This document shows positions 1 to 64,000 of a stretch of 64,000 nt of DNA, piece after piece (within the stretch, counting starts at the first letter, position 1; every line of letters begins with the position of its first letter). Source of the stretch: a virus. The position numbers and the translations under genes were made by a program. The DNA lies in IMG/VR virus record IMGVR_UViG_3300013006_000018. One strand, given 5' to 3'. The notes under the pieces were generated by a model. The model made no database searches. It saw nothing but the letters and a program-made list of their open reading frames with translations, and was not told the DNA's origin.

Positions 1-257
1 AAGATGAAATTGAAGTAGATGCTGAAACACCAGTGGAGGCAGCAACTCTTGCTGTAGAAAAGCTTGGTCAAGAGGAAGGGTTTAGTGTCGGGCTTATCAT
101 CGCTGTAACTGATACCGACATGCTAAGAAAAAATCAAAGAAAGGCAGCAAGTGAAACGATATACTTTCTTTCGTCATTCATTCTTTCTAACGCATCTATG
201 CATTCAGAAGCTAGAATTTTAGATAAAATAGCTAAGTCTTTAAGTGACACAGTATGA
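1..257 (+). CDS. hypothetical protein, 5'-truncated by the window edge
   Basis: Frame is open from the window start (DEIEVDAETPVEAATLAVEKL...); overlaps the next ORF. Confidence 0.6.
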   Translation, partial: DEIEVDAETPVEAATLAVEKLGQEEGFSVGLIIAVTDTDMLRKNQRKAASETIYFLSSFILSNASMHSEARILDKIAKSLSDTV

Positions 258-516
258 ATTTAACGTCGCTAAATATGAACTCTTTAGTGACGTTGTCAAT
301 CTAGAAGATTACGAACTAAAGTTAAGATTCCACGAAGCTAATGAATTTTTTAATTCTGGCACTGTGCCTCCTTGGGCTTATGTTTCTACATCGAAACTAT
401 CTTTAGCTATGCTTACGGAAGAAGAAATTTCTTGGTACGCAGTTTTAATTAGTATTGAATCTCTTGATAAATGTAAGAGCTTTGAACTGTATCCAAACTT
501 AGCTTTTCATTTCTAA
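244..516 (+). CDS. hypothetical protein
   Basis: 90-aa ORF coupled to the upstream gene and convergent with 519..3254. Confidence 0.6.
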   Translation: MTQYEFNVAKYELFSDVVNLEDYELKLRFHEANEFFNSGTVPPWAYVSTSKLSLAMLTEEEISWYAVLISIESLDKCKSFELYPNLAFHF

Positions 517-518
517 GT

Positions 519-3254
519 CTAATCTAAATACGATTTAATTTTATATAGTCCAAGAGCCGGTTTAATTATACTAACCGTGTCACGTGAATTAAGAAATACT
601 GTATTAAAGAAGGGAGTAGAGCGGAATGTGAGCCCAAAATACGATATACCGTTTATAGAGCTAGAAGCACTATCATAACTTGTAAAGTTATTATTTTCAA
701 AAACACAGTTCGAAAGCCCTGAAAACTTAAAAAGTAAGTAACAATCATTATTCTTTCCTATTTTAGGTAGAAAATTATATGAGGACCATGTACCAGAAGG
801 ATCGTAAAGAATCATATCCTTTATAGGAATAAACTCCCATGTGGTTAAAGGCGACACTTGGGTACATCTTGCTATAGTGTTGGGGTTATTATTCCAACCA
901 TTGAAGTAAGGATACGCGTTAAAATTTTCAGCTGAACTAACCATAAAAAACGAATTTACTTGTATAGAAGGAGTTAAAGACGTTTGATATTCCCCGGGTG
1001 CACCAGCAAGATTATACATTTCAAATTGTCCTGTAGCCGGGTTCTTCCACCAAATCTTGTAATTATCAATATTAAAGACGAGATTAGACCAATTATAAAG
1101 TATACCATAGACGCTATCAATTCGTTCATTCGACTGAACAGTATTATTTTTAAATGTAGCGTTCTGAAGGCCCAAGAGATTCATATAAAATTCTTTGGTT
1201 GATTTAGCATAACCTGAAAGAGAGAAGAAATTGTTTTCGACATTTATGTTTCTTCCCGAAAAAGTAAACAAGGAGGGCAGATCAAAAGCGCCCATTACTG
1301 AAGAAGCTACTCCTGTAAACGTATATGAATTATCCTTAAAACTAAAATTTTCTACATCATTAAACTCAAAAGTAGCTGGAGGCTTACTGCATCCTCCACT
1401 ATCAAACGTAGCTCCATTTTGAATAAAATTATTATTTTCAATAACATAATCTCTCACGGCTGATTTTGATCCTATAGTAAAGGGATCTTCTTTTCTTCCA
1501 ATTACTAAATTATTTGTTACTCCAATGTTATTGCGCATTCCCCCATAAACCGCATCAAGCTGTAAGCCTGATAAAAATGCATTATTAGTTACGTATATAT
1601 GAGAACCACCAAGCTCTAGTCTTGAAATTTTATTAGAAAATATATTGTTATCAATCTTAGTATTTCTTCCAAAGATTGATAGAGGTTGTATATACGAATT
1701 ATAGAAAATATTGTCGCGTACTGTAGTATTTACTGAGAGTTGGCCGCTAAACTCTTCTAGACACATTCTACCAGTTCGATTAAAGCTGCATCTTTCAACG
1801 GTAAGATTCTTAAAATTACCATAAGAACCAATATCATTACTATTTCCACCTGCACCTATTAAATTATACCCTTGTAAACCAGCATTGTTTACATCGTGCT
1901 TACCATCTCCGTAATCTGTAAACCTATATCGGAAGCCACTAAATACCGGTGACGAGGTATTCTTATCACACGAGTAGCCCCCTAAAGGTATATTTGTATA
2001 ATTATCCATTCCTGATATAGTATCTAAATTTGAATAAGTGAAAGGTATAGGGCAGAATCGTGTTAAGTAAGGATCTGAAGGGTAGCTTGCAGATAATGTA
2101 ACACATTCACCGTAGCCTGCTGTAACAGAGGTAACAGCAAGCATAAGGCATGTATTATTACTATAAAGAGCTGCACTTGTTGAGAATGTTCGAACATTGA
2201 GACCACCAAAATTTAAATTAATAAGATCTGGATTCCTATGATTGGGATCTACAACCCAATCAATAGCATATGAATAACCAATCGATTTATCTGTAAAATT
2301 CATACCATACCATCTTACTCTATTAGTTCCAGGCACCGTCTCCAATTTCATTTCCTTAGAGGCATAGGGTGCAGGCCATCTTCCCGCTGCAGGTATGCCC
2401 CCAAGCCCTGGTGTATTTTGATATGGAGGAGGAGTTAAATCTGGATTAATAAAGCAAGCACCGTCCGAGAATGTACAGTTTGTAAATAATACATTTTCAA
2501 TAAATGCAGCTGATGCTACTGGAGTAGACAGATTGTAATTTGCAAAATAAACCCCGCATTCCCCTTCAATAAACTTACATGAATCAAAGGTAATATTACC
2601 TAGGAATGAAACATTTTCTCCTTGAAAAAACCAGTGACATCCTCCTGTTTTTGACGATCTAAACTCAATGTTCTTAAAGAGCAGATCTTTAAATGTACCT
2701 TGTGTTGTAAAGCCTGGTATTATTTGCGGAAATGCAGATATTAAACCTTTTGATATCCCTCCACCTGAAATAGTATTTTCTAATGTTAATCTTCCGGAAT
2801 GTTGATACTGCGAATTAAAATTACCACTGAGGGTACCACCTTCTATAGTCAGGTTATCTGCACTTTTTAAATGATATATTTCTCCTAAATCGTGTCGAGG
2901 CCGATTTGTTGTTCTTAGAATACAATTATTTTGAATAATAGTTAAATTTTTTGCTATAATTGTAATGGGGTTATCAAAATTGTATATACCAGGAGGGAAA
3001 TATACTGTACCTCCTTGTCTACTCACCGAAGCTATGGCAGCGCTTACTGCAGCTGTACTATTTGTTATTCCTCCTGTTGGTTTTGCTCCAAAATCTAACA
3101 CATTTACAACAGGATAGATATTGTTAGAGAGGGTGGAAAGGGGAAAAGATATGGTGCTCGTAAGACCTGCATATAAGGTATATGAATCCGCTACTAGTTT
3201 ATCGTTTCTATTTAAACTATTTACTACCGGAAGATTAGATATTGTCTTGCCCAT
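519..3254 (-). CDS. tailspike/fibre-like right-handed beta-helix protein (pectate-lyase-3-like)
   Basis: VNVLDFGA..TAAVSAAI..GGTVYFPPGIY entry motif; Asn-rich beta-helix repeats; N-terminal KTISNLP..D.LV motif typical of phage fibres. Confidence 0.8.
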   Translation of the reverse strand: MGKTISNLPVVNSLNRNDKLVADSYTLYAGLTSTISFPLSTLSNNIYPVVNVLDFGAKPTGGITNSTAAVSAAIASVSRQGGTVYFPPGIYNFDNPITIIAKNLTIIQNNCILRTTNRPRHDLGEIYHLKSADNLTIEGGTLSGNFNSQYQHSGRLTLENTISGGGISKGLISAFPQIIPGFTTQGTFKDLLFKNIEFRSSKTGGCHWFFQGENVSFLGNITFDSCKFIEGECGVYFANYNLSTPVASAAFIENVLFTNCTFSDGACFINPDLTPPPYQNTPGLGGIPAAGRWPAPYASKEMKLETVPGTNRVRWYGMNFTDKSIGYSYAIDWVVDPNHRNPDLINLNFGGLNVRTFSTSAALYSNNTCLMLAVTSVTAGYGECVTLSASYPSDPYLTRFCPIPFTYSNLDTISGMDNYTNIPLGGYSCDKNTSSPVFSGFRYRFTDYGDGKHDVNNAGLQGYNLIGAGGNSNDIGSYGNFKNLTVERCSFNRTGRMCLEEFSGQLSVNTTVRDNIFYNSYIQPLSIFGRNTKIDNNIFSNKISRLELGGSHIYVTNNAFLSGLQLDAVYGGMRNNIGVTNNLVIGRKEDPFTIGSKSAVRDYVIENNNFIQNGATFDSGGCSKPPATFEFNDVENFSFKDNSYTFTGVASSVMGAFDLPSLFTFSGRNINVENNFFSLSGYAKSTKEFYMNLLGLQNATFKNNTVQSNERIDSVYGILYNWSNLVFNIDNYKIWWKNPATGQFEMYNLAGAPGEYQTSLTPSIQVNSFFMVSSAENFNAYPYFNGWNNNPNTIARCTQVSPLTTWEFIPIKDMILYDPSGTWSSYNFLPKIGKNNDCYLLFKFSGLSNCVFENNNFTSYDSASSSINGISYFGLTFRSTPFFNTVFLNSRDTVSIIKPALGLYKIKSYLD

Positions 3255-3315
3255 TGTTTACCTTAGCTTATTGACCACATTATTATTTATCCATTTTCAG
3301 TAGGTTTAAGGTTAT

Positions 3316-5451
3316 TTATTTCGTAAGACCACATAGTAAGGGCTCTCTTAGATCGTTAGAAACCATATCTAATTCTATCGATCCAGGCAGAGTAATTAAA
3401 TTGTCATATATTATAACATTCTTATAGATTGGTGTTCTTACATATACCAAGGGATCGCCAATACACAACAGCGTACCTACACCTGCAAATAAGTTACTTG
3501 AAACAGTGGTATATGCCGTATCACCTTGCAACCACGAATTGATATGATTCACTCCAAGAACACCCCAGCCCGGCTCATAAAGATGACCTACCCAAGTTAT
3601 GGGCGTATTCTCATATCGGGACCCCCCGAAAGCGCTTGGAGCGAAATATTGACAGTAATGTGAATGCTTAATAGGTCTCAAGCCGGCTTTATATTCTGTA
3701 GAATTCATAAATGCTGAAAATGTTTTGACTCCGGTATAAGAAGAGGGAAATGAACCCCAGGAAGGTACTAAGCCGGAATATGGTCCATAGGAACCTCCAC
3801 CCATTGCACCGTTAAATGATTCGAAAGTGAAGATAAAATACCAACCATCTTTCTTTTCTGGGTTGTTGAAGGTAAGCTTACCGCTGCTTCCTGGATCCAT
3901 GAAATAAGAAAGTGCAGATAACCCAGCTACTTCTTCACCATTTATATTATATTGATAGGGACCGTTAGGATATATGTACCTTCTACCATTGAATCCCCAA
4001 GTACCGAAGTAAGATATTTCTCCTCCGCTGAGATTTCCGGTATCGTGAGGCCACTTACTACTTCTATCACAAAATATTCCGGTATTAGGTCTGTTTAATG
4101 TCTGGGTAGTTCTCCCAGACCGATAGAGATAAAAATCTTTGATATTATTATACGTATTATCTGGAAGATTATAAAATGTAGAACCATATAGATTACTATC
4201 TTCTGCATATGCACATAACCTGTGGTTGTATAGATAAATACCTTCTGACTGCGCTCGAGATAATTTATCTATATAAGCTATCATATCTTCCTTATATTGT
4301 GCATTTAAGTGAAAAGGAAATATTCCAGTATCCGTCTTTAGTTTGTAAGTAAGCCCTGAAAGCCCAGATACAAGACTGGTAAGATAAGGTACTTCTGTTG
4401 CAGCGGTATCTGTAATAAGAAGAGGCATATCAATCGAGAATACTATATAGTTGGTACCGGGGTTATTATTAATATAATTAACTACTGCATTGCTGACATG
4501 CGTTTTATAATTAACTTCATTTATTAAATCATACTTTCTGCATCCTTCGTATGGTACATTTACATCAGCACCCGACTCACTTATAATAACTGTACCGCTA
4601 GAATTTCTTCTTTGAGGATATACAGGCGAGATAATGTTTAATCCTACCTTATTAACCTTAGAAAATGTAGGTCTATTATCTGTATAATAGTTGGCCACTT
4701 CAATACTCTCGGAGCTATTAATATTATAAAATACAACAACCTCTTCTCTTGCTATATCTTCATAATTTATAGTAGGAGTAACTGTGGGTGTTATGGTTGG
4801 TGTAACTGTGGTTGTAGGCGTCTGTGTCGGTGAAGGTGTTTGGGTTGGGGTATTAGAGGGCACCGGGGTAGCTGTTGTTGTAGGAGTCGCTGTTAAAGTT
4901 GTTGTGTTTGTAGGTGTAACCGTGGGTGTAGTTGTTGTTGTGGGCGTTGATGTAGCAGCTGGTGTCTTGGTAGCTGTGGGCGTTGGCGTGGAAGTACTCC
5001 CTGCTGTCTGTGTTGGCGTTGTAGTTCGTGTTGGTGTATTTGTGGGTGTTTGGGTGTTTGTTTGTGAAGGTGTTGATGTAAAAGTCGGTGTTTGAGTAGC
5101 AGTGGTGGTGGGTGTAGCCCCTATAGTTACAGATGGCGTCGGGGTAACTGTTGTTGTGGGCGTTATTGTGGATGTCAGGCTTGGTGTACATGTAGGTGTC
5201 TCTGTATTAGTGGGCGTTACAGAGGGGGTCGGTGTGATTGTTGTTGTGGGCGTTATTGTGGATGTCAAGCTTGGTGTGCATGTAGGTGTCTCTGTATTAG
5301 TGGGCGTTACAGAGGGGGTCGGGGTAACTGGTATTTGCTGATCTCTTGCATTGGCACCTCCTAAGCGAACAATATCTTCATATCGTATTGCATCTGTACG
5401 ACGCAAACGCTTTTGTCTACCGAGCTGGAAAGGATTAGTTACAACGGCCAT
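3316..5451 (-). CDS. Thr/Pro-stalk protein with TIGR03790-like domain (putative virion protein)
   Basis: N-terminal LGRQKRL..GG segment, ~185-aa T/P tract, then VVFYN..S.ES.EVANYY...RP and C-terminal GHLYEP...GDPL resembling the TIGR03790 family. Confidence 0.65.
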   Translation of the reverse strand: MAVVTNPFQLGRQKRLRRTDAIRYEDIVRLGGANARDQQIPVTPTPSVTPTNTETPTCTPSLTSTITPTTTITPTPSVTPTNTETPTCTPSLTSTITPTTTVTPTPSVTIGATPTTTATQTPTFTSTPSQTNTQTPTNTPTRTTTPTQTAGSTSTPTPTATKTPAATSTPTTTTTPTVTPTNTTTLTATPTTTATPVPSNTPTQTPSPTQTPTTTVTPTITPTVTPTINYEDIAREEVVVFYNINSSESIEVANYYTDNRPTFSKVNKVGLNIISPVYPQRRNSSGTVIISESGADVNVPYEGCRKYDLINEVNYKTHVSNAVVNYINNNPGTNYIVFSIDMPLLITDTAATEVPYLTSLVSGLSGLTYKLKTDTGIFPFHLNAQYKEDMIAYIDKLSRAQSEGIYLYNHRLCAYAEDSNLYGSTFYNLPDNTYNNIKDFYLYRSGRTTQTLNRPNTGIFCDRSSKWPHDTGNLSGGEISYFGTWGFNGRRYIYPNGPYQYNINGEEVAGLSALSYFMDPGSSGKLTFNNPEKKDGWYFIFTFESFNGAMGGGSYGPYSGLVPSWGSFPSSYTGVKTFSAFMNSTEYKAGLRPIKHSHYCQYFAPSAFGGSRYENTPITWVGHLYEPGWGVLGVNHINSWLQGDTAYTTVSSNLFAGVGTLLCIGDPLVYVRTPIYKNVIIYDNLITLPGSIELDMVSNDLREPLLCGLTK
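5138..5330. repeat. 90-bp tandem duplication (~2.1 copies) encoding [29 protein letters not shown](I/V)
   Basis: Near-identical units begin at 5138, 5228 and 5318. Confidence 0.9.
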
Positions 5452-5454
5452 ATA

Positions 5455-8400
5455 TTAATTAGGTTGTAGTAACCACCTCCCGCTCAGTGAAAGTGAAATA
5501 TTAGAAGGTTTTACAACAAGCGTACCATCATCATTAGCTAACGAATATTTATTATAGATATAATTTCTTCCCGCAGCATTCACTAAGAGGAAATCTGTAT
5601 ACTTTAAATAGTTTCTTAAATCTGTAATTGTATTTACAATAACCGGGGTAATTGGCCGGAGTACATTACCGGAAACAGTAAAGCCCAGGGTATCAACAAA
5701 ACCGTTATCTCCATATATATCCGGCGATCTCCATAGATAAGGTGTAATTGCCCGGGCACATAAACTATTTGTGAGATATAAAGTATTATCTATAAATTTT
5801 TGATTTCTTCCAAGTAATGCACCTTCTCCGTAATTTAAAGCGACTGCACCGTATTCTCTAATATTATAGTTATCAGGCCACCAAGTCGAAATAGTATTTG
5901 TTAGCGTTTCATTTTCATCTACCCAGAACCAGAATCTATTATTTTTAACGGCTCCTCCGCTTGTAGAGTAATATAAAGTCCGCCCGAATTTGTTATTTGC
6001 TATGGGTGGATTTTCACCATACACATAAAAATCATTATCAATTATATCGGCTGAGCGATACACATCCAACAAATTTGAAATATATACCCCAGCATAAAAC
6101 TTATTAGCAGAAATAAGAGAATATCCTGAATCTGTGCGTATACAAGGTCTATGGCTAATATGGTCGGGGTGGATTGAGCTGCCTGATACCGCACCAAACG
6201 CGAAAGTATTGTTGATAGCTGAAGCTCTGGAGTACATAGTACTTATATTTCGAATAAAACCGCCACTAAACCATGTTGTTGGAGAAGAGAGAGTCTTTTT
6301 AAACGGGTTTGTTGGGTCACTCGGATCATTACTACCGTACAGCTCTACCCAGTTTGCAAATTTATCAGAATCCCCCGGTATGCTTGAAACCCTAGTCATA
6401 TATACGGTAAAGGGATATGATGAACCGGTAAGGATACTATCAATCGTATAGAAGCCGCTGCTCGCTGCATTATTTCCCGGGATCGGATCAGAAGTGCGAC
6501 CTTCTGCATGCTGAACAATTTCTCCTGGCCATACTTTATTTACAGAAAGATACCTAACAAAAGTTTCTGGAGTAAAGTTTGTTTCAATCTTTACAAATAC
6601 TTGCTTACCTATCGGGGGAACCGAAAGAGGAACCGAATTTGTACTCCAACCATTACCTAAGAAAGCACCATAACTTGGAGCATTTAAATATAAACCTTCC
6701 ACTCCTACTTTAGAAATATAATTATCTTTTACTAAACAATCTCCCCCGGTATAAAATAAGAAACCATCAATGGGTAATTGATTTGCACAGTTAGGAGGCA
6801 TTGGACCAGTGTTACCTTCACAATAATTTCCTATAACTTCACTGGACTCAACTTCCCTTCCCCAATAGGTCATTTGCGACCCGCCTCTTGGATCACCGCT
6901 ATCACTTCCAAAAGGATGTAATAATGTATTATAATTAAATTCTAATTTCTTAATTCCCTTAAGTATATAATCTCTGTTAACAGTTAGGACTCTATGACAA
7001 TTATCAAACGTACAGCCTGTAATACTTATTAATTGAGTATTCAGATCTTTTAAAGGTGGTGGAACATAAGGATAATTTGAAGAAACCGTTATTCCCTCTC
7101 TTGTAGAAGCAAGAACACCGTAGGTTTCACTATAGTTGGGATCTCTTCTTATTATCTGAAGGTCGTGAATCTTGACACTATTAACCTGTTCACATATATT
7201 AATAACAGTAGAATGACCTACATTATTTCCTCCAAAAGGTGTGAACGTACACAATACAGTCATCTCTGAACCCATGCCCTGTAGGGTTAAGTTTATTCTT
7301 GTATCTTCATTATAGCCTTTATTAGATGGATACCATCCGACAGCGAGTAAGGTCCTTAGATACCTATAAACATTACCCCCAGAACCGGTGCCATTTCCAA
7401 TTCTAGTATTATTATAAGAAGATAGATTATATGTCTTAGCGGAAAGTTTTAAATTTACCGGTCCGTAATCAGAGCAATAATCAATAGCTTTCTGTATTGC
7501 AGAAGCATCATTAAAGTCAGCTCTATTACCTTTAGCACCCCACATTTCTACATTAGCGTAACCATTAAATTGTCTGATCCATCTTCCCGAGCTTCCAACA
7601 CTGATAGAAGTCGGTCTAATAATAGCGCCGCTGTCATCGACTGCCGTTGATGTTCTATCAAAGACGAACCAACCTTCACCGCCGTCATTAGGACTATAGT
7701 AACCATTAAGATATGCACTTAAAATGTAGGTTGCAATTCTTGTTGAATAAGAATCAGGGTAACCACCTGCATACCAGCTGATAGCACGCAGGGTGGTTAA
7801 TGCATCTACGTTAGTATATTTTATTATATTGTTTCTTTGTGTCTGCAGAGGGAAGCAATAATTCTTAGGAACAACACAATGTGCTGATTCTGCATTAGAT
7901 CCCATCTGAGAATACAAAGGTAATACAATGTATGCACTCAAGGGGATGTTGATGCTAAACACATTGTTCAGTATGCGCTGATTATATCCAATACCAAATG
8001 CATTGAATATTACTCCGGTATAATATGGTGTGGTGGCAGATGGGTATCCAATATTATTAAAAACTAAACCACCACTCACCACACCACCATCCCAGAAGGT
8101 GAATACATTGTTTGAAACATTGTCTCCATTTCCGTCTATTTGTATTGATGAGTTGTTGTATGGCTTTTCAGCTGCATATGCAGGAGTCCAACGAGTTTGG
8201 ACATCCTGTATTATAAATTTATTATTCTGAATATCACAGGAGGTGTAATTACTAAATTCATTATTGGATACATAAGCGGTACCTACTCTATCAAACGTAT
8301 TATTCTTAATAGTAGCTCGCCCATTAAGCAGTCGTATGGCCGGCTGATGAAATGCAAAAGAGCTTACTCCACCATAATTAGTATTGGCAAATGTCTCCGG

Positions 8401-11400
8401 TATATGTATATCCCCTCCAATAAATTTACAGTCTATTACGGAAACTGTTACATTATTGGTACGATCACAATTTGCTTTGACTAAACTATAACTACCGCTA
8501 TATGATTGACCCGCTGAAAGAGTAATCATATCTTTGTTTAAATAACCTACCGGATCATCTATGTCTGTACCGGACACCCGAGTACATGTTATTTGATAAT
8601 CACGTAGATTTAAGTTAGGATTTGGATAGGAAACATCTGTGATTGTATTGATTCTATAGAATCCTAAGCCTACAGGGGTAGCAAAAGCTGACTGTTTCTC
8701 TGGTACTATAATGTCATTCACATGGTACTCATTCAAGAAATACGAAGAGGCGACAGGATAAACACTAAATGTGAGAGAACCGCCAACCACTGGTTTAACA
8801 AGCGGTGTGGTGGCAGAACCGAAATGTACGGTAGGTGACCAACCCACATACAAGGTTTCCACCCATGTATTTGTTCCTGTGCAATTTGAGAATAGAGAAT
8901 TTTTGCCTGAATAGTTACTAAAACCATCTTTAGGTAAGTAGTTAGGGGAATTGACTGGATGCGTAGAGGGCGCTCCTTCCCAATAACAATCTACATACTC
9001 AGCATTCTCTACTTCACTACCAATGTTAAACATGGGTGCTCCGCCGCCCGTAAAGTACGTATTACTACCATTAGGATAATAGAAATTACAGCTCTTCACA
9101 CTGAATTGACGCACACCATATGGTCTCCAGGATCTGATAATTTGAAAAGCGCTATGTCCATCTATAAAATTAACACCTGTGAATTGTATCATTTCTGTGC
9201 GCATGTCATCACCAGAATGGGTACCATACGGTCCTCTGTTACCACCACCCCAATTTGTAGTTGCATTGATAATGTTATTCCTATTGAAATGGTAGCCCGC
9301 GACAGCAGACAATTGTCTCTCTAGAGTCATATCATAAATCTTAAATGCACTTACCTTTTCATGTAAAGTGATCATACTTGTTTGATAATTATAACCTGTT
9401 ACACCTCTCCATTGATTCACGCCATTTGTACCTGATAAAGCTATAAGTCTTGTTAAACCAGCACCCGCTCCCTTCAAGGTTAACTTCACATGATTACTGC
9501 ATAGTTGAGGCGGTGGGCTAAATGCTGATGGTCCCGCCCAGATATCACTTGGTATTGCTCCAGCGCCTACATATAGGAATGTGATAGGATAATACACATT
9601 AGGTTCGCCGCCGATTCTGTAGCTAACAGAACTGAGGGTATATGTTTTTGCGCTAAAAACAATTGTTTCTATATTATTAGTTGCGCAATAATTAATGGCT
9701 GCCTGAATGGCAGGGGTATCATCATGCACACCGTTACCCATGGCACCAAACAACTCTGGTGTTATTGCGGTACCAGATAGGACCCATCGACCGGCATTAC
9801 TACTATTTATCCTATTCGGCTTTATATAACTACTACCATCATCTGCAACAGTTGCAACAGCATTGAAACTATAAGTGCCGATACCTGTAACAGTGATTTG
9901 TACATGACTAGCAGACAGTGTGGTTTGTTCGGTGCCGTCTGGTGTAGATCTTTTACCTACTAGTAGAGGTGTATATACATTACGCAAAGTAGCTATACTA
10001 TCTACCGCATTAAGATATACAGAATTATTGGTTACTGTATTGGTTCCTGGTCGACCTTCTTGCTGATCTTGATATATACCTGCATACAGAGTTGCAGATA
10101 ATGCATTAGTTATATATGTGTTATTATTGTATACTTTTGCATACTGATTCCTTGTACCATACCCCCCTACAGCAGAATAATAAACCGGAGTGTATCCAGC
10201 CGCAGGATTATATGGTGTCAGATTAGCGTCACCATCGCAGTTAATATATATTTGGGGATAGCTGTTATTTACAGTATTGGTAGTGTTCCCTTGATCATCG
10301 ACCCATAAGTTAAAGTTGTTATTGTATACTTCGTACCCGCTGTTTGCAATCGCCAGTGACTGTGTCTGGTATGTATATACAGGTGATGTACTACCAATCG
10401 AGCTAAGAGGTCTTACAGGTACTTGATTGTAAATATAAAAGTCATTATCACGAATGATATCTTTCTTATAAGGATCTGAAGGATTTTGTGTATGTAAAAT
10501 AACAGTAGACGATCCATAAAATTTATTACCTTGTATTATACTATTACCATTGTCAGCTCTGATAGCAGGATTATGCGCTAACTCAATAAGACGTGGTAAG
10601 TTTACACCAGACAAACAGTAACTAGGTAGAAAATGATTATCTTTCACAGTATGTGTTGTACCGAATAATAAGGTAGGAGCAAATAAGTTTATGAATGATG
10701 TCTGTTGTGTGGTACCTACAGCATAGGTCTCTTGGTTGGCCCATGCACTGCTCTCATAGATACCGCTCAACCGAGTTACATTCATAGAACCTGGTATTGT
10801 TGTAAGATTTACACTGTTAATTCTATATGTACCAATACTCCATCTTCTCCCGCCATTATCTGGACCCTGTATAGTCACGTATTTACCCGGTGTACACCAG
10901 TAATTTGTGGCCATTCTCCATGTGGCATCGCTCCAGTTACTATAATTAAGAGGAGGGAATTGTACGTTCAGCGTGGCACCAACAGCAGGTACCTTTACAG
11001 CACTACCATAATAACTCAGAGTTTTATCACTACCCAAGTACATGGACTCTACGCTGAATCTTGTGCATGTATTACCCTGTACATATGTATTATTAGGAGA
11101 GGAGAATATAAACCCATCTTTAGGTAAACCGCTTGTAGAGGAAACAGGTATTACGGAGGTACCCTCTGCAAAGTTGTTTATAACCGATAATGTTTGTACT
11201 TGTGACCCTTGAGAGAATGTAAGAATTGTACCCCCAGCATTACCCGGGCTCATGTTATCCGCCCCGGTATCACCGCCCCGGGGATAATAGAATTTGTTAT
11301 CCTTTATAATAACCGCCTCGGGACCTCCTTGCTCTACCAATGTATAAGCGGCTCCCATGACTGCGCTGTGACAGTTAATAAATATGTTATCTGAAACTTC

Positions 11401-14400
11401 AATGGTCTTTATCTGTGTTGGTTGCAAATGGCTGAGATCTGGCGCTCCATTAGAACCTGAGTAACCTCCAAAATATAAACCTTGGCAACGATACTCAGGA
11501 TAACCTGCACTTAATCCGGTATACTCGAAAGTGAACCCCGATATCTTACATGCAGAAAGGTTTGTTCCAGCCCGTAATATTGCCGCTCTATTAGTTATAC
11601 TTAAGCCATTATTAGGACGGTATTGCTGGCTAGCATCATTTACCAGTCGTGTATTATTACCATTAAAGTTAAGTTCAAATTTAAAAGCTGAAGATGGATA
11701 AAATCCAACTAGCAAGAAGGCACCAGGAAGATTTGTTTGTGAGTAAGTTGGTACTTGGCTTTCTGGCCAGATAGCAGGATTGCTGCTCATGCGGGCAAAC
11801 ATAGTATAACTGTTTGCATAAGAGCTAGAAAGATAGTAAGTCTTGTTACTAAAATTAATATCCTTAACATTATTTAAAGTGGCGAAGTCAATAGCAGCTT
11901 GAATAGCTGGTTGATCATCATTTACACCGTCACCTACAGCACCAAACTGTTCTGGTGTTAAATTAACCGTTATCCATCTACCAGGATTAGCTACGTTAAT
12001 TACCTGGGGTTTTATGGCAGTGACGCCATTATCTACAGCCATACTGCTACTATTATATATGTACTGTCCGATATTTGTTATAACAGCACCCAGCCCATTG
12101 TAAAGATACCCGGAGGGGTTACCGTTATTATTACCATACTGACGTAATCGGGCAACACTATCAAATCCATGCAACACATTGCCTGTAGCCGTAGCTGTAT
12201 CATATGCTCTATCCCCAAAGCCGTCATACACCCAAGACGTAGCACTGGGCACAGACATGTATGTGTGATTATTGCGGTGTATTGATCTAGCTAAAGACGG
12301 AGTACCATAGTTTGTGTTTTGTGTGATAAATGCTACTGGTGAATATCCCTTAGCTGCATTGTATGGGACTAAATTTTCATCGCAATTAAAATACACTTGT
12401 GGAAAGGAACTAGCCACATGAGATACAGTATTTCCATTTATGTCGGTCCACAGATTATATCTATTATTTTGTATTAGACCTGCACTCAGTGAAATCGATA
12501 TTCCAGATGTAATATAATTACGCACTATACCCGGTACAGAGTAATCTTGCTTGACAGGGTAATACGGGTCCTGATTATAATAATAAAAGTCGTTATCTTC
12601 TATTAGCCAATCGGAATGTACATCTGCAATACTACCGGCACAGTAGATCATACTTGATCCGCTGAATTTGTTGCCCTTTATGTGGTGATTACCTCCGTCG
12701 GCACGAATACAAGGATCATGAGATAACCGCGTGGCTCCTGCAGCAGCTCGGGCTGAGACATAACACAATCCCGTTTCAAACACATTATCTATAACCTCTG
12801 AATGAACCCCTAATCTGTGCATCATGTCATAAGGTACGAGGAATCTACTAGCACCGCTCAAATGCTGGCCAGCAGGCATAGTATTCCAATTGGCCCAATC
12901 TCCTCCACCATCAATACCGCTCACCCGTGTCATGTTACAGGTGTAATATTGAAGCGTATCTTTATTGTAACTGTTGATTTGATAAATGCCTCCATCCCTA
13001 CCATTATCACCGCCTCCAGACCAATTGATAGCTACATATTGACCTGGAGTCATCCCTACTTCAGGTATGGACGTGAGTACATCAAAACTAGTTCTAGAAG
13101 TTGGGGTATCCATAGGTAACTTAACAGTTATAGTACCGCCCACCACGGGCATAGTTATGTCTTGATAATTCGCAGGTCCAAGATGAAGACTTGTGACAGA
13201 AGTGCCCAGATACAGAGATTCCACCCACAAACGGGTCAGGGTATTGCGGGCAATGTTATTCTTAATACCCGTGAAGAATATGAAACCATCCTTAGGTAAT
13301 CCGTTAGGACTGTTTACAGGCATGTAAGTAGATCCTTCTACAAAATTATCTAATACATTTAATTCATAAGTGTCATTACTCATAAAGACAATTTGACTAC
13401 CGCCACGTTCATCTGCACTATCACTCCCTTTGGGATAAAGGAACTGACAATTGTTAATATTAGCTACACGGGTACCACTGCCTGGATACATAGAGGTACC
13501 CATATTAATAGCTCGATGACAGTTGTTAAAGGTACAGCTGTCTATATCAACGAGATCTCTGTTAACAGGATAGGGAGCTGGAACACCCCACTCCCCGGTA
13601 CCATTAGTACCTGCCACCTCTACTCCGATGCGGAAGTCCTGACCTACAAGTTCACCATCCCACAAGAGCGTTATGTTCTTTAAGCGGAATGTAGAGCACT
13701 GCTCTCTCACTGTGATTATTGTTTGCCGGCTCGCGCTTGAGCTTACGAAATTACTACCGCCCCATACCTTCTGCGAGTTTATATTGCTAGCACATAACAC
13801 AGTACCTGCAGTACCTAGCAAAGCAATATTAGCTCGACGGTTAGGTACATCAGGCCAATAACCTACATTTAATCTTGGTGCTACGTAAAATTGTTGATTA
13901 TATCCAGCATATCGCTTTACATTAGGATATGCTGTAGTATCTTTGGCACCAGCAAAAGCAGACAAGAAATATGTTTTTGCAGAAAATATAATCGCAGAAA
14001 TTGAGTTTACCGTACAGTAATCGATAGCAGCTTGGATGGCGGGAGCATCATCATTTATACCGTTACCTAAGGCACCAAACTGCTCAGGTGTTATGCCTTG
14101 TGGTGTAGGTGTTACCGTTGGTGTTCTTGTAATCGTTGGAGTAACAGCCGGCGTCGTGGTGACAGTAGAGGTAGGTGTAGCAACGGGTGTTCCTGTAGCT
14201 GTGGGGGTAACAGCCTGAGTCGTCGTGACAGTGGGTGTGAGTGTAGCAATAGGGGTACCTGTAGTTGTAGGAGTGATGGCCAAAGTCTTGGTGACAGTGG
14301 GGGTTGGTGTCGAAGTTACTCCTGCTGTCTGAGTTGGTGTAGAGGTTACACTTGGTGTCGCAGTTGGTGTGATCGTATTTGTAGGTGTGATTGTAGTTGT

Positions 14401-14628
14401 CGGCGTGACAGAAGAAGTAATAGACGGCGTGGATGTAACTGTTGGTGTAACTGTTGGTGTCTGTGTATTTGTCGGGGTGGGTTCAATGCTAGATGCTGCA
14501 TCTTGACTGCCTCCACCTCCTCGTTGCAGGACGTTTTGTACAGAAAGATAGTTGGAAGCTCTTAACCGCTTCTCTCTATCTAACTCCAGCTTTGTCTTAC
14601 CTAGTTGTAATTGTCTTTTAATAGCCAT
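5455..14628 (-). CDS. giant 3057-aa protein: N-terminal motif + T/P stalk + four tandem tailspike-like beta-helix modules
   Basis: Four (T)PE.FGA.G.G..DD.PAIQAAI-type starts; LP(K/I)DGF, VE.(L/M)Y and H.P.IR in each module; each module ends in a D(D/N)G..(I/V)(K/R)P..I....GRW-type domain. Confidence 0.85.
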
Positions 14629-14744
14629 GATGGGTATCTTGTTTAAGATAAACAGTATCTCTACATATTACTTCTGTGTCAAATACGACTATCATACAAA
14701 ACTGCAATGACATGAAAATATTTAATAAAACTACATTAATAGAA

Positions 14745-14750
14745 TAAATA
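14745..14750 (+). promoter_or_regulatory. T4-like late promoter TAAATA, 5 nt before ATG (representative of >12 copies)
   Basis: TAAATA-N5-start also precedes 16561, 16820, 31352, 34137, 35612, 37534, 40945, 59229 (+) and 33421, 34091, 45260 (-). Confidence 0.75.
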
Positions 14751-14755
14751 ATTCT

Positions 14756-16531
14756 ATGGCAAATAAGAATTTTGCGCAGTTTCCTGCATATGGAATAACG
14801 TCAAATGGAATGCCTGTTAACGGCGCGGGACAATGGCTAGTAGGCTATAATGAGAGCACTGGTGGAGAAGTTAAAACCCAAGTTCGAGATTTGTTTACAA
14901 ACTTGTATCTAACTTCCGGTATTAATATGTCTTTTGATAACGGTAATGTTCCCGGTATTGCTAAAAATTTACTTATGGGCACCAATGCCGTGTTCCATCC
15001 TGACAATAGAGTACCTTCAAACAATGGTGGTATGTTCACTAATATAGTATTTGCAAGTTACTCTGTTGTGTCCGGCCAAGGCGGTATTCTACTTGGCAAC
15101 GCTCATACTTATTTCACAGGCGTACAGGATCCCAACCAACAATATTATGCAAGAATGAATAATCTTCTTCTAGGTAATGGTGTATCATTAAGTGCAAACA
15201 CTGGTCCTTGGGGTAGTATTTTTGCAGGCGGTAACAGCACGTACAAAATGCTTGATACAAAGAATCAACTTCTAAATTGGGGTAGCCCTATATTTGCCAA
15301 CGGTGTTGCTAATCTCATAAACGTTTTAAGCAGCACCAAACCCTATGTGGGTCAAGTGAATAATGGTAATCAACTTTCAGCTTATCATGCTGCACAGGGT
15401 TGCCCGATTTATCAAGGCGGCAACAATAACGAAATTCATTCCTCTGCTGAAGGTGGCTATATATGCAACGGTTTCAGTACTCCTGGCCCGTCTGACCAAT
15501 ATTCGGGTATCTTCCAGGTGGGCTGGGGAAGTAAGATATATGGGGCTAATTCAGGCATCGCGCAATTCTTTACAGCAGCTAGTACTATAAGTGGACAGTC
15601 CGGTAACTGTTTTCAATTCGGTGGTTACGGGAATATGATAGTTGAGAGTGAGGCGGTATATCAAATGGGGGGAAATAATAATTATATTTGTAATGCCGGT
15701 AATTGTGGCCGGGGCGGTACCATTAATTCGGGGTATGGTAATAAGATTGGTAATGTTGTACATAAAGCGCCGAACGGTACGGTATCACGGTGCCAAAATA
15801 CTTGCGGAAGTTTATTGAATGTAGGCGCAAATAATATTCTTTCTATTGATGACGGTGTTGTTGTGGGTAACAGTAATGATATATGGGCAACAAACACAGT
15901 TTTATTTGGGAATAACAATAAGATCGGTATGTGTTATTGGAGAGATAATTCCATAACTAATTCCGGGTCCCCAGGAGTTATATTTGGTAATAATCATTGC
16001 GTGGCAGGTAATTACGAAAATTACCGTGACTCAGGCCCGTACTTCGAAACAACAGATCTTAACACAACTATTGGAATGGGTATTTCAGCTTCCAGAAGTT
16101 GCGCAACAACAATTATAGGTACGAGCGGTACTTACGACTATATAGCGGGGGGACTTATATTCGGTCACGGGCACAATATACAAGGTGGGCTCGGGAGACC
16201 TATAGTAATGGGGTCCAATGTAAAGTGTGTAATAACTGACGGACAACCGATTAATGACGCGTTTGTTGTTGCTTTAGATAGAGAGAATATCAAGAGAGGT
16301 TCTTATACCCAATTAAAGAGGTCCGAACAGTTCCTTCTATCTGCTCGTGGGGGTACATTCATACCTGGTAAAGTCGGTATTGGCATTGATACAATGACAA
16401 CGGCAACTTCTGCTGCTCTGCATGTCAATGCATCTGGTAATATTATCTTTTCCAATCTTCCTACCTCAAACACCGGTTTACCTACTGGTTCTCTATGGAA
16501 TAATGGTGGGGTGTTGAGTGTGGCTCCGTAA
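14756..16531 (+). CDS. Gly/Asn-rich fibre-like virion protein
   Basis: N-terminal KNFAQF..WLVGY..E motif shared with 23404; G-x-x-N repeats; C-terminal LPTS...G.LWNNGGVLSV motif common in phage fibres. Confidence 0.7.
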   Translation: MANKNFAQFPAYGITSNGMPVNGAGQWLVGYNESTGGEVKTQVRDLFTNLYLTSGINMSFDNGNVPGIAKNLLMGTNAVFHPDNRVPSNNGGMFTNIVFASYSVVSGQGGILLGNAHTYFTGVQDPNQQYYARMNNLLLGNGVSLSANTGPWGSIFAGGNSTYKMLDTKNQLLNWGSPIFANGVANLINVLSSTKPYVGQVNNGNQLSAYHAAQGCPIYQGGNNNEIHSSAEGGYICNGFSTPGPSDQYSGIFQVGWGSKIYGANSGIAQFFTAASTISGQSGNCFQFGGYGNMIVESEAVYQMGGNNNYICNAGNCGRGGTINSGYGNKIGNVVHKAPNGTVSRCQNTCGSLLNVGANNILSIDDGVVVGNSNDIWATNTVLFGNNNKIGMCYWRDNSITNSGSPGVIFGNNHCVAGNYENYRDSGPYFETTDLNTTIGMGISASRSCATTIIGTSGTYDYIAGGLIFGHGHNIQGGLGRPIVMGSNVKCVITDGQPINDAFVVALDRENIKRGSYTQLKRSEQFLLSARGGTFIPGKVGIGIDTMTTATSAALHVNASGNIIFSNLPTSNTGLPTGSLWNNGGVLSVAP

Positions 16532-16560
16532 AAAATCACTCCGTTTAACTAAATAATTGT

Positions 16561-16815
16561 ATGAAGATTAGTTGTGTCAGCCTTAAGGCTATGCTCTATG
16601 TATCGATTGCTTCCTTCGCCGCTCTTATAGCTGACCTTGGAACAAAAAGAAGTTTTAGTGAATTCACTGATATTGATATGGCTATTATCTGTATCAATTT
16701 TGTTCTTCAAGGTCTCATTGCATGGAGAGCATATCTAGATCAGTCTGTTTCAAGAAGTAGACAAGAGAGAAATCAAAAAGAAAAAGTAGAACTTTTAAAC
16801 GAATATCGTAAATAA
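16561..16815 (+). CDS. putative holin (two hydrophobic helices, charged C-tail)
   Basis: Two TM-like segments, highly charged C-terminus, first gene of the endolysin-containing cluster. Confidence 0.5.
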   Translation: MKISCVSLKAMLYVSIASFAALIADLGTKRSFSEFTDIDMAIICINFVLQGLIAWRAYLDQSVSRSRQERNQKEKVELLNEYRK

Positions 16816-16819
16816 TTTC

Positions 16820-17269
16820 ATGAATAAACTACTGTTTTGTCTAGCTCTCCCTTTGATTATGATTGGCTGCGCAACAACTCCGTCTGGTGGTGGAAAAGAT
16901 TCACCACAAACTGCCGTTGAAAGCGCACTGCCCTATATTGCTCCTGCTGTTACACTTGCTTGTACAGTAGTTCTAGAACAGGCTCTTACACCAGAAGATA
17001 AAGTAGAAAAAGCTAAAATGATTAATCATGTAGCTGCTATTGTTGAAAGCCTAACAAGCGGTACCGCACCCTCTCCGGATCAACTTAAAAAGGCTCTAAC
17101 CGATTATCTACCTGTCGAAAAAACTCATTGGGTTAATTATGTAACAGCCGTAAAAGATATTTACGCGGCGCAATTTACAAGAGTTGATGGTAACACAAAA
17201 CTTGCAGTTGATGTGCTCCATGCTATTGCAAAGGGCTGTAAAGACGCCACCGAGCAATACGTAAACTAA
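16820..17269 (+). CDS. lipoprotein, unknown function (lysis cluster)
   Basis: Signal peptide with lipobox-like LIMIG-C. Confidence 0.65.
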   Translation: MNKLLFCLALPLIMIGCATTPSGGGKDSPQTAVESALPYIAPAVTLACTVVLEQALTPEDKVEKAKMINHVAAIVESLTSGTAPSPDQLKKALTDYLPVEKTHWVNYVTAVKDIYAAQFTRVDGNTKLAVDVLHAIAKGCKDATEQYVN

Positions 17270-17463
17270 TGGGCAGCTTAGTTACAGCCATCTTCAGTGC
17301 CATAAATGGTATCTTTACGGCTATTAACAATGTTTTCGGACACAAGAATGCTCCAGAAATGAAGGAAAGAGATAAAGCACAAAAAGAAACAAACTATCAA
17401 AGTGACATTGAACAAGCTTTGAAGGAAAAAGATATTGAAAAAGTTAGAAATACTCTTAGCTAG
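17269..17463 (+). CDS. small membrane-anchored protein, possible inner spanin component
   Basis: Amphipathic/hydrophobic N-terminus, charged helical tail; overlaps the downstream lipoprotein gene. Confidence 0.4.
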   Translation: MGSLVTAIFSAINGIFTAINNVFGHKNAPEMKERDKAQKETNYQSDIEQALKEKDIEKVRNTLS

Positions 17464-17857
17464 TATCTTTTGCATAGCTCTAACTAGCTGTACAACTGTC
17501 ACACCAGACAAGATTCAAGATAACGTTGCTTCATACGACAGCTCAACACCTGCACAGTACAATAAACATAACGGCGGTGTTATCGGGTTGCTTGAAGATG
17601 GTATTATTATAACCAAAAGCTCCAGAGACAAGTACAACAATTTGATCGAGATGTATAAGATCAAGTTAAAGAAAGATAAAGCGGTAGAGCTTCAAAAAGA
17701 TGCTGGCATCAAGGCTTTTAAAGACAAATTTAACAACGAGCTATATATCCTAGATAATGAACATGCCGTTTATTTTGCACTTATGAATTCTTGGTTAAGA
17801 GAGAAAGTCTCTCAAGATTCTATCATTGATAAAGCGGTTGACAGAATTAACAACTAA
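17435..17857 (+). CDS. lipoprotein, possible outer spanin
   Basis: Lipobox ALTS-C; start overlaps the previous ORF by 29 bp in another frame. Confidence 0.5.
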   Translation: MKKLEILLASIFCIALTSCTTVTPDKIQDNVASYDSSTPAQYNKHNGGVIGLLEDGIIITKSSRDKYNNLIEMYKIKLKKDKAVELQKDAGIKAFKDKFNNELYILDNEHAVYFALMNSWLREKVSQDSIIDKAVDRINN

Positions 17858-18306
17858 TGGTGCAGGAGATTATAACTTGGGCTCAAGTAGAGCATATATG
17901 CCTTGATGTTAGTCCTAAGCTTAAAAAACCTGATGCTATTATAGCTATAGGCAGAGGCGGCTTTGTGCCTGCTGCGATTCTTTCTAATCGCTTGGATGTA
18001 AGAATGGTTGTTAATTACGGCACCCAAAGTTATTTCGATAAAGAGCAAGCGTCTATTAGAGTCACACAGCGACCTGATTTGAGCTTCCTTACAGAATATA
18101 AAGACAAAAATATTTTAATTGTAGATGACATATCTGATAAAGGGCATACGTTGAAACATATTGTAAATTATTTCAAACAATACGGGTTTAATAACTTAGA
18201 GACATTTACACTGTTTACTAAAACAGGTACCGCATATGTACCTAACTGGTATTCAAAAGAATATGCTAAAGATGTATGGTTAGTATTTCCTTGGGAGAGT
18301 AAATGA
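17857..18306 (+). CDS. type I phosphoribosyltransferase (xanthine/hypoxanthine-guanine PRT-like)
   Basis: IAIGRGG, PRPP-binding ILIVDDISDKGHTL, C-terminal WLVFPWE. Confidence 0.85.
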   Translation: MVQEIITWAQVEHICLDVSPKLKKPDAIIAIGRGGFVPAAILSNRLDVRMVVNYGTQSYFDKEQASIRVTQRPDLSFLTEYKDKNILIVDDISDKGHTLKHIVNYFKQYGFNNLETFTLFTKTGTAYVPNWYSKEYAKDVWLVFPWESK

Positions 18307-18803
18307 GCGATCGTTTCAAGAAAGCCATTGTATTCGTCTTAGATGCTGAAGGGGGTTATACCAATGACCCTGTTGATCCAGGTGGTGAAACAAATTTTGG
18401 AATTGATAAAAGAAGTCATCCAAACATTGATATTAAGAATCTCACAAAAGAATTAGCCATTGACATCTACTTCAACGAATACTGGACAAAATTTGGATGT
18501 GATAGATTTACGTGGCCTGTTGATTTGGTTTATTTTGACTGTTGTGTGAATACAGGTCAAAAACAGGCTAATAAATTGTTACAGCGTGCTGTTAATACAG
18601 AAGTAGACGGTGTTATAGGACCTAAGACATTAAAGGCTGTCAGTGAGTCTGACCCTGTAAGTCTTGCAGATAAAATGATAGCTAAACGGCAGGCATTCTA
18701 TGAGTCTTTAGCAAAGCAAAAACCCAGTCTGAAGAAGTTTCTAAAAGGCTGGTCAAATAGAAATAGTAACTTAAAAGCGTTTATAAAAAAAGCCGGTTTT
18801 TGA
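18303..18803 (+). CDS. endolysin, glycoside hydrolase family 108 with peptidoglycan-binding domain
   Basis: EGGYTNDPVDPGGETNFGI, LQRA...DGVIGPKTL, F.KGW.NR. Confidence 0.92.
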   Translation: MSDRFKKAIVFVLDAEGGYTNDPVDPGGETNFGIDKRSHPNIDIKNLTKELAIDIYFNEYWTKFGCDRFTWPVDLVYFDCCVNTGQKQANKLLQRAVNTEVDGVIGPKTLKAVSESDPVSLADKMIAKRQAFYESLAKQKPSLKKFLKGWSNRNSNLKAFIKKAGF

Positions 18804-18815
18804 TAAGGAACCGGC
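18792..18815. terminator. hairpin between convergent genes (probable terminator)
   Basis: GCCGGTT...AACCGGC inverted repeat flanked by A tracts. Confidence 0.5.
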
Positions 18816-18831
18816 AAACCTTCAATCAGAA

Positions 18832-19158
18832 CTACTCTGATTTAGAACCCCATTTTCCGTTGAAGCTAAGTGCCTTTTTCAAGAACTCAGCTGAAATTGG
18901 AGCATTGTAGTCAGTAACACCGAGTATCTGGCGAGTCTCCTCAACCGTCTTACCAGCGCGAAGATGTTTTAGTGCTTCGCGGCTAATGTAATGCTTGAGA
19001 TAGTTCTCAACAGAGCTGGCTTTACCAGCTTTGGACTCCAAATACGCCCTGTTAGTCAGGCGTGATTTACCAGTAATGATACAAGTTAAACGAGGAGTAA
19101 CATTCTCCCGTGTGCTTGTAGCAGTCTTGGCTGTTGTATCAGTAGAAGTTGCGTTCAT
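18832..19158 (-). CDS. hypothetical basic protein, paralogue of 31776..32315
   Basis: CIITGK..SVE...HYISREA.K.L motif; strong SD AAGGAGGT upstream. Confidence 0.8.
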   Translation of the reverse strand: MNATSTDTTAKTATSTRENVTPRLTCIITGKSRLTNRAYLESKAGKASSVENYLKHYISREALKHLRAGKTVEETRQILGVTDYNAPISAEFLKKALSFNGKWGSKSE

Positions 19159-19321
19159 AAATTACCTCCTTTCTTCGCTGTTAATTTTAAAATGCATCAG
19201 AGGCTGATGCGGTTGTTTACTCTTATCACCAACCCATTGTAGGTGATAGAAGGCCTATTGCAAGAAAAATTCATTCTTTTTGTAAATCTTTTTAACATTT
19301 TTATATTTTTATATAAAAAAA

Positions 19322-19394
19322 TGGCCCAGGTGGGATTCGAACCCACACTTGAGCGATTTTAAGTCGCTTGCCTCTGCCGTTGGGCTACAGGGCC
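19322..19394 (-). tRNA. tRNA-Leu(UAA), short variable loop
   Basis: Cloverleaf GGCCCTG...AGCGA-CTTAAAA-TCGCT-CAAGT-GTGGG-TTCGAAT-CCCAC. Confidence 0.9.
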
Positions 19395-19397
19395 GAA

Positions 19398-19529
19398 TCA
19401 TTTGTATTTGAAAATCTTCTTACCTTTTTTCGTAGCAAAAGGCTTTTGGGTGGATGACCAATTTATGTCATCAAAATTATTTTTAAACTTCTTACTAAAG
19501 CAATTTCTGGGTTTGGAACCTTTACTCAT
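19398..19529 (-). CDS. small basic hypothetical protein (MSKGSKPRNCFSKKFKNNFDDINW..., 43 aa; not in ORF track)
   Basis: TACAAT-N6-ATG leaderless start, open to TGA at 19398. Confidence 0.55.
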   Translation of the reverse strand: MSKGSKPRNCFSKKFKNNFDDINWSSTQKPFATKKGKKIFKYK

Positions 19530-19584
19530 TGCTCTATTGTATGAAATAGAAGAATGAAAATCCAGAATTGGTTATAAATATTAA

Positions 19585-19656
19585 TGGGTCGTGTAGGATT
19601 TGAACCTACAACCTACTCCTTAAAAGGGAGCAGCTCTACCATTGAGCTAACGACCC
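19585..19656 (-). tRNA. tRNA-Lys(UUU)
   Basis: GGGTCGT acceptor, GCTCC-CTTTTAA-GGAGT anticodon arm, TTCAAAT T-loop. Confidence 0.93.
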
Positions 19657-19697
19657 GAAATTGTTGATATATTTTTGTATATAATAAGTATTAATGA

Positions 19698-20084
19698 TTG
19701 AAAGCCGGGCTCAGTAACCGTCAAATCGGAGCAATAGGGGTATTTAATACCGTACAAGCATTGTTCCGAAATGGATACAACGTGCTTGCCCCTTTAGAGG
19801 ATTTCACCGGATACGACCTTGTTACAGAGAAGAATGGTGTTTTTAAGAGACTTCAGGTTAAAACAACGTCCAAAATTCAAAAAACCGAAACCAAATATCG
19901 CTTTACTCTTGCGTGTGGAAGTGGTAAAAAAGTTCCCTATAAACATAAAAATATAGATTATATCGTTTGTTATGCAGCCGATATTAATAAGTTTTGGTTA
20001 CTTAAAACAAAGGACTGTAAGGTTATAACACAAAAATTAAGCGGTAAAACAGGGTCGGACTGGACTATATTTAAGAACATATAA
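19698..20084 (+). CDS. free-standing PD-(D/E)XK homing-type endonuclease (I-Ssp6803I/PDDEXK_5-like)
   Basis: GYNVLAP.ED..GYDLV.EKNG..KRLQVKT...IDYIVCY; sits between two tRNA genes on the opposite strand. Confidence 0.8.
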   Translation: MKAGLSNRQIGAIGVFNTVQALFRNGYNVLAPLEDFTGYDLVTEKNGVFKRLQVKTTSKIQKTETKYRFTLACGSGKKVPYKHKNIDYIVCYAADINKFWLLKTKDCKVITQKLSGKTGSDWTIFKNI

Positions 20085-20085
20085 G

Positions 20086-20158
20086 TGGGCGTACTAGGAT
20101 TTGAACCTAGGACCAAGGCATTATGAGTGCCCTGCTCTAACCGCTGAGCTATACGCCC
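20086..20158 (-). tRNA. tRNA(CAU), probably Ile2 (lysidine type) rather than elongator Met
   Basis: GGGCGTA acceptor with C4:G69, U12:A23, CTCATAA loop. Confidence 0.85.
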
Positions 20159-20159
20159 T

Positions 20160-20474
20160 CTAATTTTTACTAATAGCATCCACATAAGCTATACATGCTT
20201 TCATAGCTTCGTCAAGACTCTTGTACTTTTCTAAAGTTTGGATCACTTCGGTAAATTCGGCCACATTAGCACCATTAACCCGCGGGATATAATCATCCTT
20301 GTCCCTTCTTACCGTTAAATAGCATGTCTTATAATCACTATATGTCCATAAAGTATTGTTTGCTTCAACCCAACTATTGTTATATTTGAATCTTTTTATC
20401 TGTTTGTTTGTTGGTTTGCTCTTACGCTGCATACCATTAGAGTTGTAGTTGATAAAACGCTCTAAATTGTCCAT
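20160..20474 (-). CDS. hypothetical protein
   Basis: 104-aa ORF with TTGATT-17-TATAAC promoter 5 nt before ATG. Confidence 0.7.
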   Translation of the reverse strand: MDNLERFINYNSNGMQRKSKPTNKQIKRFKYNNSWVEANNTLWTYSDYKTCYLTVRRDKDDYIPRVNGANVAEFTEVIQTLEKYKSLDEAMKACIAYVDAISKN

Positions 20475-20508
20475 ACCTTGTTATAGGTGAAATTTGAATG
20501 AAAATCAA

Positions 20509-20598
20509 TACCTCCGGTAGGATTCGAACCTACATTGCGCTCAAATCTAGAGCTTCACGAGTATAAGTCGTGGGTCTTAACCATTAGACGACGGAGGC
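20509..20598 (-). tRNA. tRNA with UAU anticodon (nominal Ile) and 22-nt variable arm
   Basis: GCCTCCG/CGGAGGT-A acceptor, GTCT/AGAC D stem, CACGA-CTTATAC-TCGTG, V-arm hairpin GCTC-TAGATTT-GAGC, GTAGG-TTCGAAT-CCTAC. Confidence 0.88.
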
Positions 20599-20649
20599 TA
20601 AATAATAGAAAATATAGGGTTTTTGCTTACGCAGGGTAACCCTAAACCT

Positions 20650-20706
20650 TTACGCGTCACTTATTCGCGTCGGCCTCCACCATTTCTTCTCTTCTGAAGA
20701 AAACAT
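20650..20706 (-). promoter_or_regulatory. leaderless 18-aa leader ORF MFSSEEKKWWRPTRISDA followed by hairpins (attenuator-like)
   Basis: TTGATT-16-TATAAT-N6-ATG; tandem TGG TGG; downstream TAGGGTT..AACCCTA hairpin plus T-rich tail before tRNA(UAU). Confidence 0.4.
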
Positions 20707-20775
20707 ATAAGTATTATAGGAAACATTACCGCTCAATCAAGTGTATTCTTAATAAAAAAAATTAAATAATTGGAT

Positions 20776-21690
20776 ATGGCATCTAGATATAATCCGAAAA
20801 TACCGAGCCGACGTGATCTAGCTCGTCAAAATCGAATAGATGATTCTAAGGTAGCCCTTGATTATAGAAGTGTAGCTTTAAAGCGCATGACAGCTCCACA
20901 AGATATAGGAATTGAACTAACCCCCACACCGACAATATCACTAACACCTTCTAACACTCCAACTATTTCATTAACACAAACAGAAACACCGCAACAAACA
21001 CCTACAGTTACACCCACAGGCTCTATAACCCCATCTGTTACTCCCACGCATACAACCACACCTTCCATAACACCCACCAATACAGAAACGCCTGCAGGGA
21101 CTCTACCAAGCACTCCCACACAAACTCTTACACCTTCACGTACTCCAACGAATACGGCTACTCCAGTGATCACTCCCACCTATACCACCACCCCTACTAT
21201 TACAAATTCTCCAACACCCACTAATACAGCAACAAATACAAGAACACCTTCTGTAACACCCACGAATACTATCACCCCAACCCGTACTCCGACACCTTCA
21301 ATTACCAGCACACAAACACCGACGGTTACACCCACAAATACAAAGACGCCCACAGTTACCCCAACGAACACTATTACCCCAACGAACACTATAACATCTA
21401 CATCAACACAAACACAGACACCATCTATCACACCCACGAATACTATCACACCAACAAATACTATTACTCCTACGAATACGAGAACACAAACACCTACAAA
21501 TACACAGACACCTACAGTTACACCAACCAATACTATTACACCCACGGTAACACCTACAAGAACAGCAACACCTCCAGTTACGCCTTCTGTGACACCTACA
21601 AGGGGTCAGGATATATTATTAATAGCGGATCCAGCAAGCTTAGTAGTTCAAATAGCCAATGCGGTAGATAAGGTAATACAAATAGGATAA
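20776..21690 (+). CDS. Thr/Pro-rich mucin-like putative virion protein
   Basis: LARQNRI..LDYRSV N-terminus, ~230-aa T/P tract, C-terminal [17 protein letters not shown]; ATG 7 nt after TAAATA. Confidence 0.8.
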
Positions 21691-21693
21691 TCT

Positions 21694-23394
21694 ATGGCTA
21701 TTCGACGTAAAACAAAATTTATAGTTAATAATAATAACTTAGCGCGTCAGAGAAGACTCGCGGGGTCGGATTATTTAGATTATAAAACAGTAAGCCTTTT
21801 AGGGGGGATGTCTGTTGCAGATAATGCAATTGAACCAACAACCACACCTTCATCAACACCTCCTCCAACACCATCAACAACCGCTACCCCCACAAACACA
21901 CCGACACCAACGATCACTCCTACAAATACATTAACACCGACACCTACATCAACATTAACACCAACAGTTACTCCAACCTTAACACCTACACCTTCCATTA
22001 CTGCTTCAGCTACTCCAACACCTTCAATTACCTCTTCAGTAACACCGACAGCCACAAAAACACCCACACCGACACCCACGAGAACACCACCTGCAACAGC
22101 TACACCTACTAGAACCCAGCCTGTAACACCTACAACAACCAAAACGCCTTCCGTAACACCCACAAAAACAATAACACCTACCGTAACTTCAACGTTTACC
22201 TCTACACCAACTAGAACACCGTCCTTAACACCCACCCAAACACCAACTAATACTCGTACGCCAACACCAACTCCTTCTGTTACCTCCACGTTAGGTCAAG
22301 ATATCTTACAAATATTAGACTCTGATAGTGTTATTGTTCAGATAGCAGACGCAGCAGATAAAGTTATACAAATAGGACCTGTGCCCACACCAACAATAAC
22401 ACCGACAAATACACGTACACCGTTTATAACACCTTCTACAACTGCTTCAGCAGGAGCGACACCAACTCCTACGGCTACAATAACGCCAACTAATACAGTA
22501 ACAGCGACACCCGGGGTAACACCAACTCCTACCCGTACACCTTCCATAACACCTACACAGACACCTTCATCTACTGATAGTAGAACGTTTATTACATATG
22601 GAGCTGCGGTTTCTGCTACTAAGTTAGATATAATCGCCGATGCACAATGTAATTTTGGTTTCTTTATGTACGGTTATTTCGGTATTCAAGCCGAAGATTA
22701 TTATCTCTTCAGCTCAACATTTAGTGATTATATTGAAACACCGATATATCAATACGGGGATGGTACTTGGAGAATACGTAATAGTGACGGGGATGTATAT
22801 TTCACTAATAGTTATCCTTTAGCGGATAGGTTCCCTGCAAATAACTGGCAACGGGGACCCTTCTTTGATACAAATTGTACTACATATTCAGCTGTTCCTG
22901 TATTTGTTGCTGCTGTTTTCCTCACACCTACACCAACACCTACAAATACCAGAACACCAAACATTACACCAACAAATACACCGACACCAACTAAAACACC
23001 TATAGCATGGCAAGCCTGCTTTACTCTTAGCGGTGCGGAAACTTTAAATCCTGCATTATCTGTACTCAATGGTTTTTATACAGGTAACTCAAACGATAAA
23101 CCTTATGGTTATTCAAATCCTACGGTTGGTAGAGTCTTCTGGAACGAGCTTAATTTAGGGTGGGAAATATATTACGATGACGTAAACTCACCTTATTATG
23201 GGACTAATTATTATATTATGGGTGGTACAAATAACTACGTTCCACCTTTTACTGGCTGGAGGACTGCGTTTGAGCCGTATGATATAGAAGCCCCTGTATT
23301 AATCACTAACTATGGAAATTGTAATATATTGGCGAGTATAAATAATCAAGATTTAATAGCTTCTATAAATGGAGATACTCTAGTTCAGATATAA
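21694..23394 (+). CDS. Thr/Pro-rich modular putative virion protein
   Basis: [18 protein letters not shown]-terminus; three T/P tracts separating a GQDIL..DKVIQIG peptide and two small aromatic-rich domains. Confidence 0.8.
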
Positions 23395-23403
23395 ATATAA
23401 TAT

Positions 23404-25260
23404 ATGGCCATTAAGAATTTTACTCAATTTGCATTGTCTGGTGTCGCAGATAACGGCGACTTTCTTGTCGGTTATAAGAAAGATAGTAGTCAAGAATTGA
23501 GATTTACGGTAGCTACTGTCTTGACAGGCGGATCACTGGATTATCGATTTTTGCGGCCTGCGCCTGCCACAAATCCTGCAGGAGGTTATACCGCCAATAC
23601 TGCGGCAGGAACTTTTGCAATGGGAAATATTACAGGCGGAACATATAACACCGCATTTGGATATTATGCATTAAGTCAAGCTACTACTAGTATCCGAAGT
23701 GCTGCTTTTGGATCAAATGCCTTACAGGAAAACACAGGAAGTGATAATACTGCTGTTGGATGTAACGCACTTGCTAGTGCTGGAGGTGGAAGCTCAAATG
23801 TCGGGGTTGGGTACAACGCGCTTGCGGCAAATACAACAGGTGCGGGCAATACGGCTGTCGGAGCGATCGCACTTGGAGCAAATATTTCTGGAACTAGTAA
23901 TGTTGCGGTCGGATCCAATGCGTTAGCAGCAAATACAACTGGAAACCGTAACACTGCTATAGGATCCGGCGCCCTCGACGCTAACAAAACTTTAAACGAC
24001 AATACAGCTATCGGACATAGTGCCCTTCTTAATAATACAGGAGGTAGTAATACGGCTTGCGGGTCAAGCGCACTCCTCAGTAATACAACTGGAGGTAATA
24101 ACACGGCTATCGGATATGAAGCCCTCCGTACAAACACAACAGGGGTCAACAACACAGCCACAGGATTAAATGCTCTTCGTAACAATACAACCGGGCAGGG
24201 TAATGCTGCGTTTGGTACTTCCGCGCTAGGCAGTAATACTACTGCAAGTGAAAATAGTGCTTTTGGTACTTCTGCACTCGGTGCAAACACGACAGGAAGT
24301 GATAATATGGCCGCTGGGAGAAGCGCACTACAAGACAATACGACAGGGAGCGGTAATACAGCGATTGGTAGAGGTGCGCTTCAATCTAATACAACTGGAG
24401 GTGATAACACCGCGGTGGGGAAGAGTACGCTTGTAGTAAACACAATAGGTACGCAAAACACCGCTGTTGGAGCAAATGCGCTTTATAAAAGCGCCACGCC
24501 AAGTCAAAATACTGCGGTAGGGTATGGTTCACTCTTTGAACTTCTTTCTGGTAGTTATAACACAGCACTGGGTCAAAGTTGCTTAACTAACTTAGTTAGC
24601 GGTTCATACAATAGCGGTATAGGTTATTATGCAGGTGGTTTAGGAACTTTAGGTAATAATAATGTTTACCTAGGTTATTATGCAGGGCTCGGTGACGAAG
24701 GACGAATTAACTGTACAGGGGTAGGGTACTATGCGAGTACAACAGGCAATAACCAAGTGCAATTAGGTAATTCTGTTACTACCACATATGCATATGGCGC
24801 TGTACAGAATCGATCTGATATTAGAGATAAAGCAGATGTACGTGATACCACATTAGGGTTAGATTTTATCATGGCACTCCGTCCTGTGGATTTTAAATGG
24901 GACCTTCGTGAAAGCTACAATACTCTTCCCCCGGTAGCACCATCTTCTGAGGCAACAGAAGAGGAAAAAGAAAACCATAAGCTACAGCTGGAACAATGGG
25001 TACAAGCAAATGATATTAATAATATTGTTCACGATGGTACACATAAGCGTACCCGCTATCATCATGGTCTTATTGCCCAAGAAGTTAAACAAGTATTGGA
25101 TGACAGAGGCATTGATTTTGGTGGTTACCAAGATCATTCGGTCAAGGGTGGGAGTGATGTGCTATCGATTGGGTACAGTGAACTGGTGGCACCTTTGATT
25201 AAAGCCATACAAGAGCTTAAACAAGAGTTTGATGCCTATAAAGCATCGCATCCGGTATAA
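23404..25260 (+). CDS. tail fibre with 14-aa NTA.G..AL..NTTG repeats and C-terminal intramolecular chaperone (peptidase S74)
   Basis: Regular 14-residue repeats; SDIRDK..LRPVDFKW..GLIAQEV..LIKAIQEL. Confidence 0.9.
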   Translation: MAIKNFTQFALSGVADNGDFLVGYKKDSSQELRFTVATVLTGGSLDYRFLRPAPATNPAGGYTANTAAGTFAMGNITGGTYNTAFGYYALSQATTSIRSAAFGSNALQENTGSDNTAVGCNALASAGGGSSNVGVGYNALAANTTGAGNTAVGAIALGANISGTSNVAVGSNALAANTTGNRNTAIGSGALDANKTLNDNTAIGHSALLNNTGGSNTACGSSALLSNTTGGNNTAIGYEALRTNTTGVNNTATGLNALRNNTTGQGNAAFGTSALGSNTTASENSAFGTSALGANTTGSDNMAAGRSALQDNTTGSGNTAIGRGALQSNTTGGDNTAVGKSTLVVNTIGTQNTAVGANALYKSATPSQNTAVGYGSLFELLSGSYNTALGQSCLTNLVSGSYNSGIGYYAGGLGTLGNNNVYLGYYAGLGDEGRINCTGVGYYASTTGNNQVQLGNSVTTTYAYGAVQNRSDIRDKADVRDTTLGLDFIMALRPVDFKWDLRESYNTLPPVAPSSEATEEEKENHKLQLEQWVQANDINNIVHDGTHKRTRYHHGLIAQEVKQVLDDRGIDFGGYQDHSVKGGSDVLSIGYSELVAPLIKAIQELKQEFDAYKASHPV

Positions 25261-25309
25261 TTAACCGGTTTCTGGTAGATTTTAAAGAGCTTTCATATAT
25301 CATAGGTAT

Positions 25310-25645
25310 ATGAAATTAATCCTCGATGAGTTTGTATCCAAAGGCTTTACCTATACGAAAGTTAAAAGAGAAGGCGACAAAGCCATATATAAACAAGCGC
25401 ACAAAGAAGCAACGTCATTTCGTTATGAAGTAGTCGTTATAACTAGACATAATGGATATAAATTAGGTGAATCGTTTATAGAGCCTTCTGAGGTTTATCC
25501 AGGGTCAAGTCTTTGGGGTATTCGGGGTTGGACGTGCAGTACTCTAGAGGATGCAGAAATACGATATAGCAACCTACCCAACAGCGCTGATGTCGTTATA
25601 AATACTATTAATGAACAAGAACTTGTTGCCAAGACGGAGGCATGA
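25310..25645 (+). CDS. hypothetical protein
   Basis: 111-aa ORF with TATCAT-N6-ATG. Confidence 0.75.
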   Translation: MKLILDEFVSKGFTYTKVKREGDKAIYKQAHKEATSFRYEVVVITRHNGYKLGESFIEPSEVYPGSSLWGIRGWTCSTLEDAEIRYSNLPNSADVVINTINEQELVAKTEA

Positions 25646-25841
25646 GTATTTAAATAATAATGTGTCTACAACGTTTGACTATATATTAGAAGAAGACATT
25701 AAGCAGTATGATGCTGATTGGATAAAGGATTGGGGCTTTTTAAGCCATCGAATAAATCCTATCACTATTGATGGTAAGTCAGGCTATTATTATTCTGATT
25801 ATAAGAATATAGCCCTATCGATAAATTATTACAGAGCTTAG
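25611..25841 (+). CDS. hypothetical protein (start uncertain)
   Basis: 76-aa ORF overlapping the previous gene. Confidence 0.45.
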   Translation: MNKNLLPRRRHEYLNNNVSTTFDYILEEDIKQYDADWIKDWGFLSHRINPITIDGKSGYYYSDYKNIALSINYYRA

Positions 25842-26503
25842 ATACCTGACCAGAAATTTGTCGCACGCATAATACGGTTGCATATACTAATGATAATCTT
25901 CTTTGAGAAGAAGACGAATGGATTGTATGTTTCTTTGAGTATAGGGTAGTACCATTTAGAACGAAACATCTCATGCTGTCGTGCTTCTTCCTCGAATCGT
26001 ACTTTCCACGCTACATCTATCTTTTCTCTTTTAGCAGCGCTTGGCTCTGATTCTATTTCCCAGCTAATAAGTTTAACCGCTCTCACCACACCATTTGTAG
26101 CTGTAATCAGGTAGTCTAAAGAAACATAACGGCCTGCGATATTATCATATGAATAGATGTTAAAGGTACTGGTTAGCTTAGTCTTTACTTTAACCGTTTT
26201 CGTTTCATCAATCATTCTAGATACTTTGCTTGCCCGTGCCCTATTATACATGCGTTCTATGAAAGAACGATTATCGGGCCATTTCTCAAAAGGGTTCTTC
26301 CAGAGTACTTTCTTACCTGTTGGTTTATGTTGAATTGCAAAAATTTGGCCCCTACTATCGATAGAGTATTGAGCCATCACACTATCGAGATCTTTGGATT
26401 GAAACTCCTTTATTTCGGCATTATTCCTCTTTAGATAAGAAGAAACCTCTTTGGGTTGCTTGAGTTTAAACCCTTCAATACTGAAAGAATCATATAATCC
26501 CAT
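25838..26503 (-). CDS. hypothetical phage protein (MGLYD..EFQSKDLD type)
   Basis: ORF; start placed at MGLYD downstream of a TATAAT element. Confidence 0.7.
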   Translation of the reverse strand: MGLYDSFSIEGFKLKQPKEVSSYLKRNNAEIKEFQSKDLDSVMAQYSIDSRGQIFAIQHKPTGKKVLWKNPFEKWPDNRSFIERMYNRARASKVSRMIDETKTVKVKTKLTSTFNIYSYDNIAGRYVSLDYLITATNGVVRAVKLISWEIESEPSAAKREKIDVAWKVRFEEEARQHEMFRSKWYYPILKETYNPFVFFSKKIIISICNRIMRATNFWSGI

Positions 26504-26554
26504 ACACATAATTATATAATACACACGCGAAAAGCAACAGAAAATCAATACTCT

Positions 26555-26602
26555 TATAACTACTTGATAATCAATAGGTTATATAACTACTTGATAATCA
26601 AT
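26555..26602. repeat. two direct copies of TATAACTACTTGATAATCAAT (third copy at 33669..33689)
   Basis: Exact 21-mers at 26555, 26582 and 33669 with palindromic core TTGAT-A-ATCAA. Confidence 0.9.
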
Positions 26603-26655
26603 GAGATATATATAGTTGACTATATCTGATTCCATGCTATATTATATATGAAGGT

Positions 26656-26871
26656 ATGATAAATATGAACGTGACAGATCAGCAGTATGATACGATGACT
26701 AAGGAGGGAAGAGAATTGTATGATTCCTTTGCTAACTACTTTAGTTTTGATTGTAAGCCGGACGAAAATACAAGAAAAGGGTTTTATGAACAGGTCTCAT
26801 GTTTAACTAACGAAATCGATAGACAACTTTTAACTGAGTTTATAAACTTTAAAACTGAGAATGAAAAATGA
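26656..26871 (+). CDS. hypothetical protein
   Basis: 71-aa ORF behind TTGACT-16-TATATT. Confidence 0.6.
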   Translation: MINMNVTDQQYDTMTKEGRELYDSFANYFSFDCKPDENTRKGFYEQVSCLTNEIDRQLLTEFINFKTENEK

Positions 26872-27301
26872 GAAATTGATAGAGTGTTTTAAAGTCCTTT
26901 AATTTCTTAACTTTATCACAATAAATTTGCGCCCACTCTTTATCTAGTTTCATACGAAACATATCACATACTTCTTGTTTTGCGGAATTGACATTAACTT
27001 CATTAAATTTGTTTACATTTGAATTGTAGACATCAAGACCAAAGAAATCAATTATATACTCTAAGATCTGATGACATGCCTTGTTAATAGATGTTCCATA
27101 TTTGTAATTAAACACATCCGTATCTTTTTCTTGTTTGCCTGTTAAGACTTGCTTTGTAGCTTTATCAAAATTTGAACTTCTTGCCGGCTTATTCTGAGAA
27201 TATACTTTTGCATAAGGTGAGTTGAGAACCTCTTCTTCTTCACCAGGACTTAAGGGTATCTTATTCCAGACAGCTTTGTAGTATTGTTTTTTACCTTTCA
27301 T
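26849..27301 (-). CDS. hypothetical protein (last gene of the AAA/vWA operon)
   Basis: 150-aa ORF, ATGA-coupled to the AAA gene. Confidence 0.7.
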   Translation of the reverse strand: MKGKKQYYKAVWNKIPLSPGEEEEVLNSPYAKVYSQNKPARSSNFDKATKQVLTGKQEKDTDVFNYKYGTSINKACHQILEYIIDFFGLDVYNSNVNKFNEVNVNSAKQEVCDMFRMKLDKEWAQIYCDKVKKLKDFKTLYQFLIFHSQF

Positions 27302-28944
27302 ATAGTTATAGATTTTTCTTCATCTCCTGAAATCATTAATGCTTTAATCTCTTTTTTAAATCTATCGACAACAATTTTTTCCTCTTCGTTGCGTGCTTTG
27401 AAACTAGCTATATAACCTGCAAAATCAGCGAACAGCCCATCATCCTTGGTATTCATATCGCCAGTAACTTTCTTGAGGTACTCTTTTAAATTAGCTAGCG
27501 AACCATGCGGTATATACTTAAAAAGAGCATACGCTAATTTTTGAAAATGCACATGGATAGTTTTTTGATCCATCCCTTTATATGTATTGGATAATTTGTT
27601 AAAATATGTGGTGATAACATAGCTCTTGGCCCAATATTCTTCAGGATCTAAAGCTTCGTTTTTCTCTTTGCCCTTCTTGGTAAAGTCCGATGCAATCACT
27701 TGATCAATATCTTGAAAGTATGCATAGAAGAAAAACTTAGCAAATCGCTGACCCCACTCAATACCGCAAAATTTTGCACCAGCGAGTTCAACTTTTTTAA
27801 GTATATCTGTCTCCATATGCTTAAAGCCTAAAACAGAACGAGATGGTAAATCTTTCTTAAGTGGTTTATTTTTGTGTTTTAATTCTGATACTATATTTAT
27901 AAGCTCAATGCCAAAGCCTGTGATACTACGAGGGTTAGGCCAACCTCGTTGACTCGACTGAGCACCCGCCTCACCAGGCTCTTGATAGAATAATTTACTT
28001 ACAGTTTCAAAATCTTCATTAGTACTAAACAAGAATGAAATAATTACTTCAGGATATTCATGTATATTACCGTAACGGTCTTCAATTTTTCGCTTACGTA
28101 TATATTCAACCCAATCTTTAGGTGAAACCTTCAAGTAAACAGGTTCTGTTCTACCAATAGCAGCAGGAGACAAGTATGAAATAACATTACTCAGTTCATA
28201 ATATGCACCAATGTTACCTGCTGAATACATACGTATTCTTTTACTTAATGTATATTGTGATACCCTATGCCCTAATAAGAGTTGATAAAGAAGTTTTTGA
28301 TTTTCCGCTGCTTGATTTACTTCATCTAGAAACAAACAACCGACAGCTTCTTTTTGCATCATTAATTTAAGGTATTTTGGAACTTGACCAGTTAATACAC
28401 CGACTCCATCTTTCGCTTTATCGTCTGATGTTTTATATATACCTCTCAACATATCTGGTGTAATATCGGAACCTGTTATGAGATAGTAAAGAAAATAATT
28501 ACCAACATTCGCCAGAACTCGCTCAAATTCTTCTTCATTATCAGATTCTAATTTAGATATATCAATAAACTCTCTGGATTGTTGGGGTAATCCTTCTTTA
28601 TTTTTCCCCGTTCCTTCGGCAGGGATGCCTGCAGCGATAGATTTCGCAAAATTGGCAACAGCATCTGATTTACCAACACCCGACCCTCCAAATACTAGGA
28701 CCGGTTTTGATGACCCGTCTTCTGCTGTATTGACCCATGCATCGTAGAATATAGCTTGTAATTCACGCATTGAAACGGCAGGTAGATCGATCTGTTTTTC
28801 GTTAGGAAGTATAACTGGTGTGTAATTTACTTGATAGCTACCTGGAAGACTACCCTTAATCATATTATCCAATTCATCATCAAACTCTCTAACTAGTTCA
28901 TACTTACCAGTTATTGTTTTCTGTATTTTGTAAGGGTATTTCAT
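27298..28944 (-). CDS. MoxR-like AAA+ ATPase
   Basis: Walker A GGSGVGKS, Walker B LFLDE, SAGN sensor-1, WPNPRS. Confidence 0.88.
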   Translation of the reverse strand: MKYPYKIQKTITGKYELVREFDDELDNMIKGSLPGSYQVNYTPVILPNEKQIDLPAVSMRELQAIFYDAWVNTAEDGSSKPVLVFGGSGVGKSDAVANFAKSIAAGIPAEGTGKNKEGLPQQSREFIDISKLESDNEEEFERVLANVGNYFLYYLITGSDITPDMLRGIYKTSDDKAKDGVGVLTGQVPKYLKLMMQKEAVGCLFLDEVNQAAENQKLLYQLLLGHRVSQYTLSKRIRMYSAGNIGAYYELSNVISYLSPAAIGRTEPVYLKVSPKDWVEYIRKRKIEDRYGNIHEYPEVIISFLFSTNEDFETVSKLFYQEPGEAGAQSSQRGWPNPRSITGFGIELINIVSELKHKNKPLKKDLPSRSVLGFKHMETDILKKVELAGAKFCGIEWGQRFAKFFFYAYFQDIDQVIASDFTKKGKEKNEALDPEEYWAKSYVITTYFNKLSNTYKGMDQKTIHVHFQKLAYALFKYIPHGSLANLKEYLKKVTGDMNTKDDGLFADFAGYIASFKARNEEEKIVVDRFKKEIKALMISGDEEKSITI

Positions 28945-28948
28945 TACT

Positions 28949-30010
28949 CTAAATATTTATCCATGCTATCTTTAAATTGTTGTATTTTTTCTTTAAAGGT
29001 AGAAGTGCACTAAGCTCTCCGCCCTCTACAACATAGATATAATTAGCTTTAACTAATGTAGATAGAACACAATTAGACTCTATTGCTCCATCAGTGAAAT
29101 AGATGACAGCGCTATTTCTAGAGAGTTTTCTTTGTAATACAGCCTCTGAAACCACCCTTGCCACCGGGCTCATCTGTGTACCGCCCCCTTCAACTGCTTT
29201 TTGCATACTAGATATTAATTGTTGCAGTTCAGCTTTATTTCTGGAATAACCTTTAGCATATACACCATCGGTAAACAAGATAACATATATCTCTATCTTA
29301 GTAGCAGTCATAGCTATTTTATATGCTTCATTTAGAAACTCTTTTGCTTTATCAACAATAGAACTAGAAGTATCAAGAGCTATAGCAATAGAAAGCTTTT
29401 CAGGAAGTTTTTGTGTTCTATATTCCGCATATCCATAACTATAGCTGCTAGGGTGTAGCTTATCTGAATATACAATTTTAAGATTTTGTAGTAAATTCTT
29501 TAGTTCAGCCTTATAATTAACTGTCTGTACATTATCATATTCGAAGTTAGAGTCCGGCCAAAGCGGGTCCCCGGTTCTTCCTCGACCCCTATCCAGGCTC
29601 CTTTGTTTTATTTCATCTGCAACTTGTCGTCGTTTTTTCTCTCTATCGCTATCATTCATCGGAGCATTAGGTCTATCCCCCGACGGTAGAATTTCCTTAG
29701 GTTCGTCACCAATTTCTATATGATCATCTAAGTTCTGAGGAACGTAGGGCTTTGGTGGTGGTGTTGCTGTAACTTTCGGTGGTGTTGGTGTAACAGTTGG
29801 TTTTTTATCCTTCCCATCGCCGCTACTAGATGGTTTTGTAGGCTGGGGGCCTCGTGTTGTTATAGATGGAGTACCGGGCGGTCCATCTACAATTTCATCT
29901 GTAGGTGTCGTGGTCGGTGGTCGGCCTCCGCCTCCGCCTCCTGAAGGAGTGTTCGATGGTTTATCATCACTCCAAGGATAAATTTCGTCGAAATTAAAAT
30001 CGTTTTTCAT
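28949..30010 (-). CDS. vWA-domain protein with Pro/Gly-rich N-terminus (DUF2201 C-terminal-like)
   Basis: MIDAS DTSSS, GGGT, FTDG. Confidence 0.85.
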   Translation of the reverse strand: MKNDFNFDEIYPWSDDKPSNTPSGGGGGGRPPTTTPTDEIVDGPPGTPSITTRGPQPTKPSSSGDGKDKKPTVTPTPPKVTATPPPKPYVPQNLDDHIEIGDEPKEILPSGDRPNAPMNDSDREKKRRQVADEIKQRSLDRGRGRTGDPLWPDSNFEYDNVQTVNYKAELKNLLQNLKIVYSDKLHPSSYSYGYAEYRTQKLPEKLSIAIALDTSSSIVDKAKEFLNEAYKIAMTATKIEIYVILFTDGVYAKGYSRNKAELQQLISSMQKAVEGGGTQMSPVARVVSEAVLQRKLSRNSAVIYFTDGAIESNCVLSTLVKANYIYVVEGGELSALLPLKKKYNNLKIAWINI

Positions 30011-30816
30011 ACAGGTACCGTTATAACTTTCTTATTCTTTTTATTAATTTTAACTATTTGTCTCTTTGTATTAGTCTCTTTATCACCCACTATATCCCCA
30101 ACCTTCGGTACATACTGTGGAGACGGGTCACCACCTGAGCCTCCTGGTTCTTCTGGTGGCATGCTTTTTTTAACAAAATTATAGACTTGCTCAGAAGTGT
30201 TTTGTGAGATATCAAGCTCTTCTCCTCCCATCTCCTTGGGGAATTTATATTTACCTTGCTTATCTGGTACAAAAAAGCCTTTAGGGAATCTAAATCCTTG
30301 ACGGACTAATTCATAATTCATTGTTAAGTCGGTAGAGATATTCCATAGTGTATGGTTAACTTTTATTTTTAATTTCTTTGTTGTCCAGTCAGCTCTTTTA
30401 AAAGTGTTATTTAAATAATGAAATGCTTCATGGGCTAAAATAGTAGCAATAAAATGATAGGGCAAGCAGTAGAAGAAAGTAGGGTTATAATATAAGTTAA
30501 AATTTTCATCAACTGCTGCGGTTTCGACTCTATCGTATGTGGCGACTTTTCTTAACTGATTTAACATGTCTACAATGGTAGGAAATTTATTTCTAAGTAA
30601 GGCGATTGCTTTTATAACTTTATCGTGAACCACCCTTATTTTTTCATCTGGCAAACGCATATGAGGGATTATTTTTCCCTTGAGACTGCCCCAGTCGAAA
30701 TTTTCAAAATCCTCTTCATCGAGGTTAATTTGACCAGGAACTATTTTTGTTGTTGGTGCGTCTTGTTCTAATACAAATCTATAGTTACTATAGATCTTTT
30801 TACTATCTCTATTCAA
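30007..30816 (-). CDS. putative metallopeptidase (DUF2201 N-terminal-like)
   Basis: TAAVD..LYYNP.F..LAHEAFH..WNI..D..MN. Confidence 0.85.
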   Translation of the reverse strand: MNRDSKKIYSNYRFVLEQDAPTTKIVPGQINLDEEDFENFDWGSLKGKIIPHMRLPDEKIRVVHDKVIKAIALLRNKFPTIVDMLNQLRKVATYDRVETAAVDENFNLYYNPTFFYCLPYHFIATILAHEAFHYLNNTFKRADWTTKKLKIKVNHTLWNISTDLTMNYELVRQGFRFPKGFFVPDKQGKYKFPKEMGGEELDISQNTSEQVYNFVKKSMPPEEPGGSGGDPSPQYVPKVGDIVGDKETNTKRQIVKINKKNKKVITVPV

Positions 30817-30820
30817 GAGA

Positions 30821-31294
30821 TTATCCCAATGCGTTAGCTATATCTTCTGCTTCTTTTCCAGCTTCACCGCCACCAGCTGCTTTATTTGCTCTATTACGAA
30901 GTTCCATCTTCTTATACTTCTTTCCAAGTTCATTTTGAACTTGTTCGTCATCGATTTCAACAGAAAGAGCAATCGGAAAGTTCTCTACTTTTTCACCGTT
31001 CGGTAATTCCAATGTGGTGAGTTCGTATGTATCTCCGTCCATGTTAACTTTCTTTAAAGTACTATAATTTAACTTACCAACACCGATGGATGTAAGGTTC
31101 TTGATTGCATCCGCATACTTAGCCATGACGCGTTCCATATAAGGGTATTTACCACCATTGGCTTGTGCATTCTTAATGGCCTTCGTGGCAACTTCGCAAA
31201 AATAAAACTTACCACCTTGGTCCGCTTCGCTGCCCTCTGGTGCCGGGTCATTGTTTGCTTCCATTACCATGCTTACAAGATCATCGAATTTCAT
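30821..31294 (-). CDS. hypothetical protein, possible head-internal protein
   Basis: MKFDDLVSMVMEA N-terminus; TAAATA upstream. Confidence 0.65.
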   Translation of the reverse strand: MKFDDLVSMVMEANNDPAPEGSEADQGGKFYFCEVATKAIKNAQANGGKYPYMERVMAKYADAIKNLTSIGVGKLNYSTLKKVNMDGDTYELTTLELPNGEKVENFPIALSVEIDDEQVQNELGKKYKKMELRNRANKAAGGGEAGKEAEDIANALG

Positions 31295-31351
31295 ATGTAT
31301 ATATATTTATATTAAATTATAGTAATTTTCAATAAAAAACTAAATAATCAT

Positions 31352-31738
31352 ATGCTTTATGCCCGAACCATGTTTGCTTCTGTACGAGAATTGCAGAATA
31401 CCTCTAATGAACTAAAGCACTCCGTGACAATATATGCCCAAATTGTGCCAAAGAATAAGCTAACAAACGACCCTATACAGTTCGGTAATTATGATATGGT
31501 TAAATTAAACCCTTATCATCATTTTGAAAACGAGGTTGCTTTATCGCCTATACCGTTTTTTGTTTACGAAGAAAATGCTAAGTCGTTATATGATTCATTG
31601 AAAGAGCAATTACAAATAGCTTCGAAAGATGTTGCCACAGATAATTATCCAAATGTTAAGAAACTGCTTTCAGCTAGCATGAACAGCAATTCTAGGGTTA
31701 CAAATTATAGCATGGAAGGCATTCCTCGTTTTTATTAA
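31352..31738 (+). CDS. hypothetical late protein
   Basis: TAAATA-N5-ATG, 128 aa. Confidence 0.7.
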   Translation: MLYARTMFASVRELQNTSNELKHSVTIYAQIVPKNKLTNDPIQFGNYDMVKLNPYHHFENEVALSPIPFFVYEENAKSLYDSLKEQLQIASKDVATDNYPNVKKLLSASMNSNSRVTNYSMEGIPRFY

Positions 31739-31775
31739 ACTAGTATTTTAAAGCTCTTTCATATATAATAGATGA

Positions 31776-32315
31776 ATGAGCACGATCCTCGCCTCTTGTA
31801 TTGTTACGGGTATTCAGAAAAAGATATTTAAAAATTCAATAGACAAGAAAATTGCTAAATTTGGATCTATTGAAGCGTTTCAAGATCATTTTATTTGCCG
31901 TGAAGCAAAGAAACTTCTTAAAATTAAGGTATCTGCAGAAGAGGTACAAAGACGCCTTCTTCCAAAAGGAAAACAACCATTTAGTATAAACTATCAAGCT
32001 CTTGCTCGTCTTAAGCTTCTTAAGAAACCAAAAGGTAACCGTAAGAGATTAAGTGATGAAGAAATACGTGTTCAAGAAGAGCAGACTGTGATAAAAGAAA
32101 AAGAGTATTTTGAGTTTACCGAAAAACTTAATACCTGCAAGAAGACATGGATTGAGTGGGCTACAGGAGGGTCTAATAAATGTCAGGTTGCAAATGGAGG
32201 TACATGCATTCGACCAGACATCTACTATAACCGGGAATATGATAAATCAGGGCGTTGTTTTACCTGCCCTTACCACGAGCACTGTCTCTGCACGAACAAA
32301 GAAGTTAGAGCTTAA
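31776..32315 (+). CDS. hypothetical protein, paralogue of 18832..19158 with Cys-rich C-terminal extension
   Basis: CIVTG..SIE...HFICREA.KLL; C-terminal C..CPY..HC.C. Confidence 0.75.
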   Translation: MSTILASCIVTGIQKKIFKNSIDKKIAKFGSIEAFQDHFICREAKKLLKIKVSAEEVQRRLLPKGKQPFSINYQALARLKLLKKPKGNRKRLSDEEIRVQEEQTVIKEKEYFEFTEKLNTCKKTWIEWATGGSNKCQVANGGTCIRPDIYYNREYDKSGRCFTCPYHEHCLCTNKEVRA

Positions 32316-33421
32316 TAACCGTCGTAATTCTTTTTAAAGAGTGCCTCTTTCCGGGCGTACTCTACAATTTTTTCGTGTTCAAGTAGTTCCCGGGGCCGTC
32401 TTTCATGGCGGATAACATAGACAATTACTATATCACCAACTTCCATAAGGAAGGCTAGTAGTAAGCAAACAAGAGCTGTTACTTCAAGATGAAGTAATGC
32501 CTCAAACGATAAGCGAATAATATTATCTGAACCAGTTATTTCTACAGGTGTGTAATTCACTTTAACTTTCGAAGCTATTGTAGAAAGGAGGCCGTTTGCT
32601 TGAATAACAGACTGCTCTAATTCCCGAAATGTTTTTGCAGCATTGATACCCTTCTTAACTTCTTCAAGCTTGTTATCAATTAATTGATTTGCAGCTTTAA
32701 GAGTCTTTATTTCATCTTGTGTCTGTTCTTTAACTCTTTGTGATTCTCTATTGATGCTTTCTTTTGATGCCTTGGATTCAAGATCGTATGTACTTTGCAG
32801 TCTTCTTGCTTCTGACTGTAGTTCTTTTGTTCTGGGGCCATCGCCAGGTTTACCTGATAGATAATCTGCTCGAACACCGAGCTTTTCATCTATTACCTTT
32901 TGGTTGGCATCGTTTATATCTCTTAAGACATCTGTATGTTTTTTAGAATATTGCTCTTCAATAGATAGCATAGTGTCTCTTTCTTTTTCTTTAATTGTTT
33001 GCTCTTCCAGTTGAGATGCTTTTTTACTAGCAGCTTCAAATTCATTTAGCTTCTGTGATATGGTTAATTTGCTTATTTTGATAGAATCTTGTAATCCGGT
33101 TTCTGAATATAAGCCTGCAAAGTCAAATATAGTAGGTAGGAGACTAAGAAAAGCGCATAATATAGCAGCTTTACGAGGGAATTTATCTCTACCAAACAGT
33201 ATAATTTTAACGCAATAAGGTAGGCCAACAACACCGAGACTTGTTAATCCTACTAAAAACCAATTCCACGAAACGAGAATTAGACTTAATGCATGAAAGG
33301 CAAAACAGTAAGCTGCTGTGATTATGACCCAATAGACGATATCAATGGCTTGAGCTGATATTTTATGGGAAGTATCAAATCCAAATATAGTCTGGTAACG
33401 TTGTTTTATAGCTTCTATCAT
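32312..33421 (-). CDS. membrane protein with long coiled coil (DUF4407-like)
   Basis: Three N-terminal TMs, coiled coil with GKPGDGP, C-terminal TM. Confidence 0.65.
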   Translation of the reverse strand: MIEAIKQRYQTIFGFDTSHKISAQAIDIVYWVIITAAYCFAFHALSLILVSWNWFLVGLTSLGVVGLPYCVKIILFGRDKFPRKAAILCAFLSLLPTIFDFAGLYSETGLQDSIKISKLTISQKLNEFEAASKKASQLEEQTIKEKERDTMLSIEEQYSKKHTDVLRDINDANQKVIDEKLGVRADYLSGKPGDGPRTKELQSEARRLQSTYDLESKASKESINRESQRVKEQTQDEIKTLKAANQLIDNKLEEVKKGINAAKTFRELEQSVIQANGLLSTIASKVKVNYTPVEITGSDNIIRLSFEALLHLEVTALVCLLLAFLMEVGDIVIVYVIRHERRPRELLEHEKIVEYARKEALFKKNYDGY

Positions 33422-33432
33422 TCATATATTTA

Positions 33433-33630
33433 TTACTTACCCCACCAATTAGGCTTCTTATACTGAGGGTCTCCACTCTCAACCCACGGTACAGAACCTA
33501 GTACAGTTTGACCATCATAAGGACCGCTTTGATGAGCCGATTCCGGTGGTGGCGTGAACCCACTACCATGTGCGCATCCGCTCACGATAATGGCTGTTAT
33601 GATTAGAAGTATATAGTCTATCTTTTTCAT
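33433..33630 (-). CDS. small lipoprotein
   Basis: MKK..IIVSG-C; TTGACT-16-TATAAT-N6-ATG places the start at 33630. Confidence 0.65.
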   Translation of the reverse strand: MKKIDYILLIITAIIVSGCAHGSGFTPPPESAHQSGPYDGQTVLGSVPWVESGDPQYKKPNWWGK

Positions 33631-33684
33631 GACTATATTATAAATGAAATGCAAATATAGTCAAGCTATATAACTACTTGATAA

Positions 33685-33870
33685 TCAATTGTTTATATAG
33701 TTGTAGAAGTACTCGTAATTACCAGAGAGCAGTAAATCAATAGGGGCCTTATCCTTAAAAGCTCTATGCGGTGTGGACAACCATATATCCAGGCTAGTAT
33801 CAAATGCTTTTTCTTTAAGCTTATTGACAATAAGCTGCTGTTCGTAATTAAGCTTTGTACCTTCGATCAC
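33685..33870 (-). CDS. stand-alone Xre/MbcA/ParS-like antitoxin C-terminal (toxin-binding) domain
   Basis: WLSTPHRAFKDKAPIDLL matches the WL..P..AF.G..P.DLL pattern of DUF2384. Confidence 0.65.
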   Translation of the reverse strand: MIEGTKLNYEQQLIVNKLKEKAFDTSLDIWLSTPHRAFKDKAPIDLLLSGNYEYFYNYINN

Positions 33871-34091
33871 TTCTTTTTCTTAGGAGTCTTCTTCTTAGCA
33901 GCAGTCTTTTTCTTGACAGCTTTCTTTACGGGCTCGGGTTCTTCTTCAAAATAATCAAGATCGTCCTGGAATTTATCGCCAGAAATCTTGTCTTTAATTG
34001 TATATCCAATATCTCTAATCTTATCTCCGATGGAATAGTAAACGTCATAAGCCTTGAATACGATATCGTCAATTAGGTCTTTTATATTCAT
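33867..34091 (-). CDS. small protein with acidic patch and Lys-rich histone-like tail
   Basis: TAAATA-N5-ATG; ends [19 protein letters not shown]. Confidence 0.7.
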
Positions 34092-34136
34092 ACAGTTATT
34101 TATATTGTATTCGTTTTTTTTCCCATAAATAGTATT

Positions 34137-34733
34137 ATGGGAGCCTATATCTTTAAGGTATGTAACAATACCGGTATTGAAAAACCAGGGCCTCCTAGAC
34201 CTTCTGCCACGCCGACCCCAACTGCAACTCCGACCTTAACGCCAACAAATACACAAACACCTTCTGTTACGCCGACTAATACTCTCACACCTTCTGTTAC
34301 TCCGACCAATACTCTTACACCCACATTCACACCTACCAGATCACCGACACCGACACAAACAATGACGCCTACCTCACCTTATACAACAGCTACAAGTACA
34401 CCCTCACATACACCTACAGCTACACCGAATCCTTTCCAATATACTATTATTGCAAACGATTCTCCTACACCAGATACATTAGAGGGTGTTTCAATATTCT
34501 CACCGCTTTATAAAGATCGGTTCTACTTTAGTGGAGCAGATCCAGGCATCATACCAGCTATTCCTCCAATGAGAATATATGTTAATGGTATCTATAGATG
34601 TCAAATTGACTTCTTGATCTTGCGTGGTGGTCAAGGCTTTGGCTTTAGTACAGAAGAATGGACTGGGCGGAATCCTCAATTCTTCGGTACCTTTGCAACA
34701 ACTAACCCAAATATAGTAAATTTCTTTACATGA
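34137..34733 (+). CDS. Thr/Pro-rich putative virion protein
   Basis: Late promoter, ~75-aa T/P tract, small C-terminal beta domain. Confidence 0.75.
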
Positions 34734-35572
34734 ACAATATTTTTTCAGTATTACATGGTCAGAGTTTTAGAGTAAAAGCACAAAAAGGGGTTGTACCAGG
34801 TATTCCTCCTATTGCTTCTCCTACACCCACACAAACCTCTACACCTACAAACACCCCTACAAATACACCCACACCAACAAATACTCCTTCTCTAACACCT
34901 ACCATGACACAGACACCTACAATGGGTATAACACCTTCAATAACCCGTACACCGTCTAATACACCCACAATGACCCCCACAGGTACCCCCGGGGCAACAT
35001 TGACACCGACAGCTACACCACAAATCACTCCTTCAACTACACAAACACCGACAGCTACACCTGTTAATAAGACGACAATACCCTTCAAATATTTGATAGC
35101 CAGATATGCATGGAATAATACAGGTACAGACTTTGATATATTAAATGCAATTAATAATATTCCTGGAAATGCGAATAATTATGTCCCTGTTGGCTTCTGT
35201 CCGGCGAGGACGATTGTGGGTTCATTATCATGGGGTGGTGACGTTAAAGGCACCACGGGTAGTGAATATACAGCTCTCGACTATAATGCATTATCAGCCG
35301 TAGCATTGGCTGCAGGCGCTACGACATTCGATATGGGATTAACCGGTCAATGGTCTACTAACTTTACATCTGGTGCAATAAGTCTTGAAGTCACAACATA
35401 TTCAGGCGGTACTATCGTTAGGTCAGGTACTATTCTTTACGCGACCGGGCCTTTGCTACAAACATTTACCGTACAGAAGACTGTAACTGTTGCGGGTGAT
35501 TGTACTATAACACCAAGAGAATTTGGTAAAATAACATTCAACATAAATGATGGATCTGCTTATATACAATAA
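34730..35572 (+). CDS. Thr/Pro-rich putative virion protein
   Basis: ~80-aa T/P tract followed by a globular beta-rich domain. Confidence 0.75.
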
Positions 35573-35611
35573 GTTTTTTTGTAAATAGTAACGGTTTAGA
35601 TAAATAATGTT

Positions 35612-37522
35612 ATGGCAAGTAATGCACGGTTTCATAATAAATGGCATAGAAGAAACCACCATTCTCAATCGTCTCCGGACTATCCAGATTCGGCAACAGA
35701 TCCAATTGCATCACCAGAAGAGCCTTTTATTGGTGATTTTGTAATTTCTGGTAATTTAAGCGCGTCAAAAAATCTATTCATCGATCAAGATGCTACCATA
35801 CAAGGTAGTTTATCCGTATTAGGCAACTTTACATATCTAGACACTATAGTATCTGTAACTAGCGCTCTTTCTGTTATTAATTCAGGAACAGGGCCAGCGT
35901 TAACCGTTGTACAAAACGGGCCACAACCTATTGCAAGATTCATCGATGGTGATGCATCCGGCGGCCAACGGTACGCCCTATACATTGATAATAACGGGTA
36001 TGTAACTATTAATGGTGATATACCTTATCAAAAGTTTGATCCAGTCTATGGTGCGGTTCGATCTGCGCAACTTGCAGTTTCCGGTAACATTCTAGCAGGT
36101 GGGAATATTCAATATGAAGCAAAGAAACAAAATTGTATTTATGTTAGTACTTCCGGTGTGGATACAAACTCAGGTTTAAATCCCTCGGTGCCCGTACGTA
36201 CAATTAAGAAAGCTGCTAAAGTTGCGTTTGATGTATACGGGCCAAATAAAAGTACTATTTTTGTAGAGACAGGTGATTACTCGGAACTGAATCCTATCTA
36301 TCTCACTCCAGGTACATCTCTCATTGGTGATAACATAAGACGTACAACCATTCGCCCGATAAATAAACAATACGATATTTTATGGTGTAATAATGCATGT
36401 TATGTATGGGGATTTACCTTTAGAGATCATTTAGCTCCATCAGCTGCAACAGCGTTTCCTATTTTAAATTCTACAAATCCTCAATATGTTGTTGCCTTCA
36501 ATACACCGGGTTATACAATTGATACAACACGTACAGGTCCCCCGTTCGGTTTACCTATAGTATCCAAACCTTTTATTAGTACTAGCCCTTATATACAAGG
36601 CTGCAGCTCAATTACAACAGGTACGAACGGTATCAGCGCAGGTTGCGGTATACGGGCAGACGGTGCCCTTGCTTCTGGTTATTTGAGAAGTTTTGTTACT
36701 GACTCATTCACACAATTTAATCAAGGTGGTATTGGTATACATATTCTTAATAACGGATACGCTCAACTAGTTAGTACCTTTACTATTTGTACTACAGAAG
36801 GTATCTTGTGTGAGACCGGCGGTCAATGCAGTATCAGTACATCAAACTGTTCGTTTGGTTTATCTGGCTTAGTAGCTCGTGGTAAGTCTTGGTACCCGGT
36901 ACTAACCGGTACACAGATAAATACAACCCCTCTAGGTGAAAATTATATCGATGTACAAGCAGTGACACCCCGTCCATTTAATATCAATCAAATAACGAAC
37001 CCCGCTTTGACTGCCATACCGGTTACAGAGCCTTACCCCGGTTTAATCATTAAAGTACAAGATGACCCGGCTAGTAATTATGACCCGTTATTAAATCCTA
37101 CCGGTAAAGCTATCTACCATAGTATCCGAAGTGTAAGTGCTGTTGATGTAAATGCATACAAATATAGAATTACATTTACTTCTAATGTTACAGCACCCTT
37201 AACAGCTTCTGCTTTAGAACCAAAATATGTAGAAATGTATCTAAGAAGTCAGATCGCTTCTGCATCTCATGCTTTTGAATATATTGGTACAGGCACTATT
37301 CTCGAGCAGGCGGTGCCTTCATTGGGAGGTGAGCCGGACAACAGTCTTGAAGCGGTTTTTGCTGACGACGGTATTGTTTATTATACAAGTACCAATGAGG
37401 CAGGTAATTTTAAGGTAGGTAATGGGTTTACTGTTGTACAGTCAATAGGCCGAATTCAAGGCAGAGCTTTCGATAGATCAATTTTAGCGTTAGTAACACC
37501 ATTGGTATTAGCATTGGAATAA
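35612..37522 (+). CDS. virion structural/fibre-associated protein with beta-helix (DUF1565-like start)
   Basis: IYVSTSGVDTNSGL..P.RTIKKAA..TIFVETGDYSE; GYAQLVSTFT; late promoter. Confidence 0.7.
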   Translation: MASNARFHNKWHRRNHHSQSSPDYPDSATDPIASPEEPFIGDFVISGNLSASKNLFIDQDATIQGSLSVLGNFTYLDTIVSVTSALSVINSGTGPALTVVQNGPQPIARFIDGDASGGQRYALYIDNNGYVTINGDIPYQKFDPVYGAVRSAQLAVSGNILAGGNIQYEAKKQNCIYVSTSGVDTNSGLNPSVPVRTIKKAAKVAFDVYGPNKSTIFVETGDYSELNPIYLTPGTSLIGDNIRRTTIRPINKQYDILWCNNACYVWGFTFRDHLAPSAATAFPILNSTNPQYVVAFNTPGYTIDTTRTGPPFGLPIVSKPFISTSPYIQGCSSITTGTNGISAGCGIRADGALASGYLRSFVTDSFTQFNQGGIGIHILNNGYAQLVSTFTICTTEGILCETGGQCSISTSNCSFGLSGLVARGKSWYPVLTGTQINTTPLGENYIDVQAVTPRPFNINQITNPALTAIPVTEPYPGLIIKVQDDPASNYDPLLNPTGKAIYHSIRSVSAVDVNAYKYRITFTSNVTAPLTASALEPKYVEMYLRSQIASASHAFEYIGTGTILEQAVPSLGGEPDNSLEAVFADDGIVYYTSTNEAGNFKVGNGFTVVQSIGRIQGRAFDRSILALVTPLVLALE

Positions 37523-37533
37523 TAAATAATAAT

Positions 37534-37896
37534 ATGGCTGATCTACCTCTTAATTATTTTGTTAGAAGAACATTAACTTTGTCACCTGTTACAACAGGAG
37601 CTTACACAGCTCCTTACGATAGAGCGTCAATTATATTAGCAGCTTATGCTTCTAATTATACAGCAGGTGACGTAACGGTCACGGTAGGTATCTCTGGTAA
37701 AGGGGGATCATTTGTACCTACAAGACCCTATTATGATCATATAAAGAACTTCACGATTCCTGCTTACGATACAGTTAACATTGCACCCAATCGCTTGTTA
37801 TTAGAACAATACGATGTAATCATAGCAAGCTGTAACAATGTAAATTCATGTAATTTAAATTTAAGTATTCTCGAGACTATTAATACGGCTTCATAG
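37534..37896 (+). CDS. small beta-sandwich structural protein
   Basis: YTAP...N.T....VTV...LSILE pattern of T4-like phage tail-associated proteins; late promoter. Confidence 0.6.
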   Translation: MADLPLNYFVRRTLTLSPVTTGAYTAPYDRASIILAAYASNYTAGDVTVTVGISGKGGSFVPTRPYYDHIKNFTIPAYDTVNIAPNRLLLEQYDVIIASCNNVNSCNLNLSILETINTAS

Positions 37897-37898
37897 TA

Positions 37899-38777
37899 AT
37901 GAATTACTCGTTTGAAACCATTAGCGGTAAAGTCCGTCTAAGAACCCCCATGCAATCGGATATCGATCCGGTGCGCTATAAGTTCTTAAATTTAATTAAC
38001 GCAGAACCTAATTTAGGTATACCAAAAGATCCAGGTACTGTAGGGGGAATGCGCTACATGCTACTCTCTAATACCTCTGATGGTCTTGCACCTTGGAGAG
38101 TATGGTCATATTTAAATCCGAAGATAGCTATAGATAGTATTCAGAATTCATTAGCTTTTGGGGATAATGCTACAATCAATAATGCGAATAGCTTTATTTT
38201 TAGCAATTACAAATATACAAATAATAATCCCTATAACAGTCAAACATTTAGTGATTATTCATACGGGATTTATTCTTTAAGCGGTATTTTTCTTTATAAT
38301 GCTACAACGATTGGTGATCCGGCTAGCGCCACATACTTTGTAGTTACGGAAACCGGGTTTGTTGGTATTAAAACAGATGCACCTGCTGTAGAGCTTACCG
38401 TTTCAGGTAGTGTGAGTGCCAATGGTAGTTTAACTATAAATGGAAATTCTACTTTAGGTAATAATGCATCCGACACAACAATTATACGAGGGACTACGAA
38501 AATTGCCGATAGTACATCTACAAATGGAATTTTATTTGGTTCAGGTGATACCTCTTATGATGTAAATTTATACAGGCATTCCGCAAATGTTATAAGAACA
38601 GACGATACATTAGTTTCTACGGCTCTGAGCTCTGTGGGAGGTTTATCTGGTGCAAGCGTAACACTAACTAATGCATATACAGTAGTACCTACATCAGTTG
38701 CTGATACAGGTGCATTTTTAATTATAACTGTTAATGGTAATTCAAAAGCTATCAGACTCTGGGATTATACTTTATGA
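37899..38777 (+). CDS. fibre-like structural protein
   Basis: YKFLNLINAEPNLG, GFVGIKT..P...LTVSG fibre repeat. Confidence 0.65.
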   Translation: MNYSFETISGKVRLRTPMQSDIDPVRYKFLNLINAEPNLGIPKDPGTVGGMRYMLLSNTSDGLAPWRVWSYLNPKIAIDSIQNSLAFGDNATINNANSFIFSNYKYTNNNPYNSQTFSDYSYGIYSLSGIFLYNATTIGDPASATYFVVTETGFVGIKTDAPAVELTVSGSVSANGSLTINGNSTLGNNASDTTIIRGTTKIADSTSTNGILFGSGDTSYDVNLYRHSANVIRTDDTLVSTALSSVGGLSGASVTLTNAYTVVPTSVADTGAFLIITVNGNSKAIRLWDYTL

Positions 38778-39724
38778 TAATTACAAACACACAAAATAAT
38801 TCCTTTACTCAACCCATAAGTACTGTTGGTGGTACAAGTACCAGCTGGAATAGTAACTATACCACCGTCAATACTCAATCAGCAGCTATTGCTTCAGTAT
38901 ATACCACCGTCAATGCTCAATCAGCAGCTAATGCTTCAGTATATACCACCGTCAATGCTCAATCAGCAGCTAATGCTTCAGTATATACCACCGTCAATGC
39001 TAATAGTGCTACATGGGGAAATACCGCTAATAATATATCTTCGCTATCAGGTAACGGTACATTTAATTTATACGCAAGAAATATAAATTTAGGGAACACA
39101 ACTAATTGGACCAGTGCGATAAGTATTCCAGGTAACATAAATGATTTAACCGGGGGTAGCCCTTGCATTGTCACTGATATTGTGTGTCTAATAGTAAGTA
39201 GATCATTAGGTCCAACATCTACTCCAACAACTGGTATCTTGTTTGTAACCCCTCCTAGTTTTTCATTAGAAAGTAACTCAGGTAATAGTTTTTGTAGTAG
39301 CCTTGGAATTGGTAATAGACCTTTTGCAGGCAATTATTACAGAACAGCTAACGGTGTGGGTTCTGCTAATAGCTCAGGTAAATACACATACAACGGGATT
39401 AGTGGAACTAGTGCTAGAGCACATAGCGCAACTTTACCAACTTTTCTTACTACCACACTTACAAGTGCGATTGATGCAATTGTCACCAATTTACCAGTGA
39501 ATGCTAATAACGCTTTTAGCGGTAACGATTTTCATATTAAAGTCGATAATGAAATCATGTATGTATCAGCTGGAGGTGGTAGCGCTGGTATGACGATTAT
39601 ACGGGGTCAGCTTGGTACAGTTGCAGCATCACATGCATTAGGTGCAACAGTGACAACCAACATTGCAACTAGTGATATATTACTGGCAGATATATGTTTT
39701 GTTATAAAGAGATTTAATAGTTAA
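38774..39724 (+). CDS. fibre-like protein with 14-aa coiled-coil repeats
   Basis: (SAANASVYTTVNAQ)n; C-terminal IKVDNEIM..RGQLGT.A.SH.GA module. Confidence 0.7.
   Translation: MIITNTQNNSFTQPISTVGGTSTSWNSNYTTVNTQSAAIASVYTTVNAQSAANASVYTTVNAQSAANASVYTTVNANSATWGNTANNISSLSGNGTFNLYARNINLGNTTNWTSAISIPGNINDLTGGSPCIVTDIVCLIVSRSLGPTSTPTTGILFVTPPSFSLESNSGNSFCSSLGIGNRPFAGNYYRTANGVGSANSSGKYTYNGISGTSARAHSATLPTFLTTTLTSAIDAIVTNLPVNANNAFSGNDFHIKVDNEIMYVSAGGGSAGMTIIRGQLGTVAASHALGATVTTNIATSDILLADICFVIKRFNS
38858..39001. repeat. 42-bp tandem repeat, ~3.4 copies
   Basis: Units TATACCACCGTCAAT(A/G)CTCAATCAGCAGCTA(T/A)TGCTTCAGTA at 38858, 38900, 38942, 38984. Confidence 0.92.
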
Positions 39725-39732
39725 TATCTACA

Positions 39733-40144
39733 TGGACCTGCTGGGAGTCGAACCCAGGTCTTGAATAATTTCATTTATAAGCACTACAAGTTTATTTTAG
39801 TTGATATTTCATAAGGATTAAACTAAGCGAAAAGCCCTTACTCATAACAATTTTATACGTATAAACTATTAATTGTTATAACCCAATTTATACGAAGGTT
39901 AGTAACACGCTCCATCTTACAAACCTTAATCTACAATGGAACGCTCAAGTTAGTTAAACTAACTCAAGGGTGGCTTCTGAGTCTTCAAAGCCAGCTACTG
40001 CAAGGATTGCATCAGCTTCTTCTAGACTCATGGCCATGTCGAATGTTTCATCGGCATTTAATGTTGTTTTGCTATTGGTAAACCGGCATGCCCCGGTACT
40101 TGCTCTCATGAACTCCACTGTTCAATCGATTCCAATTCAGGCCC
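39733..40144 (-). ncRNA. ssrA: tmRNA
   Basis: 5' GGGCCTGAATTGGAATCGA, 3' GACCTGGGTTCGACTCCCAGCAGGTCCA with G3:U70; TAAAT-GCC resume site; tag ORF 40055..39954. Confidence 0.92.
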
Positions 40145-40145
40145 A

Positions 40146-40157
40146 TTTCAAAGAACT
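40146..40157 (-). promoter_or_regulatory. boxA-like antitermination element before the tmRNA (second copy TGTTCTTTAAAA at 42074..42085)
   Basis: AGTTCTTTGAAA downstream of TTGATA-17-TATAAT, just before ssrA. Confidence 0.5.
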
Positions 40158-40207
40158 GCACTGCTTCACACCCATACATTATAATATGAGGATATAATGA
40201 TATCAAC

Positions 40208-40281
40208 TAGCGGGGGCAGGATTTGAACCTGCGACCTTCTGGTTATGAGCCAGCTGAGCTACCGGACTGCTCCACCCCGCA
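40208..40281 (-). tRNA. initiator-type tRNA-fMet(CAU)
   Basis: TGCGGGG/CCCCGCT with unpaired 1:72, A11:U24, CTCATAA loop. Confidence 0.88.
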
Positions 40282-40296
40282 AGTAAGAGTATAATA

Positions 40297-40893
40297 CTAT
40301 TTAAGCCAAATATAAGCTGGGTCCAATGCATTGGTATCAAGATAATCCCATACCTTCCAATTATTGGTCTTTTTAACAGCTTCCACTAGGTTTGCAAGTA
40401 ATGCATTCAGATCATCAATATGCCATACATCATCAAGTAACTTTTTACCTGTTACCCGAGATTTATGTGCTATATGATCTGAATATGAGTATGCAAAACC
40501 AGTGAAGGGCGGTATCATACAACCCATGGAACAAAGAACCCCTTGCATGCGCGATACAATCTCCTTCCCCCCTACAGAATGCATGGTAACTATGACACTT
40601 ACCGGTTTACCCACTAAATGCTTTTTACCTTCAATCTGAGTCATCTTTTCAAATAACTGTTGCATCGGAGACCCCCAGGAATCCCAATATGTTCCTGAAC
40701 AAAATAATAAGCCATCACTGGTCCTAATAGTCTTACGTGCTCTTAACCAATCGAAACTAGGGGATAGATTTAATACACATACTTTTATAGAAGGATCTAT
40801 TTTTTGGAGTATTTTTCGGATCTTATTAATCAGCTGACCGGTGTTGCCAGAACGACCTCCAAGAGACCCATTTATAATAGAAATCTTCACCAC
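40297..40893 (-). CDS. flavodoxin-like NAD(P)H-dependent FMN reductase
   Basis: IINGSLGGRSGNT.., SGTYW.S.GSP, GKPVSVIVT.HSVGG. Confidence 0.8.
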   Translation of the reverse strand: MVKISIINGSLGGRSGNTGQLINKIRKILQKIDPSIKVCVLNLSPSFDWLRARKTIRTSDGLLFCSGTYWDSWGSPMQQLFEKMTQIEGKKHLVGKPVSVIVTMHSVGGKEIVSRMQGVLCSMGCMIPPFTGFAYSYSDHIAHKSRVTGKKLLDDVWHIDDLNALLANLVEAVKKTNNWKVWDYLDTNALDPAYIWLK

Positions 40894-40944
40894 ATAATGA
40901 TAGTGGAACCCATTTAGTTATCAAGAAAATTATTAAATATAGAT

Positions 40945-41904
40945 ATGGACGTCATTCCTATTAATGTTGGTTTTGTCCCAAATATTATACTATTTGGCAA
41001 TAACTTTCAATATACAAACGGTGTTTTTCTGAGTTCTAATCGTAACACTAATTTGACAAGTGTTTCGGCTTATAACTTCTTTTCAAATGTAAAGCGTCTA
41101 TCTTCTATATGCCCGCCTTTCTCTGGACAAGAAATAAACAATTATACTGTGGTAAATAGTAATACTATCAGTGTTGGATTAACATCTATCACAACCCCAG
41201 GCACCTACGATATTATCATCAAGAACGATGGAGGGTATTTTAAGACATCCTCAGCTAAAACGCTCTTGCTTAAAAGAGATACTTCAATTCCAACTCCTAC
41301 ACCGACTCCTACTCCGACACCAGCACCACCGTCTGCGTGTATTGAAGGTTGGTCATATACAAACTTTCAGGGGGCTACATTTAGGAACGGTGATCCCATT
41401 CCTGAAATTACGGATCAAGAAGCATGGAATACTGCTACAGGTCCAGGTTGGTGTTACTTTGATAATGACCCTGCCAATGATGCTATTTATGGGAAACTTT
41501 ACAACAGGTATGCTGTAGCCGATATCAGGGGGCTAGCTCCTGAAGGCTTCCATATACCAACTCTTGCCGAATGGGTTGATCTAATTACGTGCTTAGGGGG
41601 CTCAGATGCGGGTGGGGGTATATGGCCTGTTGCGGGCGCTAAGATGAAAACAACAGGTACAATTCAAGATGGGGATGGGTTGTGGAATACACCGAATGTT
41701 GCCACAAACGAAAGTCTCTTTTCAGTGGAACCAGCTGGCTGTAGAACAGGTGGTTTCATCAATCTGCACACCAGAGGCAGTTTCTGGGTGTATGATAGTG
41801 ATACCTGTATTAATTTTAATAATGGTGCCTCTTACGTTTATATCGGTGGTGATAGTGCAACAGTTGGTTATTCTATACGCTTAAAAGCAGGGCCCGGTTC
41901 ATAA
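40945..41904 (+). CDS. Ig/IPT-like domain + TP linker + FISUMP (Fibrobacter succinogenes major paralogous) domain
   Basis: FRNGDPIP..WCYFDND...YGKLYN.YAV.D.RGLAPEGFHIPT..EW..L, GYSIR; late promoter. Confidence 0.82.
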   Translation: MDVIPINVGFVPNIILFGNNFQYTNGVFLSSNRNTNLTSVSAYNFFSNVKRLSSICPPFSGQEINNYTVVNSNTISVGLTSITTPGTYDIIIKNDGGYFKTSSAKTLLLKRDTSIPTPTPTPTPTPAPPSACIEGWSYTNFQGATFRNGDPIPEITDQEAWNTATGPGWCYFDNDPANDAIYGKLYNRYAVADIRGLAPEGFHIPTLAEWVDLITCLGGSDAGGGIWPVAGAKMKTTGTIQDGDGLWNTPNVATNESLFSVEPAGCRTGGFINLHTRGSFWVYDSDTCINFNNGASYVYIGGDSATVGYSIRLKAGPGS

Positions 41905-41909
41905 AAGAA

Positions 41910-41981
41910 CTGCTCGGGTAGGGATCGAACCTACGACCAATGCATTAACAGTGCACCGCTCTACCGCTGAGCTACCGAGCA
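41910..41981 (-). tRNA. tRNA-Asn(GUU)
   Basis: GTGCA-CTGTTAA-TGCAT; full cloverleaf. Confidence 0.95.
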
Positions 41982-41984
41982 ATA

Positions 41985-42067
41985 TGGGCGGAGCTGGATT
42001 CGAACCAGCGAAGGCGTAAGCCAGCAGATTTACAGTCTGCCCCGTTTGGCCACTTCGGTATCCGCCC
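41985..42067 (-). tRNA. tRNA-Tyr(GUA)
   Basis: GCAGA-CTGTAAA-TCTGC, long V-arm. Confidence 0.95.
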
Positions 42068-42086
42068 AAAATCTTTTAAAGAACAG

Positions 42087-42171
42087 CGGGCAGAGTAGGA
42101 TTCGAACCCACGGATGCTTTCGCATCAACGGTTTTCAAGACCGTCGCTTTAGACCGCTCAGCCACCTGCCC
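42087..42171 (-). tRNA. tRNA-Ser(UGA)
   Basis: ACGGT-CTTGAAA-ACCGT, long V-arm, G73. Confidence 0.95.
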
Positions 42172-42176
42172 CGCAT

Positions 42177-42250
42177 CGCACTCACCAGGAATCGAACCTG
42201 GAACCGACGGTTTAGAAAACCGTTGCTCTATCCGGTTGAGCTATGAGTGC
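42177..42250 (-). tRNA. tRNA-Arg(UCU)
   Basis: ACGGT-TTTCTAA-ACCGT; A20 in the D loop. Confidence 0.93.
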
Positions 42251-42252
42251 AT

Positions 42253-42325
42253 TGGCGCTGACGGGATTCGAACCCGTGTATGGTCCTTGAAAGGGACCTG
42301 TCCTAGGCCCCTAGACGACAGCGCC
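42253..42325 (-). tRNA. tRNA-Glu(UUC)
   Basis: GGTCC-CTTTCAA-GGACC. Confidence 0.93.
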
Positions 42326-42373
42326 ATTCATATAATCTTATAGGTAAATATTTAAAAGTCAATTTATAAAATG

Positions 42374-42445
42374 AGCCGGTGATCGGGATTGAACCGATGA
42401 CCGACGGTTTACAAAACCGTTGCTCTACCACTGAGCTACACCGGC
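42374..42445 (-). tRNA. tRNA-Thr(UGU)
   Basis: GCCGGTG acceptor, ACGGT-TTTGTAA-ACCGT. Confidence 0.93.
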
Positions 42446-42447
42446 AT

Positions 42448-42520
42448 TGGAGGTATGGGGATTCGAACCCCAGACCTATAGCTTGCAAAGCTACCGCTCT
42501 ACCAACTGAGCTATACCCCC
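42448..42520 (-). tRNA. tRNA-Ala(UGC)
   Basis: G3:U70, GTAGC-TTTGCAA-GCTAT. Confidence 0.95.
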
Positions 42521-42528
42521 AGTTCATT

Positions 42529-42600
42529 CTGCCAGGCTAGGATTCGAACCTAGAACAGGCAGATCCAAAGTCTGCTGTGCTACCATTGCACCACCTGGCA
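42529..42600 (-). tRNA. tRNA-Gln(UUG)
   Basis: U1:A72, GCAGA-CTTTGGA-TCTGC. Confidence 0.94.
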
Positions 42601-42602
42601 AA

Positions 42603-42674
42603 TAGGCGATAAGGGATTCGAACCCCTGACCCTCTCCGTGTAAGGGAGACGCTCTACCGCTGAGCTAATCGCCT
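42603..42674 (-). tRNA. tRNA-Val(UAC)
   Basis: TCTCC-CTTACAC-GGAGA; TTGCAT-16-TAAACT promoter upstream. Confidence 0.94.
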
Positions 42675-42748
42675 GTTAAGAGAGTTTAATAGAAAGAATT
42701 GCAAATGCAATAATTACGTATCCGTTAACCTACTGAAACTGATACTAT

Positions 42749-44338
42749 TTAAAGAGGAGTAATAGCATATTTGTCCATTAGATATGCCTCAACTTCCTGA
42801 ATTTCTGATGTTGTGATCGCTCTATTGTAAAATATAATTTCATAAACATACATTTCTGTAGAAGCTTCTGCATTATATCCACTTCCCTCGCCAAATGGTG
42901 AGGCTCCAATAAAAACAGAGGCGCTATTGGTTTCATTAAGTCCGTAACCATCATTATCACCAGTTCCAACTTGTACTTCTGCTCCATTGTATCTTATGAG
43001 GCCAGAAGAATCTGAAGTGAACTGAGATACTATAATTCTTTTTATATTAACATCATCTCCTGTACCAGTACCATAACTAATACCAGTATCTTGACCATTA
43101 GTACTTTCAAGACTCCCAATAACCCCTCCGTTTACATATATTTGATATTTTCTTCGTTTACTGTCATCATTTGATTTACTGAATACACATGAATTGTTTG
43201 CTCCTGCGCGCACTAGAGTAATTAACGTATATGGACCTGTTAAATTTAGACTTTCGCTTGGTAGAGCCAATATTGATGCGTTAGGATCACCGTAAGTATT
43301 ATTTGCTGTGAATAATAATGCTCCATTAGAAAACGTTGGGAATCCCGTGTTGTCTATGCTTTTTGTAAAGTTTCTAGAATTTCCACTTTGATCCGCCCAA
43401 GCTGATACAACCTCCATCATTACACTTGATGTTGTAATGCTTCCAATAATAGAACCAGAAGGGATTGCTGTAACGGATGTGGTTACTGGATTACCTACAT
43501 CTCGCTCGGAGTTTCCATATACTGCTGTCGGTGCTGGTGCGTCACCATTTTCTGTTACCCAAGCTCCCTCTGGTTGTTGGTTATAGTTTCTATACTGATC
43601 ATTAGGTCCAACAAACCAAAAGTTATCATTATCATCATATGAAATACTTCTGGAGCTAGATGCGGTGAAATTAGAAGATTCAATATCAATCTGACTGTCT
43701 GACCTTGTATATATCCCATTTATTGATGTTGTTCCAGCATTTGAAAGTGTTATTGTGCTAAAATATTCTGCTGGAGTCCAGGCTCCAGCGTAATTACCAG
43801 TAGTATTGTAAGCAATTGCAATGTCGTTTGGTATATATCTGATAGCATTACCGTCTATTAAAAAGTCTCCATTAAGTAGTGCTTCATAATCAGAAGAGTA
43901 AGTATAGGTACCGTTTGCACCTGCATAAATACCAGTAAATCCAGAAATAACAACTTGAGTAAAGTATTGAGAGGATATTGCCCAAGTCTGTCCATCGGAA
44001 GACTCGACATAGGCATAACCAGCACCCGTATCACTTTCTAAAACAAACGCGTTTGCATTCCAATACATATCAAACCCATTTGATGGACCAGAAAAACTAT
44101 AGCTATTGACGTAACCTTCATAAGATGGAACTGATGTTGCCGTATATGTCCCACTTAAGGTGCTTGTTCCAGAAATTATAATTTGTGAGACATAGTTGTA
44201 GGCAGGTGCTTGAATGTTACTTACTCCAGCATCAGCTTTCAACCAGAGGGATAGTCCGGCAATGTTGGTAGGGGAAAAAAGAGTAGAAAACGGCTTGCTG
44301 GAACTACTGATTCCTAGTCCTAAACTAAGGCGAGGCAT
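42749..44338 (-). CDS. LamG/concanavalin-like virion decoration protein with internal inserted repeats
   Basis: MPRLSLGLG N-terminus; LSLWLKADAG ... VSAWADQSGN ... EIIFYNRA...E...VEAYL..KY. Confidence 0.72.
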   Translation of the reverse strand: MPRLSLGLGISSSSKPFSTLFSPTNIAGLSLWLKADAGVSNIQAPAYNYVSQIIISGTSTLSGTYTATSVPSYEGYVNSYSFSGPSNGFDMYWNANAFVLESDTGAGYAYVESSDGQTWAISSQYFTQVVISGFTGIYAGANGTYTYSSDYEALLNGDFLIDGNAIRYIPNDIAIAYNTTGNYAGAWTPAEYFSTITLSNAGTTSINGIYTRSDSQIDIESSNFTASSSRSISYDDNDNFWFVGPNDQYRNYNQQPEGAWVTENGDAPAPTAVYGNSERDVGNPVTTSVTAIPSGSIIGSITTSSVMMEVVSAWADQSGNSRNFTKSIDNTGFPTFSNGALLFTANNTYGDPNASILALPSESLNLTGPYTLITLVRAGANNSCVFSKSNDDSKRRKYQIYVNGGVIGSLESTNGQDTGISYGTGTGDDVNIKRIIVSQFTSDSSGLIRYNGAEVQVGTGDNDGYGLNETNSASVFIGASPFGEGSGYNAEASTEMYVYEIIFYNRAITTSEIQEVEAYLMDKYAITPL

Positions 44339-44342
44339 AACA

Positions 44343-45260
44343 TCATTTGAAAGCTATGATCGCCCCATAAGACAATGTGAGACTAGTGATGGGAGCTGTC
44401 AGGATAAAGTTTTGTGGTAATTCATAATCAACTAATCCTGTTGTGGTGGAGTTAGCAATGGCAATAGCTGAAAACTTACATGCACTCAACACCTGTATGG
44501 CATTGAAGTTTTGTGTGACTGTGCCATTAGAAGGCTGGCAAAATACTACACCATTGATTCCTAATTGATTGCCTAGCAGTGCAGAAACAGAATTGACTAA
44601 TGTGTTGGTTCTAGTAAGCAATGTTTCAATATCAGCAATATTAGTATTGATGGTGCCTACAGCTGTGTTGATGGTACCTACAGCTGTGTTGATAGTACCA
44701 ACATTGGTGTTAGTAGTACCTACAGCTGTGTTGATAGTACCAACATTAGTGTTAGTAGTACCTACAGCTGTGTTGATGGTACCTACAGCTGTGTTGATAG
44801 TACCAACATCAGCTACATTAGCAGAAACAGAATTGACCAATGCATTGGTTCTAGTAAGCAATGTTTCAATGTCAGCTACATTAGTGTTGATGGTACCAAC
44901 ATTGGTGTTAGTAGTGCCAATGTTATTGGAAATGGTTGTTAATGTACTCTCTACCGCATCTGTGTTATTTTTAATTGTAGTAACATCAGGGGAAATAACA
45001 TTTAAAATGTTTTCTACATCTGCTAGATTTACATTGATATTTTCTGCAGAAAGAGAAACCTTAATATCCTCGGGGTTTGCCAGATATGTTACTACCGCAT
45101 ACTTCGAAAATATATCAACAGAGCTTAATGAATACCCAGAATCCCTATAATCCCATTTTATTACAGAAACGGGCGGAAAACGTAAATCATTTGTTATTTC
45201 TACAAATTTGTTAGATTCAGGTAACTGCGGTGTACCGAAAAAGTTTGATTGATAAGCCAT
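44343..45260 (-). CDS. coiled-coil stalk protein with heptad repeats and a small C-terminal beta domain
   Basis: (TAVGTIN/TNVGTIN)n; TAAATA-N5-ATG. Confidence 0.75.
   Translation of the reverse strand: MAYQSNFFGTPQLPESNKFVEITNDLRFPPVSVIKWDYRDSGYSLSSVDIFSKYAVVTYLANPEDIKVSLSAENINVNLADVENILNVISPDVTTIKNNTDAVESTLTTISNNIGTTNTNVGTINTNVADIETLLTRTNALVNSVSANVADVGTINTAVGTINTAVGTTNTNVGTINTAVGTTNTNVGTINTAVGTINTAVGTINTNIADIETLLTRTNTLVNSVSALLGNQLGINGVVFCQPSNGTVTQNFNAIQVLSACKFSAIAIANSTTTGLVDYELPQNFILTAPITSLTLSYGAIIAFK
44640..44930. repeat. 21-bp tandem repeats encoding heptads
   Basis: Recurring GTTGAT(G/A)GTACC(T/A)ACA(GC/T)T units; a larger segment is duplicated at 44581 and 44821. Confidence 0.85.
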
Positions 45261-45282
45261 ACAATTATTTATGTTTTATGCA

Positions 45283-45645
45283 CTATTTTAATGACAATAA
45301 ATATTTAAGTCTATTAAGTATAGCAAGCATTTCATCACGAATGTTTAGTAAGTCTGTATCTGTATCTGCAAGTTCGGATGTATAACCGTTAAGTTTATTA
45401 ACATAAATGTCTACGAATTCTATTAAGTTAACTCCTTCTATGTTTTGAAGTTCAAAATGAAAGGATGTTTTTGCCTTAGGACGACCGTATTTACCAATAA
45501 ACACTTCTACAAAACTATCAATGATACCGTCTAAGCTTTCATAAGCCTTGCCGAGAGCTTTATGCTGACTAAATTCTGTTGTCTGCCAATGAAAAATTCT
45601 TAACTGTTGTTGCAGGGTAATTAGCGGTGTAATAACCGGGCTCAT
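45283..45645 (-). CDS. ferritin/Dps-like four-helix protein (DUF5856-like)
   Basis: HWQT...HKAL...YE.LD..ID.FVE..IGKYG; NIRDE...YLL. Confidence 0.78.
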   Translation of the reverse strand: MSPVITPLITLQQQLRIFHWQTTEFSQHKALGKAYESLDGIIDSFVEVFIGKYGRPKAKTSFHFELQNIEGVNLIEFVDIYVNKLNGYTSELADTDTDLLNIRDEMLAILNRLKYLLSLK

Positions 45646-45689
45646 AAATTTACTTATAAAAAATAGGGCTGTTTACCATATATATTTAT

Positions 45690-45911
45690 ATGGCAGCAGG
45701 CAAAACAGCAAGTCACGGAAAACCCGGGCATAATACTTCACATCATAAGACACGTTTTATTGGCAATGATAAAGTTACTCCGGTTTTTTATGCAGGACAT
45801 AACTTAAAGCATGGTTCTTATATAGCAGGGCACGTTAACGGTAAAACCGTTGAAGATGCTAATGGTAGGCCTATTCCTTTTAAGCAAATAGGTGAGTTAA
45901 GAGCTGCTTAA
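45690..45911 (+). CDS. small basic hypothetical protein
   Basis: 73-aa ORF filling the gap between minus-strand units. Confidence 0.65.
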   Translation: MAAGKTASHGKPGHNTSHHKTRFIGNDKVTPVFYAGHNLKHGSYIAGHVNGKTVEDANGRPIPFKQIGELRAA

Positions 45912-47587
45912 TTTTCTCTTCTTAAATCTCTACTGTAGTGCACAAACCGATCGTGCTCTATAGGGGATAATAATAGTATAGCACTTCTAATCATTTTCTC
46001 TTTAGTTTGTTGATATATATATGACATCCATGTTTGTTCGTAGGGGTGTGCCCATTTTACATCAAGAAACATTTTCTGATTTCCTTCTCTTGATACAATC
46101 TGAGGCCAATTACAATAATATATTTCTCCGTCTGCATAGACTAAGGATTGATATGATTTAATGTTATTAAAGCTTGTTCTTGGTGGATTTGGATCTAACC
46201 CAAGCTTAGGTAGTCTTGTTTTAAATGGAAAGTATTCTTCTCTTTTTACCTGTGGTAAATTATACCAAGACCATTGAGTACTATTGTCACCAAAAAATTC
46301 TTTAAAGCTAAGCTTTAAGAAATCATACCCCTCTATATTCATAATAGAAATAACCTTATCAAATATATTTTCTGTATATCTATTAAAACCAAGAGGGCAA
46401 ATTTCTGTAGTTTCGGGAAGAATAAACATATCATCTTCCAAGAAGATACTATAATCACAATCAGTTTCTGCAAAATGCTCAGCGGCAAACTGCCGTCCTC
46501 CACATATACCTATATTATCTTTTTTAATTCTAACAAAGTTATACTTTTCACATAATTCACTATAACGTTCGTTAGTAGAAATATCTGTGCTATTATCAAT
46601 TAAGAAGTTTATCGTATTCGTAATAAATTTATTATGATAGGAATAAGAAATACATAGCTTTTCAAATTGATCTGGTGAATTAAACGTCAATACATAAAGA
46701 GCTACTTTAGCATTTATTATATTCTTTTTGTTAGTTGTTGTTGTTACGATTTTTGTTTTAACGGTATCATTTTTTAAATTTTCAAAGAACATTCCTATTA
46801 GACCGTTATCTTCTAATACAAATCTATCATACATCTCGGGGCGCTGGTGGGCCATGATTGTAAAGATAGATTCTTCTGTTCCCATGTAATCCTCTGAAAG
46901 AGTTTGTTGCAGAAGACCATAGTAATGCCCGTTTGCCTGCTTTATGTGATCAATATTACCGCCAAAGAAACCACCCCGACAAACATACTTTACATAATCA
47001 ATATCACAAAATTTATTCATTCCCTCTCTATCAAATCCATGAATCTCATTACCCCCTTCATAAGGGAAGGAAAGAAATAAGAATTTCTGTAAGATCGATT
47101 CAAGTTTATCTTGCACTTTATCGTGGGTGAAGTAACCTGGGTGTACTGTATTGGTTATACCCCCGTCAATCCATACTAAGTAATCTGATCCAAAGGGATT
47201 AAAGCAAGCTTGATCATGCAACATGAACATCTTGCACATGACCATAGGATTGTACAATTCTAAAGTGGCTTGCGTACTTTGTTTTAACCATTCAACTTGA
47301 TTGGACCAATTAGGATCGAGCCTTATCTTTTGGGCTTGTTTATAGAAATCAAATTTTTCTCGAAATTCATCAATTTCCTTTATATGAACACGGGTGTTTT
47401 CCTTCCTTCTATGCTGCCAAACTAAATCTTCATATTTTTTCTCAATATAAATAGCCATGTTCACATCGGCTTGCATGAGTTTTATAAAATTATCAATATA
47501 ATGTTGAAATGGTCGCTTGAACCCTTCGCCGGCCTGATCCCGACGTAAATCCCAGATACCTGTTACAAATGTTATGTTCTTAGACAT
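45908..47587 (-). CDS. HtrL/YibB(WlaTC)-like glycosyltransferase fused to a GT-A-like domain
   Basis: TFVTGIWDL, NPFGSDYLVWIDGG, GGFFGG, GTEE; second domain DNS..N.GICGGRQ..FLEDD; start taken at MSKNITF. Confidence 0.75.
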   Translation of the reverse strand: MSKNITFVTGIWDLRRDQAGEGFKRPFQHYIDNFIKLMQADVNMAIYIEKKYEDLVWQHRRKENTRVHIKEIDEFREKFDFYKQAQKIRLDPNWSNQVEWLKQSTQATLELYNPMVMCKMFMLHDQACFNPFGSDYLVWIDGGITNTVHPGYFTHDKVQDKLESILQKFLFLSFPYEGGNEIHGFDREGMNKFCDIDYVKYVCRGGFFGGNIDHIKQANGHYYGLLQQTLSEDYMGTEESIFTIMAHQRPEMYDRFVLEDNGLIGMFFENLKNDTVKTKIVTTTTNKKNIINAKVALYVLTFNSPDQFEKLCISYSYHNKFITNTINFLIDNSTDISTNERYSELCEKYNFVRIKKDNIGICGGRQFAAEHFAETDCDYSIFLEDDMFILPETTEICPLGFNRYTENIFDKVISIMNIEGYDFLKLSFKEFFGDNSTQWSWYNLPQVKREEYFPFKTRLPKLGLDPNPPRTSFNNIKSYQSLVYADGEIYYCNWPQIVSREGNQKMFLDVKWAHPYEQTWMSYIYQQTKEKMIRSAILLLSPIEHDRFVHYSRDLRREN

Positions 47588-47591
47588 CGTT

Positions 47592-48485
47592 TTAATAATT
47601 AGCAAAGATCTTATAAAAGCTATTAGCTTCACCAGAAAGATAACTAGTTCTTTCCCCAGGTGAAAAAAACCACCATAAGTCAAAAAGCTTTAAATCAAAC
47701 ATCTCAGGGAATATTGAATATAGTGCACTTAGTATAGGCTCTTCCGTACCGTACATTTTTTTGTCGATATAGAGGTTTAGCATTTCCTTGTATCTTTCAA
47801 AGAATATATTGTAAATGTCTCTATGACCACCAAATATACCGCCGATGACATGCTTCAACAGCTGTGGTTTATGTTCTAGTTTGTAGTATTCCTGGATCAT
47901 TAGCTCCTGATCGCCCACCATGCCTTGCATAGGGAGAGCACAACTAAATATTTTGCTTAAGTCTAAACTGTCATATATTTTATTTCCAAGAGCAGGCGTA
48001 AACATATTGGTTGTATTATGCGGATAATACCACTCTCTTTTTACTGGTATACGCATCTCTACCCCACCGACCTTCTCCGGAAAGATACCGTGATGCATTA
48101 AACCTGCATCGACCCAGAACGCTACGTCTGAATTAAAATATTTGTTATCAAGTACTTGCTTTACCCAGAACGCTTTTGAATAACAGAGCACTTCATTACG
48201 ATTCTTAGCTACGATACTTTCATATATTTCTTTTTTAAATGCCATGAATTTATCATGAAATTCAAATGCTGAAAGATCTTGTCCAATAACTTTAAAGTCG
48301 TTTATTGCATACTCAGATAGAAATTTTTCTGTTCTCTCGACACTATCATGATCTGTAAATAATACTAAGGGTTTGTTTAGGTTAAGAATGTTTACAAGGG
48401 TGGATTGATAGACGGCTAAATCCCACCCTCTTCCACCATAGATATCACTATCTCTACAACCATATACACAGGTAACTAAAGTCAC
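47592..48485 (-). CDS. HtrL/YibB(WlaTC)-like glycosyltransferase
   Basis: TLVTC, FWVDAG, GGIFGG, GTEE. Confidence 0.75.
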   Translation of the reverse strand: MTLVTCVYGCRDSDIYGGRGWDLAVYQSTLVNILNLNKPLVLFTDHDSVERTEKFLSEYAINDFKVIGQDLSAFEFHDKFMAFKKEIYESIVAKNRNEVLCYSKAFWVKQVLDNKYFNSDVAFWVDAGLMHHGIFPEKVGGVEMRIPVKREWYYPHNTTNMFTPALGNKIYDSLDLSKIFSCALPMQGMVGDQELMIQEYYKLEHKPQLLKHVIGGIFGGHRDIYNIFFERYKEMLNLYIDKKMYGTEEPILSALYSIFPEMFDLKLFDLWWFFSPGERTSYLSGEANSFYKIFANY

Positions 48486-48514
48486 TTAATAATTTATTTT
48501 TACTGTATAGGTTT

Positions 48515-49126
48515 TCAAGATAATATTCGCTTACACTCTTGAATAAAGATATCTTGTCTTTCTTGTTTGCGTACTTCAAAACAATGAAACGTATTATTTG
48601 AATAATGTGTGCCGATTCCAAATTCAAAATTATAAAACCCTGTATTACATTTCCAGAGCGGTATTAAGCATTTCTCAGGAAATGAAAAAACAATTTCTAT
48701 ATTTTTAATGCGGGTAATAATTGAAAATCTTTCTGCAACGTCAATTTCTTTATCTTCATAGAAGCCGCCACAAAAGGAGTCACATTCCACCTTGTTATAG
48801 GTATATTTTGTAAAGTTTAAAAAGCTAGGAGCGACATAAGGGTATGAGTTAGATGTTTGTGCATTTCCATATATACATGGGCTTTTATTGATGATACTCT
48901 TTGCTTCGTCAAAAACACCTGCACTAGTAGGGATAAGATCCACATCGAGAATAGAGATTGAATCCCACTCTTCCTTTTTTAAGAAAGTTTCTATAGCTTC
49001 ATGATGGTGTGTTTGGAAGGGTACTTGAAGTAAAGGAATATTAAATTTTTCAAAGACTTTCTTTTGATACGAAGCAATTTCACTGTTTAAATCGTTTTTA
49101 TAAAACGATACTGTTTTATGTATCAT
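48515..49126 (-). CDS. putative nucleotide-diphospho-sugar transferase (GT-A)
   Basis: ILDVDLIP DxD motif, inside the GT cluster. Confidence 0.6.
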   Translation of the reverse strand: MIHKTVSFYKNDLNSEIASYQKKVFEKFNIPLLQVPFQTHHHEAIETFLKKEEWDSISILDVDLIPTSAGVFDEAKSIINKSPCIYGNAQTSNSYPYVAPSFLNFTKYTYNKVECDSFCGGFYEDKEIDVAERFSIITRIKNIEIVFSFPEKCLIPLWKCNTGFYNFEFGIGTHYSNNTFHCFEVRKQERQDIFIQECKRILS

Positions 49127-49877
49127 AATTTATTTGTATCCATTTCTCCGGGTATATGTCGGTTGTATTGAAGTTATTATAACCTATGCCAAACCATTTA
49201 CTACGGGTAGGGCATATTATTTTTTTGTTTAGGTTTTTATTTAAATATGCAGCCCACCAGCTGAAGGTAGAATTACATATAATATTATCTTGACATAAAG
49301 ACATTAAAACAAAATCTTCATGAGGCTGTAATGAATAGAAATCGCAATCTATATCTCTAAAAGCTTCTTTACACCATTCTATATCATCTGAAAAGACGCT
49401 AAACTTCTTACAGCTTGTTTGTTCGATAGCTTTTAAAAAGTAGTTTCTTGGAGTAACCGGATGAAAGTCTTGTTGTGTGAGGTAATCGGTTCTTCTTACA
49501 TGAATACTGCATGTAGAGCCTATAGAAGGATAAAGCTCCTGGAGTTTAACCAGATCATCTTTAAAAGCAAAAATTTCAAATATTTCGTCTTTAATATTAG
49601 AAAAGAATTTTTCACTTTGATAGTAGCCTAGGAATTCATGAGAACCGTCCAGGATGATATCATAATAGTTCCATTGTAGTTGACTGTATGTTTTACTAGG
49701 TAGCGCTGTTATAATGGGAAGTGTATTTTTAAATATATGATTGACGTTTAAATCAAAATGCGTACCGTAGCTTAAATTGTTTTTTTTTGCTGTAGCTATG
49801 GTAGCAGCTATCTGAAATAGCTTATTACCGAAGCGGCCGTTCCTATCGTTGAAAACCAGGGTTTGTGACATTTTCAA
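49116..49877 (-). CDS. alpha-1,2-fucosyltransferase-like, family GT11
   Basis: GRFGNKLFQ, GYYQSEKFF, HVRRTDY, FSDDIEWC, NSTFSWWAAYL. Confidence 0.9.
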   Translation of the reverse strand: MKMSQTLVFNDRNGRFGNKLFQIAATIATAKKNNLSYGTHFDLNVNHIFKNTLPIITALPSKTYSQLQWNYYDIILDGSHEFLGYYQSEKFFSNIKDEIFEIFAFKDDLVKLQELYPSIGSTCSIHVRRTDYLTQQDFHPVTPRNYFLKAIEQTSCKKFSVFSDDIEWCKEAFRDIDCDFYSLQPHEDFVLMSLCQDNIICNSTFSWWAAYLNKNLNKKIICPTRSKWFGIGYNNFNTTDIYPEKWIQINYDT

Positions 49878-50691
49878 ATATTTTTTGTTTATAATTCATA
49901 TTATCATGAATATCAGTAACATCGAATCTATCCTTATGATTTAATGTAAGAATATTAAAAATTAACTCTTCTGAAGGTATGACATTATCAAGCATAAACT
50001 TTTTATATAGATCCCAGTACGGATTATAGAATTCATTTAATACGTCCTTATGCCCGCCCCAGAAGAATCCAAATATACATTTATTGAGATCAATACTGTT
50101 ATTAACAACAGAATAATTGTCTATATTGAATCTCCATAATTGCGATATGTTAGGCCCACCGAGTCTATAGATTAGAAATTTATTCTTCGAGAGTCTACTT
50201 GCTAAATTCTCAGAAAACATCTCACTATTTTCTTGTGTATTCAAATCACAGAGCATCCCAGCTGTAAATTGGCAATCAGCCCAGACAAAGTACTCTGAAT
50301 TAAACGGGTTCCGTTCCATAGCATCCTTTATCAAGTAATACTTCATTAAAACTAAAGGTGCATAATGCATTAGTAAGTTTATAATACCATTCTTATAAAC
50401 TTCCGGTTCTTTATATTTCTCAAGAAAGAGATCTTTCTCTATTAATTTTTCCATTAAAAGTTCTTTCGTCCAAGGGATACTCACAAAATTTGATTCATTT
50501 CTATTATCGGGAATATACACATCTGTAAAGGAATTGTATGAAACGAGTGGAAGGTAAGTATCTAAATTTTTTCTATAACCGCTCTCATATATAGAAAAGT
50601 CTCGTCTGAAAAGAGGATGCTCAATTTTATCCCTATCCAAATTTGTACAGCAGGTGACGTATGTAACTTTATGAGTCATATCTACGGCCAA
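49843..50691 (-). CDS. HtrL/YibB(WlaTC)-like glycosyltransferase
   Basis: TYVTC, NPFNSEYFVWAD, GFFWGG, SEE. Confidence 0.72.
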   Translation of the reverse strand: MAVDMTHKVTYVTCCTNLDRDKIEHPLFRRDFSIYESGYRKNLDTYLPLVSYNSFTDVYIPDNRNESNFVSIPWTKELLMEKLIEKDLFLEKYKEPEVYKNGIINLLMHYAPLVLMKYYLIKDAMERNPFNSEYFVWADCQFTAGMLCDLNTQENSEMFSENLASRLSKNKFLIYRLGGPNISQLWRFNIDNYSVVNNSIDLNKCIFGFFWGGHKDVLNEFYNPYWDLYKKFMLDNVIPSEELIFNILTLNHKDRFDVTDIHDNMNYKQKIFENVTNPGFQR

Positions 50692-51436
50692 ACTTCACGT
50701 TGTTCACTTCATAGTATTTATCTGTATAGACTGGAATGTGATAGAAAGGGTCATTTAAATTTTTTGCGTGGCCTAGATGGACTGGGCCTTTGTTAGTTTT
50801 TGTATACCACGCTTGCTTGTTTTTTATACGCATCAATGCTTCGTCATCTTCTGCACCCCAGGTTAGAAATTGCTCATTAAACCCGCCTACGTCTTTTAAG
50901 GCTTTTGTACCACAAATAAAGAAGCCGCCCATGGTTCCAAAGCCGGCGCTGTGTCTATAGTTGAAGTTACCATTAAGAACATTAGATTCTATATCTTCAA
51001 ACTTCTCATTGTTTAGATTAAAATCTATAAATTGATACCTCTTTTCTAATGCAATATCTATCAATTGGTATGTAAAGACAGCGTTCTGTTCATAAGACGC
51101 GACAACATCTTCCTTGAACTCATTATAATAGCTTTTATGAAAGTAACAATCCGAATCAATAATAGCAAATACGTCTGTATCGTTTTCAGTATGGTTTAAT
51201 GCATAGTTAATCTTTTTGCTTCTTTGATAGTATTGCTCATTTAACGGGATGTGAATCGAATCGTCAATATTTTTGTTGACAGAGAAATCGAACAAAAAGC
51301 ATTTTGAAGGTATGCCGTTACTATTTAAAAAAGAAACAAGATCTTTACTTCTGTTCCAACAAAATTTGGTATTTTCTAGGCGTACGGGATCACCGTTATC
51401 CCAGAACAGCATGTTGAGAGAAAATGAGGGAGCCAC
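50669..51436 (-). CDS. GT2/GT7-like (galactosyltransferase C-terminal motif) glycosyltransferase
   Basis: IDSDC; GGFNEQFLTWGAEDDE. Confidence 0.8.
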   Translation of the reverse strand: MAPSFSLNMLFWDNGDPVRLENTKFCWNRSKDLVSFLNSNGIPSKCFLFDFSVNKNIDDSIHIPLNEQYYQRSKKINYALNHTENDTDVFAIIDSDCYFHKSYYNEFKEDVVASYEQNAVFTYQLIDIALEKRYQFIDFNLNNEKFEDIESNVLNGNFNYRHSAGFGTMGGFFICGTKALKDVGGFNEQFLTWGAEDDEALMRIKNKQAWYTKTNKGPVHLGHAKNLNDPFYHIPVYTDKYYEVNNVKFGRRYDS

Positions 51437-51440
51437 TCTT

Positions 51441-52694
51441 TCAGCTTACTACATTAGCAAGAGCCCCTGTAATAGGATCTTGCCAACCTTTTGAAATACT
51501 ATGAGGCCAAACAATCCAGCTAGACGGCGTTACTTCCGTATTAAATTCACGCCACACTTTGCAATACTTATCCGGGTCGTTAAACATACGCTCGATCTCT
51601 TCCTTATCAGCATCTTTCCTATACAAGTCATTACCATCTTTATCCTTAAACGCTACACACCAGAAATCGTAATCCTTGTGAGGTACCTTATCATATCCCA
51701 CATCAATGCAATGCTTGAATATCCGGAGGAAGGACTTTTCCCAGTCTGCTTCGGAAGCGTAATTATACGGGTTAGGAGCGAGTTCATTATCTATAGTATA
51801 TTTTTGAACTGCTCTCTTCTTAAAGTGTAAGCCGGCATACCTTTCGTAATCACGTAGTGTGCGCTTCTTACCGAAGCCATACTTACTAAAGTCAGCATCT
51901 CTTTTTTCACCATCCATTTCAAACAGTTTTCTATTACGTAAATGGCATCTATTATTTTTTTCAACCCAGTTCTTATCATCATCCCACTGCTTGGTACGGC
52001 CCTTACGAGTATATTCATGCCATATAACAACACGATGAGGATGAAACAAATCATAACCATGGGTATAAGCACGAACTGCAATACTTATTTCCTCTCCGTG
52101 AAAGTAATATTCCGGATCGTGGGGTACTTCTTTGCAGAACTTACCTAATGTAAAGCAAAAATGAGCAGAGTAAAATCTCGCTGGAATTGGCTCATTTCTT
52201 TGTTGAAAATCATCTATAGATGCAGGTAGGAAGAAAACAGCTCCTTCAGGAATAAACCTATCAAAATTCATCTTCCAAGGTATCTGAATACGCGCAGCAG
52301 GGTCATTATCCGGATCAAAACTAGGAATATAACCGGTTAAAAGAGGCTTCTTATGTCCCTTCTTTTTTAGTTGCTTAATCATCTTAATTAAAATATCATC
52401 CCAATCCTGTACAAAGCGGTGATGGCTATCTAGCTGTAAAGTATAATCTTCATCTTTATAATACTGTTGAATCATATTACGAGCCCAGCAGGTGCCTTGG
52501 CTCTTTTCAAAGGGTACATCTAAAAAGATAAATCTCTCATCATCCTTAAACTTACTAATATCATCTTTATCATCGTGCTGCCAGCAAACACAAATCTTTA
52601 ATTCATCCGGGAATTTAGCTTTTGCTACTAAATCTGTGAGGGTAGGAATTAACTGAGGGTCTCTATAAGAGGCTATCTGTACAAATATCGACAT
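51441..52694 (-). CDS. GT60-like polypeptide/hydroxyproline alpha-GlcNAc transferase
   Basis: IFVQIASYRD, G.CWAR, LQLDSHHRF..WD, VPHDP..YFHGEE...R.YTHGYD..HP. Confidence 0.85.
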   Translation of the reverse strand: MSIFVQIASYRDPQLIPTLTDLVAKAKFPDELKICVCWQHDDKDDISKFKDDERFIFLDVPFEKSQGTCWARNMIQQYYKDEDYTLQLDSHHRFVQDWDDILIKMIKQLKKKGHKKPLLTGYIPSFDPDNDPAARIQIPWKMNFDRFIPEGAVFFLPASIDDFQQRNEPIPARFYSAHFCFTLGKFCKEVPHDPEYYFHGEEISIAVRAYTHGYDLFHPHRVVIWHEYTRKGRTKQWDDDKNWVEKNNRCHLRNRKLFEMDGEKRDADFSKYGFGKKRTLRDYERYAGLHFKKRAVQKYTIDNELAPNPYNYASEADWEKSFLRIFKHCIDVGYDKVPHKDYDFWCVAFKDKDGNDLYRKDADKEEIERMFNDPDKYCKVWREFNTEVTPSSWIVWPHSISKGWQDPITGALANVVS

Positions 52695-52735
52695 ATGTTT
52701 ATTTTATGATACGCGATTTAAATATCCATCACAGG

Positions 52736-53173
52736 TTAAGCAGTAGCATTAAATGCTTTGCTAAATGTGGTTACTGCATCTACTTCCTTACTTACACTAG
52801 TATAGGATTCATAATCACCGTAAGGGTCATCCTGCGTAGCGATCGCTGCTGTGGGCGTTTTCTTAATTTTTTCGTTTATAAGACAAAAGAGTTGATTTGT
52901 CGTAACATCTGCAAATGCTCTATTAATAAAATCCTTGATTTGAGCCACAGTAACTTTACCCTTAAGCTCTGTAAAGGGATCCGCATAGAGTCCAAATACA
53001 AAATGTGGTAAATATTTCATAGTAATAAGAGCACAGTCTTTAATAACATGGTATGCGGCCGGGTTTAGGATTTGAACGCCTGTGTCGGGTGCTGTACTTG
53101 CTTTAGTAGCTGGGTTATAAAGTTTTGCCTCTTTCGCCTTACTATTTTGTACGATGATTTCTTCAAACGTCAT
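52736..53173 (-). CDS. hypothetical protein
   Basis: 145-aa ORF coupled to the nuclease gene. Confidence 0.7.
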   Translation of the reverse strand: MTFEEIIVQNSKAKEAKLYNPATKASTAPDTGVQILNPAAYHVIKDCALITMKYLPHFVFGLYADPFTELKGKVTVAQIKDFINRAFADVTTNQLFCLINEKIKKTPTAAIATQDDPYGDYESYTSVSKEVDAVTTFSKAFNATA

Positions 53174-53910
53174 ACGAGTAACTTATCTACCTCATTCTTT
53201 ATTTCACGGTAAGCATCTTGTTGCCTATAGTTATCTAGAATCTTTTTTGCTTCTGACTTTAAGTAAGGGATAGGGTATAATGTAAAATCTCGTTCATCCC
53301 TGTCGTAGTATATTACGCCAAACTGAGAAGGTTTGAGACCTGTCATATTCGCATACATAAATGCATATATAGACACTTGCAGACTGTATATGTTATATTC
53401 ACAATCTGTGAGATGCTGTACAGGTGGTTTTAGAAACTTACCGTATATACTTGTAAGATTAAATTTTTTGTTTGTCTTAAAATCGTACAAAGAGAATAGA
53501 CCCCTATCCTCATTCTTTATAACATCCGCGGTGCCTGCGACTTTATATTCATGGCAAAACAGCTTATGTTCATAAAGGCAATCATCACAATTTTTAAATA
53601 GACCCAGGCTGTTGAGGGATTTTACTATAGCTGCTTGTTCCGTATCATTCTTATCGTATACGCCATTCTTATTGTAGTCTTCTATGATCTTATGTATTCG
53701 GGTGCCAAATTCCTTACTTTCATTATTATTCTTTTTCCATTTGTCCTTAATATCCTGAATGGCGACACCCTCTCTATGTGCTACACGAGCAGCATTCTTT
53801 TCTAAATCAAAAGCTTCTTTATATCGACTAAGAAGAGTCGTTGTTGAAATATACATTTCATTAGTTTTAGAATGCCGATAGGTATGCGCCTGTTCGTCGA
53901 AGATTAACAT
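53170..53910 (-). CDS. PD-(D/E)XK (Cas4/RecB-like) exonuclease
   Basis: FDEQAHTY, GTRIH, E..L, AGTADVI, YDFKT, LQVSIY. Confidence 0.85.
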   Translation of the reverse strand: MLIFDEQAHTYRHSKTNEMYISTTTLLSRYKEAFDLEKNAARVAHREGVAIQDIKDKWKKNNNESKEFGTRIHKIIEDYNKNGVYDKNDTEQAAIVKSLNSLGLFKNCDDCLYEHKLFCHEYKVAGTADVIKNEDRGLFSLYDFKTNKKFNLTSIYGKFLKPPVQHLTDCEYNIYSLQVSIYAFMYANMTGLKPSQFGVIYYDRDERDFTLYPIPYLKSEAKKILDNYRQQDAYREIKNEVDKLLV

Positions 53911-53940
53911 TCAATTATTATATGAAATGAATTTAACTAT

Positions 53941-54144
53941 TCAAGAGATAACATAAACGCACGTGAACGTCCAACCTAATGTCGTTTTGTGAATAAGAGA
54001 GCAACCCATCTTCGTAAGCCTGTTGTTTAATACTTCGTACCATTGTTCGTCGATATTAAGAATAATAGAATTTCGCTTACTGTCGATTAAGATATCGTCA
54101 GTAAACTCTTCGCATACTGCAAGGCAGTTGCTTGCTAGCTTCAT
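53941..54144 (-). CDS. hypothetical protein
   Basis: 67-aa ORF in a minus-strand run. Confidence 0.55.
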   Translation of the reverse strand: MKLASNCLAVCEEFTDDILIDSKRNSIILNIDEQWYEVLNNRLTKMGCSLIHKTTLGWTFTCVYVIS

Positions 54145-54152
54145 GTAAATAT

Positions 54153-54380
54153 TTAGTCATTTTCATCACAATCTTCATCATTTTCTTTTACATCTTCTAT
54201 ATTTAGGTCAGTTTCTATTTGGACGTTAGACTGTTGTGTACCAAGGCGTAACAAAGATAATAAAATATCGATTTCACTACCTTTAAGGTAAAGTATACCT
54301 ACATCTTTTTTGTTTATAAAAACAGAAACATGTGAAGAATCGCCAACCTGAGTTACAGCCTTCAATTCAACTAAATTCAT
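54153..54380 (-). CDS. hypothetical protein
   Basis: 75-aa ORF. Confidence 0.6.
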   Translation of the reverse strand: MNLVELKAVTQVGDSSHVSVFINKKDVGILYLKGSEIDILLSLLRLGTQQSNVQIETDLNIEDVKENDEDCDEND

Positions 54381-54550
54381 TTATTTTTTTGTTCTGCACT
54401 CTGCAATATAACAATAAGCTTATTAAATACGGTACCTACTGGGATAAACTCATTAGCTCTAAAAACACCTCTCGTAGAGCAAGTATCTATTAAGCCGGCT
54501 AAGAGCTTAATATCTTCTAAGGTTAAAGACGTCGATATTTCTTGTTCCAT
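54377..54550 (-). CDS. hypothetical 57-aa protein MEQEISTSLTLEDIKLLAGLIDTCSTRGVFRANEFIPVGTVFNKL... (not in ORF track)
   Basis: TAAATA-N6-ATG; stop overlaps the next start (ATGA). Confidence 0.7.
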   Translation of the reverse strand: MEQEISTSLTLEDIKLLAGLIDTCSTRGVFRANEFIPVGTVFNKLIVILQSAEQKNK

Positions 54551-54576
54551 ATCTCTTATTTATTTATCCTGTTATC

Positions 54577-54780
54577 TTATTCAAGAAAGCCTTTTTCATT
54601 GTCGTAGACAACACCGTCTTCAGAATTTAAAATTTGACTAATATCCTCTTCATACAAATCGATTATATCTAAAGCTTTCTTATGTGCATCATAAACACTA
54701 TCGGCATTTATGTTTACTTTCTTTTCTTCTTTTCCAGACAATTGATTGCTGACTATTGCTGTATATTTTTCTATGAACAT
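54577..54780 (-). CDS. hypothetical protein
   Basis: TTGATT-16-TAAAAT-N6-ATG. Confidence 0.65.
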   Translation of the reverse strand: MFIEKYTAIVSNQLSGKEEKKVNINADSVYDAHKKALDIIDLYEEDISQILNSEDGVVYDNEKGFLE

Positions 54781-54824
54781 ATATCTATTTTATAAAATAA
54801 AAATCTGAAATCAATGGAACTATA

Positions 54825-55154
54825 CTAGTTATATTTATGGTCAATAAAAGACTTGTAGAGGTACGCTATGGCTGGGTATGTTAATGCGGTGAGAAAAGCG
54901 TACAGCATAGTTATATCGAGAAGTCTTGATGTAATAAAACCTACAGCTAAAGATGTCCAGAATGAAAAGCAAATATAACATGACGAAAGCTTACCAAGCC
55001 ATTTATTTCTTACTAGCAGATATGTATCAAACTGTTCGTTCATATAGATTTGCGGTGAGATGAAGCCGCCTATTGTTGCCTTGAGGGGACCATAGAACCA
55101 TATTAAGAGAACCGTGAGAGTAATGAGAAGCCCTAGTATATAAATCTCTAACAT
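54825..55154 (-). CDS. membrane protein with CxxC (DUF1360-like)
   Basis: Three hydrophobic segments; L.SCYICFSFW. Confidence 0.65.
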   Translation of the reverse strand: MLEIYILGLLITLTVLLIWFYGPLKATIGGFISPQIYMNEQFDTYLLVRNKWLGKLSSCYICFSFWTSLAVGFITSRLLDITMLYAFLTALTYPAIAYLYKSFIDHKYN

Positions 55155-55156
55155 AT

Positions 55157-55378
55157 TTACGCTTGCGGGTTTGGAGGTGTGTTAGCTTTTGACAGTTCCT
55201 TCCAAATAGCTTCTATATATCTTGACTTTAAATTGGCCTTTGCACAGCTACTGCAACCTGTTGTAGTTAGATTTGTCAATTCGTCATTATACTTCTTACG
55301 TATTTCTTCACACATAGGAATATCGCTTGGACAAGGCTTACTGCTATCAAAGAATGTATCTATAAGCTGCGTATTCAT
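55157..55378 (-). CDS. small 4-Cys protein, paralogue of 62553..62768
   Basis: FF....PCP..I..C..IR..Y....GCSSC....K..Y. Confidence 0.75.
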   Translation of the reverse strand: MNTQLIDTFFDSSKPCPSDIPMCEEIRKKYNDELTNLTTTGCSSCAKANLKSRYIEAIWKELSKANTPPNPQA

Positions 55379-56049
55379 GTAAAGTTATTTATATCGGCTA
55401 GAGCTAAAAGACCACTGTGTTTACCATATTGTAGATCAAAGACAATATTCTTGTTACTGTAGTGATTACAAAGCTTTAGTAGTCGTTTGTCCAGATTAAT
55501 GCTTGTTGTTTGTTTATAAATTTCAAAATCAAAGATGTTACTTACCCAAAAGTATATATCGTCCTGTACTACAGGAAGCACTTCAAAATTTTTAATTAGA
55601 TCAAGATGTATAAATTCTTTTTCGACTTCCAGAAATTTATCCCATGCCTTTAAGAATAATTTTTTTGATTGAAACCAGGTCTTGATCGTAGTATCTAATT
55701 TTTGGTCATAATATGATAAGTCTAGAGAGTTAACATCGGTCTTAAAGATTGAGTCATAATATATGTTTTTAAAACCACGCACTACACCAGACATGTTACA
55801 GCCTTTAAAATTAGCGATAAAATATTTATAAAATTCTAGTTGTGTAAGACTAATATCAAAGAAGAACATCTTCTTAAAATTTTGACCTTCAGAAATTTTA
55901 ACTGGCTTAAAGCCACAAGAAGGGCCAATAAAAATATTATATTTCTTAGTTGTAGAATACACAGGTTCAGAATTAAAAACTCTCGCATAGTCGTTTAATT
56001 TAAGAAGCTGAATAGAATAAGGCGCAGTTTTATATTTCTCTAAATTCAT
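55375..56049 (-). CDS. hypothetical protein
   Basis: 224-aa ORF coupled to the radical SAM gene. Confidence 0.65.
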   Translation of the reverse strand: MNLEKYKTAPYSIQLLKLNDYARVFNSEPVYSTTKKYNIFIGPSCGFKPVKISEGQNFKKMFFFDISLTQLEFYKYFIANFKGCNMSGVVRGFKNIYYDSIFKTDVNSLDLSYYDQKLDTTIKTWFQSKKLFLKAWDKFLEVEKEFIHLDLIKNFEVLPVVQDDIYFWVSNIFDFEIYKQTTSINLDKRLLKLCNHYSNKNIVFDLQYGKHSGLLALADINNFT

Positions 56050-57344
56050 ACTTTCCCATTAAAATTCATATAGCTATTTACCATATGCTTAAAATCACTC
56101 AAATCACTCTTAATAATGCTATCTAACCATTTCTCGGTAAAATACATATTGTCTTTTCTTTTCGTTAGCTCATCATTAAAGACATTTATATTTAAATTAT
56201 GTAGTCTAGATAACTCTGAAAGAAAATTATATTTCTCCGGAGACATTGCTCTTAGTTTGTCCAATACATTCATATCTTGTGTCTCGATCCTGCGCTTATG
56301 TGTCTTTTTAAAGAAGTCTATGACATCCATAAGCGAGTTGTAATTTTCGTTTTTTGGTAGAAATTTATTTATAATAGAAATATTTGTCTCGTAGAAATCG
56401 GTAATACTTTTTAGTTCCCTAGCTCCTAACGCCTCTATAGATAATTCGTTGGGGTTATTAACATGATGAAAGTAAATCTTTGCATCATGCTTGTTAGCAA
56501 AGATTATTAAATTGATTAAATCCGTAGCATTTGTAGTGCAGATAACAGAAGAAATATAAAAGTTCTTCTTTCTCTTTGTCAGGACAGTGTTAAATTTTTT
56601 ACAATTCTCGCTGACAATTGCAAAAGAAGCATTTTTTCTAATTTCTTCATAGACTTGTTTGGTGCCGCCATCTATCGATACACTCAAATTAATGTTAAGC
56701 TTATTAAGGATTTGCTCGGTCTTATTTGAAAAAACAGTTCCGTTAGTTTGAATATAAAGCTCTGCAGTAGACTTGTTCTTTAATAGAATATCAAATATTT
56801 TGTCATAAATAGAGATTAAGAATGGTTCTCCGCCAAAGAAGTTTATTTGTTTAGCATTTAAAACAAAAGGTGTTATTTCGTTTATAAAGCTTTCAGTATT
56901 ATATGGAGAATTATAGGCAGGCATTTTTTCCCTATTTTTTCTTATAGAAGAAGAAAATTTACCGCTACACATGATACATTCTAGATTGCATTTATTATCT
57001 AATTCTAAATCTAGCTTATAAGGATATTTCAAGTCCCTATAATCTCCTTCCATATCGTACTGCGGTATTTTAAGTAATTTAAATTTCTCTAGATTTAAAA
57101 AATATTCACATGCAAAACATCCTTTCTTAAAAGAGAAGCTATCGACTTCTTTTCTTATGCTCTTGTATTTTTCACCATTCCAAATCTCTTCTAACGTTTG
57201 TTCAGGGTATCTTCCAACCTCATAATACCTATTCGCGCAGCATACCGTTGCAGCACCATTATGACCGAGGTATAAGTTTGTATGTGGGGCGTGACAGAGT
57301 GTACCAATACTCTTTCTTCTAGAAAGAAACTCAGTCTTAGTCAT
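56046..57344 (-). CDS. radical SAM enzyme with N-terminal SPASM/twitch domain
   Basis: CNLECIMC, GGEPF, TNGT, SIDG; N-terminal C.AP..G..CC...IWNG..C..C. Confidence 0.9.
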   Translation of the reverse strand: MTKTEFLSRRKSIGTLCHAPHTNLYLGHNGAATVCCANRYYEVGRYPEQTLEEIWNGEKYKSIRKEVDSFSFKKGCFACEYFLNLEKFKLLKIPQYDMEGDYRDLKYPYKLDLELDNKCNLECIMCSGKFSSSIRKNREKMPAYNSPYNTESFINEITPFVLNAKQINFFGGEPFLISIYDKIFDILLKNKSTAELYIQTNGTVFSNKTEQILNKLNINLSVSIDGGTKQVYEEIRKNASFAIVSENCKKFNTVLTKRKKNFYISSVICTTNATDLINLIIFANKHDAKIYFHHVNNPNELSIEALGARELKSITDFYETNISIINKFLPKNENYNSLMDVIDFFKKTHKRRIETQDMNVLDKLRAMSPEKYNFLSELSRLHNLNINVFNDELTKRKDNMYFTEKWLDSIIKSDLSDFKHMVNSYMNFNGKV

Positions 57345-57888
57345 TGACTTTAAAACTCAAGGAAAGTGAAATTTTTGATGAGTTAGAAAAATTGTATACT
57401 GAATGCATTTTAAAAAGATCAAAAATAATATAATCACCTGGGGTTTTTATTGTTTTATATTCATTCTCTGTTTCGTACAAGCAATAGTTATCAAGTTCGT
57501 TCAAAAGAACATGAAAAATATGAAAATTATCTTTTTCATGTTTATGTCTAGGAAAGTAAGATTGGTTATTTAAAATACAGAAGTTGACTGTGTAAATTTG
57601 AAATTTTTCACTAATATTAGATTGTATGCAGGATAGTGTCAGGGGATAAGTTTTTGCTGTTTTTTGTGTGAGGAGATCCGTATTATCGAATATGGGAATT
57701 GAGACCCACGGTATTGTATTCTTCTCGTTACTATTAAACACAGCAACATCATCTTTACCATTGTTCTTATAATAGTACTTTACAAATAACGACGAGTCAT
57801 TTTTTACAAATTCATCTAAGAAAACTGCATGTTGTGATTGTATTTCTTTTAGGAAAGGAAAATCTTCAACAGAATAGAAACAACTCAT
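57337..57888 (-). CDS. Asp/Asn beta-hydroxylase-like 2OG-Fe(II)/cupin oxygenase
   Basis: FPRHKH ... FD...HSVYN. Confidence 0.7.
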   Translation of the reverse strand: MSCFYSVEDFPFLKEIQSQHAVFLDEFVKNDSSLFVKYYYKNNGKDDVAVFNSNEKNTIPWVSIPIFDNTDLLTQKTAKTYPLTLSCIQSNISEKFQIYTVNFCILNNQSYFPRHKHEKDNFHIFHVLLNELDNYCLYETENEYKTIKTPGDYIIFDLFKMHSVYNFSNSSKISLSLSFKVND

Positions 57889-57890
57889 TA

Positions 57891-58361
57891 TTATAAGAGG
57901 TTTGTTTTATCGACTGCTTTAAAAAAACGGTTAGCCTGTACGAGCGACTTTATATTCGGAATTTTTTCTAATTTTAGTCTAAAAATTGTACCTTCTTGAA
58001 ATGGAGAATTTTCGTGCGCGATTTTTACTGTCGCATTTGCATAAAAGATGTCTTTTTCCATTAAATCCTTAATCTTTATCTTGGTCTGAAATGCGTCTTT
58101 TTCATCACAGCTACATGTATTTGTACTGTATAGATAGTTGTCAATAATTTTAAAAGCTAGTTTAAAGTTATCTTTCTTCTGACTAAACGTTTTAACTTTT
58201 TTATTTTCTATTAAACAATAGCAATACTTGTTTTCCATATGCTTCTTCTCACTTCTTACGTCACATGTGCTCGGGTCTATAATTTTCTTGACTTTACAAG
58301 TGTCTACATCAATCATGGTAATCTTAAAAAAGACACAGTTTACTTTAATATTGTTTTTCAT
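57891..58361 (-). CDS. hypothetical Cys-containing protein
   Basis: 156-aa ORF in the operon. Confidence 0.55.
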   Translation of the reverse strand: MKNNIKVNCVFFKITMIDVDTCKVKKIIDPSTCDVRSEKKHMENKYCYCLIENKKVKTFSQKKDNFKLAFKIIDNYLYSTNTCSCDEKDAFQTKIKIKDLMEKDIFYANATVKIAHENSPFQEGTIFRLKLEKIPNIKSLVQANRFFKAVDKTNLL

Positions 58362-58365
58362 TTCG

Positions 58366-59202
58366 TCAGTATAGATTTTTTTCTAATTTAGTTGTAAATT
58401 TATGATAGTTTTCGTATCTCTCTTTTGCAACTATAGTTCGGTTACAGTTAATATCTTCTTTTTTATTTGGATTGTAGTTTAAGAGTATCTCGGGGGTCAT
58501 TTCAAGTTCTTCCAACCCATTCTGTGTCTGTTGGTAAATAAATAATTTTTCCGACTTAGGTATAATCCCTAGTCCGATGGCTATTCTCATATTATGATTT
58601 ACAGGTGTTGAGACAGAGCCATGTACTACACGTGGATACATTGTAATAACATCACCTGCATCTAGGGGCAGTAATATTTTTGATCTCTTTAAAAGCTCCT
58701 CCTTATAGTTGTTGAGCCTTAAAGTGAAATCTATACCCCGTATGAAGTTTAAGAGTGTTTTATGGGTCTCAGGTACTACATACAGCGGCGCGGTTTTTTC
58801 ATCGAGGTCATCCAGAGCGAACCATACAGTAAGAGATGATGTTTCCAGAGACTCTCTTACCAGAGAAATATCTTGATGTACCTTACACTCATTGTCGCCA
58901 CCCGGGTATTTAACAATATAATTACCTACTGAAATTTTATAATCTGAAAAGTTACTCTCTATAAATGGGGTAAGGCTTTTTAATAAAAATTGGTATACAT
59001 CACGTTTATAGTCAAGATTTTCACTCATAGCCGTGTTAACGTGAGTTATGTTTTTATCAATATATTTTTGTAGATTAGAGCTTTTAAAGGTTGATAGGTA
59101 ATATTGTTTTAAATCTGCTAATACTGTTTTTGATATACTATTTTTTAGTATAACAAACCCGTCGTCCAATAAACACTTATTAAGTTTTTTATCTAGTAGC
59201 AT
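58366..59202 (-). CDS. phytanoyl-CoA dioxygenase (PhyH)-like 2OG-Fe(II) oxygenase
   Basis: DGFVIL, HQD, TVWFALDD, L.VVP.TH, AGD...HGS, R. Confidence 0.85.
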   Translation of the reverse strand: MLLDKKLNKCLLDDGFVILKNSISKTVLADLKQYYLSTFKSSNLQKYIDKNITHVNTAMSENLDYKRDVYQFLLKSLTPFIESNFSDYKISVGNYIVKYPGGDNECKVHQDISLVRESLETSSLTVWFALDDLDEKTAPLYVVPETHKTLLNFIRGIDFTLRLNNYKEELLKRSKILLPLDAGDVITMYPRVVHGSVSTPVNHNMRIAIGLGIIPKSEKLFIYQQTQNGLEELEMTPEILLNYNPNKKEDINCNRTIVAKERYENYHKFTTKLEKNLY

Positions 59203-59228
59203 AATATTATTAAATTATAAATAATTAT

Positions 59229-59780
59229 GTGAATTACTTAGATTTCAATGCGTTTGCTTGTCCATATATCTATATAAGTACAAGATATTATTGTAATAGG
59301 GGGTTGACATACTTTGAGAATTCTGATACAAGCTTTGAGTTATCTAGATATATTCTAACTAAGAAGGATTATGTAGGTAATACTTATTTTGACTACGAAA
59401 TGAAATCACTTGTACCGTCTAATGTTGAAGGTGGCGGAGATAGCAGCTTTCGTCTAATGCATATTCCAGAGAAGAAAATACTTTTAACCATTGAACAAGG
59501 TATAATTATAGAAGATTCTATTTTAGCGGATTTAGAAAGTAACGAGGAATATATAAATATTGTCCTAACTAACAGTGGTGCTTTTATAACAGGGGAACTC
59601 CAGCAATGCGGTGTAGGTATTTATAAAGTTAAATATACATACAAGAACAATGAAGCCGTAACTGACGACAACTCTATTAATTGTGAAAGTCGAATATTTT
59701 TATCAGATACCAATATTGAACCGGCTTTTGATAGCGAAGGCTATATTCTTCCTGCATCTAATTTAGCAAGCCCGATTTAA
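59229..59780 (+). CDS. hypothetical late protein
   Basis: TAAATA-N5-GTG, 183 aa. Confidence 0.65.
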   Translation: MNYLDFNAFACPYIYISTRYYCNRGLTYFENSDTSFELSRYILTKKDYVGNTYFDYEMKSLVPSNVEGGGDSSFRLMHIPEKKILLTIEQGIIIEDSILADLESNEEYINIVLTNSGAFITGELQQCGVGIYKVKYTYKNNEAVTDDNSINCESRIFLSDTNIEPAFDSEGYILPASNLASPI

Positions 59781-59794
59781 CTAACTTTGTAAAA

Positions 59795-60484
59795 CTAGTA
59801 CCGCTTGTGTTGTGTTAGGGTGTAAGAGAGCGAATCATTAAGTAGTTCCGCCCATTCAACTCTTTGGGTATTAGTTATTGCCTTGTAATTACAATGTACG
59901 ATAAGATGTATTCTTAGTTCGCTACTACCATTATAAACAATATGCTCATTACTAGTATCCAGCATAAACGCCTGTCCAGTACTAAGCGGAACATAACCAT
60001 AACCTTTCATTTTAAAGATACAGTTTTTAGGGTTATTGAGAGCTATATTAATAGGCGCTAAAGTTTTTTTAGGCATATCAACGTGTGGTTCTATATATCC
60101 TCCAGGCTCAAGAAGCATATATCTGACTCTAAAGAAACCGGTACCAAAAAAGGTCTTTTTTAAGAAATTTACTGCTATAGGGCACTTATTTGAAATGTCA
60201 GTAAACTGATATGGTACTTTATCTTGATCTAAATTTTTATACTCGTCATAATGCGTATAGTCGTATATATGGCTCGATGTTATGCCATGAATACATAGTG
60301 ACTTCCACCCCTTGCTATTTGTTTCACGGTATTCGGTAAAATGTTCTTTGAGCTTAATTGCCTCTTCATACATCTGCTCTGCGGGTACATCAATATTAAG
60401 CTTTATCCATGGTAAACAGCTTTCTAACAAAAACCATTCTACGTCCGGCTCTTGAAATATAAACTGTTTAATTTTGCTCGTCAT
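59795..60484 (-). CDS. Asp/Asn beta-hydroxylase-like 2OG-Fe(II) oxygenase
   Basis: WKSLCIHG, RVRYMLLEPGGYIEPHVD, HIVYN..R.HLIV. Confidence 0.82.
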   Translation of the reverse strand: MTSKIKQFIFQEPDVEWFLLESCLPWIKLNIDVPAEQMYEEAIKLKEHFTEYRETNSKGWKSLCIHGITSSHIYDYTHYDEYKNLDQDKVPYQFTDISNKCPIAVNFLKKTFFGTGFFRVRYMLLEPGGYIEPHVDMPKKTLAPINIALNNPKNCIFKMKGYGYVPLSTGQAFMLDTSNEHIVYNGSSELRIHLIVHCNYKAITNTQRVEWAELLNDSLSYTLTQHKRY

Positions 60485-60520
60485 TCTATATATATTAATT
60501 GAAGTGAGATATAATTCAAA

Positions 60521-61192
60521 TTGTATGCAATGAAAATTAACAGTGTCTACAACAATAGTATCTCATCATTTATTGGCCTGAATTGCCAAGATGATAAAAT
60601 TATATCTGTAAAAAAATATTTTATTGTAAACAAAGATTTATTTTTGAATTTTGCGCTACAGGCATTTAAACTAAACTTAACGTTAGATAATATTGATCAC
60701 AGCAAAGAGGTCGGTATTAAGAATGGTGGTTGTATTTGCTTTAAGCATACAAAACAAAAAGATTATCAAGCTATCTATTATAAAGAAGCTTCAAAACAAT
60801 ACAAACCTTATGAAGATTATCATTTAAATGCTTTTGAAAAGGCAGATAATTTGTTGTTTTTTAAGAAATATTTTTATACAAAAAATCGGCAATTCATCAA
60901 TAAAGCAATGACCGAATATGGTATTAAGCATAAGAACTTTGATGCTCTTGAAGTATGCACAGGCACTAGCTATAGAAATAGACAGCAAAGTATGAAGATG
61001 GCTATCATAGACGAAAAAACTAACTTTAAAAAAGTATCAGTTTTTAGTAAGCCATTTAAAAACATAAATATACCTAATAGGATATATATAGCTTATGGAA
61101 AAGATCGGTATAATAATACAGAGAGTCATTACTTTACGAATGGGCTAACTTGGCAGCTGCCTGCAGCATTAATATATGATGAAATTATTTAA
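60521..61192 (+). CDS. hypothetical protein
   Basis: 223-aa ORF. Confidence 0.6.
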   Translation: MYAMKINSVYNNSISSFIGLNCQDDKIISVKKYFIVNKDLFLNFALQAFKLNLTLDNIDHSKEVGIKNGGCICFKHTKQKDYQAIYYKEASKQYKPYEDYHLNAFEKADNLLFFKKYFYTKNRQFINKAMTEYGIKHKNFDALEVCTGTSYRNRQQSMKMAIIDEKTNFKKVSVFSKPFKNINIPNRIYIAYGKDRYNNTESHYFTNGLTWQLPAALIYDEII

Positions 61193-61763
61193 ACAGCTTA
61201 AAGATTATCCGGAATTTGATCCATTTCTAAAGAATCTCAATTCAATTGCAGCTGAATATGAAACTTTTATAAAGAGTAATGTGTTTTCAATAACACACGA
61301 AAAGACGATTGAATGGATTAAACAACAAGAGAATAATGAGCAATACTATTCCGGGGGTGGTAATGCAAAAGATTGGGCGGTGCTGCCGCTCTACAAGGAC
61401 ATAATTTGTTACCCTAACGAATTCCCGATTACTAATAATCTAATCAGGCGATGTAAGAAGGTAAACTTTGCGGGTTTTTTCTGTCTAAAAGCAATGCAAA
61501 GTATCCCTTACCATAAGCACAATACTAGAACAGTAATTATGCATGTAAATTTATTTCTACTTTCGGGAGGTAAAGCTTATACCTATTTAGATGAAAGTAT
61601 TAATGGTGATCCAAATACTACGGATAATTATAGTACCTATTATGAAAGACGATCCATGGATATCTCAGGAGATCATATAATTTTTGAACCATCACTGTAT
61701 CATAGTGCTAAAAATAGATCAAAAACAGATAGAATTACTTTTGGTATTGAAATAAAAAGATAG
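61176..61763 (+). CDS. Asp/Asn beta-hydroxylase-like cupin oxygenase
   Basis: W.V.PLY, FPIT, IPYHKH, HSAKN...RIT. Confidence 0.75.
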   Translation: MMKLFKQLKDYPEFDPFLKNLNSIAAEYETFIKSNVFSITHEKTIEWIKQQENNEQYYSGGGNAKDWAVLPLYKDIICYPNEFPITNNLIRRCKKVNFAGFFCLKAMQSIPYHKHNTRTVIMHVNLFLLSGGKAYTYLDESINGDPNTTDNYSTYYERRSMDISGDHIIFEPSLYHSAKNRSKTDRITFGIEIKR

Positions 61764-62481
61764 CTGGCAAAGCAATGTGTGCATCGGTCTTCGCTATTTG
61801 AGGTATCATTTTACCATAATCCGATAGTGTAGAGTCTTCATAATATAAATAATTTTTAGCGTATTTTTTATTGTTAATTTCTAGATATTGCTCACCGTTT
61901 ACCTTTTTGTATATTAATTGAAATCCCGATTTTTGAAAGTTTTTAACAGTATCGTGCGGCGATTCCAAGTACATACCTATATCACTAACAAATGCGTCCC
62001 ATTGTTTTTTATTGTAATCCTCCTGTAAGAACCAATCAATAATTAAGACATGGCCACCCGGTTTTAAGATACGGGATAGTTCGCTTAATAATTTTTTTCT
62101 ATCGTATGAATGGGAGTATGACTCTGAGAAGAGAATTATGTCCGCCGAACTATTGCCTAGCTCTGTATCATGATAATCTTTGTTTAATAGAGTGACATTC
62201 AGTAGGTTATTATTTTTTTTAATAAAGTCGAGATGCCTCTTATCTGAGTTTACTAAAGTAAAATTAATCTTTGTGTATTTTTTGGCAAATTCTAATGTCG
62301 GTTTACCTATCCCGCAGCCAAAATCATAGAAGGTGGTATCTTTATTTTTAAGATGAAGAGCTTTTTCAATAAAACTATTACATTGCTGATATGTCTTTTC
62401 AAATTTATAGCCCTGTAATCTGCCTCCCGAATTAACCAGACCAGGCCATAGGGGTGTAAATTTTTGGTAAAACTTCTCCAT
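61735..62481 (-). CDS. class I SAM-dependent methyltransferase
   Basis: DFGCGIG, ES.SH, RILKPGG.V.I.DW. Confidence 0.88.
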   Translation of the reverse strand: MEKFYQKFTPLWPGLVNSGGRLQGYKFEKTYQQCNSFIEKALHLKNKDTTFYDFGCGIGKPTLEFAKKYTKINFTLVNSDKRHLDFIKKNNNLLNVTLLNKDYHDTELGNSSADIILFSESYSHSYDRKKLLSELSRILKPGGHVLIIDWFLQEDYNKKQWDAFVSDIGMYLESPHDTVKNFQKSGFQLIYKKVNGEQYLEINNKKYAKNYLYYEDSTLSDYGKMIPQIAKTDAHIALPAIFLFQYQK

Positions 62482-62552
62482 AGCCTTAAAATGTGAGCTA
62501 GTATTAATAGGAATTATATTTAACTCAAAACTATATTGTGCAATATGGCATC

Positions 62553-62768
62553 TTACAGGTTAGTCGTACCCAAGAGATCCTTAAACATTATAATATAATA
62601 ATTTTTAATGTTAGTTACCTCACAAGGTGTGCATACCCCGAGAGTTTCTACGAAACTTACTCTCTTTTTATATTCTTTACGGAGTTTTATACAATTCTTT
62701 ATTTCAACAGGGCACGGCAAGTCAAAATTAAAGAAATTTTCTGCTATTTTATAAACATTATTCACCAT
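62553..62768 (-). CDS. small 4-Cys protein, paralogue of 55157..55378
   Basis: FF...LPCP..I..C..LR..Y....GVCTPC....K..Y. Confidence 0.7.
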   Translation of the reverse strand: MVNNVYKIAENFFNFDLPCPVEIKNCIKLRKEYKKRVSFVETLGVCTPCEVTNIKNYYIIMFKDLLGTTNL

Positions 62769-63555
62769 AGAATTGCTTGGCTTCTAAGAAGTATTTATTA
62801 TAAAGATTGTTAAGCTTAGCTTTTAAAAAATCTGACAAAAAGTTGTTTACATAACTAGAGAAATACAGCTTATTTTCGGTAAAGCTATATTTCTCGAGAC
62901 CTATAAAATGAATTATCTTAGCAATATCTATATTTTCTAGAGTTAGTAAATCTGTAGTAAGATTGTAGGGTTGTGGTAGGAAGTTTATATGGTCTTTAAA
63001 GCAAAGATTTAATGGTTCTTGATTGCCGTTAAACTTTTTCTTCTTACAAAGCTTTAATAAGGTATTAGCATATTTAGCTCTTAAAAATTCGTTTGGAATA
63101 AGCATGACACCTGCATTGAAACCTTCAAACTTATCATCAAAATAGTACTTATTTGTAATTTTATTCAAACTGCAGGCACTAAATTTGTCTGTATGAAAGA
63201 TGTCCATTAGGTTTGATGTAACAAGAATATCTGTATCTAGATAGAGTATATTCTTATATTTGTTGAGCTTAAAGATTTCAAATCTATAAGCAGGTGATAA
63301 CTTCCAGTCTCGTTGATCTGTAAATGTAATATCTGCATACTTCTTAACATTTATTTCATGTATAAAAATGGCCTTAAACTTAAATTTTTCAAGTATTGGG
63401 TAAAATAAGCTCTCGTCACCAGGGGGACAAAATAAGTTTATGTCTAGAGTTGAGACATCGTTATTAACACTCAAGCTGTATAACGCTATTTTTAATAGAT
63501 CGAGATAGTAATTTGAATTGACTACAAATACTAAAGAAGAATCATTTTTTTTCAC
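62758..63555 (-). CDS. glycosyltransferase family 8
   Basis: YRF, ILYLDTDILV, FNAGVMLI, Q..LN, IIHF.G. Confidence 0.88.
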   Translation of the reverse strand: MKKNDSSLVFVVNSNYYLDLLKIALYSLSVNNDVSTLDINLFCPPGDESLFYPILEKFKFKAIFIHEINVKKYADITFTDQRDWKLSPAYRFEIFKLNKYKNILYLDTDILVTSNLMDIFHTDKFSACSLNKITNKYYFDDKFEGFNAGVMLIPNEFLRAKYANTLLKLCKKKKFNGNQEPLNLCFKDHINFLPQPYNLTTDLLTLENIDIAKIIHFIGLEKYSFTENKLYFSSYVNNFLSDFLKAKLNNLYNKYFLEAKQFYGE

Positions 63556-64000
63556 AGGAAAATCCCTTCTTTTCTAGCCAATATGGAAAGCTATATTTTT
63601 TAAGAGTGTTAGTCAAGCAAAATTTATACTCTTTATTTTTTATATTTGACGATAACCATAGGAACTCCTGGACAAGGTCTTTATCTAAAAACGGGTAACG
63701 TGTTTCAATACCAAATGACCCTAATATTTTTTCGTCTTTTTCGAGGTATTTCTGCATAGTACCACCGTAAAAGTTTTTCCAAGGGAAAACAGTAGATAGG
63801 TCTTCAGGATATAACCCACCAAAACAGCTATTGTTAGTAAATTTTTCACCATTAAAGCCGTAATCAGAGTATATCTCATCCCCGCCGGTGCCTGATAAGA
63901 AGATCTTTACACTCTTTTCATTACAATATCTGCCTATGTATGATAAACAACATGACGAAGAGTCTTGAAAGTAGTCATAATCTAGGTATGGCTTGGGTTC
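63542..64000 (-). CDS. asparagine synthetase-like (ATP-PPase) protein, C-terminal part, truncated by the window
   Basis: Frame open from 64000: LSGTGGDEIYSDYG ... GIETRYPFLD. Confidence 0.85.
   Translation of the reverse strand, partial: EPKPYLDYDYFQDSSSCCLSYIGRYCNEKSVKIFLSGTGGDEIYSDYGFNGEKFTNNSCFGGLYPEDLSTVFPWKNFYGGTMQKYLEKDEKILGSFGIETRYPFLDKDLVQEFLWLSSNIKNKEYKFCLTNTLKKYSFPYWLEKKGFSCEKK

Follow-up and report, generated by a model that had tools for sequence, protein, structure and literature searches.

We propose, at a probability of about 60%, that four genes of an uncultured T4-like jumbo phage encode a modular appendage system, part of its host-recognition apparatus, in which a short N-terminal docking tag is followed by a Thr/Pro tether whose payloads are either fused to it or clasped by it. 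The genes lie in the window analysed here, the whole 64,000-nucleotide stretch of IMG/VR record IMGVR_UViG_3300013006_000018, together with the other features that bear on the argument:

3316..5451, minus strand: 711-aa protein (P0001); N-terminal tag at aa 1-37 (5341-5451), stalk at about aa 38-238, 474-aa payload at 3319-4740
5455..14628, minus strand: 3057-aa protein; N-terminal tag at 14503-14628, stalk at about aa 48-178, four beta-helix modules
About 14103-11959, 11958-9769, 9768-7564 and 7563-5458, minus strand: the tandem modules of the 3057-aa protein, pectate-lyase-fold and tailspike-like
14756..16531, plus strand: second F-type fibre, 591 aa, with the same N-terminal ~45 aa as the 618-aa fibre; divergent from the 3057-aa gene
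20776..21690, plus strand: 304-aa tether; N-terminal tag at 20776-20904, 244-aa Thr/Pro stalk, three-unit putative clasp (C-motif) at 21604-21687
21694..23394, plus strand: 566-aa tether (P0004); N-terminal tag at 21694-21813, stalk, internal C-motif at about 22306-22389, terminal C-motif at about 23320-23391
23404..25260, plus strand: 618-aa F-type fibre; conserved ~45-aa N-terminus, 17-aa repeats, C-terminal Peptidase_S74 chaperone
34137-34733 and 34730-35572, plus strand: two Thr/Pro-stalk proteins of 198 and 280 aa, without the N-terminal tag
44343-45260: fibritin-like gene (PHROG)
45908..52694, minus strand: cluster of seven glycosyltransferase genes, with a GlcNAc-transferase (PF11397, E 2.5e-75), GT11, GT7C/GT2 and three HtrL_YibB-like genes

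The tag would act as a non-covalent plug, for which the particle would offer all four proteins the same socket, probably at the neck/tail terminator. Two sorts of payload would be mounted through it: those fused directly, namely the four depolymerase-like beta-helices and the 474-aa domain, and those captured by a clasp, namely the fibres at 14756-16531 and 23404-25260, where the clasp is predicted to link a monomeric tether with an F-type fibre trimer. Each would be carried on a flexible tether of ~150-245 residues, possibly O-glycosylated. The original prediction had spoken of a docking tag with interchangeable payloads, forming a cellulosome-like array or a mucin brush on the virion; the modular architecture stood, both here and in relatives, the cellulosome holds only loosely, and the picture is nearer to branched or tethered fibres, probably at the neck, than to a brush over the whole capsid.

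The 711-, 3057-, 304- and 566-aa proteins of the late region have in common one N-terminal tag of ~35-40 residues, with a core of L-x-R-[Q/E/A]-x-R, a Y/F-x-x-V about 10 residues further on and then a Gly, all inside the first ~40 residues; all four (4/4) carry the pattern that defines the tag family, and relatives match it too. The four ORFs are present as originally described, and the motif claimed for them lies beyond chance: Smith-Waterman comparison of the first 36-44 aa gave z = 7.3-8.9 for the pairs 711/3057, 711/566, 3057/566 and 304/566, and 0/2000 shuffles equalled the observed score for any of these, with the 304-aa tag tied to the family solely through the 566-aa tag (its z with the two remaining tags is 0.3 and 1.4). 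When an HMM of the four N-termini was run over six-frame translations of the window and 80 related loci, its matches were these four ORFs only. The invariant Leu/Arg/Arg core is written in synonymous codons that differ among nine genes, which argues that selection on the tag acts at the protein level. The sole fold prediction of the tag (P0027, AF2) gives two helices at low confidence (pLDDT 37-47). Two other identities for the tag were rejected. A double-glycine leader was judged by a GG end, hydrophobic residues at -4 and -7 and a C39 peptidase/ABC exporter; GG is found in 3/4 window tags, the 304-aa protein being the one that lacks it, and most relatives lack it too; the spacing is unsuited, and the scanned proteins included no C39 exporter. 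A capsid-targeting signal was dropped as implausible for 3057-aa beta-helix enzymes. Signal peptides, judged by eye, are absent from all four tag proteins.

The motif is also conserved in related uncultured phages, for which Bacteroidota are likely hosts; there it occurs on more than 20 proteins, always at residues 1-40 and with or without a stalk. A HMMER search of 1.84 billion representatives returned five true tag matches, all within residues 1-40; a wider profile and payload search added further tag proteins (P0017-P0020, P0023/24, P0027-P0034), and the loci L081/L082, L083, L108 and L109 contribute 2-3 tag genes apiece. In these relatives the tag is fused to unrelated payloads, among them beta-helix depolymerase modules and LRR, cupredoxin-like and gingipain-like domains. 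It stands without a stalk in P0018, P0027/28 (with LRR_5) and L083. Stalks stand without a tag in P0005 and P0006, the two stalk proteins of the window at 34137-35572, and in fusions to a gp15-like protein. The P0005-type head, that of the 198-aa protein, and a beta-helix module are found behind the tag in P0009/P0011. Homologues of the 474-aa payload carry many other N-termini, lying behind a subtilase, RCC1 or nothing. These results show that in this phage clade many proteins with no other relationship open with the tag, a free-standing module at their very N-terminus, and that stalk and payloads recombine as modules in their own right. Minimal proteins of 73-78 aa (P0029; L083 7398-7619) consist of the tag, a short linker and the clasp only, a composition that makes sense only as a two-ended adaptor. 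Tag profiles A2 and A5 had no match in five complete related jumbo genomes or five gp15-fusion fragments; one of these tag-less genomes, G001, has F-type fibres, so such fibres can be mounted without the tag. Nothing was found by a word search with the tag of the 566-aa protein, or by IMG/VR scans with the P0001-type tag and with the fibre protein encoded at 14756.

As originally claimed, each of the four tags is followed by a Thr/Pro stalk. The stalks measure about 150-245 aa (152-244), with 39-45% Thr and 16-24% Pro. This composition, taken with the transferase cluster, suggests that the tethers are possibly O-glycosylated and that the cluster may modify them. Ongoing gene conversion between stalks was considered and rejected, their repeats being only 60-75% alike in DNA; one 90-nt tandem in the 711-aa gene is the exception.

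The four beta-helices foreseen in the 3057-aa protein were borne out by a match to PF12708 (E 2.4e-12, 47.6 bits, gathering cut-off 27) and by four tandem modules of ~720 aa, with a pairwise identity of 25-33%; its PHROG matches are tail spike and EPS depolymerase. The 711-aa protein had been given a TIGR03790-like cargo, an assignment that found no footing: an NCBIfam scan returned nothing at E <= 0.1, TIGR03790 included, and the family appeared only as a weak Atlas feature lead (0.86). This protein has no Pfam match and no tblastn match in cultured phages, and its payload has no relative in the PDB by sequence. The AF2 model is poor (pLDDT 53.8, pTM 0.64), and its best Foldseek hits are gingipain K/R (E 2e-4, TM ~0.4), a weak likeness to the gingipain/clan-CD fold in which the His-Cys dyad was not located. 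Atlas found nothing for the last domain of the 566-aa protein.

The four proteins had been called otherwise unrelated; in fact the 304- and 566-aa proteins also share a C-motif of 28 aa, present in one copy in the former and two in the latter, and what had been taken for a short peptide as sole cargo of the 304-aa protein is instead a conserved clasp, predicted to hold a fibre and made of three tandem units of 8-9 residues. Two small domains with short stalks between them are placed between the internal and terminal C-motifs of the 566-aa tether, and the terminal motif stops 9 nt ahead of the next fibre gene. The same arrangement recurs elsewhere: at 12/16 independent IMG/VR loci where an F-type fibre begins, the same-strand ORF whose end lies 3-49 nt upstream closes with clasp-like tandem units, and when a clasp HMM was run over 495 ORF C-termini, 7/8 best matches were ORFs just upstream of F-type fibres. 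The clasp profile gave no match in the five complete related jumbo genomes, where an RCC1 protein of G001 has a clasp-like N-terminus by eye only and the HMM gave nothing.

A structural model was obtained for the L083 minimal protein with three chains (first 150 aa) of the fibre whose gene adjoins its own. ESMFold2 scored this complex at 0.69, and the best of three controls at 0.00; the score expresses the confidence of the model rather than a measurement, and the pair modelled is that of L083 and not the window's own proteins. The pass mark for such models is passed by 58/80 solved complexes and 2/110 mismatched pairs, counts that are only approximate here because of our own alignment and the 3+1 chain design. 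At least 95% of contacts agree between runs, with a partner pLDDT of at least 64, and in the modelled interface clasp residues 46-71 contact each of the three fibre chains at residues 1-5, 22 and 26-29. The tag half of this 73-aa protein lies outside the confident contacts with fibre residues 1-150 and is uninformative on tag-fibre binding, residues not named being uncertain. Since the fibre N-terminus has no PDB relative by sequence and none in cultured phages (tblastn), the model is unlikely to reproduce a known complex. One clasp is thus predicted to cap an F-type fibre trimer at its three N-terminal tips, and by analogy with the L083 pair and the gene-boundary rule we propose the 23404..25260 fibre as the partner of the window's C-motifs. 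If the C-motif is such a clasp, the 304- and 566-aa proteins would be tethers or adaptors for other fibres and not bare stalks.

The position of the anchor is suggested by relatives in which the clasp-bearing ORF upstream of the fibre is a T4 gp15-like tail sheath stabiliser. This was found in L092, L098, L100 and L102, with PF16724 matches at E 6e-19 to 1e-16 (61-68 bits, gathering cut-off 25). In L098, L100 and L102 this protein continues into a further domain, a Thr/Pro stalk of 75-110 aa and the clasp; that of L092 has the clasp, with the Thr/Pro stalk absent. PF16724 is not found in the window's tag proteins, and G007, a record with the tag, has a short gp15 of 272 aa that lacks the extension. 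Beside gp15 lies a 114-aa domain protein, with a homologue at 40945-41904. In the fusions a virion anchor sits just where the tag sits in this phage, and because they join the same stalk and clasp to a gp15-like virion protein, docking is the best reading of the tag. The series of anchor, stalk, clasp and fibre is thus conserved, with the tag taking the place of the anchor domain in this phage, which supports the docking role.

The gene content points the same way. The neighbours and payloads of the tag genes belong to the usual equipment of the outer virion (PHROGs for tail spike and EPS depolymerase, the S74 fibre, tail fibre genes and the fibritin-like gene). It had been claimed that all four genes lie in TAAATA late units; a start-proximal TAAATA, 7 nt ahead of the ATG, was found for the 20776 gene only, that of the 3057-aa gene at 14628 lying ~88 nt upstream with no start-proximal late promoter, which counts against our reading; the 711- and 566-aa genes are coupled to their upstream genes. 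The 304- and 566-aa genes share a frame, with TAA and one codon between them, but their fusion by read-through was rejected, as the frames differ in L081.

Other explanations would keep the tag and change what it does. It could dock on another fibre protein, a branch point, and not on the particle body, giving a purely fibre-on-fibre network like that of KP32 RBP2 on RBP1. KP32, K11 and KP34 set the precedent, F-type fibre genes are flanked by tag genes in the window and in L083, and clasp-ending genes often directly precede tag genes (21690/21694; L081). We nevertheless consider this unlikely, since the tag genes of L108/L109 do not adjoin F-type fibres and the upstream C-termini vary there, the gp15 fusions put a particle protein and not a fibre at the tag's position, and Pfam and PHROG scans of the fibres in the window revealed no T4 gp10-like branching domain. 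A role in oligomerisation or folding instead of attachment, with the tag as, say, a trimer-nucleating helical hairpin, would fit the two short helices predicted for it. Beta-helix tailspike modules, moreover, are usually trimeric. The tag is also carried, however, by normally monomeric payloads (LRR_5, cupredoxin-like) and by the 73-78-aa proteins whose other end is the monomeric three-unit clasp, and a flexible stalk of 150-245 aa would uncouple it from the payload; we regard this role as decidedly improbable.

A leader function, in which the tag is recognised by a modifying enzyme or an assembly chaperone, for instance glycosyltransferases decorating the Thr/Pro stalks, could draw on the seven-gene transferase cluster in the same window and on the stalks of most tag proteins there, but tags without stalks and stalks without tags, as listed above, make it very improbable. 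Least credible to us is that the tag proteins are soluble enzymes or binders freed at lysis, whose tag binds a host structure. Free depolymerases are known for some phages; against this, the tag genes sit within the fibre gene cluster, with one late-type promoter and tight coupling to fibre genes, and in relatives the clasp is linked to the gp15-like structural protein.

Docking remains our preferred reading, and the four-protein system would be a variant of known docking-peptide fibre systems, with the three-unit clasp as the new point. In KP32 RBP2, a 29-aa N-terminal 'conserved peptide' is necessary for virion incorporation and can bring a foreign enzyme into the virion (PMC13352976). The likeness, one of architecture, is that of a short N-terminal peptide followed by exchangeable, unrelated enzymatic payloads. 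In KP32 the peptide is the only attachment element of the secondary fibre or spike, and the phage is a podovirus; in this T4-like jumbo myovirus a long Thr/Pro tether follows the tag, at least four proteins per genome are served, and the gp10-like branching domain that marks the KP32 type was not seen when the window's fibre proteins were scanned with Pfam and PHROG. The 566-aa stalk with its two clasps also resembles the rope of the chain-like fibres of podophages GP4, VP1 and A1002, in which one extended polypeptide has repeated short docking segments holding separately encoded oligomeric fibre subunits, each segment beta-augmenting one small fibre dimer (PMC13730344). Here one three-unit clasp is predicted for the N-terminal tip of each fibre trimer, low-complexity Thr/Pro makes up the rope, and fibres of 590-620 aa with an S74 chaperone are the beads; with a trimeric-type partner and one clasp to three chains in the model, the system was not placed in that class and the likeness is functional only.

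The stalk and clasp of the relatives' gp15-like proteins would seat fibres at the neck as T4 whiskers are seated, and the window has the fibritin-like gene that recalls the T4 collar and fibritin whiskers. T4 whiskers are attached in another way, T4 gp15 has, to our knowledge, no stalk or clasp extension, and in this window the short tag stands instead of the gp15 domain. The cellulosome cohesin-dockerin likeness, loose as it is, lies in many cargos on one plug type and in Thr/Pro-rich linkers; the tag differs in being a ~35-aa peptide and not a Ca-binding dockerin fold, the scaffold would be the virus particle or fibre, and Pfam scans gave no dockerin or cohesin homology. In mycobacteriophages, virion proteins can be O-glycosylated at their Ser/Thr-rich ends by glycosyltransferases that the phage itself encodes (Freeman et al. 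2023, as cited in PMC12619734). Here the acceptors would be long internal appendage tethers instead of capsid or tail tube C-termini.

The connector parts were found in three forms: fused to gp15, as 73-aa adaptors and as stretched proteins of 300-560 aa. A wider reading, which we offer tentatively and hold to be possible rather than probable, is a two-ended peptide connector code, with a universal N-terminal plug in a multi-copy neck socket, a one-chain pseudo-threefold clasp capping a trimeric fibre, and expandable glycosylated Thr/Pro tethers between them. The pseudo-threefold clasp on one chain would resolve the mismatch of monomer to trimer, and since the parts can be fused, split or stretched, gene fission and fusion could re-wire the fibres and enzymes of the particle and their reach.

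If tag and clasp work as proposed, they would be very small portable connectors of ~35 and ~25 residues, the clasp would be a simple join of monomeric tether to trimeric fibre, and the gp15 fusions would reveal the location of the appendages on the particle. Hundreds of phage genes now called 'hypothetical' could be annotated by a practical rule, in which an N-terminal tag marks an appendage protein and a C-terminal clasp marks the next gene as its fibre, and both motifs would be candidates for engineering the fibres of laboratory phages. Such connectors, if real, would explain how large environmental phages mount and exchange many enzymes and binders per particle.

Four proteins of the window were originally described as otherwise unrelated but sharing an N-terminal motif (the tag), followed in each by a Thr/Pro stalk and a different payload, and translation of the four reading frames agrees with that description. 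These proteins, and the two F-type fibres with their common N-terminus of about 45 aa, are:

3316-5451, minus strand: tag protein of 711 aa, ending in the 474-aa payload
5455-14628, minus strand: tag protein of 3057 aa
14756-16531, plus strand: F-type fibre of 591 aa
20776-21690, plus strand: tag protein of 304 aa
21694-23394, plus strand: tag protein of 566 aa
23404-25260, plus strand: F-type fibre of 618 aa

The first 36-44 residues of the four proteins align around an invariant Leu-x-Arg-x-x-Arg core, and the conserved residues are encoded by differing synonymous codons. In local alignments, four of the six pairs scored above all 2000 shuffles (z 7.3-8.9), which upholds the shared motif; the 304-aa protein is joined to the set solely via the 566-aa protein. 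A profile built from the four tags found no other match in the six frames of the window, and two further stalk proteins (34137-35572) lack the tag. A single low-confidence prediction folds the tag as two helices (pLDDT 37-47).

The stalks are 152-244 residues long, with about 60% Thr plus Pro, and may plausibly be glycosylated by the transferase cluster at 45908-52694. Within this cluster, the glycosyltransferase at 51441-52694 shows 45-49% identity to Xanthomonas and Stenotrophomonas jumbo phage counterparts and 66-77% identity to roughly 200 IMG/VR contigs, whose lengths reach 324 kb. A 90-nt tandem duplication (5126-5305, copies 92% identical) lies in the stalk-coding part of the 711-aa gene; repeat expansion appears to alter stalk length. 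The 3057-aa protein carries four diverged pectate-lyase-fold modules, each of about 720 aa.

The tag is kept in relatives: when 1.84 billion representatives were searched in full with HMMER, five true matches emerged, all at residues 1-40, of which one bears the head of an untagged 198-aa window protein and another has an added copy of beta-helix module 4. Numerous additional tag proteins, encoded by other uncultured phages, were reached through relatives of the 474-aa payload and through a broadened tag profile. Behind the tag comes an LRR_5 domain directly (199 aa, without a stalk), small beta domains strung along several stalks, or the 474-aa payload, which may or may not have a stalk before it; elsewhere this payload is preceded by a subtilase, by RCC1 or by nothing. 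Given these varied combinations, tag, stalk and payload are three independent modules, which counts against the tag acting as a leader for stalk modification. Tag genes form batteries of four in the window, three in each of the related loci L083 and L108, and at least two in L109 and in L081. None of five complete relatives has the tag, and one of the five has F-type fibres. The tag proteins at L108 1782-6544 and L109 4001-6355 have a terminal domain with a Cys-x2-His-x2-Met pattern resembling blue-copper (cupredoxin) sites.

The clasp, a 28-residue segment built from three units in tandem, each 8-9 residues long, forms the C-terminal end of the 304-aa protein and occurs in the 566-aa protein as one internal and one terminal copy; in the window, a clasp HMM matches at these three places only. 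It is also C-terminal in ORFs of L081/L082 and in P0010. Tag, short linker and clasp are all that two minimal proteins of 73-78 aa contain. P0010, encoded on a 226,760-bp metagenomic contig, is 98% identical to the 711-aa protein and ends in a short Thr/Pro linker and a clear clasp, whereas the 711-aa protein has another tail of about 33 aa (3316-3420), with just a vague likeness to the clasp; the C-terminus appears to have been exchanged recently. One frame is shared by the genes of the 304- and 566-aa proteins, with TAA and one codon between them (21688-21696), probably by coincidence, since the frames differ in L081.

In L083, a minimal tag-clasp gene adjoins the gene of a 791-aa fibre whose first 45 or so residues match the window fibres at 14756 and 23404; the flanking genes make this locus the counterpart of window 20.7-25.6 kb. 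When ESMFold2 was used to model the minimal protein of L083 together with residues 1-150 of its fibre in triplicate, the complex scored 0.69, against 0.00 for the best of three controls; 58/80 solved complexes and 2/110 mismatched pairs attain the pass mark, counts that are only rough here given our own alignment and the 3+1 chain design. Contacts agreed to at least 95% over three runs, with partner pLDDT of at least 64. The confident interface sets clasp residues 46-71 against residues 1-5, 22 and 26-29 on all three fibre chains, each clasp unit touching a different chain. As a prediction, it favours, short of demonstrating, binding of the L083 clasp to the N-terminus of its fibre, modelled as a trimer.

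Scanning IMG/VR with the fibre N-terminus gave 16 loci. Of these, 12 have a same-strand ORF that ends 3-49 nt upstream of the fibre start and carries clasp-type tandem units at its C-terminus. The window obeys this rule, with 9 nt from the 566-aa gene to the 23404 fibre, and seven of the best eight clasp-HMM matches among 495 ORF C-termini are ORFs upstream of fibres. By sequence, the fibre N-terminus has relatives neither in the PDB nor in cultured phages; among uncultured phages it constitutes a separate family (window 14756-16531 and 23404-25260; L091-L106).

In L092, L098, L100 and L102, the protein upstream of the fibre resembles the T4 tail sheath stabiliser gp15 (PF16724). Its extension in the last three consists of a small domain, a Thr/Pro stalk of 75-110 residues and a clasp; in L092 the clasp is present without the stalk. 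Virion anchor, Thr/Pro stalk, clasp and fibre gene are therefore a recurrent design, and, judged from sequence, the tag of the window is in the place held by gp15 in these four loci. In the tag-bearing record G007, gp15 is short and unextended, and next to it comes a free 114-aa domain that elsewhere is fused within gp15 extensions. G001 is a complete relative that lacks tags; its gene at L089 8334-9947, flanked by gp15 and by a 1565-aa fibre of the F type, encodes an RCC1 propeller (PF25390, E 1e-52) preceded by a stretch that is clasp-like by eye; the clasp HMM gave no confirmation of this stretch. The clasp may be functional at an N-terminus too.

Other features of the window are:

16820-18803: lysis cassette, between the two fibre blocks
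16820-17269: small lipobox-like protein of the cassette
17435-17857: small lipobox-like protein of the cassette
within 16820-18803: phosphoribosyltransferase-like gene of the cassette
18303-18803: endolysin of the cassette
40945-41904: 319-aa protein, its N-terminal 114 aa matching both the middle domain of the gp15 fusions and the free domain beside gp15 in G007 (E 2e-9)
44343-45260: coiled-coil protein with weak PHROG matches to fibritin neck whisker and minor head protein (E 2e-8 and 2.5e-9)

Fib_succ_major (PF09603, E 1.8e-23) makes up the C-terminal part of the 319-aa protein, which may be another means of mounting a payload near the neck; a candidate for a neck component is the coiled-coil protein. 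With 32-42% GC, the phage DNA of the window is AT-rich. It encodes tailspike, tail fibre, endolysin and spanin-like proteins, and late-type TAAATA boxes lie immediately 5' of many starts. Two clusters (19322-20598 and 40207-42674) hold its 14 tRNA genes, including tRNA-Thr(UGU); none was seen to be a tRNA-Pro, though the window has Thr/Pro-rich genes. A 31-nt sequence (repeat family D8) occurs in three copies, 90-94% alike: a tandem pair (26555-26612) upstream of the 25838-26548 gene and a third copy near 33.7 kb (33669-33699). These could be a repeated promoter or operator.

Short docking peptides of the KP32 type are a known precedent (PMC13352976), as are monomeric ropes holding fibre oligomers in GP4, VP1 and A1002 (PMC13730344). 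The window system differs from both in the tag sequence, in having a Thr/Pro tether and a connection to gp15, and in a clasp whose three units are predicted to take a trimer. A portable docking peptide is the best interpretation of the tag, given where it sits, how modular it is, the minimal adaptors with their two ends, its standing in for gp15 and the example of KP32; for the clasp, given the complex model and the gene-boundary statistics, it is a connector from monomer to trimer. On this view, the two F-type fibres would be tethered by the 304- and 566-aa proteins, and the 711- and 3057-aa proteins would bear their payloads directly.

Follow-up and report, generated by a model that had tools for sequence, protein, structure and literature searches.

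A seven-gene glycosyltransferase cluster

The DNA analysed here (the window) is a 64,000-nt stretch from a large, uncultured phage, IMG/VR record IMGVR_UViG_3300013006_000018. Its minus strand carries seven glycosyltransferase open reading frames (ORFs) that run contiguously from 45908 to 52694, neighbours being a few bases apart or overlapping by as little. Starting from the GT60-like gene, the order is GT60 (PF11397), GT7C/GT2-like, HtrL-like, GT11, small GT-A, HtrL, and an HtrL+GT-A fusion. This run and its family assignments had been proposed in a sequence-only reading, and both were confirmed, the families by Pfam and, for the small GT-A protein, by the ESM Atlas. Direct reading of the sequence also recovered the proposed promoter-like string at 52728-52694, which consists of TGGATA (52728-52723), 16 nt, TAAAAT (52706-52701), 6 nt, and the GT60 ATG at 52694; the intergenic gap is 41 nt.

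52701..52728 (-): sigma-70-like hexamer pair, TGGATA, 16 nt, TAAAAT; putative promoter
51441..52694 (-): GT60-like polypeptide GlcNAc-transferase homologue, 417 aa, predicted initiator (PF11397, phrog_24687)
50669..51436 (-): GT-A transferase with a GT7C-type (galactosyltransferase) C-terminal motif, 255 aa (PF02709, 2e-9)
49843..50691 (-): HtrL/YibB-like protein, presumed transferase, 282 aa (PF09612, 2e-4, under the Pfam cut-off)
49116..49877 (-): GT11 family transferase, 253 aa (PF01531, 5.6e-28; phrog_2644, 5e-48)
48515..49126 (-): small GT-A-like protein, 203 aa (DxD motif ILDVDLI; ESM Atlas)
47592..48485 (-): HtrL/YibB family protein, 297 aa (PF09612, 4e-6, 27 bits versus a cut-off of 24.1)
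45908..47587 (-): HtrL+GT-A two-domain transferase, 559 aa (PF09612, 7e-10, in the N-terminal half)

The GT60 protein matches the PF11397 "GlcNAc" profile with an E-value of 2.5e-75 (254.6 bits, cut-off 21) and phrog_24687 with 2.7e-178. It comprises a catalytic GT-A domain (residues 1-300) with a DxH motif (D89-S-H91) and an additional conserved beta-rich domain (residues 300-417). The best 38 Foldseek and best 29 VIA matches of its AlphaFold2 model (pLDDT 86, pTM 0.83) are polypeptide GalNAc-transferases without exception, with Z scores of 18-21.4 among the best 29 (rmsd 3.5 over ~270 residues), whereas generic GT-A enzymes score Z ~17. As modelled, the enzyme is thus closest to the catalytic domains of the initiators of mucin-type O-glycosylation. 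GT60 enzymes are polypeptide alpha-GlcNAc-transferases and kin of GT27; the one that modifies Skp1 is a soluble protein of the cytosol (PMC8724618). By analogy with the family, we infer that the phage enzyme would form a GlcNAc-Thr linkage.

The phage enzyme resembles protist GT60/PF11397 proteins (the mucin-type enzymes of Dictyostelium and T. cruzi, and Gnt1) in its profile match, its GT-A fold with DxH, its GT27 kinship, its predicted solubility, which it would share with the cytosolic Skp1 enzyme (PMC8724618), and the presence of Thr/Pro-rich candidate acceptors in the same genome. Unlike them, it is phage-encoded, carries a conserved extra C-terminal domain of ~115 residues outside the Pfam model, and is paired with an HtrL+GT-A fusion, a partner that the protist pathways do not include. 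Animal GT27 GalNAc-transferases are the best structural match (Z up to 21.4), share the DxH-type metal motif, and, like the phage enzyme, would act on dense Thr/Pro-rich tracts. Identity to them is only 13-15%, however, no ricin-type lectin domain has been shown for the phage protein, and, unlike the Golgi enzymes, it has no membrane anchor and is predicted to be cytoplasmic. A hydrophobic-segment check found no membrane segment in any of the seven cluster proteins, which are all predicted to be soluble. Families of priming phosphoglycosyl transferases, flippases, and polymerases were found neither among the scanned window ORFs nor in the survey of related cassettes described below.

The intervening genes are poorly conserved. 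The protein encoded at 50669..51436 has weak GT2 similarity (PF10111, 3e-4, Pfam) and a DxD motif (IIDSDCY), and just 6 of the 80 related loci encode a relative of it. The HtrL-like protein at 49843..50691 is ~26% identical to HtrL domains of other loci. The GT11 gene, whose characterised family members are alpha-1,2-fucosyltransferases, is present in only one of the 80 loci. The small GT-A protein (48515..49126) has no family match in Pfam or PHROG; in the ESM Atlas it lies nearest to viral "glycosyltransferase family A" clusters (score 0.98, TM 0.9).

A conserved pair and a hypervariable cassette

Only two of the seven genes are conserved, GT60 and the fusion. They form a pair, newly described here, in 73/80 related phage loci, where the fusion homologues are 43-62% identical. 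The ORF of the fusion was called at 45908-47683, but homologues begin at its residue 33, so translation most probably starts at the ATG at 47587 (559 aa). The N-terminal domain of the protein is of the HtrL type and the C-terminal one is a GT-A domain, in which an E-D-D-M motif is invariant (alignment A2). In its AlphaFold2 model (pLDDT 86), the C-terminal domain (residues 289-559) matches B4GALNT1 (Z 16.7) as well as RmlT, POMGnT1, and GnT-I, and the best whole-chain Foldseek matches are the two-domain transferases LH3, LARGE1, Mimivirus R699, and K4CP.

The pair brackets or precedes a hypervariable cassette of 63 protein clusters, which include transferases, methyl-, carbamoyl-, and sulfotransferases, and sugar-nucleotide enzymes. 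Among them are FkbM and TylF methyltransferases, GT10, GT25, GT17, and PLOD-type glycosyltransferases, a carbamoyltransferase, a sulfotransferase, DegT, and an epimerase/dehydratase. This arrangement of a conserved bookend or head pair with variable genes is reminiscent of the conserved and variable parts of O-antigen loci. The suggestion that gene order mirrors the order of sugar addition is contradicted as a rule, since the fusion lies upstream of GT60, and not last, in 30/68 related loci and the genes in between are not conserved. In type-A loci, one strand carries a Thr/Pro gene, GT60, three to six variable genes, the fusion, and a further Thr/Pro gene. A Thr/Pro-rich gene immediately precedes GT60 in 11/36 loci and immediately follows the fusion in 9/34, against a background of 2.9% Thr/Pro-rich ORFs in those loci.

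Thr/Pro tracts and their association with GT60

Six proteins in the window have TPT-type tracts of 100-400 residues. Each has 10-29 TPT triplets, and T+P makes up 70-80% of its richest 30-residue stretches. At the DNA level, the pattern that encodes TPTxTPTxTPT was found four times in the window and in none of 100 shuffles.

3316..5451 (-): candidate acceptor, 711 aa; 24 TPT triplets, best 30-aa stretch 80% T+P
5455..14628 (-): candidate acceptor, 3057 aa (PF12708, 2.4e-12; PF12218, 1.6e-7)
20776..21690 (+): candidate acceptor, 304 aa; 28 TPT triplets
21694..23394 (+): candidate acceptor, 566 aa; 29 TPT triplets
34137..34733 (+): candidate acceptor, 198 aa; tract at residues 13-100, small C-terminal domain
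34730..35572 (+): candidate acceptor, 280 aa; tract at residues 22-119

The first four share an N-terminal anchor motif. In the 711-aa protein this motif spans 40 aa and is followed by the tract (~residues 37-232) and a C-terminal globular domain; no signal peptide was found. The 3057-aa protein continues from its tract (~residues 45-183) into a pectate-lyase-like and endosialidase-type tailspike body. The 304-aa protein is a nearly pure Thr/Pro stalk after the motif (33% Thr, 16% Pro), and the 566-aa protein has three Thr/Pro tracts and is directly followed by a tail-spike gene (23404-25260; phrog_4636 tail spike, 7e-132). Similarly, a tail-fibre gene (35612-37522; phrog_17885 tail fibre, 4e-58) lies directly downstream of 34730..35572, and a TAAATA late-type box lies 5 nt before the start of 34137..34733. 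At least seven tract proteins had been counted previously; six hold up, and the seventh, 40945-41904, has just a short TPTPTPTPTP linker of the (TP)4 type. In the window, ~10 kb separate the cluster from the nearest strong Thr/Pro gene, and the immediate neighbours of the cluster are not Thr/Pro-rich. Thr/Pro proteins that adjoin GT60 elsewhere have a 230-aa N-terminal domain followed by a stalk, unlike those of the window. Because these architectures differ, the link of GT60 is to the tract and not to one protein family.

The association, which the earlier reading had put forward as a check, was found in both directions, and it is positional as well as statistical. The TPTxTPTxTPT coding pattern is present in 36/45 GT60-positive IMG/VR records (72 matches per Mb) versus 2/46 random-pattern controls (Fisher p = 1.6e-14), the controls being shorter than the GT60 records, with the five largest at 95-239 kb (four >100 kb) and a Thr/Pro match in two of these five. 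All ten GT60-positive records that are at least 90% complete have the pattern, and the nine of 45 without it are all fragments. In reverse, PF11397 was found in 12/47 records selected by the Thr/Pro DNA pattern and in 0/47 controls (p = 2e-4). Among relatives that share a 1047-aa structural protein as an anchor, a Thr/Pro gene lies downstream in 13/13 GT60-positive versus 5/44 GT60-negative loci. The co-occurrence counts are not independent of ancestry: in this anchored set the GT60-positive loci are all one clade (52-70% identity to the anchor), so the signal could largely be one ancestral gain plus shared habitat. For records >100 kb in the anchored comparison, the figures are 16/20 versus 0/11. 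Five nearly complete phage genomes are Thr/Pro-positive and have neither GT60 nor the fusion.

The association is also seen between directly adjacent genes and in lineages that are independent of one another. In the Xanthomonas jumbo phages XacN1 and Xoo-sp13, GT60 (49% identity) and the fusion (42%) have as neighbours baseplate genes and the gene of a 3,300-aa protein with a P/T/S linker. Schiff staining marks at least two glycoproteins in XacN1 virions, not assigned to particular proteins, and the authors who described the phage proposed its transferases as their makers (PMC5852040). Bacterial GT60 genes lie beside genes for VgrG spikes with a (TP)n end, a Thr/Pro-tailed PqqD-domain protein, and a Thr/Pro protein with a Tat signal (adjacency in 6/31 loci, a count without a control set).

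Possible glycosylation of tail appendage stalks

The best reading of these data is that the phage probably glycosylates the Thr/Pro stalks of its own tail appendages. The seven enzymes would act in the cytoplasm of the infected cell, where an O-linked oligosaccharide would be assembled stepwise, directly from sugar nucleotides, on the stalks before or during assembly of the tail appendage proteins. GT60 may place the first sugar on Thr (by family analogy alpha-GlcNAc from UDP-GlcNAc), the fusion may add a conserved inner part, and the five poorly conserved transferases (GT7C/GT2-like, GT11, small GT-A, and the two HtrL proteins) may add an outer part that would differ between phages. The O-glycosylation pathway proposed earlier thus stands in its enzyme families, predicted solubility, GT60 fold, and Thr/Pro link, but not in its sugar-order rule, and only two of its seven genes are conserved. 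Such a glycan might stiffen the stalks, confer protease resistance, mask them from surfaces, or help them adhere to surfaces.

It is unlikely, though it deserves some weight, that the transferases modify not proteins but bases of the phage DNA, an envelope glycan or a lipid-linked precursor of the host, or a free oligosaccharide, with the tracts serving as unmodified flexible linkers and their co-occurrence with GT60 reflecting shared ancestry and habitat. HtrL owes its name to a gene of the LPS core region of E. coli, which would fit such a role, as would the complete phage genomes with tracts but no GT60 and the single clade of anchored GT60-positive loci. Phage transferases, including GT-A types, add mono- to trisaccharides to 5hmC DNA and sometimes neighbour structural genes, but that work makes no mention of GT60 or HtrL (bioRxiv 10.1101/2023.12.21.572611). 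Polypeptide transferases outrank all other GT-A enzymes for the GT60 model, no membrane segment was found in the seven proteins and no priming transferase, flippase, or polymerase among the scanned ORFs and related cassettes, and Thr/Pro adjacency recurs in unrelated contexts, including the bacterial VgrG, PqqD, and Tat proteins; all of this argues against such targets.

We regard it as quite improbable that the glycan sits on hydroxyproline, as in plant- or algal-type Hyp-glycoproteins, with one of the upstream 2-oxoglutarate or cupin oxygenases hydroxylating the tract prolines. GT60 would then act like Gnt1, which represents one characterised GT60 branch and, once Skp1 has been prolyl-hydroxylated, adds GlcNAc to its Hyp143 (PMC8724618). 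Thr and Pro do alternate in every tract, and on the promoter-proximal side of the cluster lie three Asp/Asn-hydroxylase-like genes and one PhyH gene (57337-61763) and a GT8 gene (62758-63555). The family matches of these oxygenases, however, are to Asp_Arg_Hydrox and PhyH and not to prolyl 4-hydroxylase, two opposite-strand genes interrupt the group, and none of the 80 related loci has such an oxygenase 10 kb or less from GT60, although the Thr/Pro link is general. Protein targets other than virion stalks are very unlikely, whether they be proteins of the host (for takeover or superinfection exclusion) or non-structural proteins of the phage. In favour of such targets, the enzymes are predicted to be cytoplasmic and soluble, the window cluster adjoins an exonuclease and other non-structural genes and no Thr/Pro gene, and the bacterial pair adjoins non-virion Thr/Pro proteins. 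Against them, many related phages embed the cassette, co-oriented, between Thr/Pro and large structural-type genes, and the XacN1 cassette has baseplate genes next to it, in a phage with sugar-stained virion proteins.

Self-glycosylation of the stalks would work much like the serine-rich-repeat adhesin system of Gram-positive bacteria, in which GtfA/GtfB modify a long low-complexity Ser/Thr repeat with O-GlcNAc in the cytoplasm and strain-variable soluble transferases extend the glycan. There, a GT4 pair of GT-B fold initiates the glycan, the acceptor is rich in Ser and not in Thr/Pro, and export is by an accessory Sec system. The PBCV-1 capsid glycans are N-linked. Giant viruses such as PBCV-1 (capsid glycans) and Mimivirus, whose collagen-type transferase R699 is among the best Foldseek matches of the fusion, also carry out virus-encoded, ER-independent virion glycosylation in the cytoplasm (PMC5852040), but they infect eukaryotes, form other linkages, and have no GT60 initiator. 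Transferases of the mycobacteriophages Che8, Corndog, and Myrna glycosylate the phages' own virion proteins in the host cytoplasm (Freeman et al. 2023, as summarised in PMC12363180). Their targets, according to that summary, are capsid and tail-tube subunits and were demonstrated experimentally (PMC12363180), whereas here the candidate targets are Thr/Pro stalks of appendages and the predicted initiator is a GT60 enzyme. Further close parallels are XacN1, Xoo-sp13, and Stenotrophomonas phages CM1 and RAS14, which have in common GT60 (47-51% identity), the fusion (42%), and one cassette with baseplate genes beside it; the XacN1 cassette has a carbamoyltransferase in place of GT7C and GT11, and a single nearby P/T/S linker of ~40 residues.

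Anatomy of the transferase cluster

Seven tightly packed minus-strand ORFs occupy 45908-52694, and their Pfam assignments agree with the families named in the sequence-only reading.

Genes of the transferase cluster, with strand, assignment, and E value
51441-52694, minus, PF11397 "GlcNAc" (CAZy GT60), 2.5e-75
50669-51436, minus, Glyco_transf_7C (2e-9) plus weak GT2
49843-50691, minus, HtrL_YibB-like, under the cut-off, 2e-4
49116-49877, minus, GT11, 5.6e-28
48515-49126, minus, no Pfam family; DxD motif and viral GT-A look-alikes in the ESM Atlas
47592-48485, minus, HtrL, 4e-6
45908-47683, minus, HtrL in the first half, 7e-10

The PF11397 match of the GT60 protein (254.6 bits, cut-off 21) covers profile positions 103-351 and an N-terminal stretch. 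The PF01531 match of the GT11 gene (98.5 bits, cut-off 23.9) covers positions 98-297 of 298, and on this profile match we take 49116-49877 to encode a GT11 enzyme, presumably an alpha-1,2-fucosyltransferase. Scored against PF09612 (HtrL_YibB, cut-off 24.1 bits), 45908-47587 (39.4 bits) and 47592-48485 (27 bits) are both members, and 49843-50691 (21.4 bits) is HtrL-like with unconfirmed membership. Homologues of the last protein begin at its residue 33, so the true start is probably the ATG at 47587, four bases past the stop of the preceding gene; we refer to this two-domain HtrL+GT-A protein (559 aa) as the fusion. The two hexamers quoted previously as a promoter upstream of GT60 are present in the sequence, which we read directly.

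Scanning IMG/VR with the GT60 protein yielded 202 confirmed relatives, the best 80 of which (66-77% identity) were compared at the level of the locus. A fusion homologue (43-62% identity) lies in the same locus as GT60 in 73 of these 80. Within the same best 80 of 202, the other five window cluster genes are rare, the window's flanking genes (exonuclease, radical-SAM, etc.) are essentially absent, and the 145-aa ORF occurs in one. Type A loci (38, including the window) have GT60 followed by three to six genes and then the fusion, and in type B loci (30) the fusion immediately precedes GT60 and three to five genes come after. The intervening genes are hypervariable (273 distinct proteins in 63 clusters), and their Pfam families are glycan-building or glycan-tailoring enzymes. 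They include transferases (GT10, GT17, GT25, and a PLOD-type GT), modifiers (FkbM and TylF methyltransferases, carbamoyltransferase, sulfotransferase, and GNAT acetyltransferase), and sugar-type enzymes (DegT aminotransferase and epimerase/dehydratase). Because the pair is kept in 73 loci and the rest is hypervariable, GT60 and the fusion constitute a conserved core and the remainder a variable cassette. The suggestion that the genes stand in the sequence in which their sugars are added is contradicted as a general rule, since the fusion leads in 30 loci and closes the row in 38, with differing genes in between.

Predicted structures of GT60 and the fusion

To our knowledge, the GT60 family has been characterised only in protists. 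GT60 enzymes are polypeptide alpha-GlcNAc-transferases and kin of GT27, and the Skp1 enzyme is soluble and cytosolic (PMC8724618). An AF2 model of the GT60 protein, built from 31 homologues (pLDDT 86, pTM 0.83), shows a GT-A domain whose DxH-type metal motif, D89-S-H91, is invariant in the 31 homologues. Residues 300-417, examined for the ricin-like C-terminal domain of GT27, make up a beta-rich domain of ~115 residues that is conserved and lies outside the Pfam model, and an Atlas search with the C-terminal 120 residues gave no usable match. Neither GT60 nor the fusion had a meaningful match in sequence searches of PDB chains. In the Foldseek search of the GT60 model against the PDB, polypeptide GalNAc-transferases were all of the top 38 matches, and VIA-align placed 29 GT27 chains on top (Z 18-21.4, rmsd ~3.5, ~270 residues), with the first generic GT-A (Z ~17) below these 29 polypeptide GalNAc-transferase chains. 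This ranking agrees with the published GT60-GT27 kinship (PMC8724618), and the suspected phage initiator bears a close resemblance to the initiating enzymes of mucin glycosylation in animals.

The model of the fusion (pLDDT 86) has two alpha/beta domains. The C-terminal domain (289-559), which has an invariant E-D-D-M, is a canonical GT-A that matches B4GALNT1 at Z 16.7 and also RmlT, POMGnT1, and GnT-I. Whole-chain Foldseek matches are two-domain transferases (LH3, LARGE1, Mimivirus R699, chondroitin polymerase, and heparosan synthase), all with low TM-scores. The HtrL domain is covered only by the two-domain matches, at rmsd ~18, and we therefore do not claim it as a proven GT-A domain. Several other loci (L008, L017, L021, L023, and L006 among them) encode fusion homologues of ~770-820 aa with an extra N-terminal domain of ~225 residues, and GT60 of a jumbo-phage record (G039:C1:15212-15970) lies within an 820-aa open frame, so further domain fusions exist in the GT60/fusion system.

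Thr/Pro tracts and their association with GT60

At least seven proteins with Thr/Pro tracts had been counted in the window. Six of them do carry very long TPT(x)TPT-type tracts, and the remaining one, at 40945-41904, is limited to a short (TP)4-5 linker.

Window proteins with long TPT(x)TPT-type tracts (10-29 TPT triplets each)
3316-5451, basic N-terminal motif, then stalk
5455-14628, basic N-terminal motif, then stalk; runs on into a pectate-lyase and endosialidase-type tailspike body
20776-21690, basic N-terminal motif, then stalk
21694-23394, basic N-terminal motif, then stalk
34137-34733, 198-aa protein with long tract
34730-35572, long tract

Each of the six has 30-residue stretches at 70-80% Thr+Pro, and the TPTxTPTxTPT coding pattern has four matches in the window versus none in 100 shuffles. 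The basic motif spans ~40 residues with the stalk directly after it, and the C-terminal domains beyond the stalk differ among the four proteins that share it, which look like a display family assembled from modules ("anchor, stalk, payload"). Two of the Thr/Pro proteins other than 5455-14628 are encoded immediately 5' of tail-spike or tail-fibre genes, and no signal peptide was found in the Thr/Pro tract proteins of the window. The short linker of 40945-41904 (plus strand) is followed by a Fib_succ_major domain (PF09603, 1.8e-23). We take this Fibrobacter succinogenes major domain to be typical of Fibrobacter/Bacteroidota-type bacteria, and it may hint at the host group.

GT60 was expected to co-occur with Thr/Pro-rich genes if the phage glycosylates its own stalks, as proposed from the sequence, and an association was found in forward, reverse, and lineage-anchored comparisons. 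Locally, a strong Thr/Pro ORF lies within 10 kb of GT60 in 32/80 loci versus 0/80 random 14-base-pattern loci. Across whole records, TPTxTPTxTPT occurs in 36/45 GT60-positive records versus 2/46 controls (p = 1.6e-14), the control records being shorter than the GT60 records. The pattern is present in all ten GT60-positive records that are ≥90% complete, and its density is 72 matches per Mb over the GT60-positive records. Conversely, PF11397 was found in 12/47 records picked solely by the Thr/Pro DNA pattern versus 0/47 controls (p = 2e-4), and in 8 of the 13 such records longer than 100 kb.

The lineage-anchored set comprises 78 loci that share a 1047-aa protein encoded two genes upstream of GT60 in type A loci; they were retrieved with an alignment of this protein, a single sequence having yielded four loci. 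Given at least 6 kb of sequence, a Thr/Pro gene follows downstream in 13/13 GT60-positive versus 5/44 GT60-negative loci (p = 3.5e-9), and among records longer than 100 kb the Thr/Pro pattern occurs in 16/20 GT60-positive versus 0/11 GT60-negative relatives (p = 1.6e-5), although the co-occurrence counts are not phylogenetically independent and the GT60-positive anchored loci form a single clade. Three genomes of this set that are ≥93% complete and lack GT60 have no Thr/Pro match.

Type A loci run along one strand in the order large protein, large protein, Thr/Pro protein, GT60, cassette, fusion, Thr/Pro protein. A Thr/Pro-rich gene sits directly before GT60 in 11/36 and directly after the fusion in 9/34 of these loci, in which 2.9% of all ORFs are Thr/Pro-rich. 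Transferase genes and candidate acceptor genes are thus linked both by flanking position and by co-occurrence. A PHROG search assigned no family to the large structural-type neighbours, which we infer from size and position alone to be virion proteins. The Thr/Pro proteins that flank GT60 elsewhere have a 230-residue N-terminal domain followed by the stalk, unlike the architecture in the window, so the tract rather than one protein family travels with GT60. Five near-complete Thr/Pro-positive genomes have neither GT60 nor the fusion, and the system is therefore not required for Thr/Pro stalks. The GT60/Thr-Pro system is a real, recurrent feature and is not unique to the window.

The best-supported reading, which we hold with somewhat more confidence than doubt, is that the cluster O-glycosylates protein in the cytoplasm, independently of lipid, and that the Thr/Pro stalks on the phage's own appendages serve as acceptors. 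GT60 would initiate the glycan on the stalk, the fusion would add its conserved inner part, and a phage-specific outer part would come from the other five transferases. If the glycan in the window starts with GlcNAc and then receives Gal-/Fuc-type additions (GT7C/GT2-like and GT11), it would resemble the Skp1 trisaccharide core, as an analogy only.

It is unlikely that the target is instead a non-protein molecule and that the Thr/Pro link reflects lineage hitch-hiking. Against a lipid-linked target, none of the seven cluster proteins has a membrane-spanning hydrophobic stretch, and no priming phosphoglycosyl transferase, flippase/transporter, or polymerase was found among the window ORFs scanned or the 63 cassette clusters. 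The cluster does not have the make-up of a Wzx/Wzy- or ABC-type lipid-linked polysaccharide locus.

Genomic setting, cultured phages, and bacterial loci

The window comes from a large uncultured phage and contains tail-spike and tail-fibre genes. Its 14 tRNA genes form two minus-strand clusters (19322-20598 and 40207-42674) and include two tRNA-Met and one tRNA-Ile(TAT), and T4-type TAAATA boxes lie a few bases 5' of several late starts. No near-identical DNA was found among 50,697 GenBank phage records, the only match being 73 bases of tRNA-like sequence. The immediate neighbours of the cluster (DUF5856, a coiled-coil whisker-like protein, the 145-aa ORF, and an exonuclease) are not Thr/Pro-rich. 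A short way upstream of it, at 56046-64000, is a run of protein- or small-molecule-modifying genes.

Modifying genes at 56046-64000 (mostly minus strand)
56046-57344, radical-SAM/SPASM protein
57337-57888, 59795-60484, and 61176-61763, three Asp/Asn-beta-hydroxylase-like proteins
58366-59202, PhyH dioxygenase
61735-62481, methyltransferase
62758-63555, eighth glycosyltransferase, family GT8
Within 56046-64000, asparagine-synthase-like gene that continues past the window end

These genes could serve hydroxylation or other modification of the same or other proteins; none is conserved beside GT60 in the best 80 of 202 related loci. With four oxygenase-like genes 5-9 kb upstream of GT60, the sugars might be linked to hydroxyproline, but these oxygenases belong to the Asp_Arg_Hydrox and PhyH families and are absent from those 80 loci, and we regard Hyp-linked glycosylation as improbable. 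In the Skp1-type pathway, a dedicated prolyl 4-hydroxylase precedes the GT60 enzyme. Protein targets other than virion proteins are more doubtful still. A role of the transferases in DNA modification ranks low, and the DNA-glycan paper (bioRxiv 10.1101/2023.12.21.572611) does not mention GT60 or HtrL.

We know of no demonstration of self-glycosylation of phage particles beyond a few mycobacteriophages. Our literature search found PF11397 mentioned only in one brown-alga paper and no relevant study on GT60 together with phage. The GT60/fusion cluster is a variation on already known phage virion glycosylation, which is phage-encoded in mycobacteriophages (Freeman et al. 2023, as cited in PMC12363180).

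The GT60 family comprises at least 7,644 protein clusters in metagenomes and environmental phage sequence, all unnamed or generically named. Cultured phages with a GT60 gene account for four of the 50,697 GenBank records, namely Xanthomonas XacN1 and Xoo-sp13 and Stenotrophomonas CM1 and RAS14. XacN1 and Xoo-sp13 have the order GT60, carbamoyltransferase, HtrL-like, ORF, fusion, with a fusion 42% identical to that of the window, and the cassette adjoins baseplate-wedge genes and a ~3,300-aa protein with one ~40-residue P/T/S linker. In XacN1, GT60 is ORF334 and the fusion is ORF330; the linker is on ORF325, or Xoosp13_296 in Xoo-sp13. XacN1 virions are reported to contain at least two Schiff-stained glycoproteins, seen as bands, and the authors suggested phage transferases as their makers (PMC5852040). 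As XacN1 has the GT60 and fusion pair, this lends indirect support to virion glycosylation by phage transferases.

Scanning one genome per prokaryotic species revealed 31 bacterial GT60 loci (GC 0.29-0.70), most with the fusion adjacent, from Saprospiraceae, Gemmatimonadaceae, Verrucomicrobia, Acidobacteriota, Rhodobiaceae, Achromobacter, and a Paraherbaspirillum soli isolate. Their Thr/Pro neighbours, listed from these 31 loci alone, include a nearly pure Thr/Pro Tat-signal protein just past the fusion in a verrucomicrobial MAG and a Por-secretion-tail protein in a Bacteroidia MAG. In Achromobacter and Paraherbaspirillum, the neighbours are VgrG spikes (Phage_GPD 2e-90, gp5 C-terminal and OB domains) with long terminal (TP)n repeats. 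These type VI VgrG-(Thr-Pro)n proteins (L431:13055-15538 in the Achromobacter MAG and L422:11903-14461 in the P. soli isolate, both minus strand) have one or two GT60 homologues at a distance of 3-5 kb, which suggests that the same chemistry decorates T6SS spikes. In Gemmatimonadaceae, a PqqD-domain protein with a Thr/Pro/Ser tail ends ~50 bases before GT60. On these chromosomes (L414:7215-7937, L416:7314-7952, and L416:4233-6458, all plus strand), a PqqD-domain (peptide-chaperone type) protein directly precedes GT60 and the fusion, and an NTP_transf_5 nucleotidyltransferase fused to an HtrL domain is encoded just upstream. The arrangement looks like a bacterial peptide/protein modification system that uses the GT60-fusion pair.

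Tentatively, and with less confidence than we place in the reading of the window's own stalks as acceptors, GT60 and the fusion may form the conserved centre of a mucin-type O-glycosylation system, as yet undescribed but widespread in prokaryotes and phages, that acts specifically on Thr/Pro tracts. Thousands of uncultured environmental phages would apply it to their appendages, and bacteria to type VI secretion spikes and further proteins with Thr/Pro tails. The hypervariable tailoring cassette may then produce a glycan "serotype" peculiar to each phage. A bolder version, drawn by analogy, is that the two-domain fusion may polymerise a repeating unit like LARGE1 or chondroitin polymerase, which would make the stalks proteoglycan-like. 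If such a system exists, the fibres of many aquatic phages would be clad in mucin-like glycan brushes, with a bearing on adsorption, particle stability, grazing, immune recognition, and the display of receptor-binding proteins. The variable cassette would also offer a new source of soluble enzymes that build glycans directly on a simple peptide repeat, useful for glyco-engineering.

Elsewhere in the window, three adjoining minus-strand genes at 27298-30816 encode an ATPase (phrog_1297), a VWA-like DUF2201 protein, and a putative DUF2201_N metallopeptidase; the N-terminal region of the VWA-like protein is rich in Pro, Thr, and Gly.
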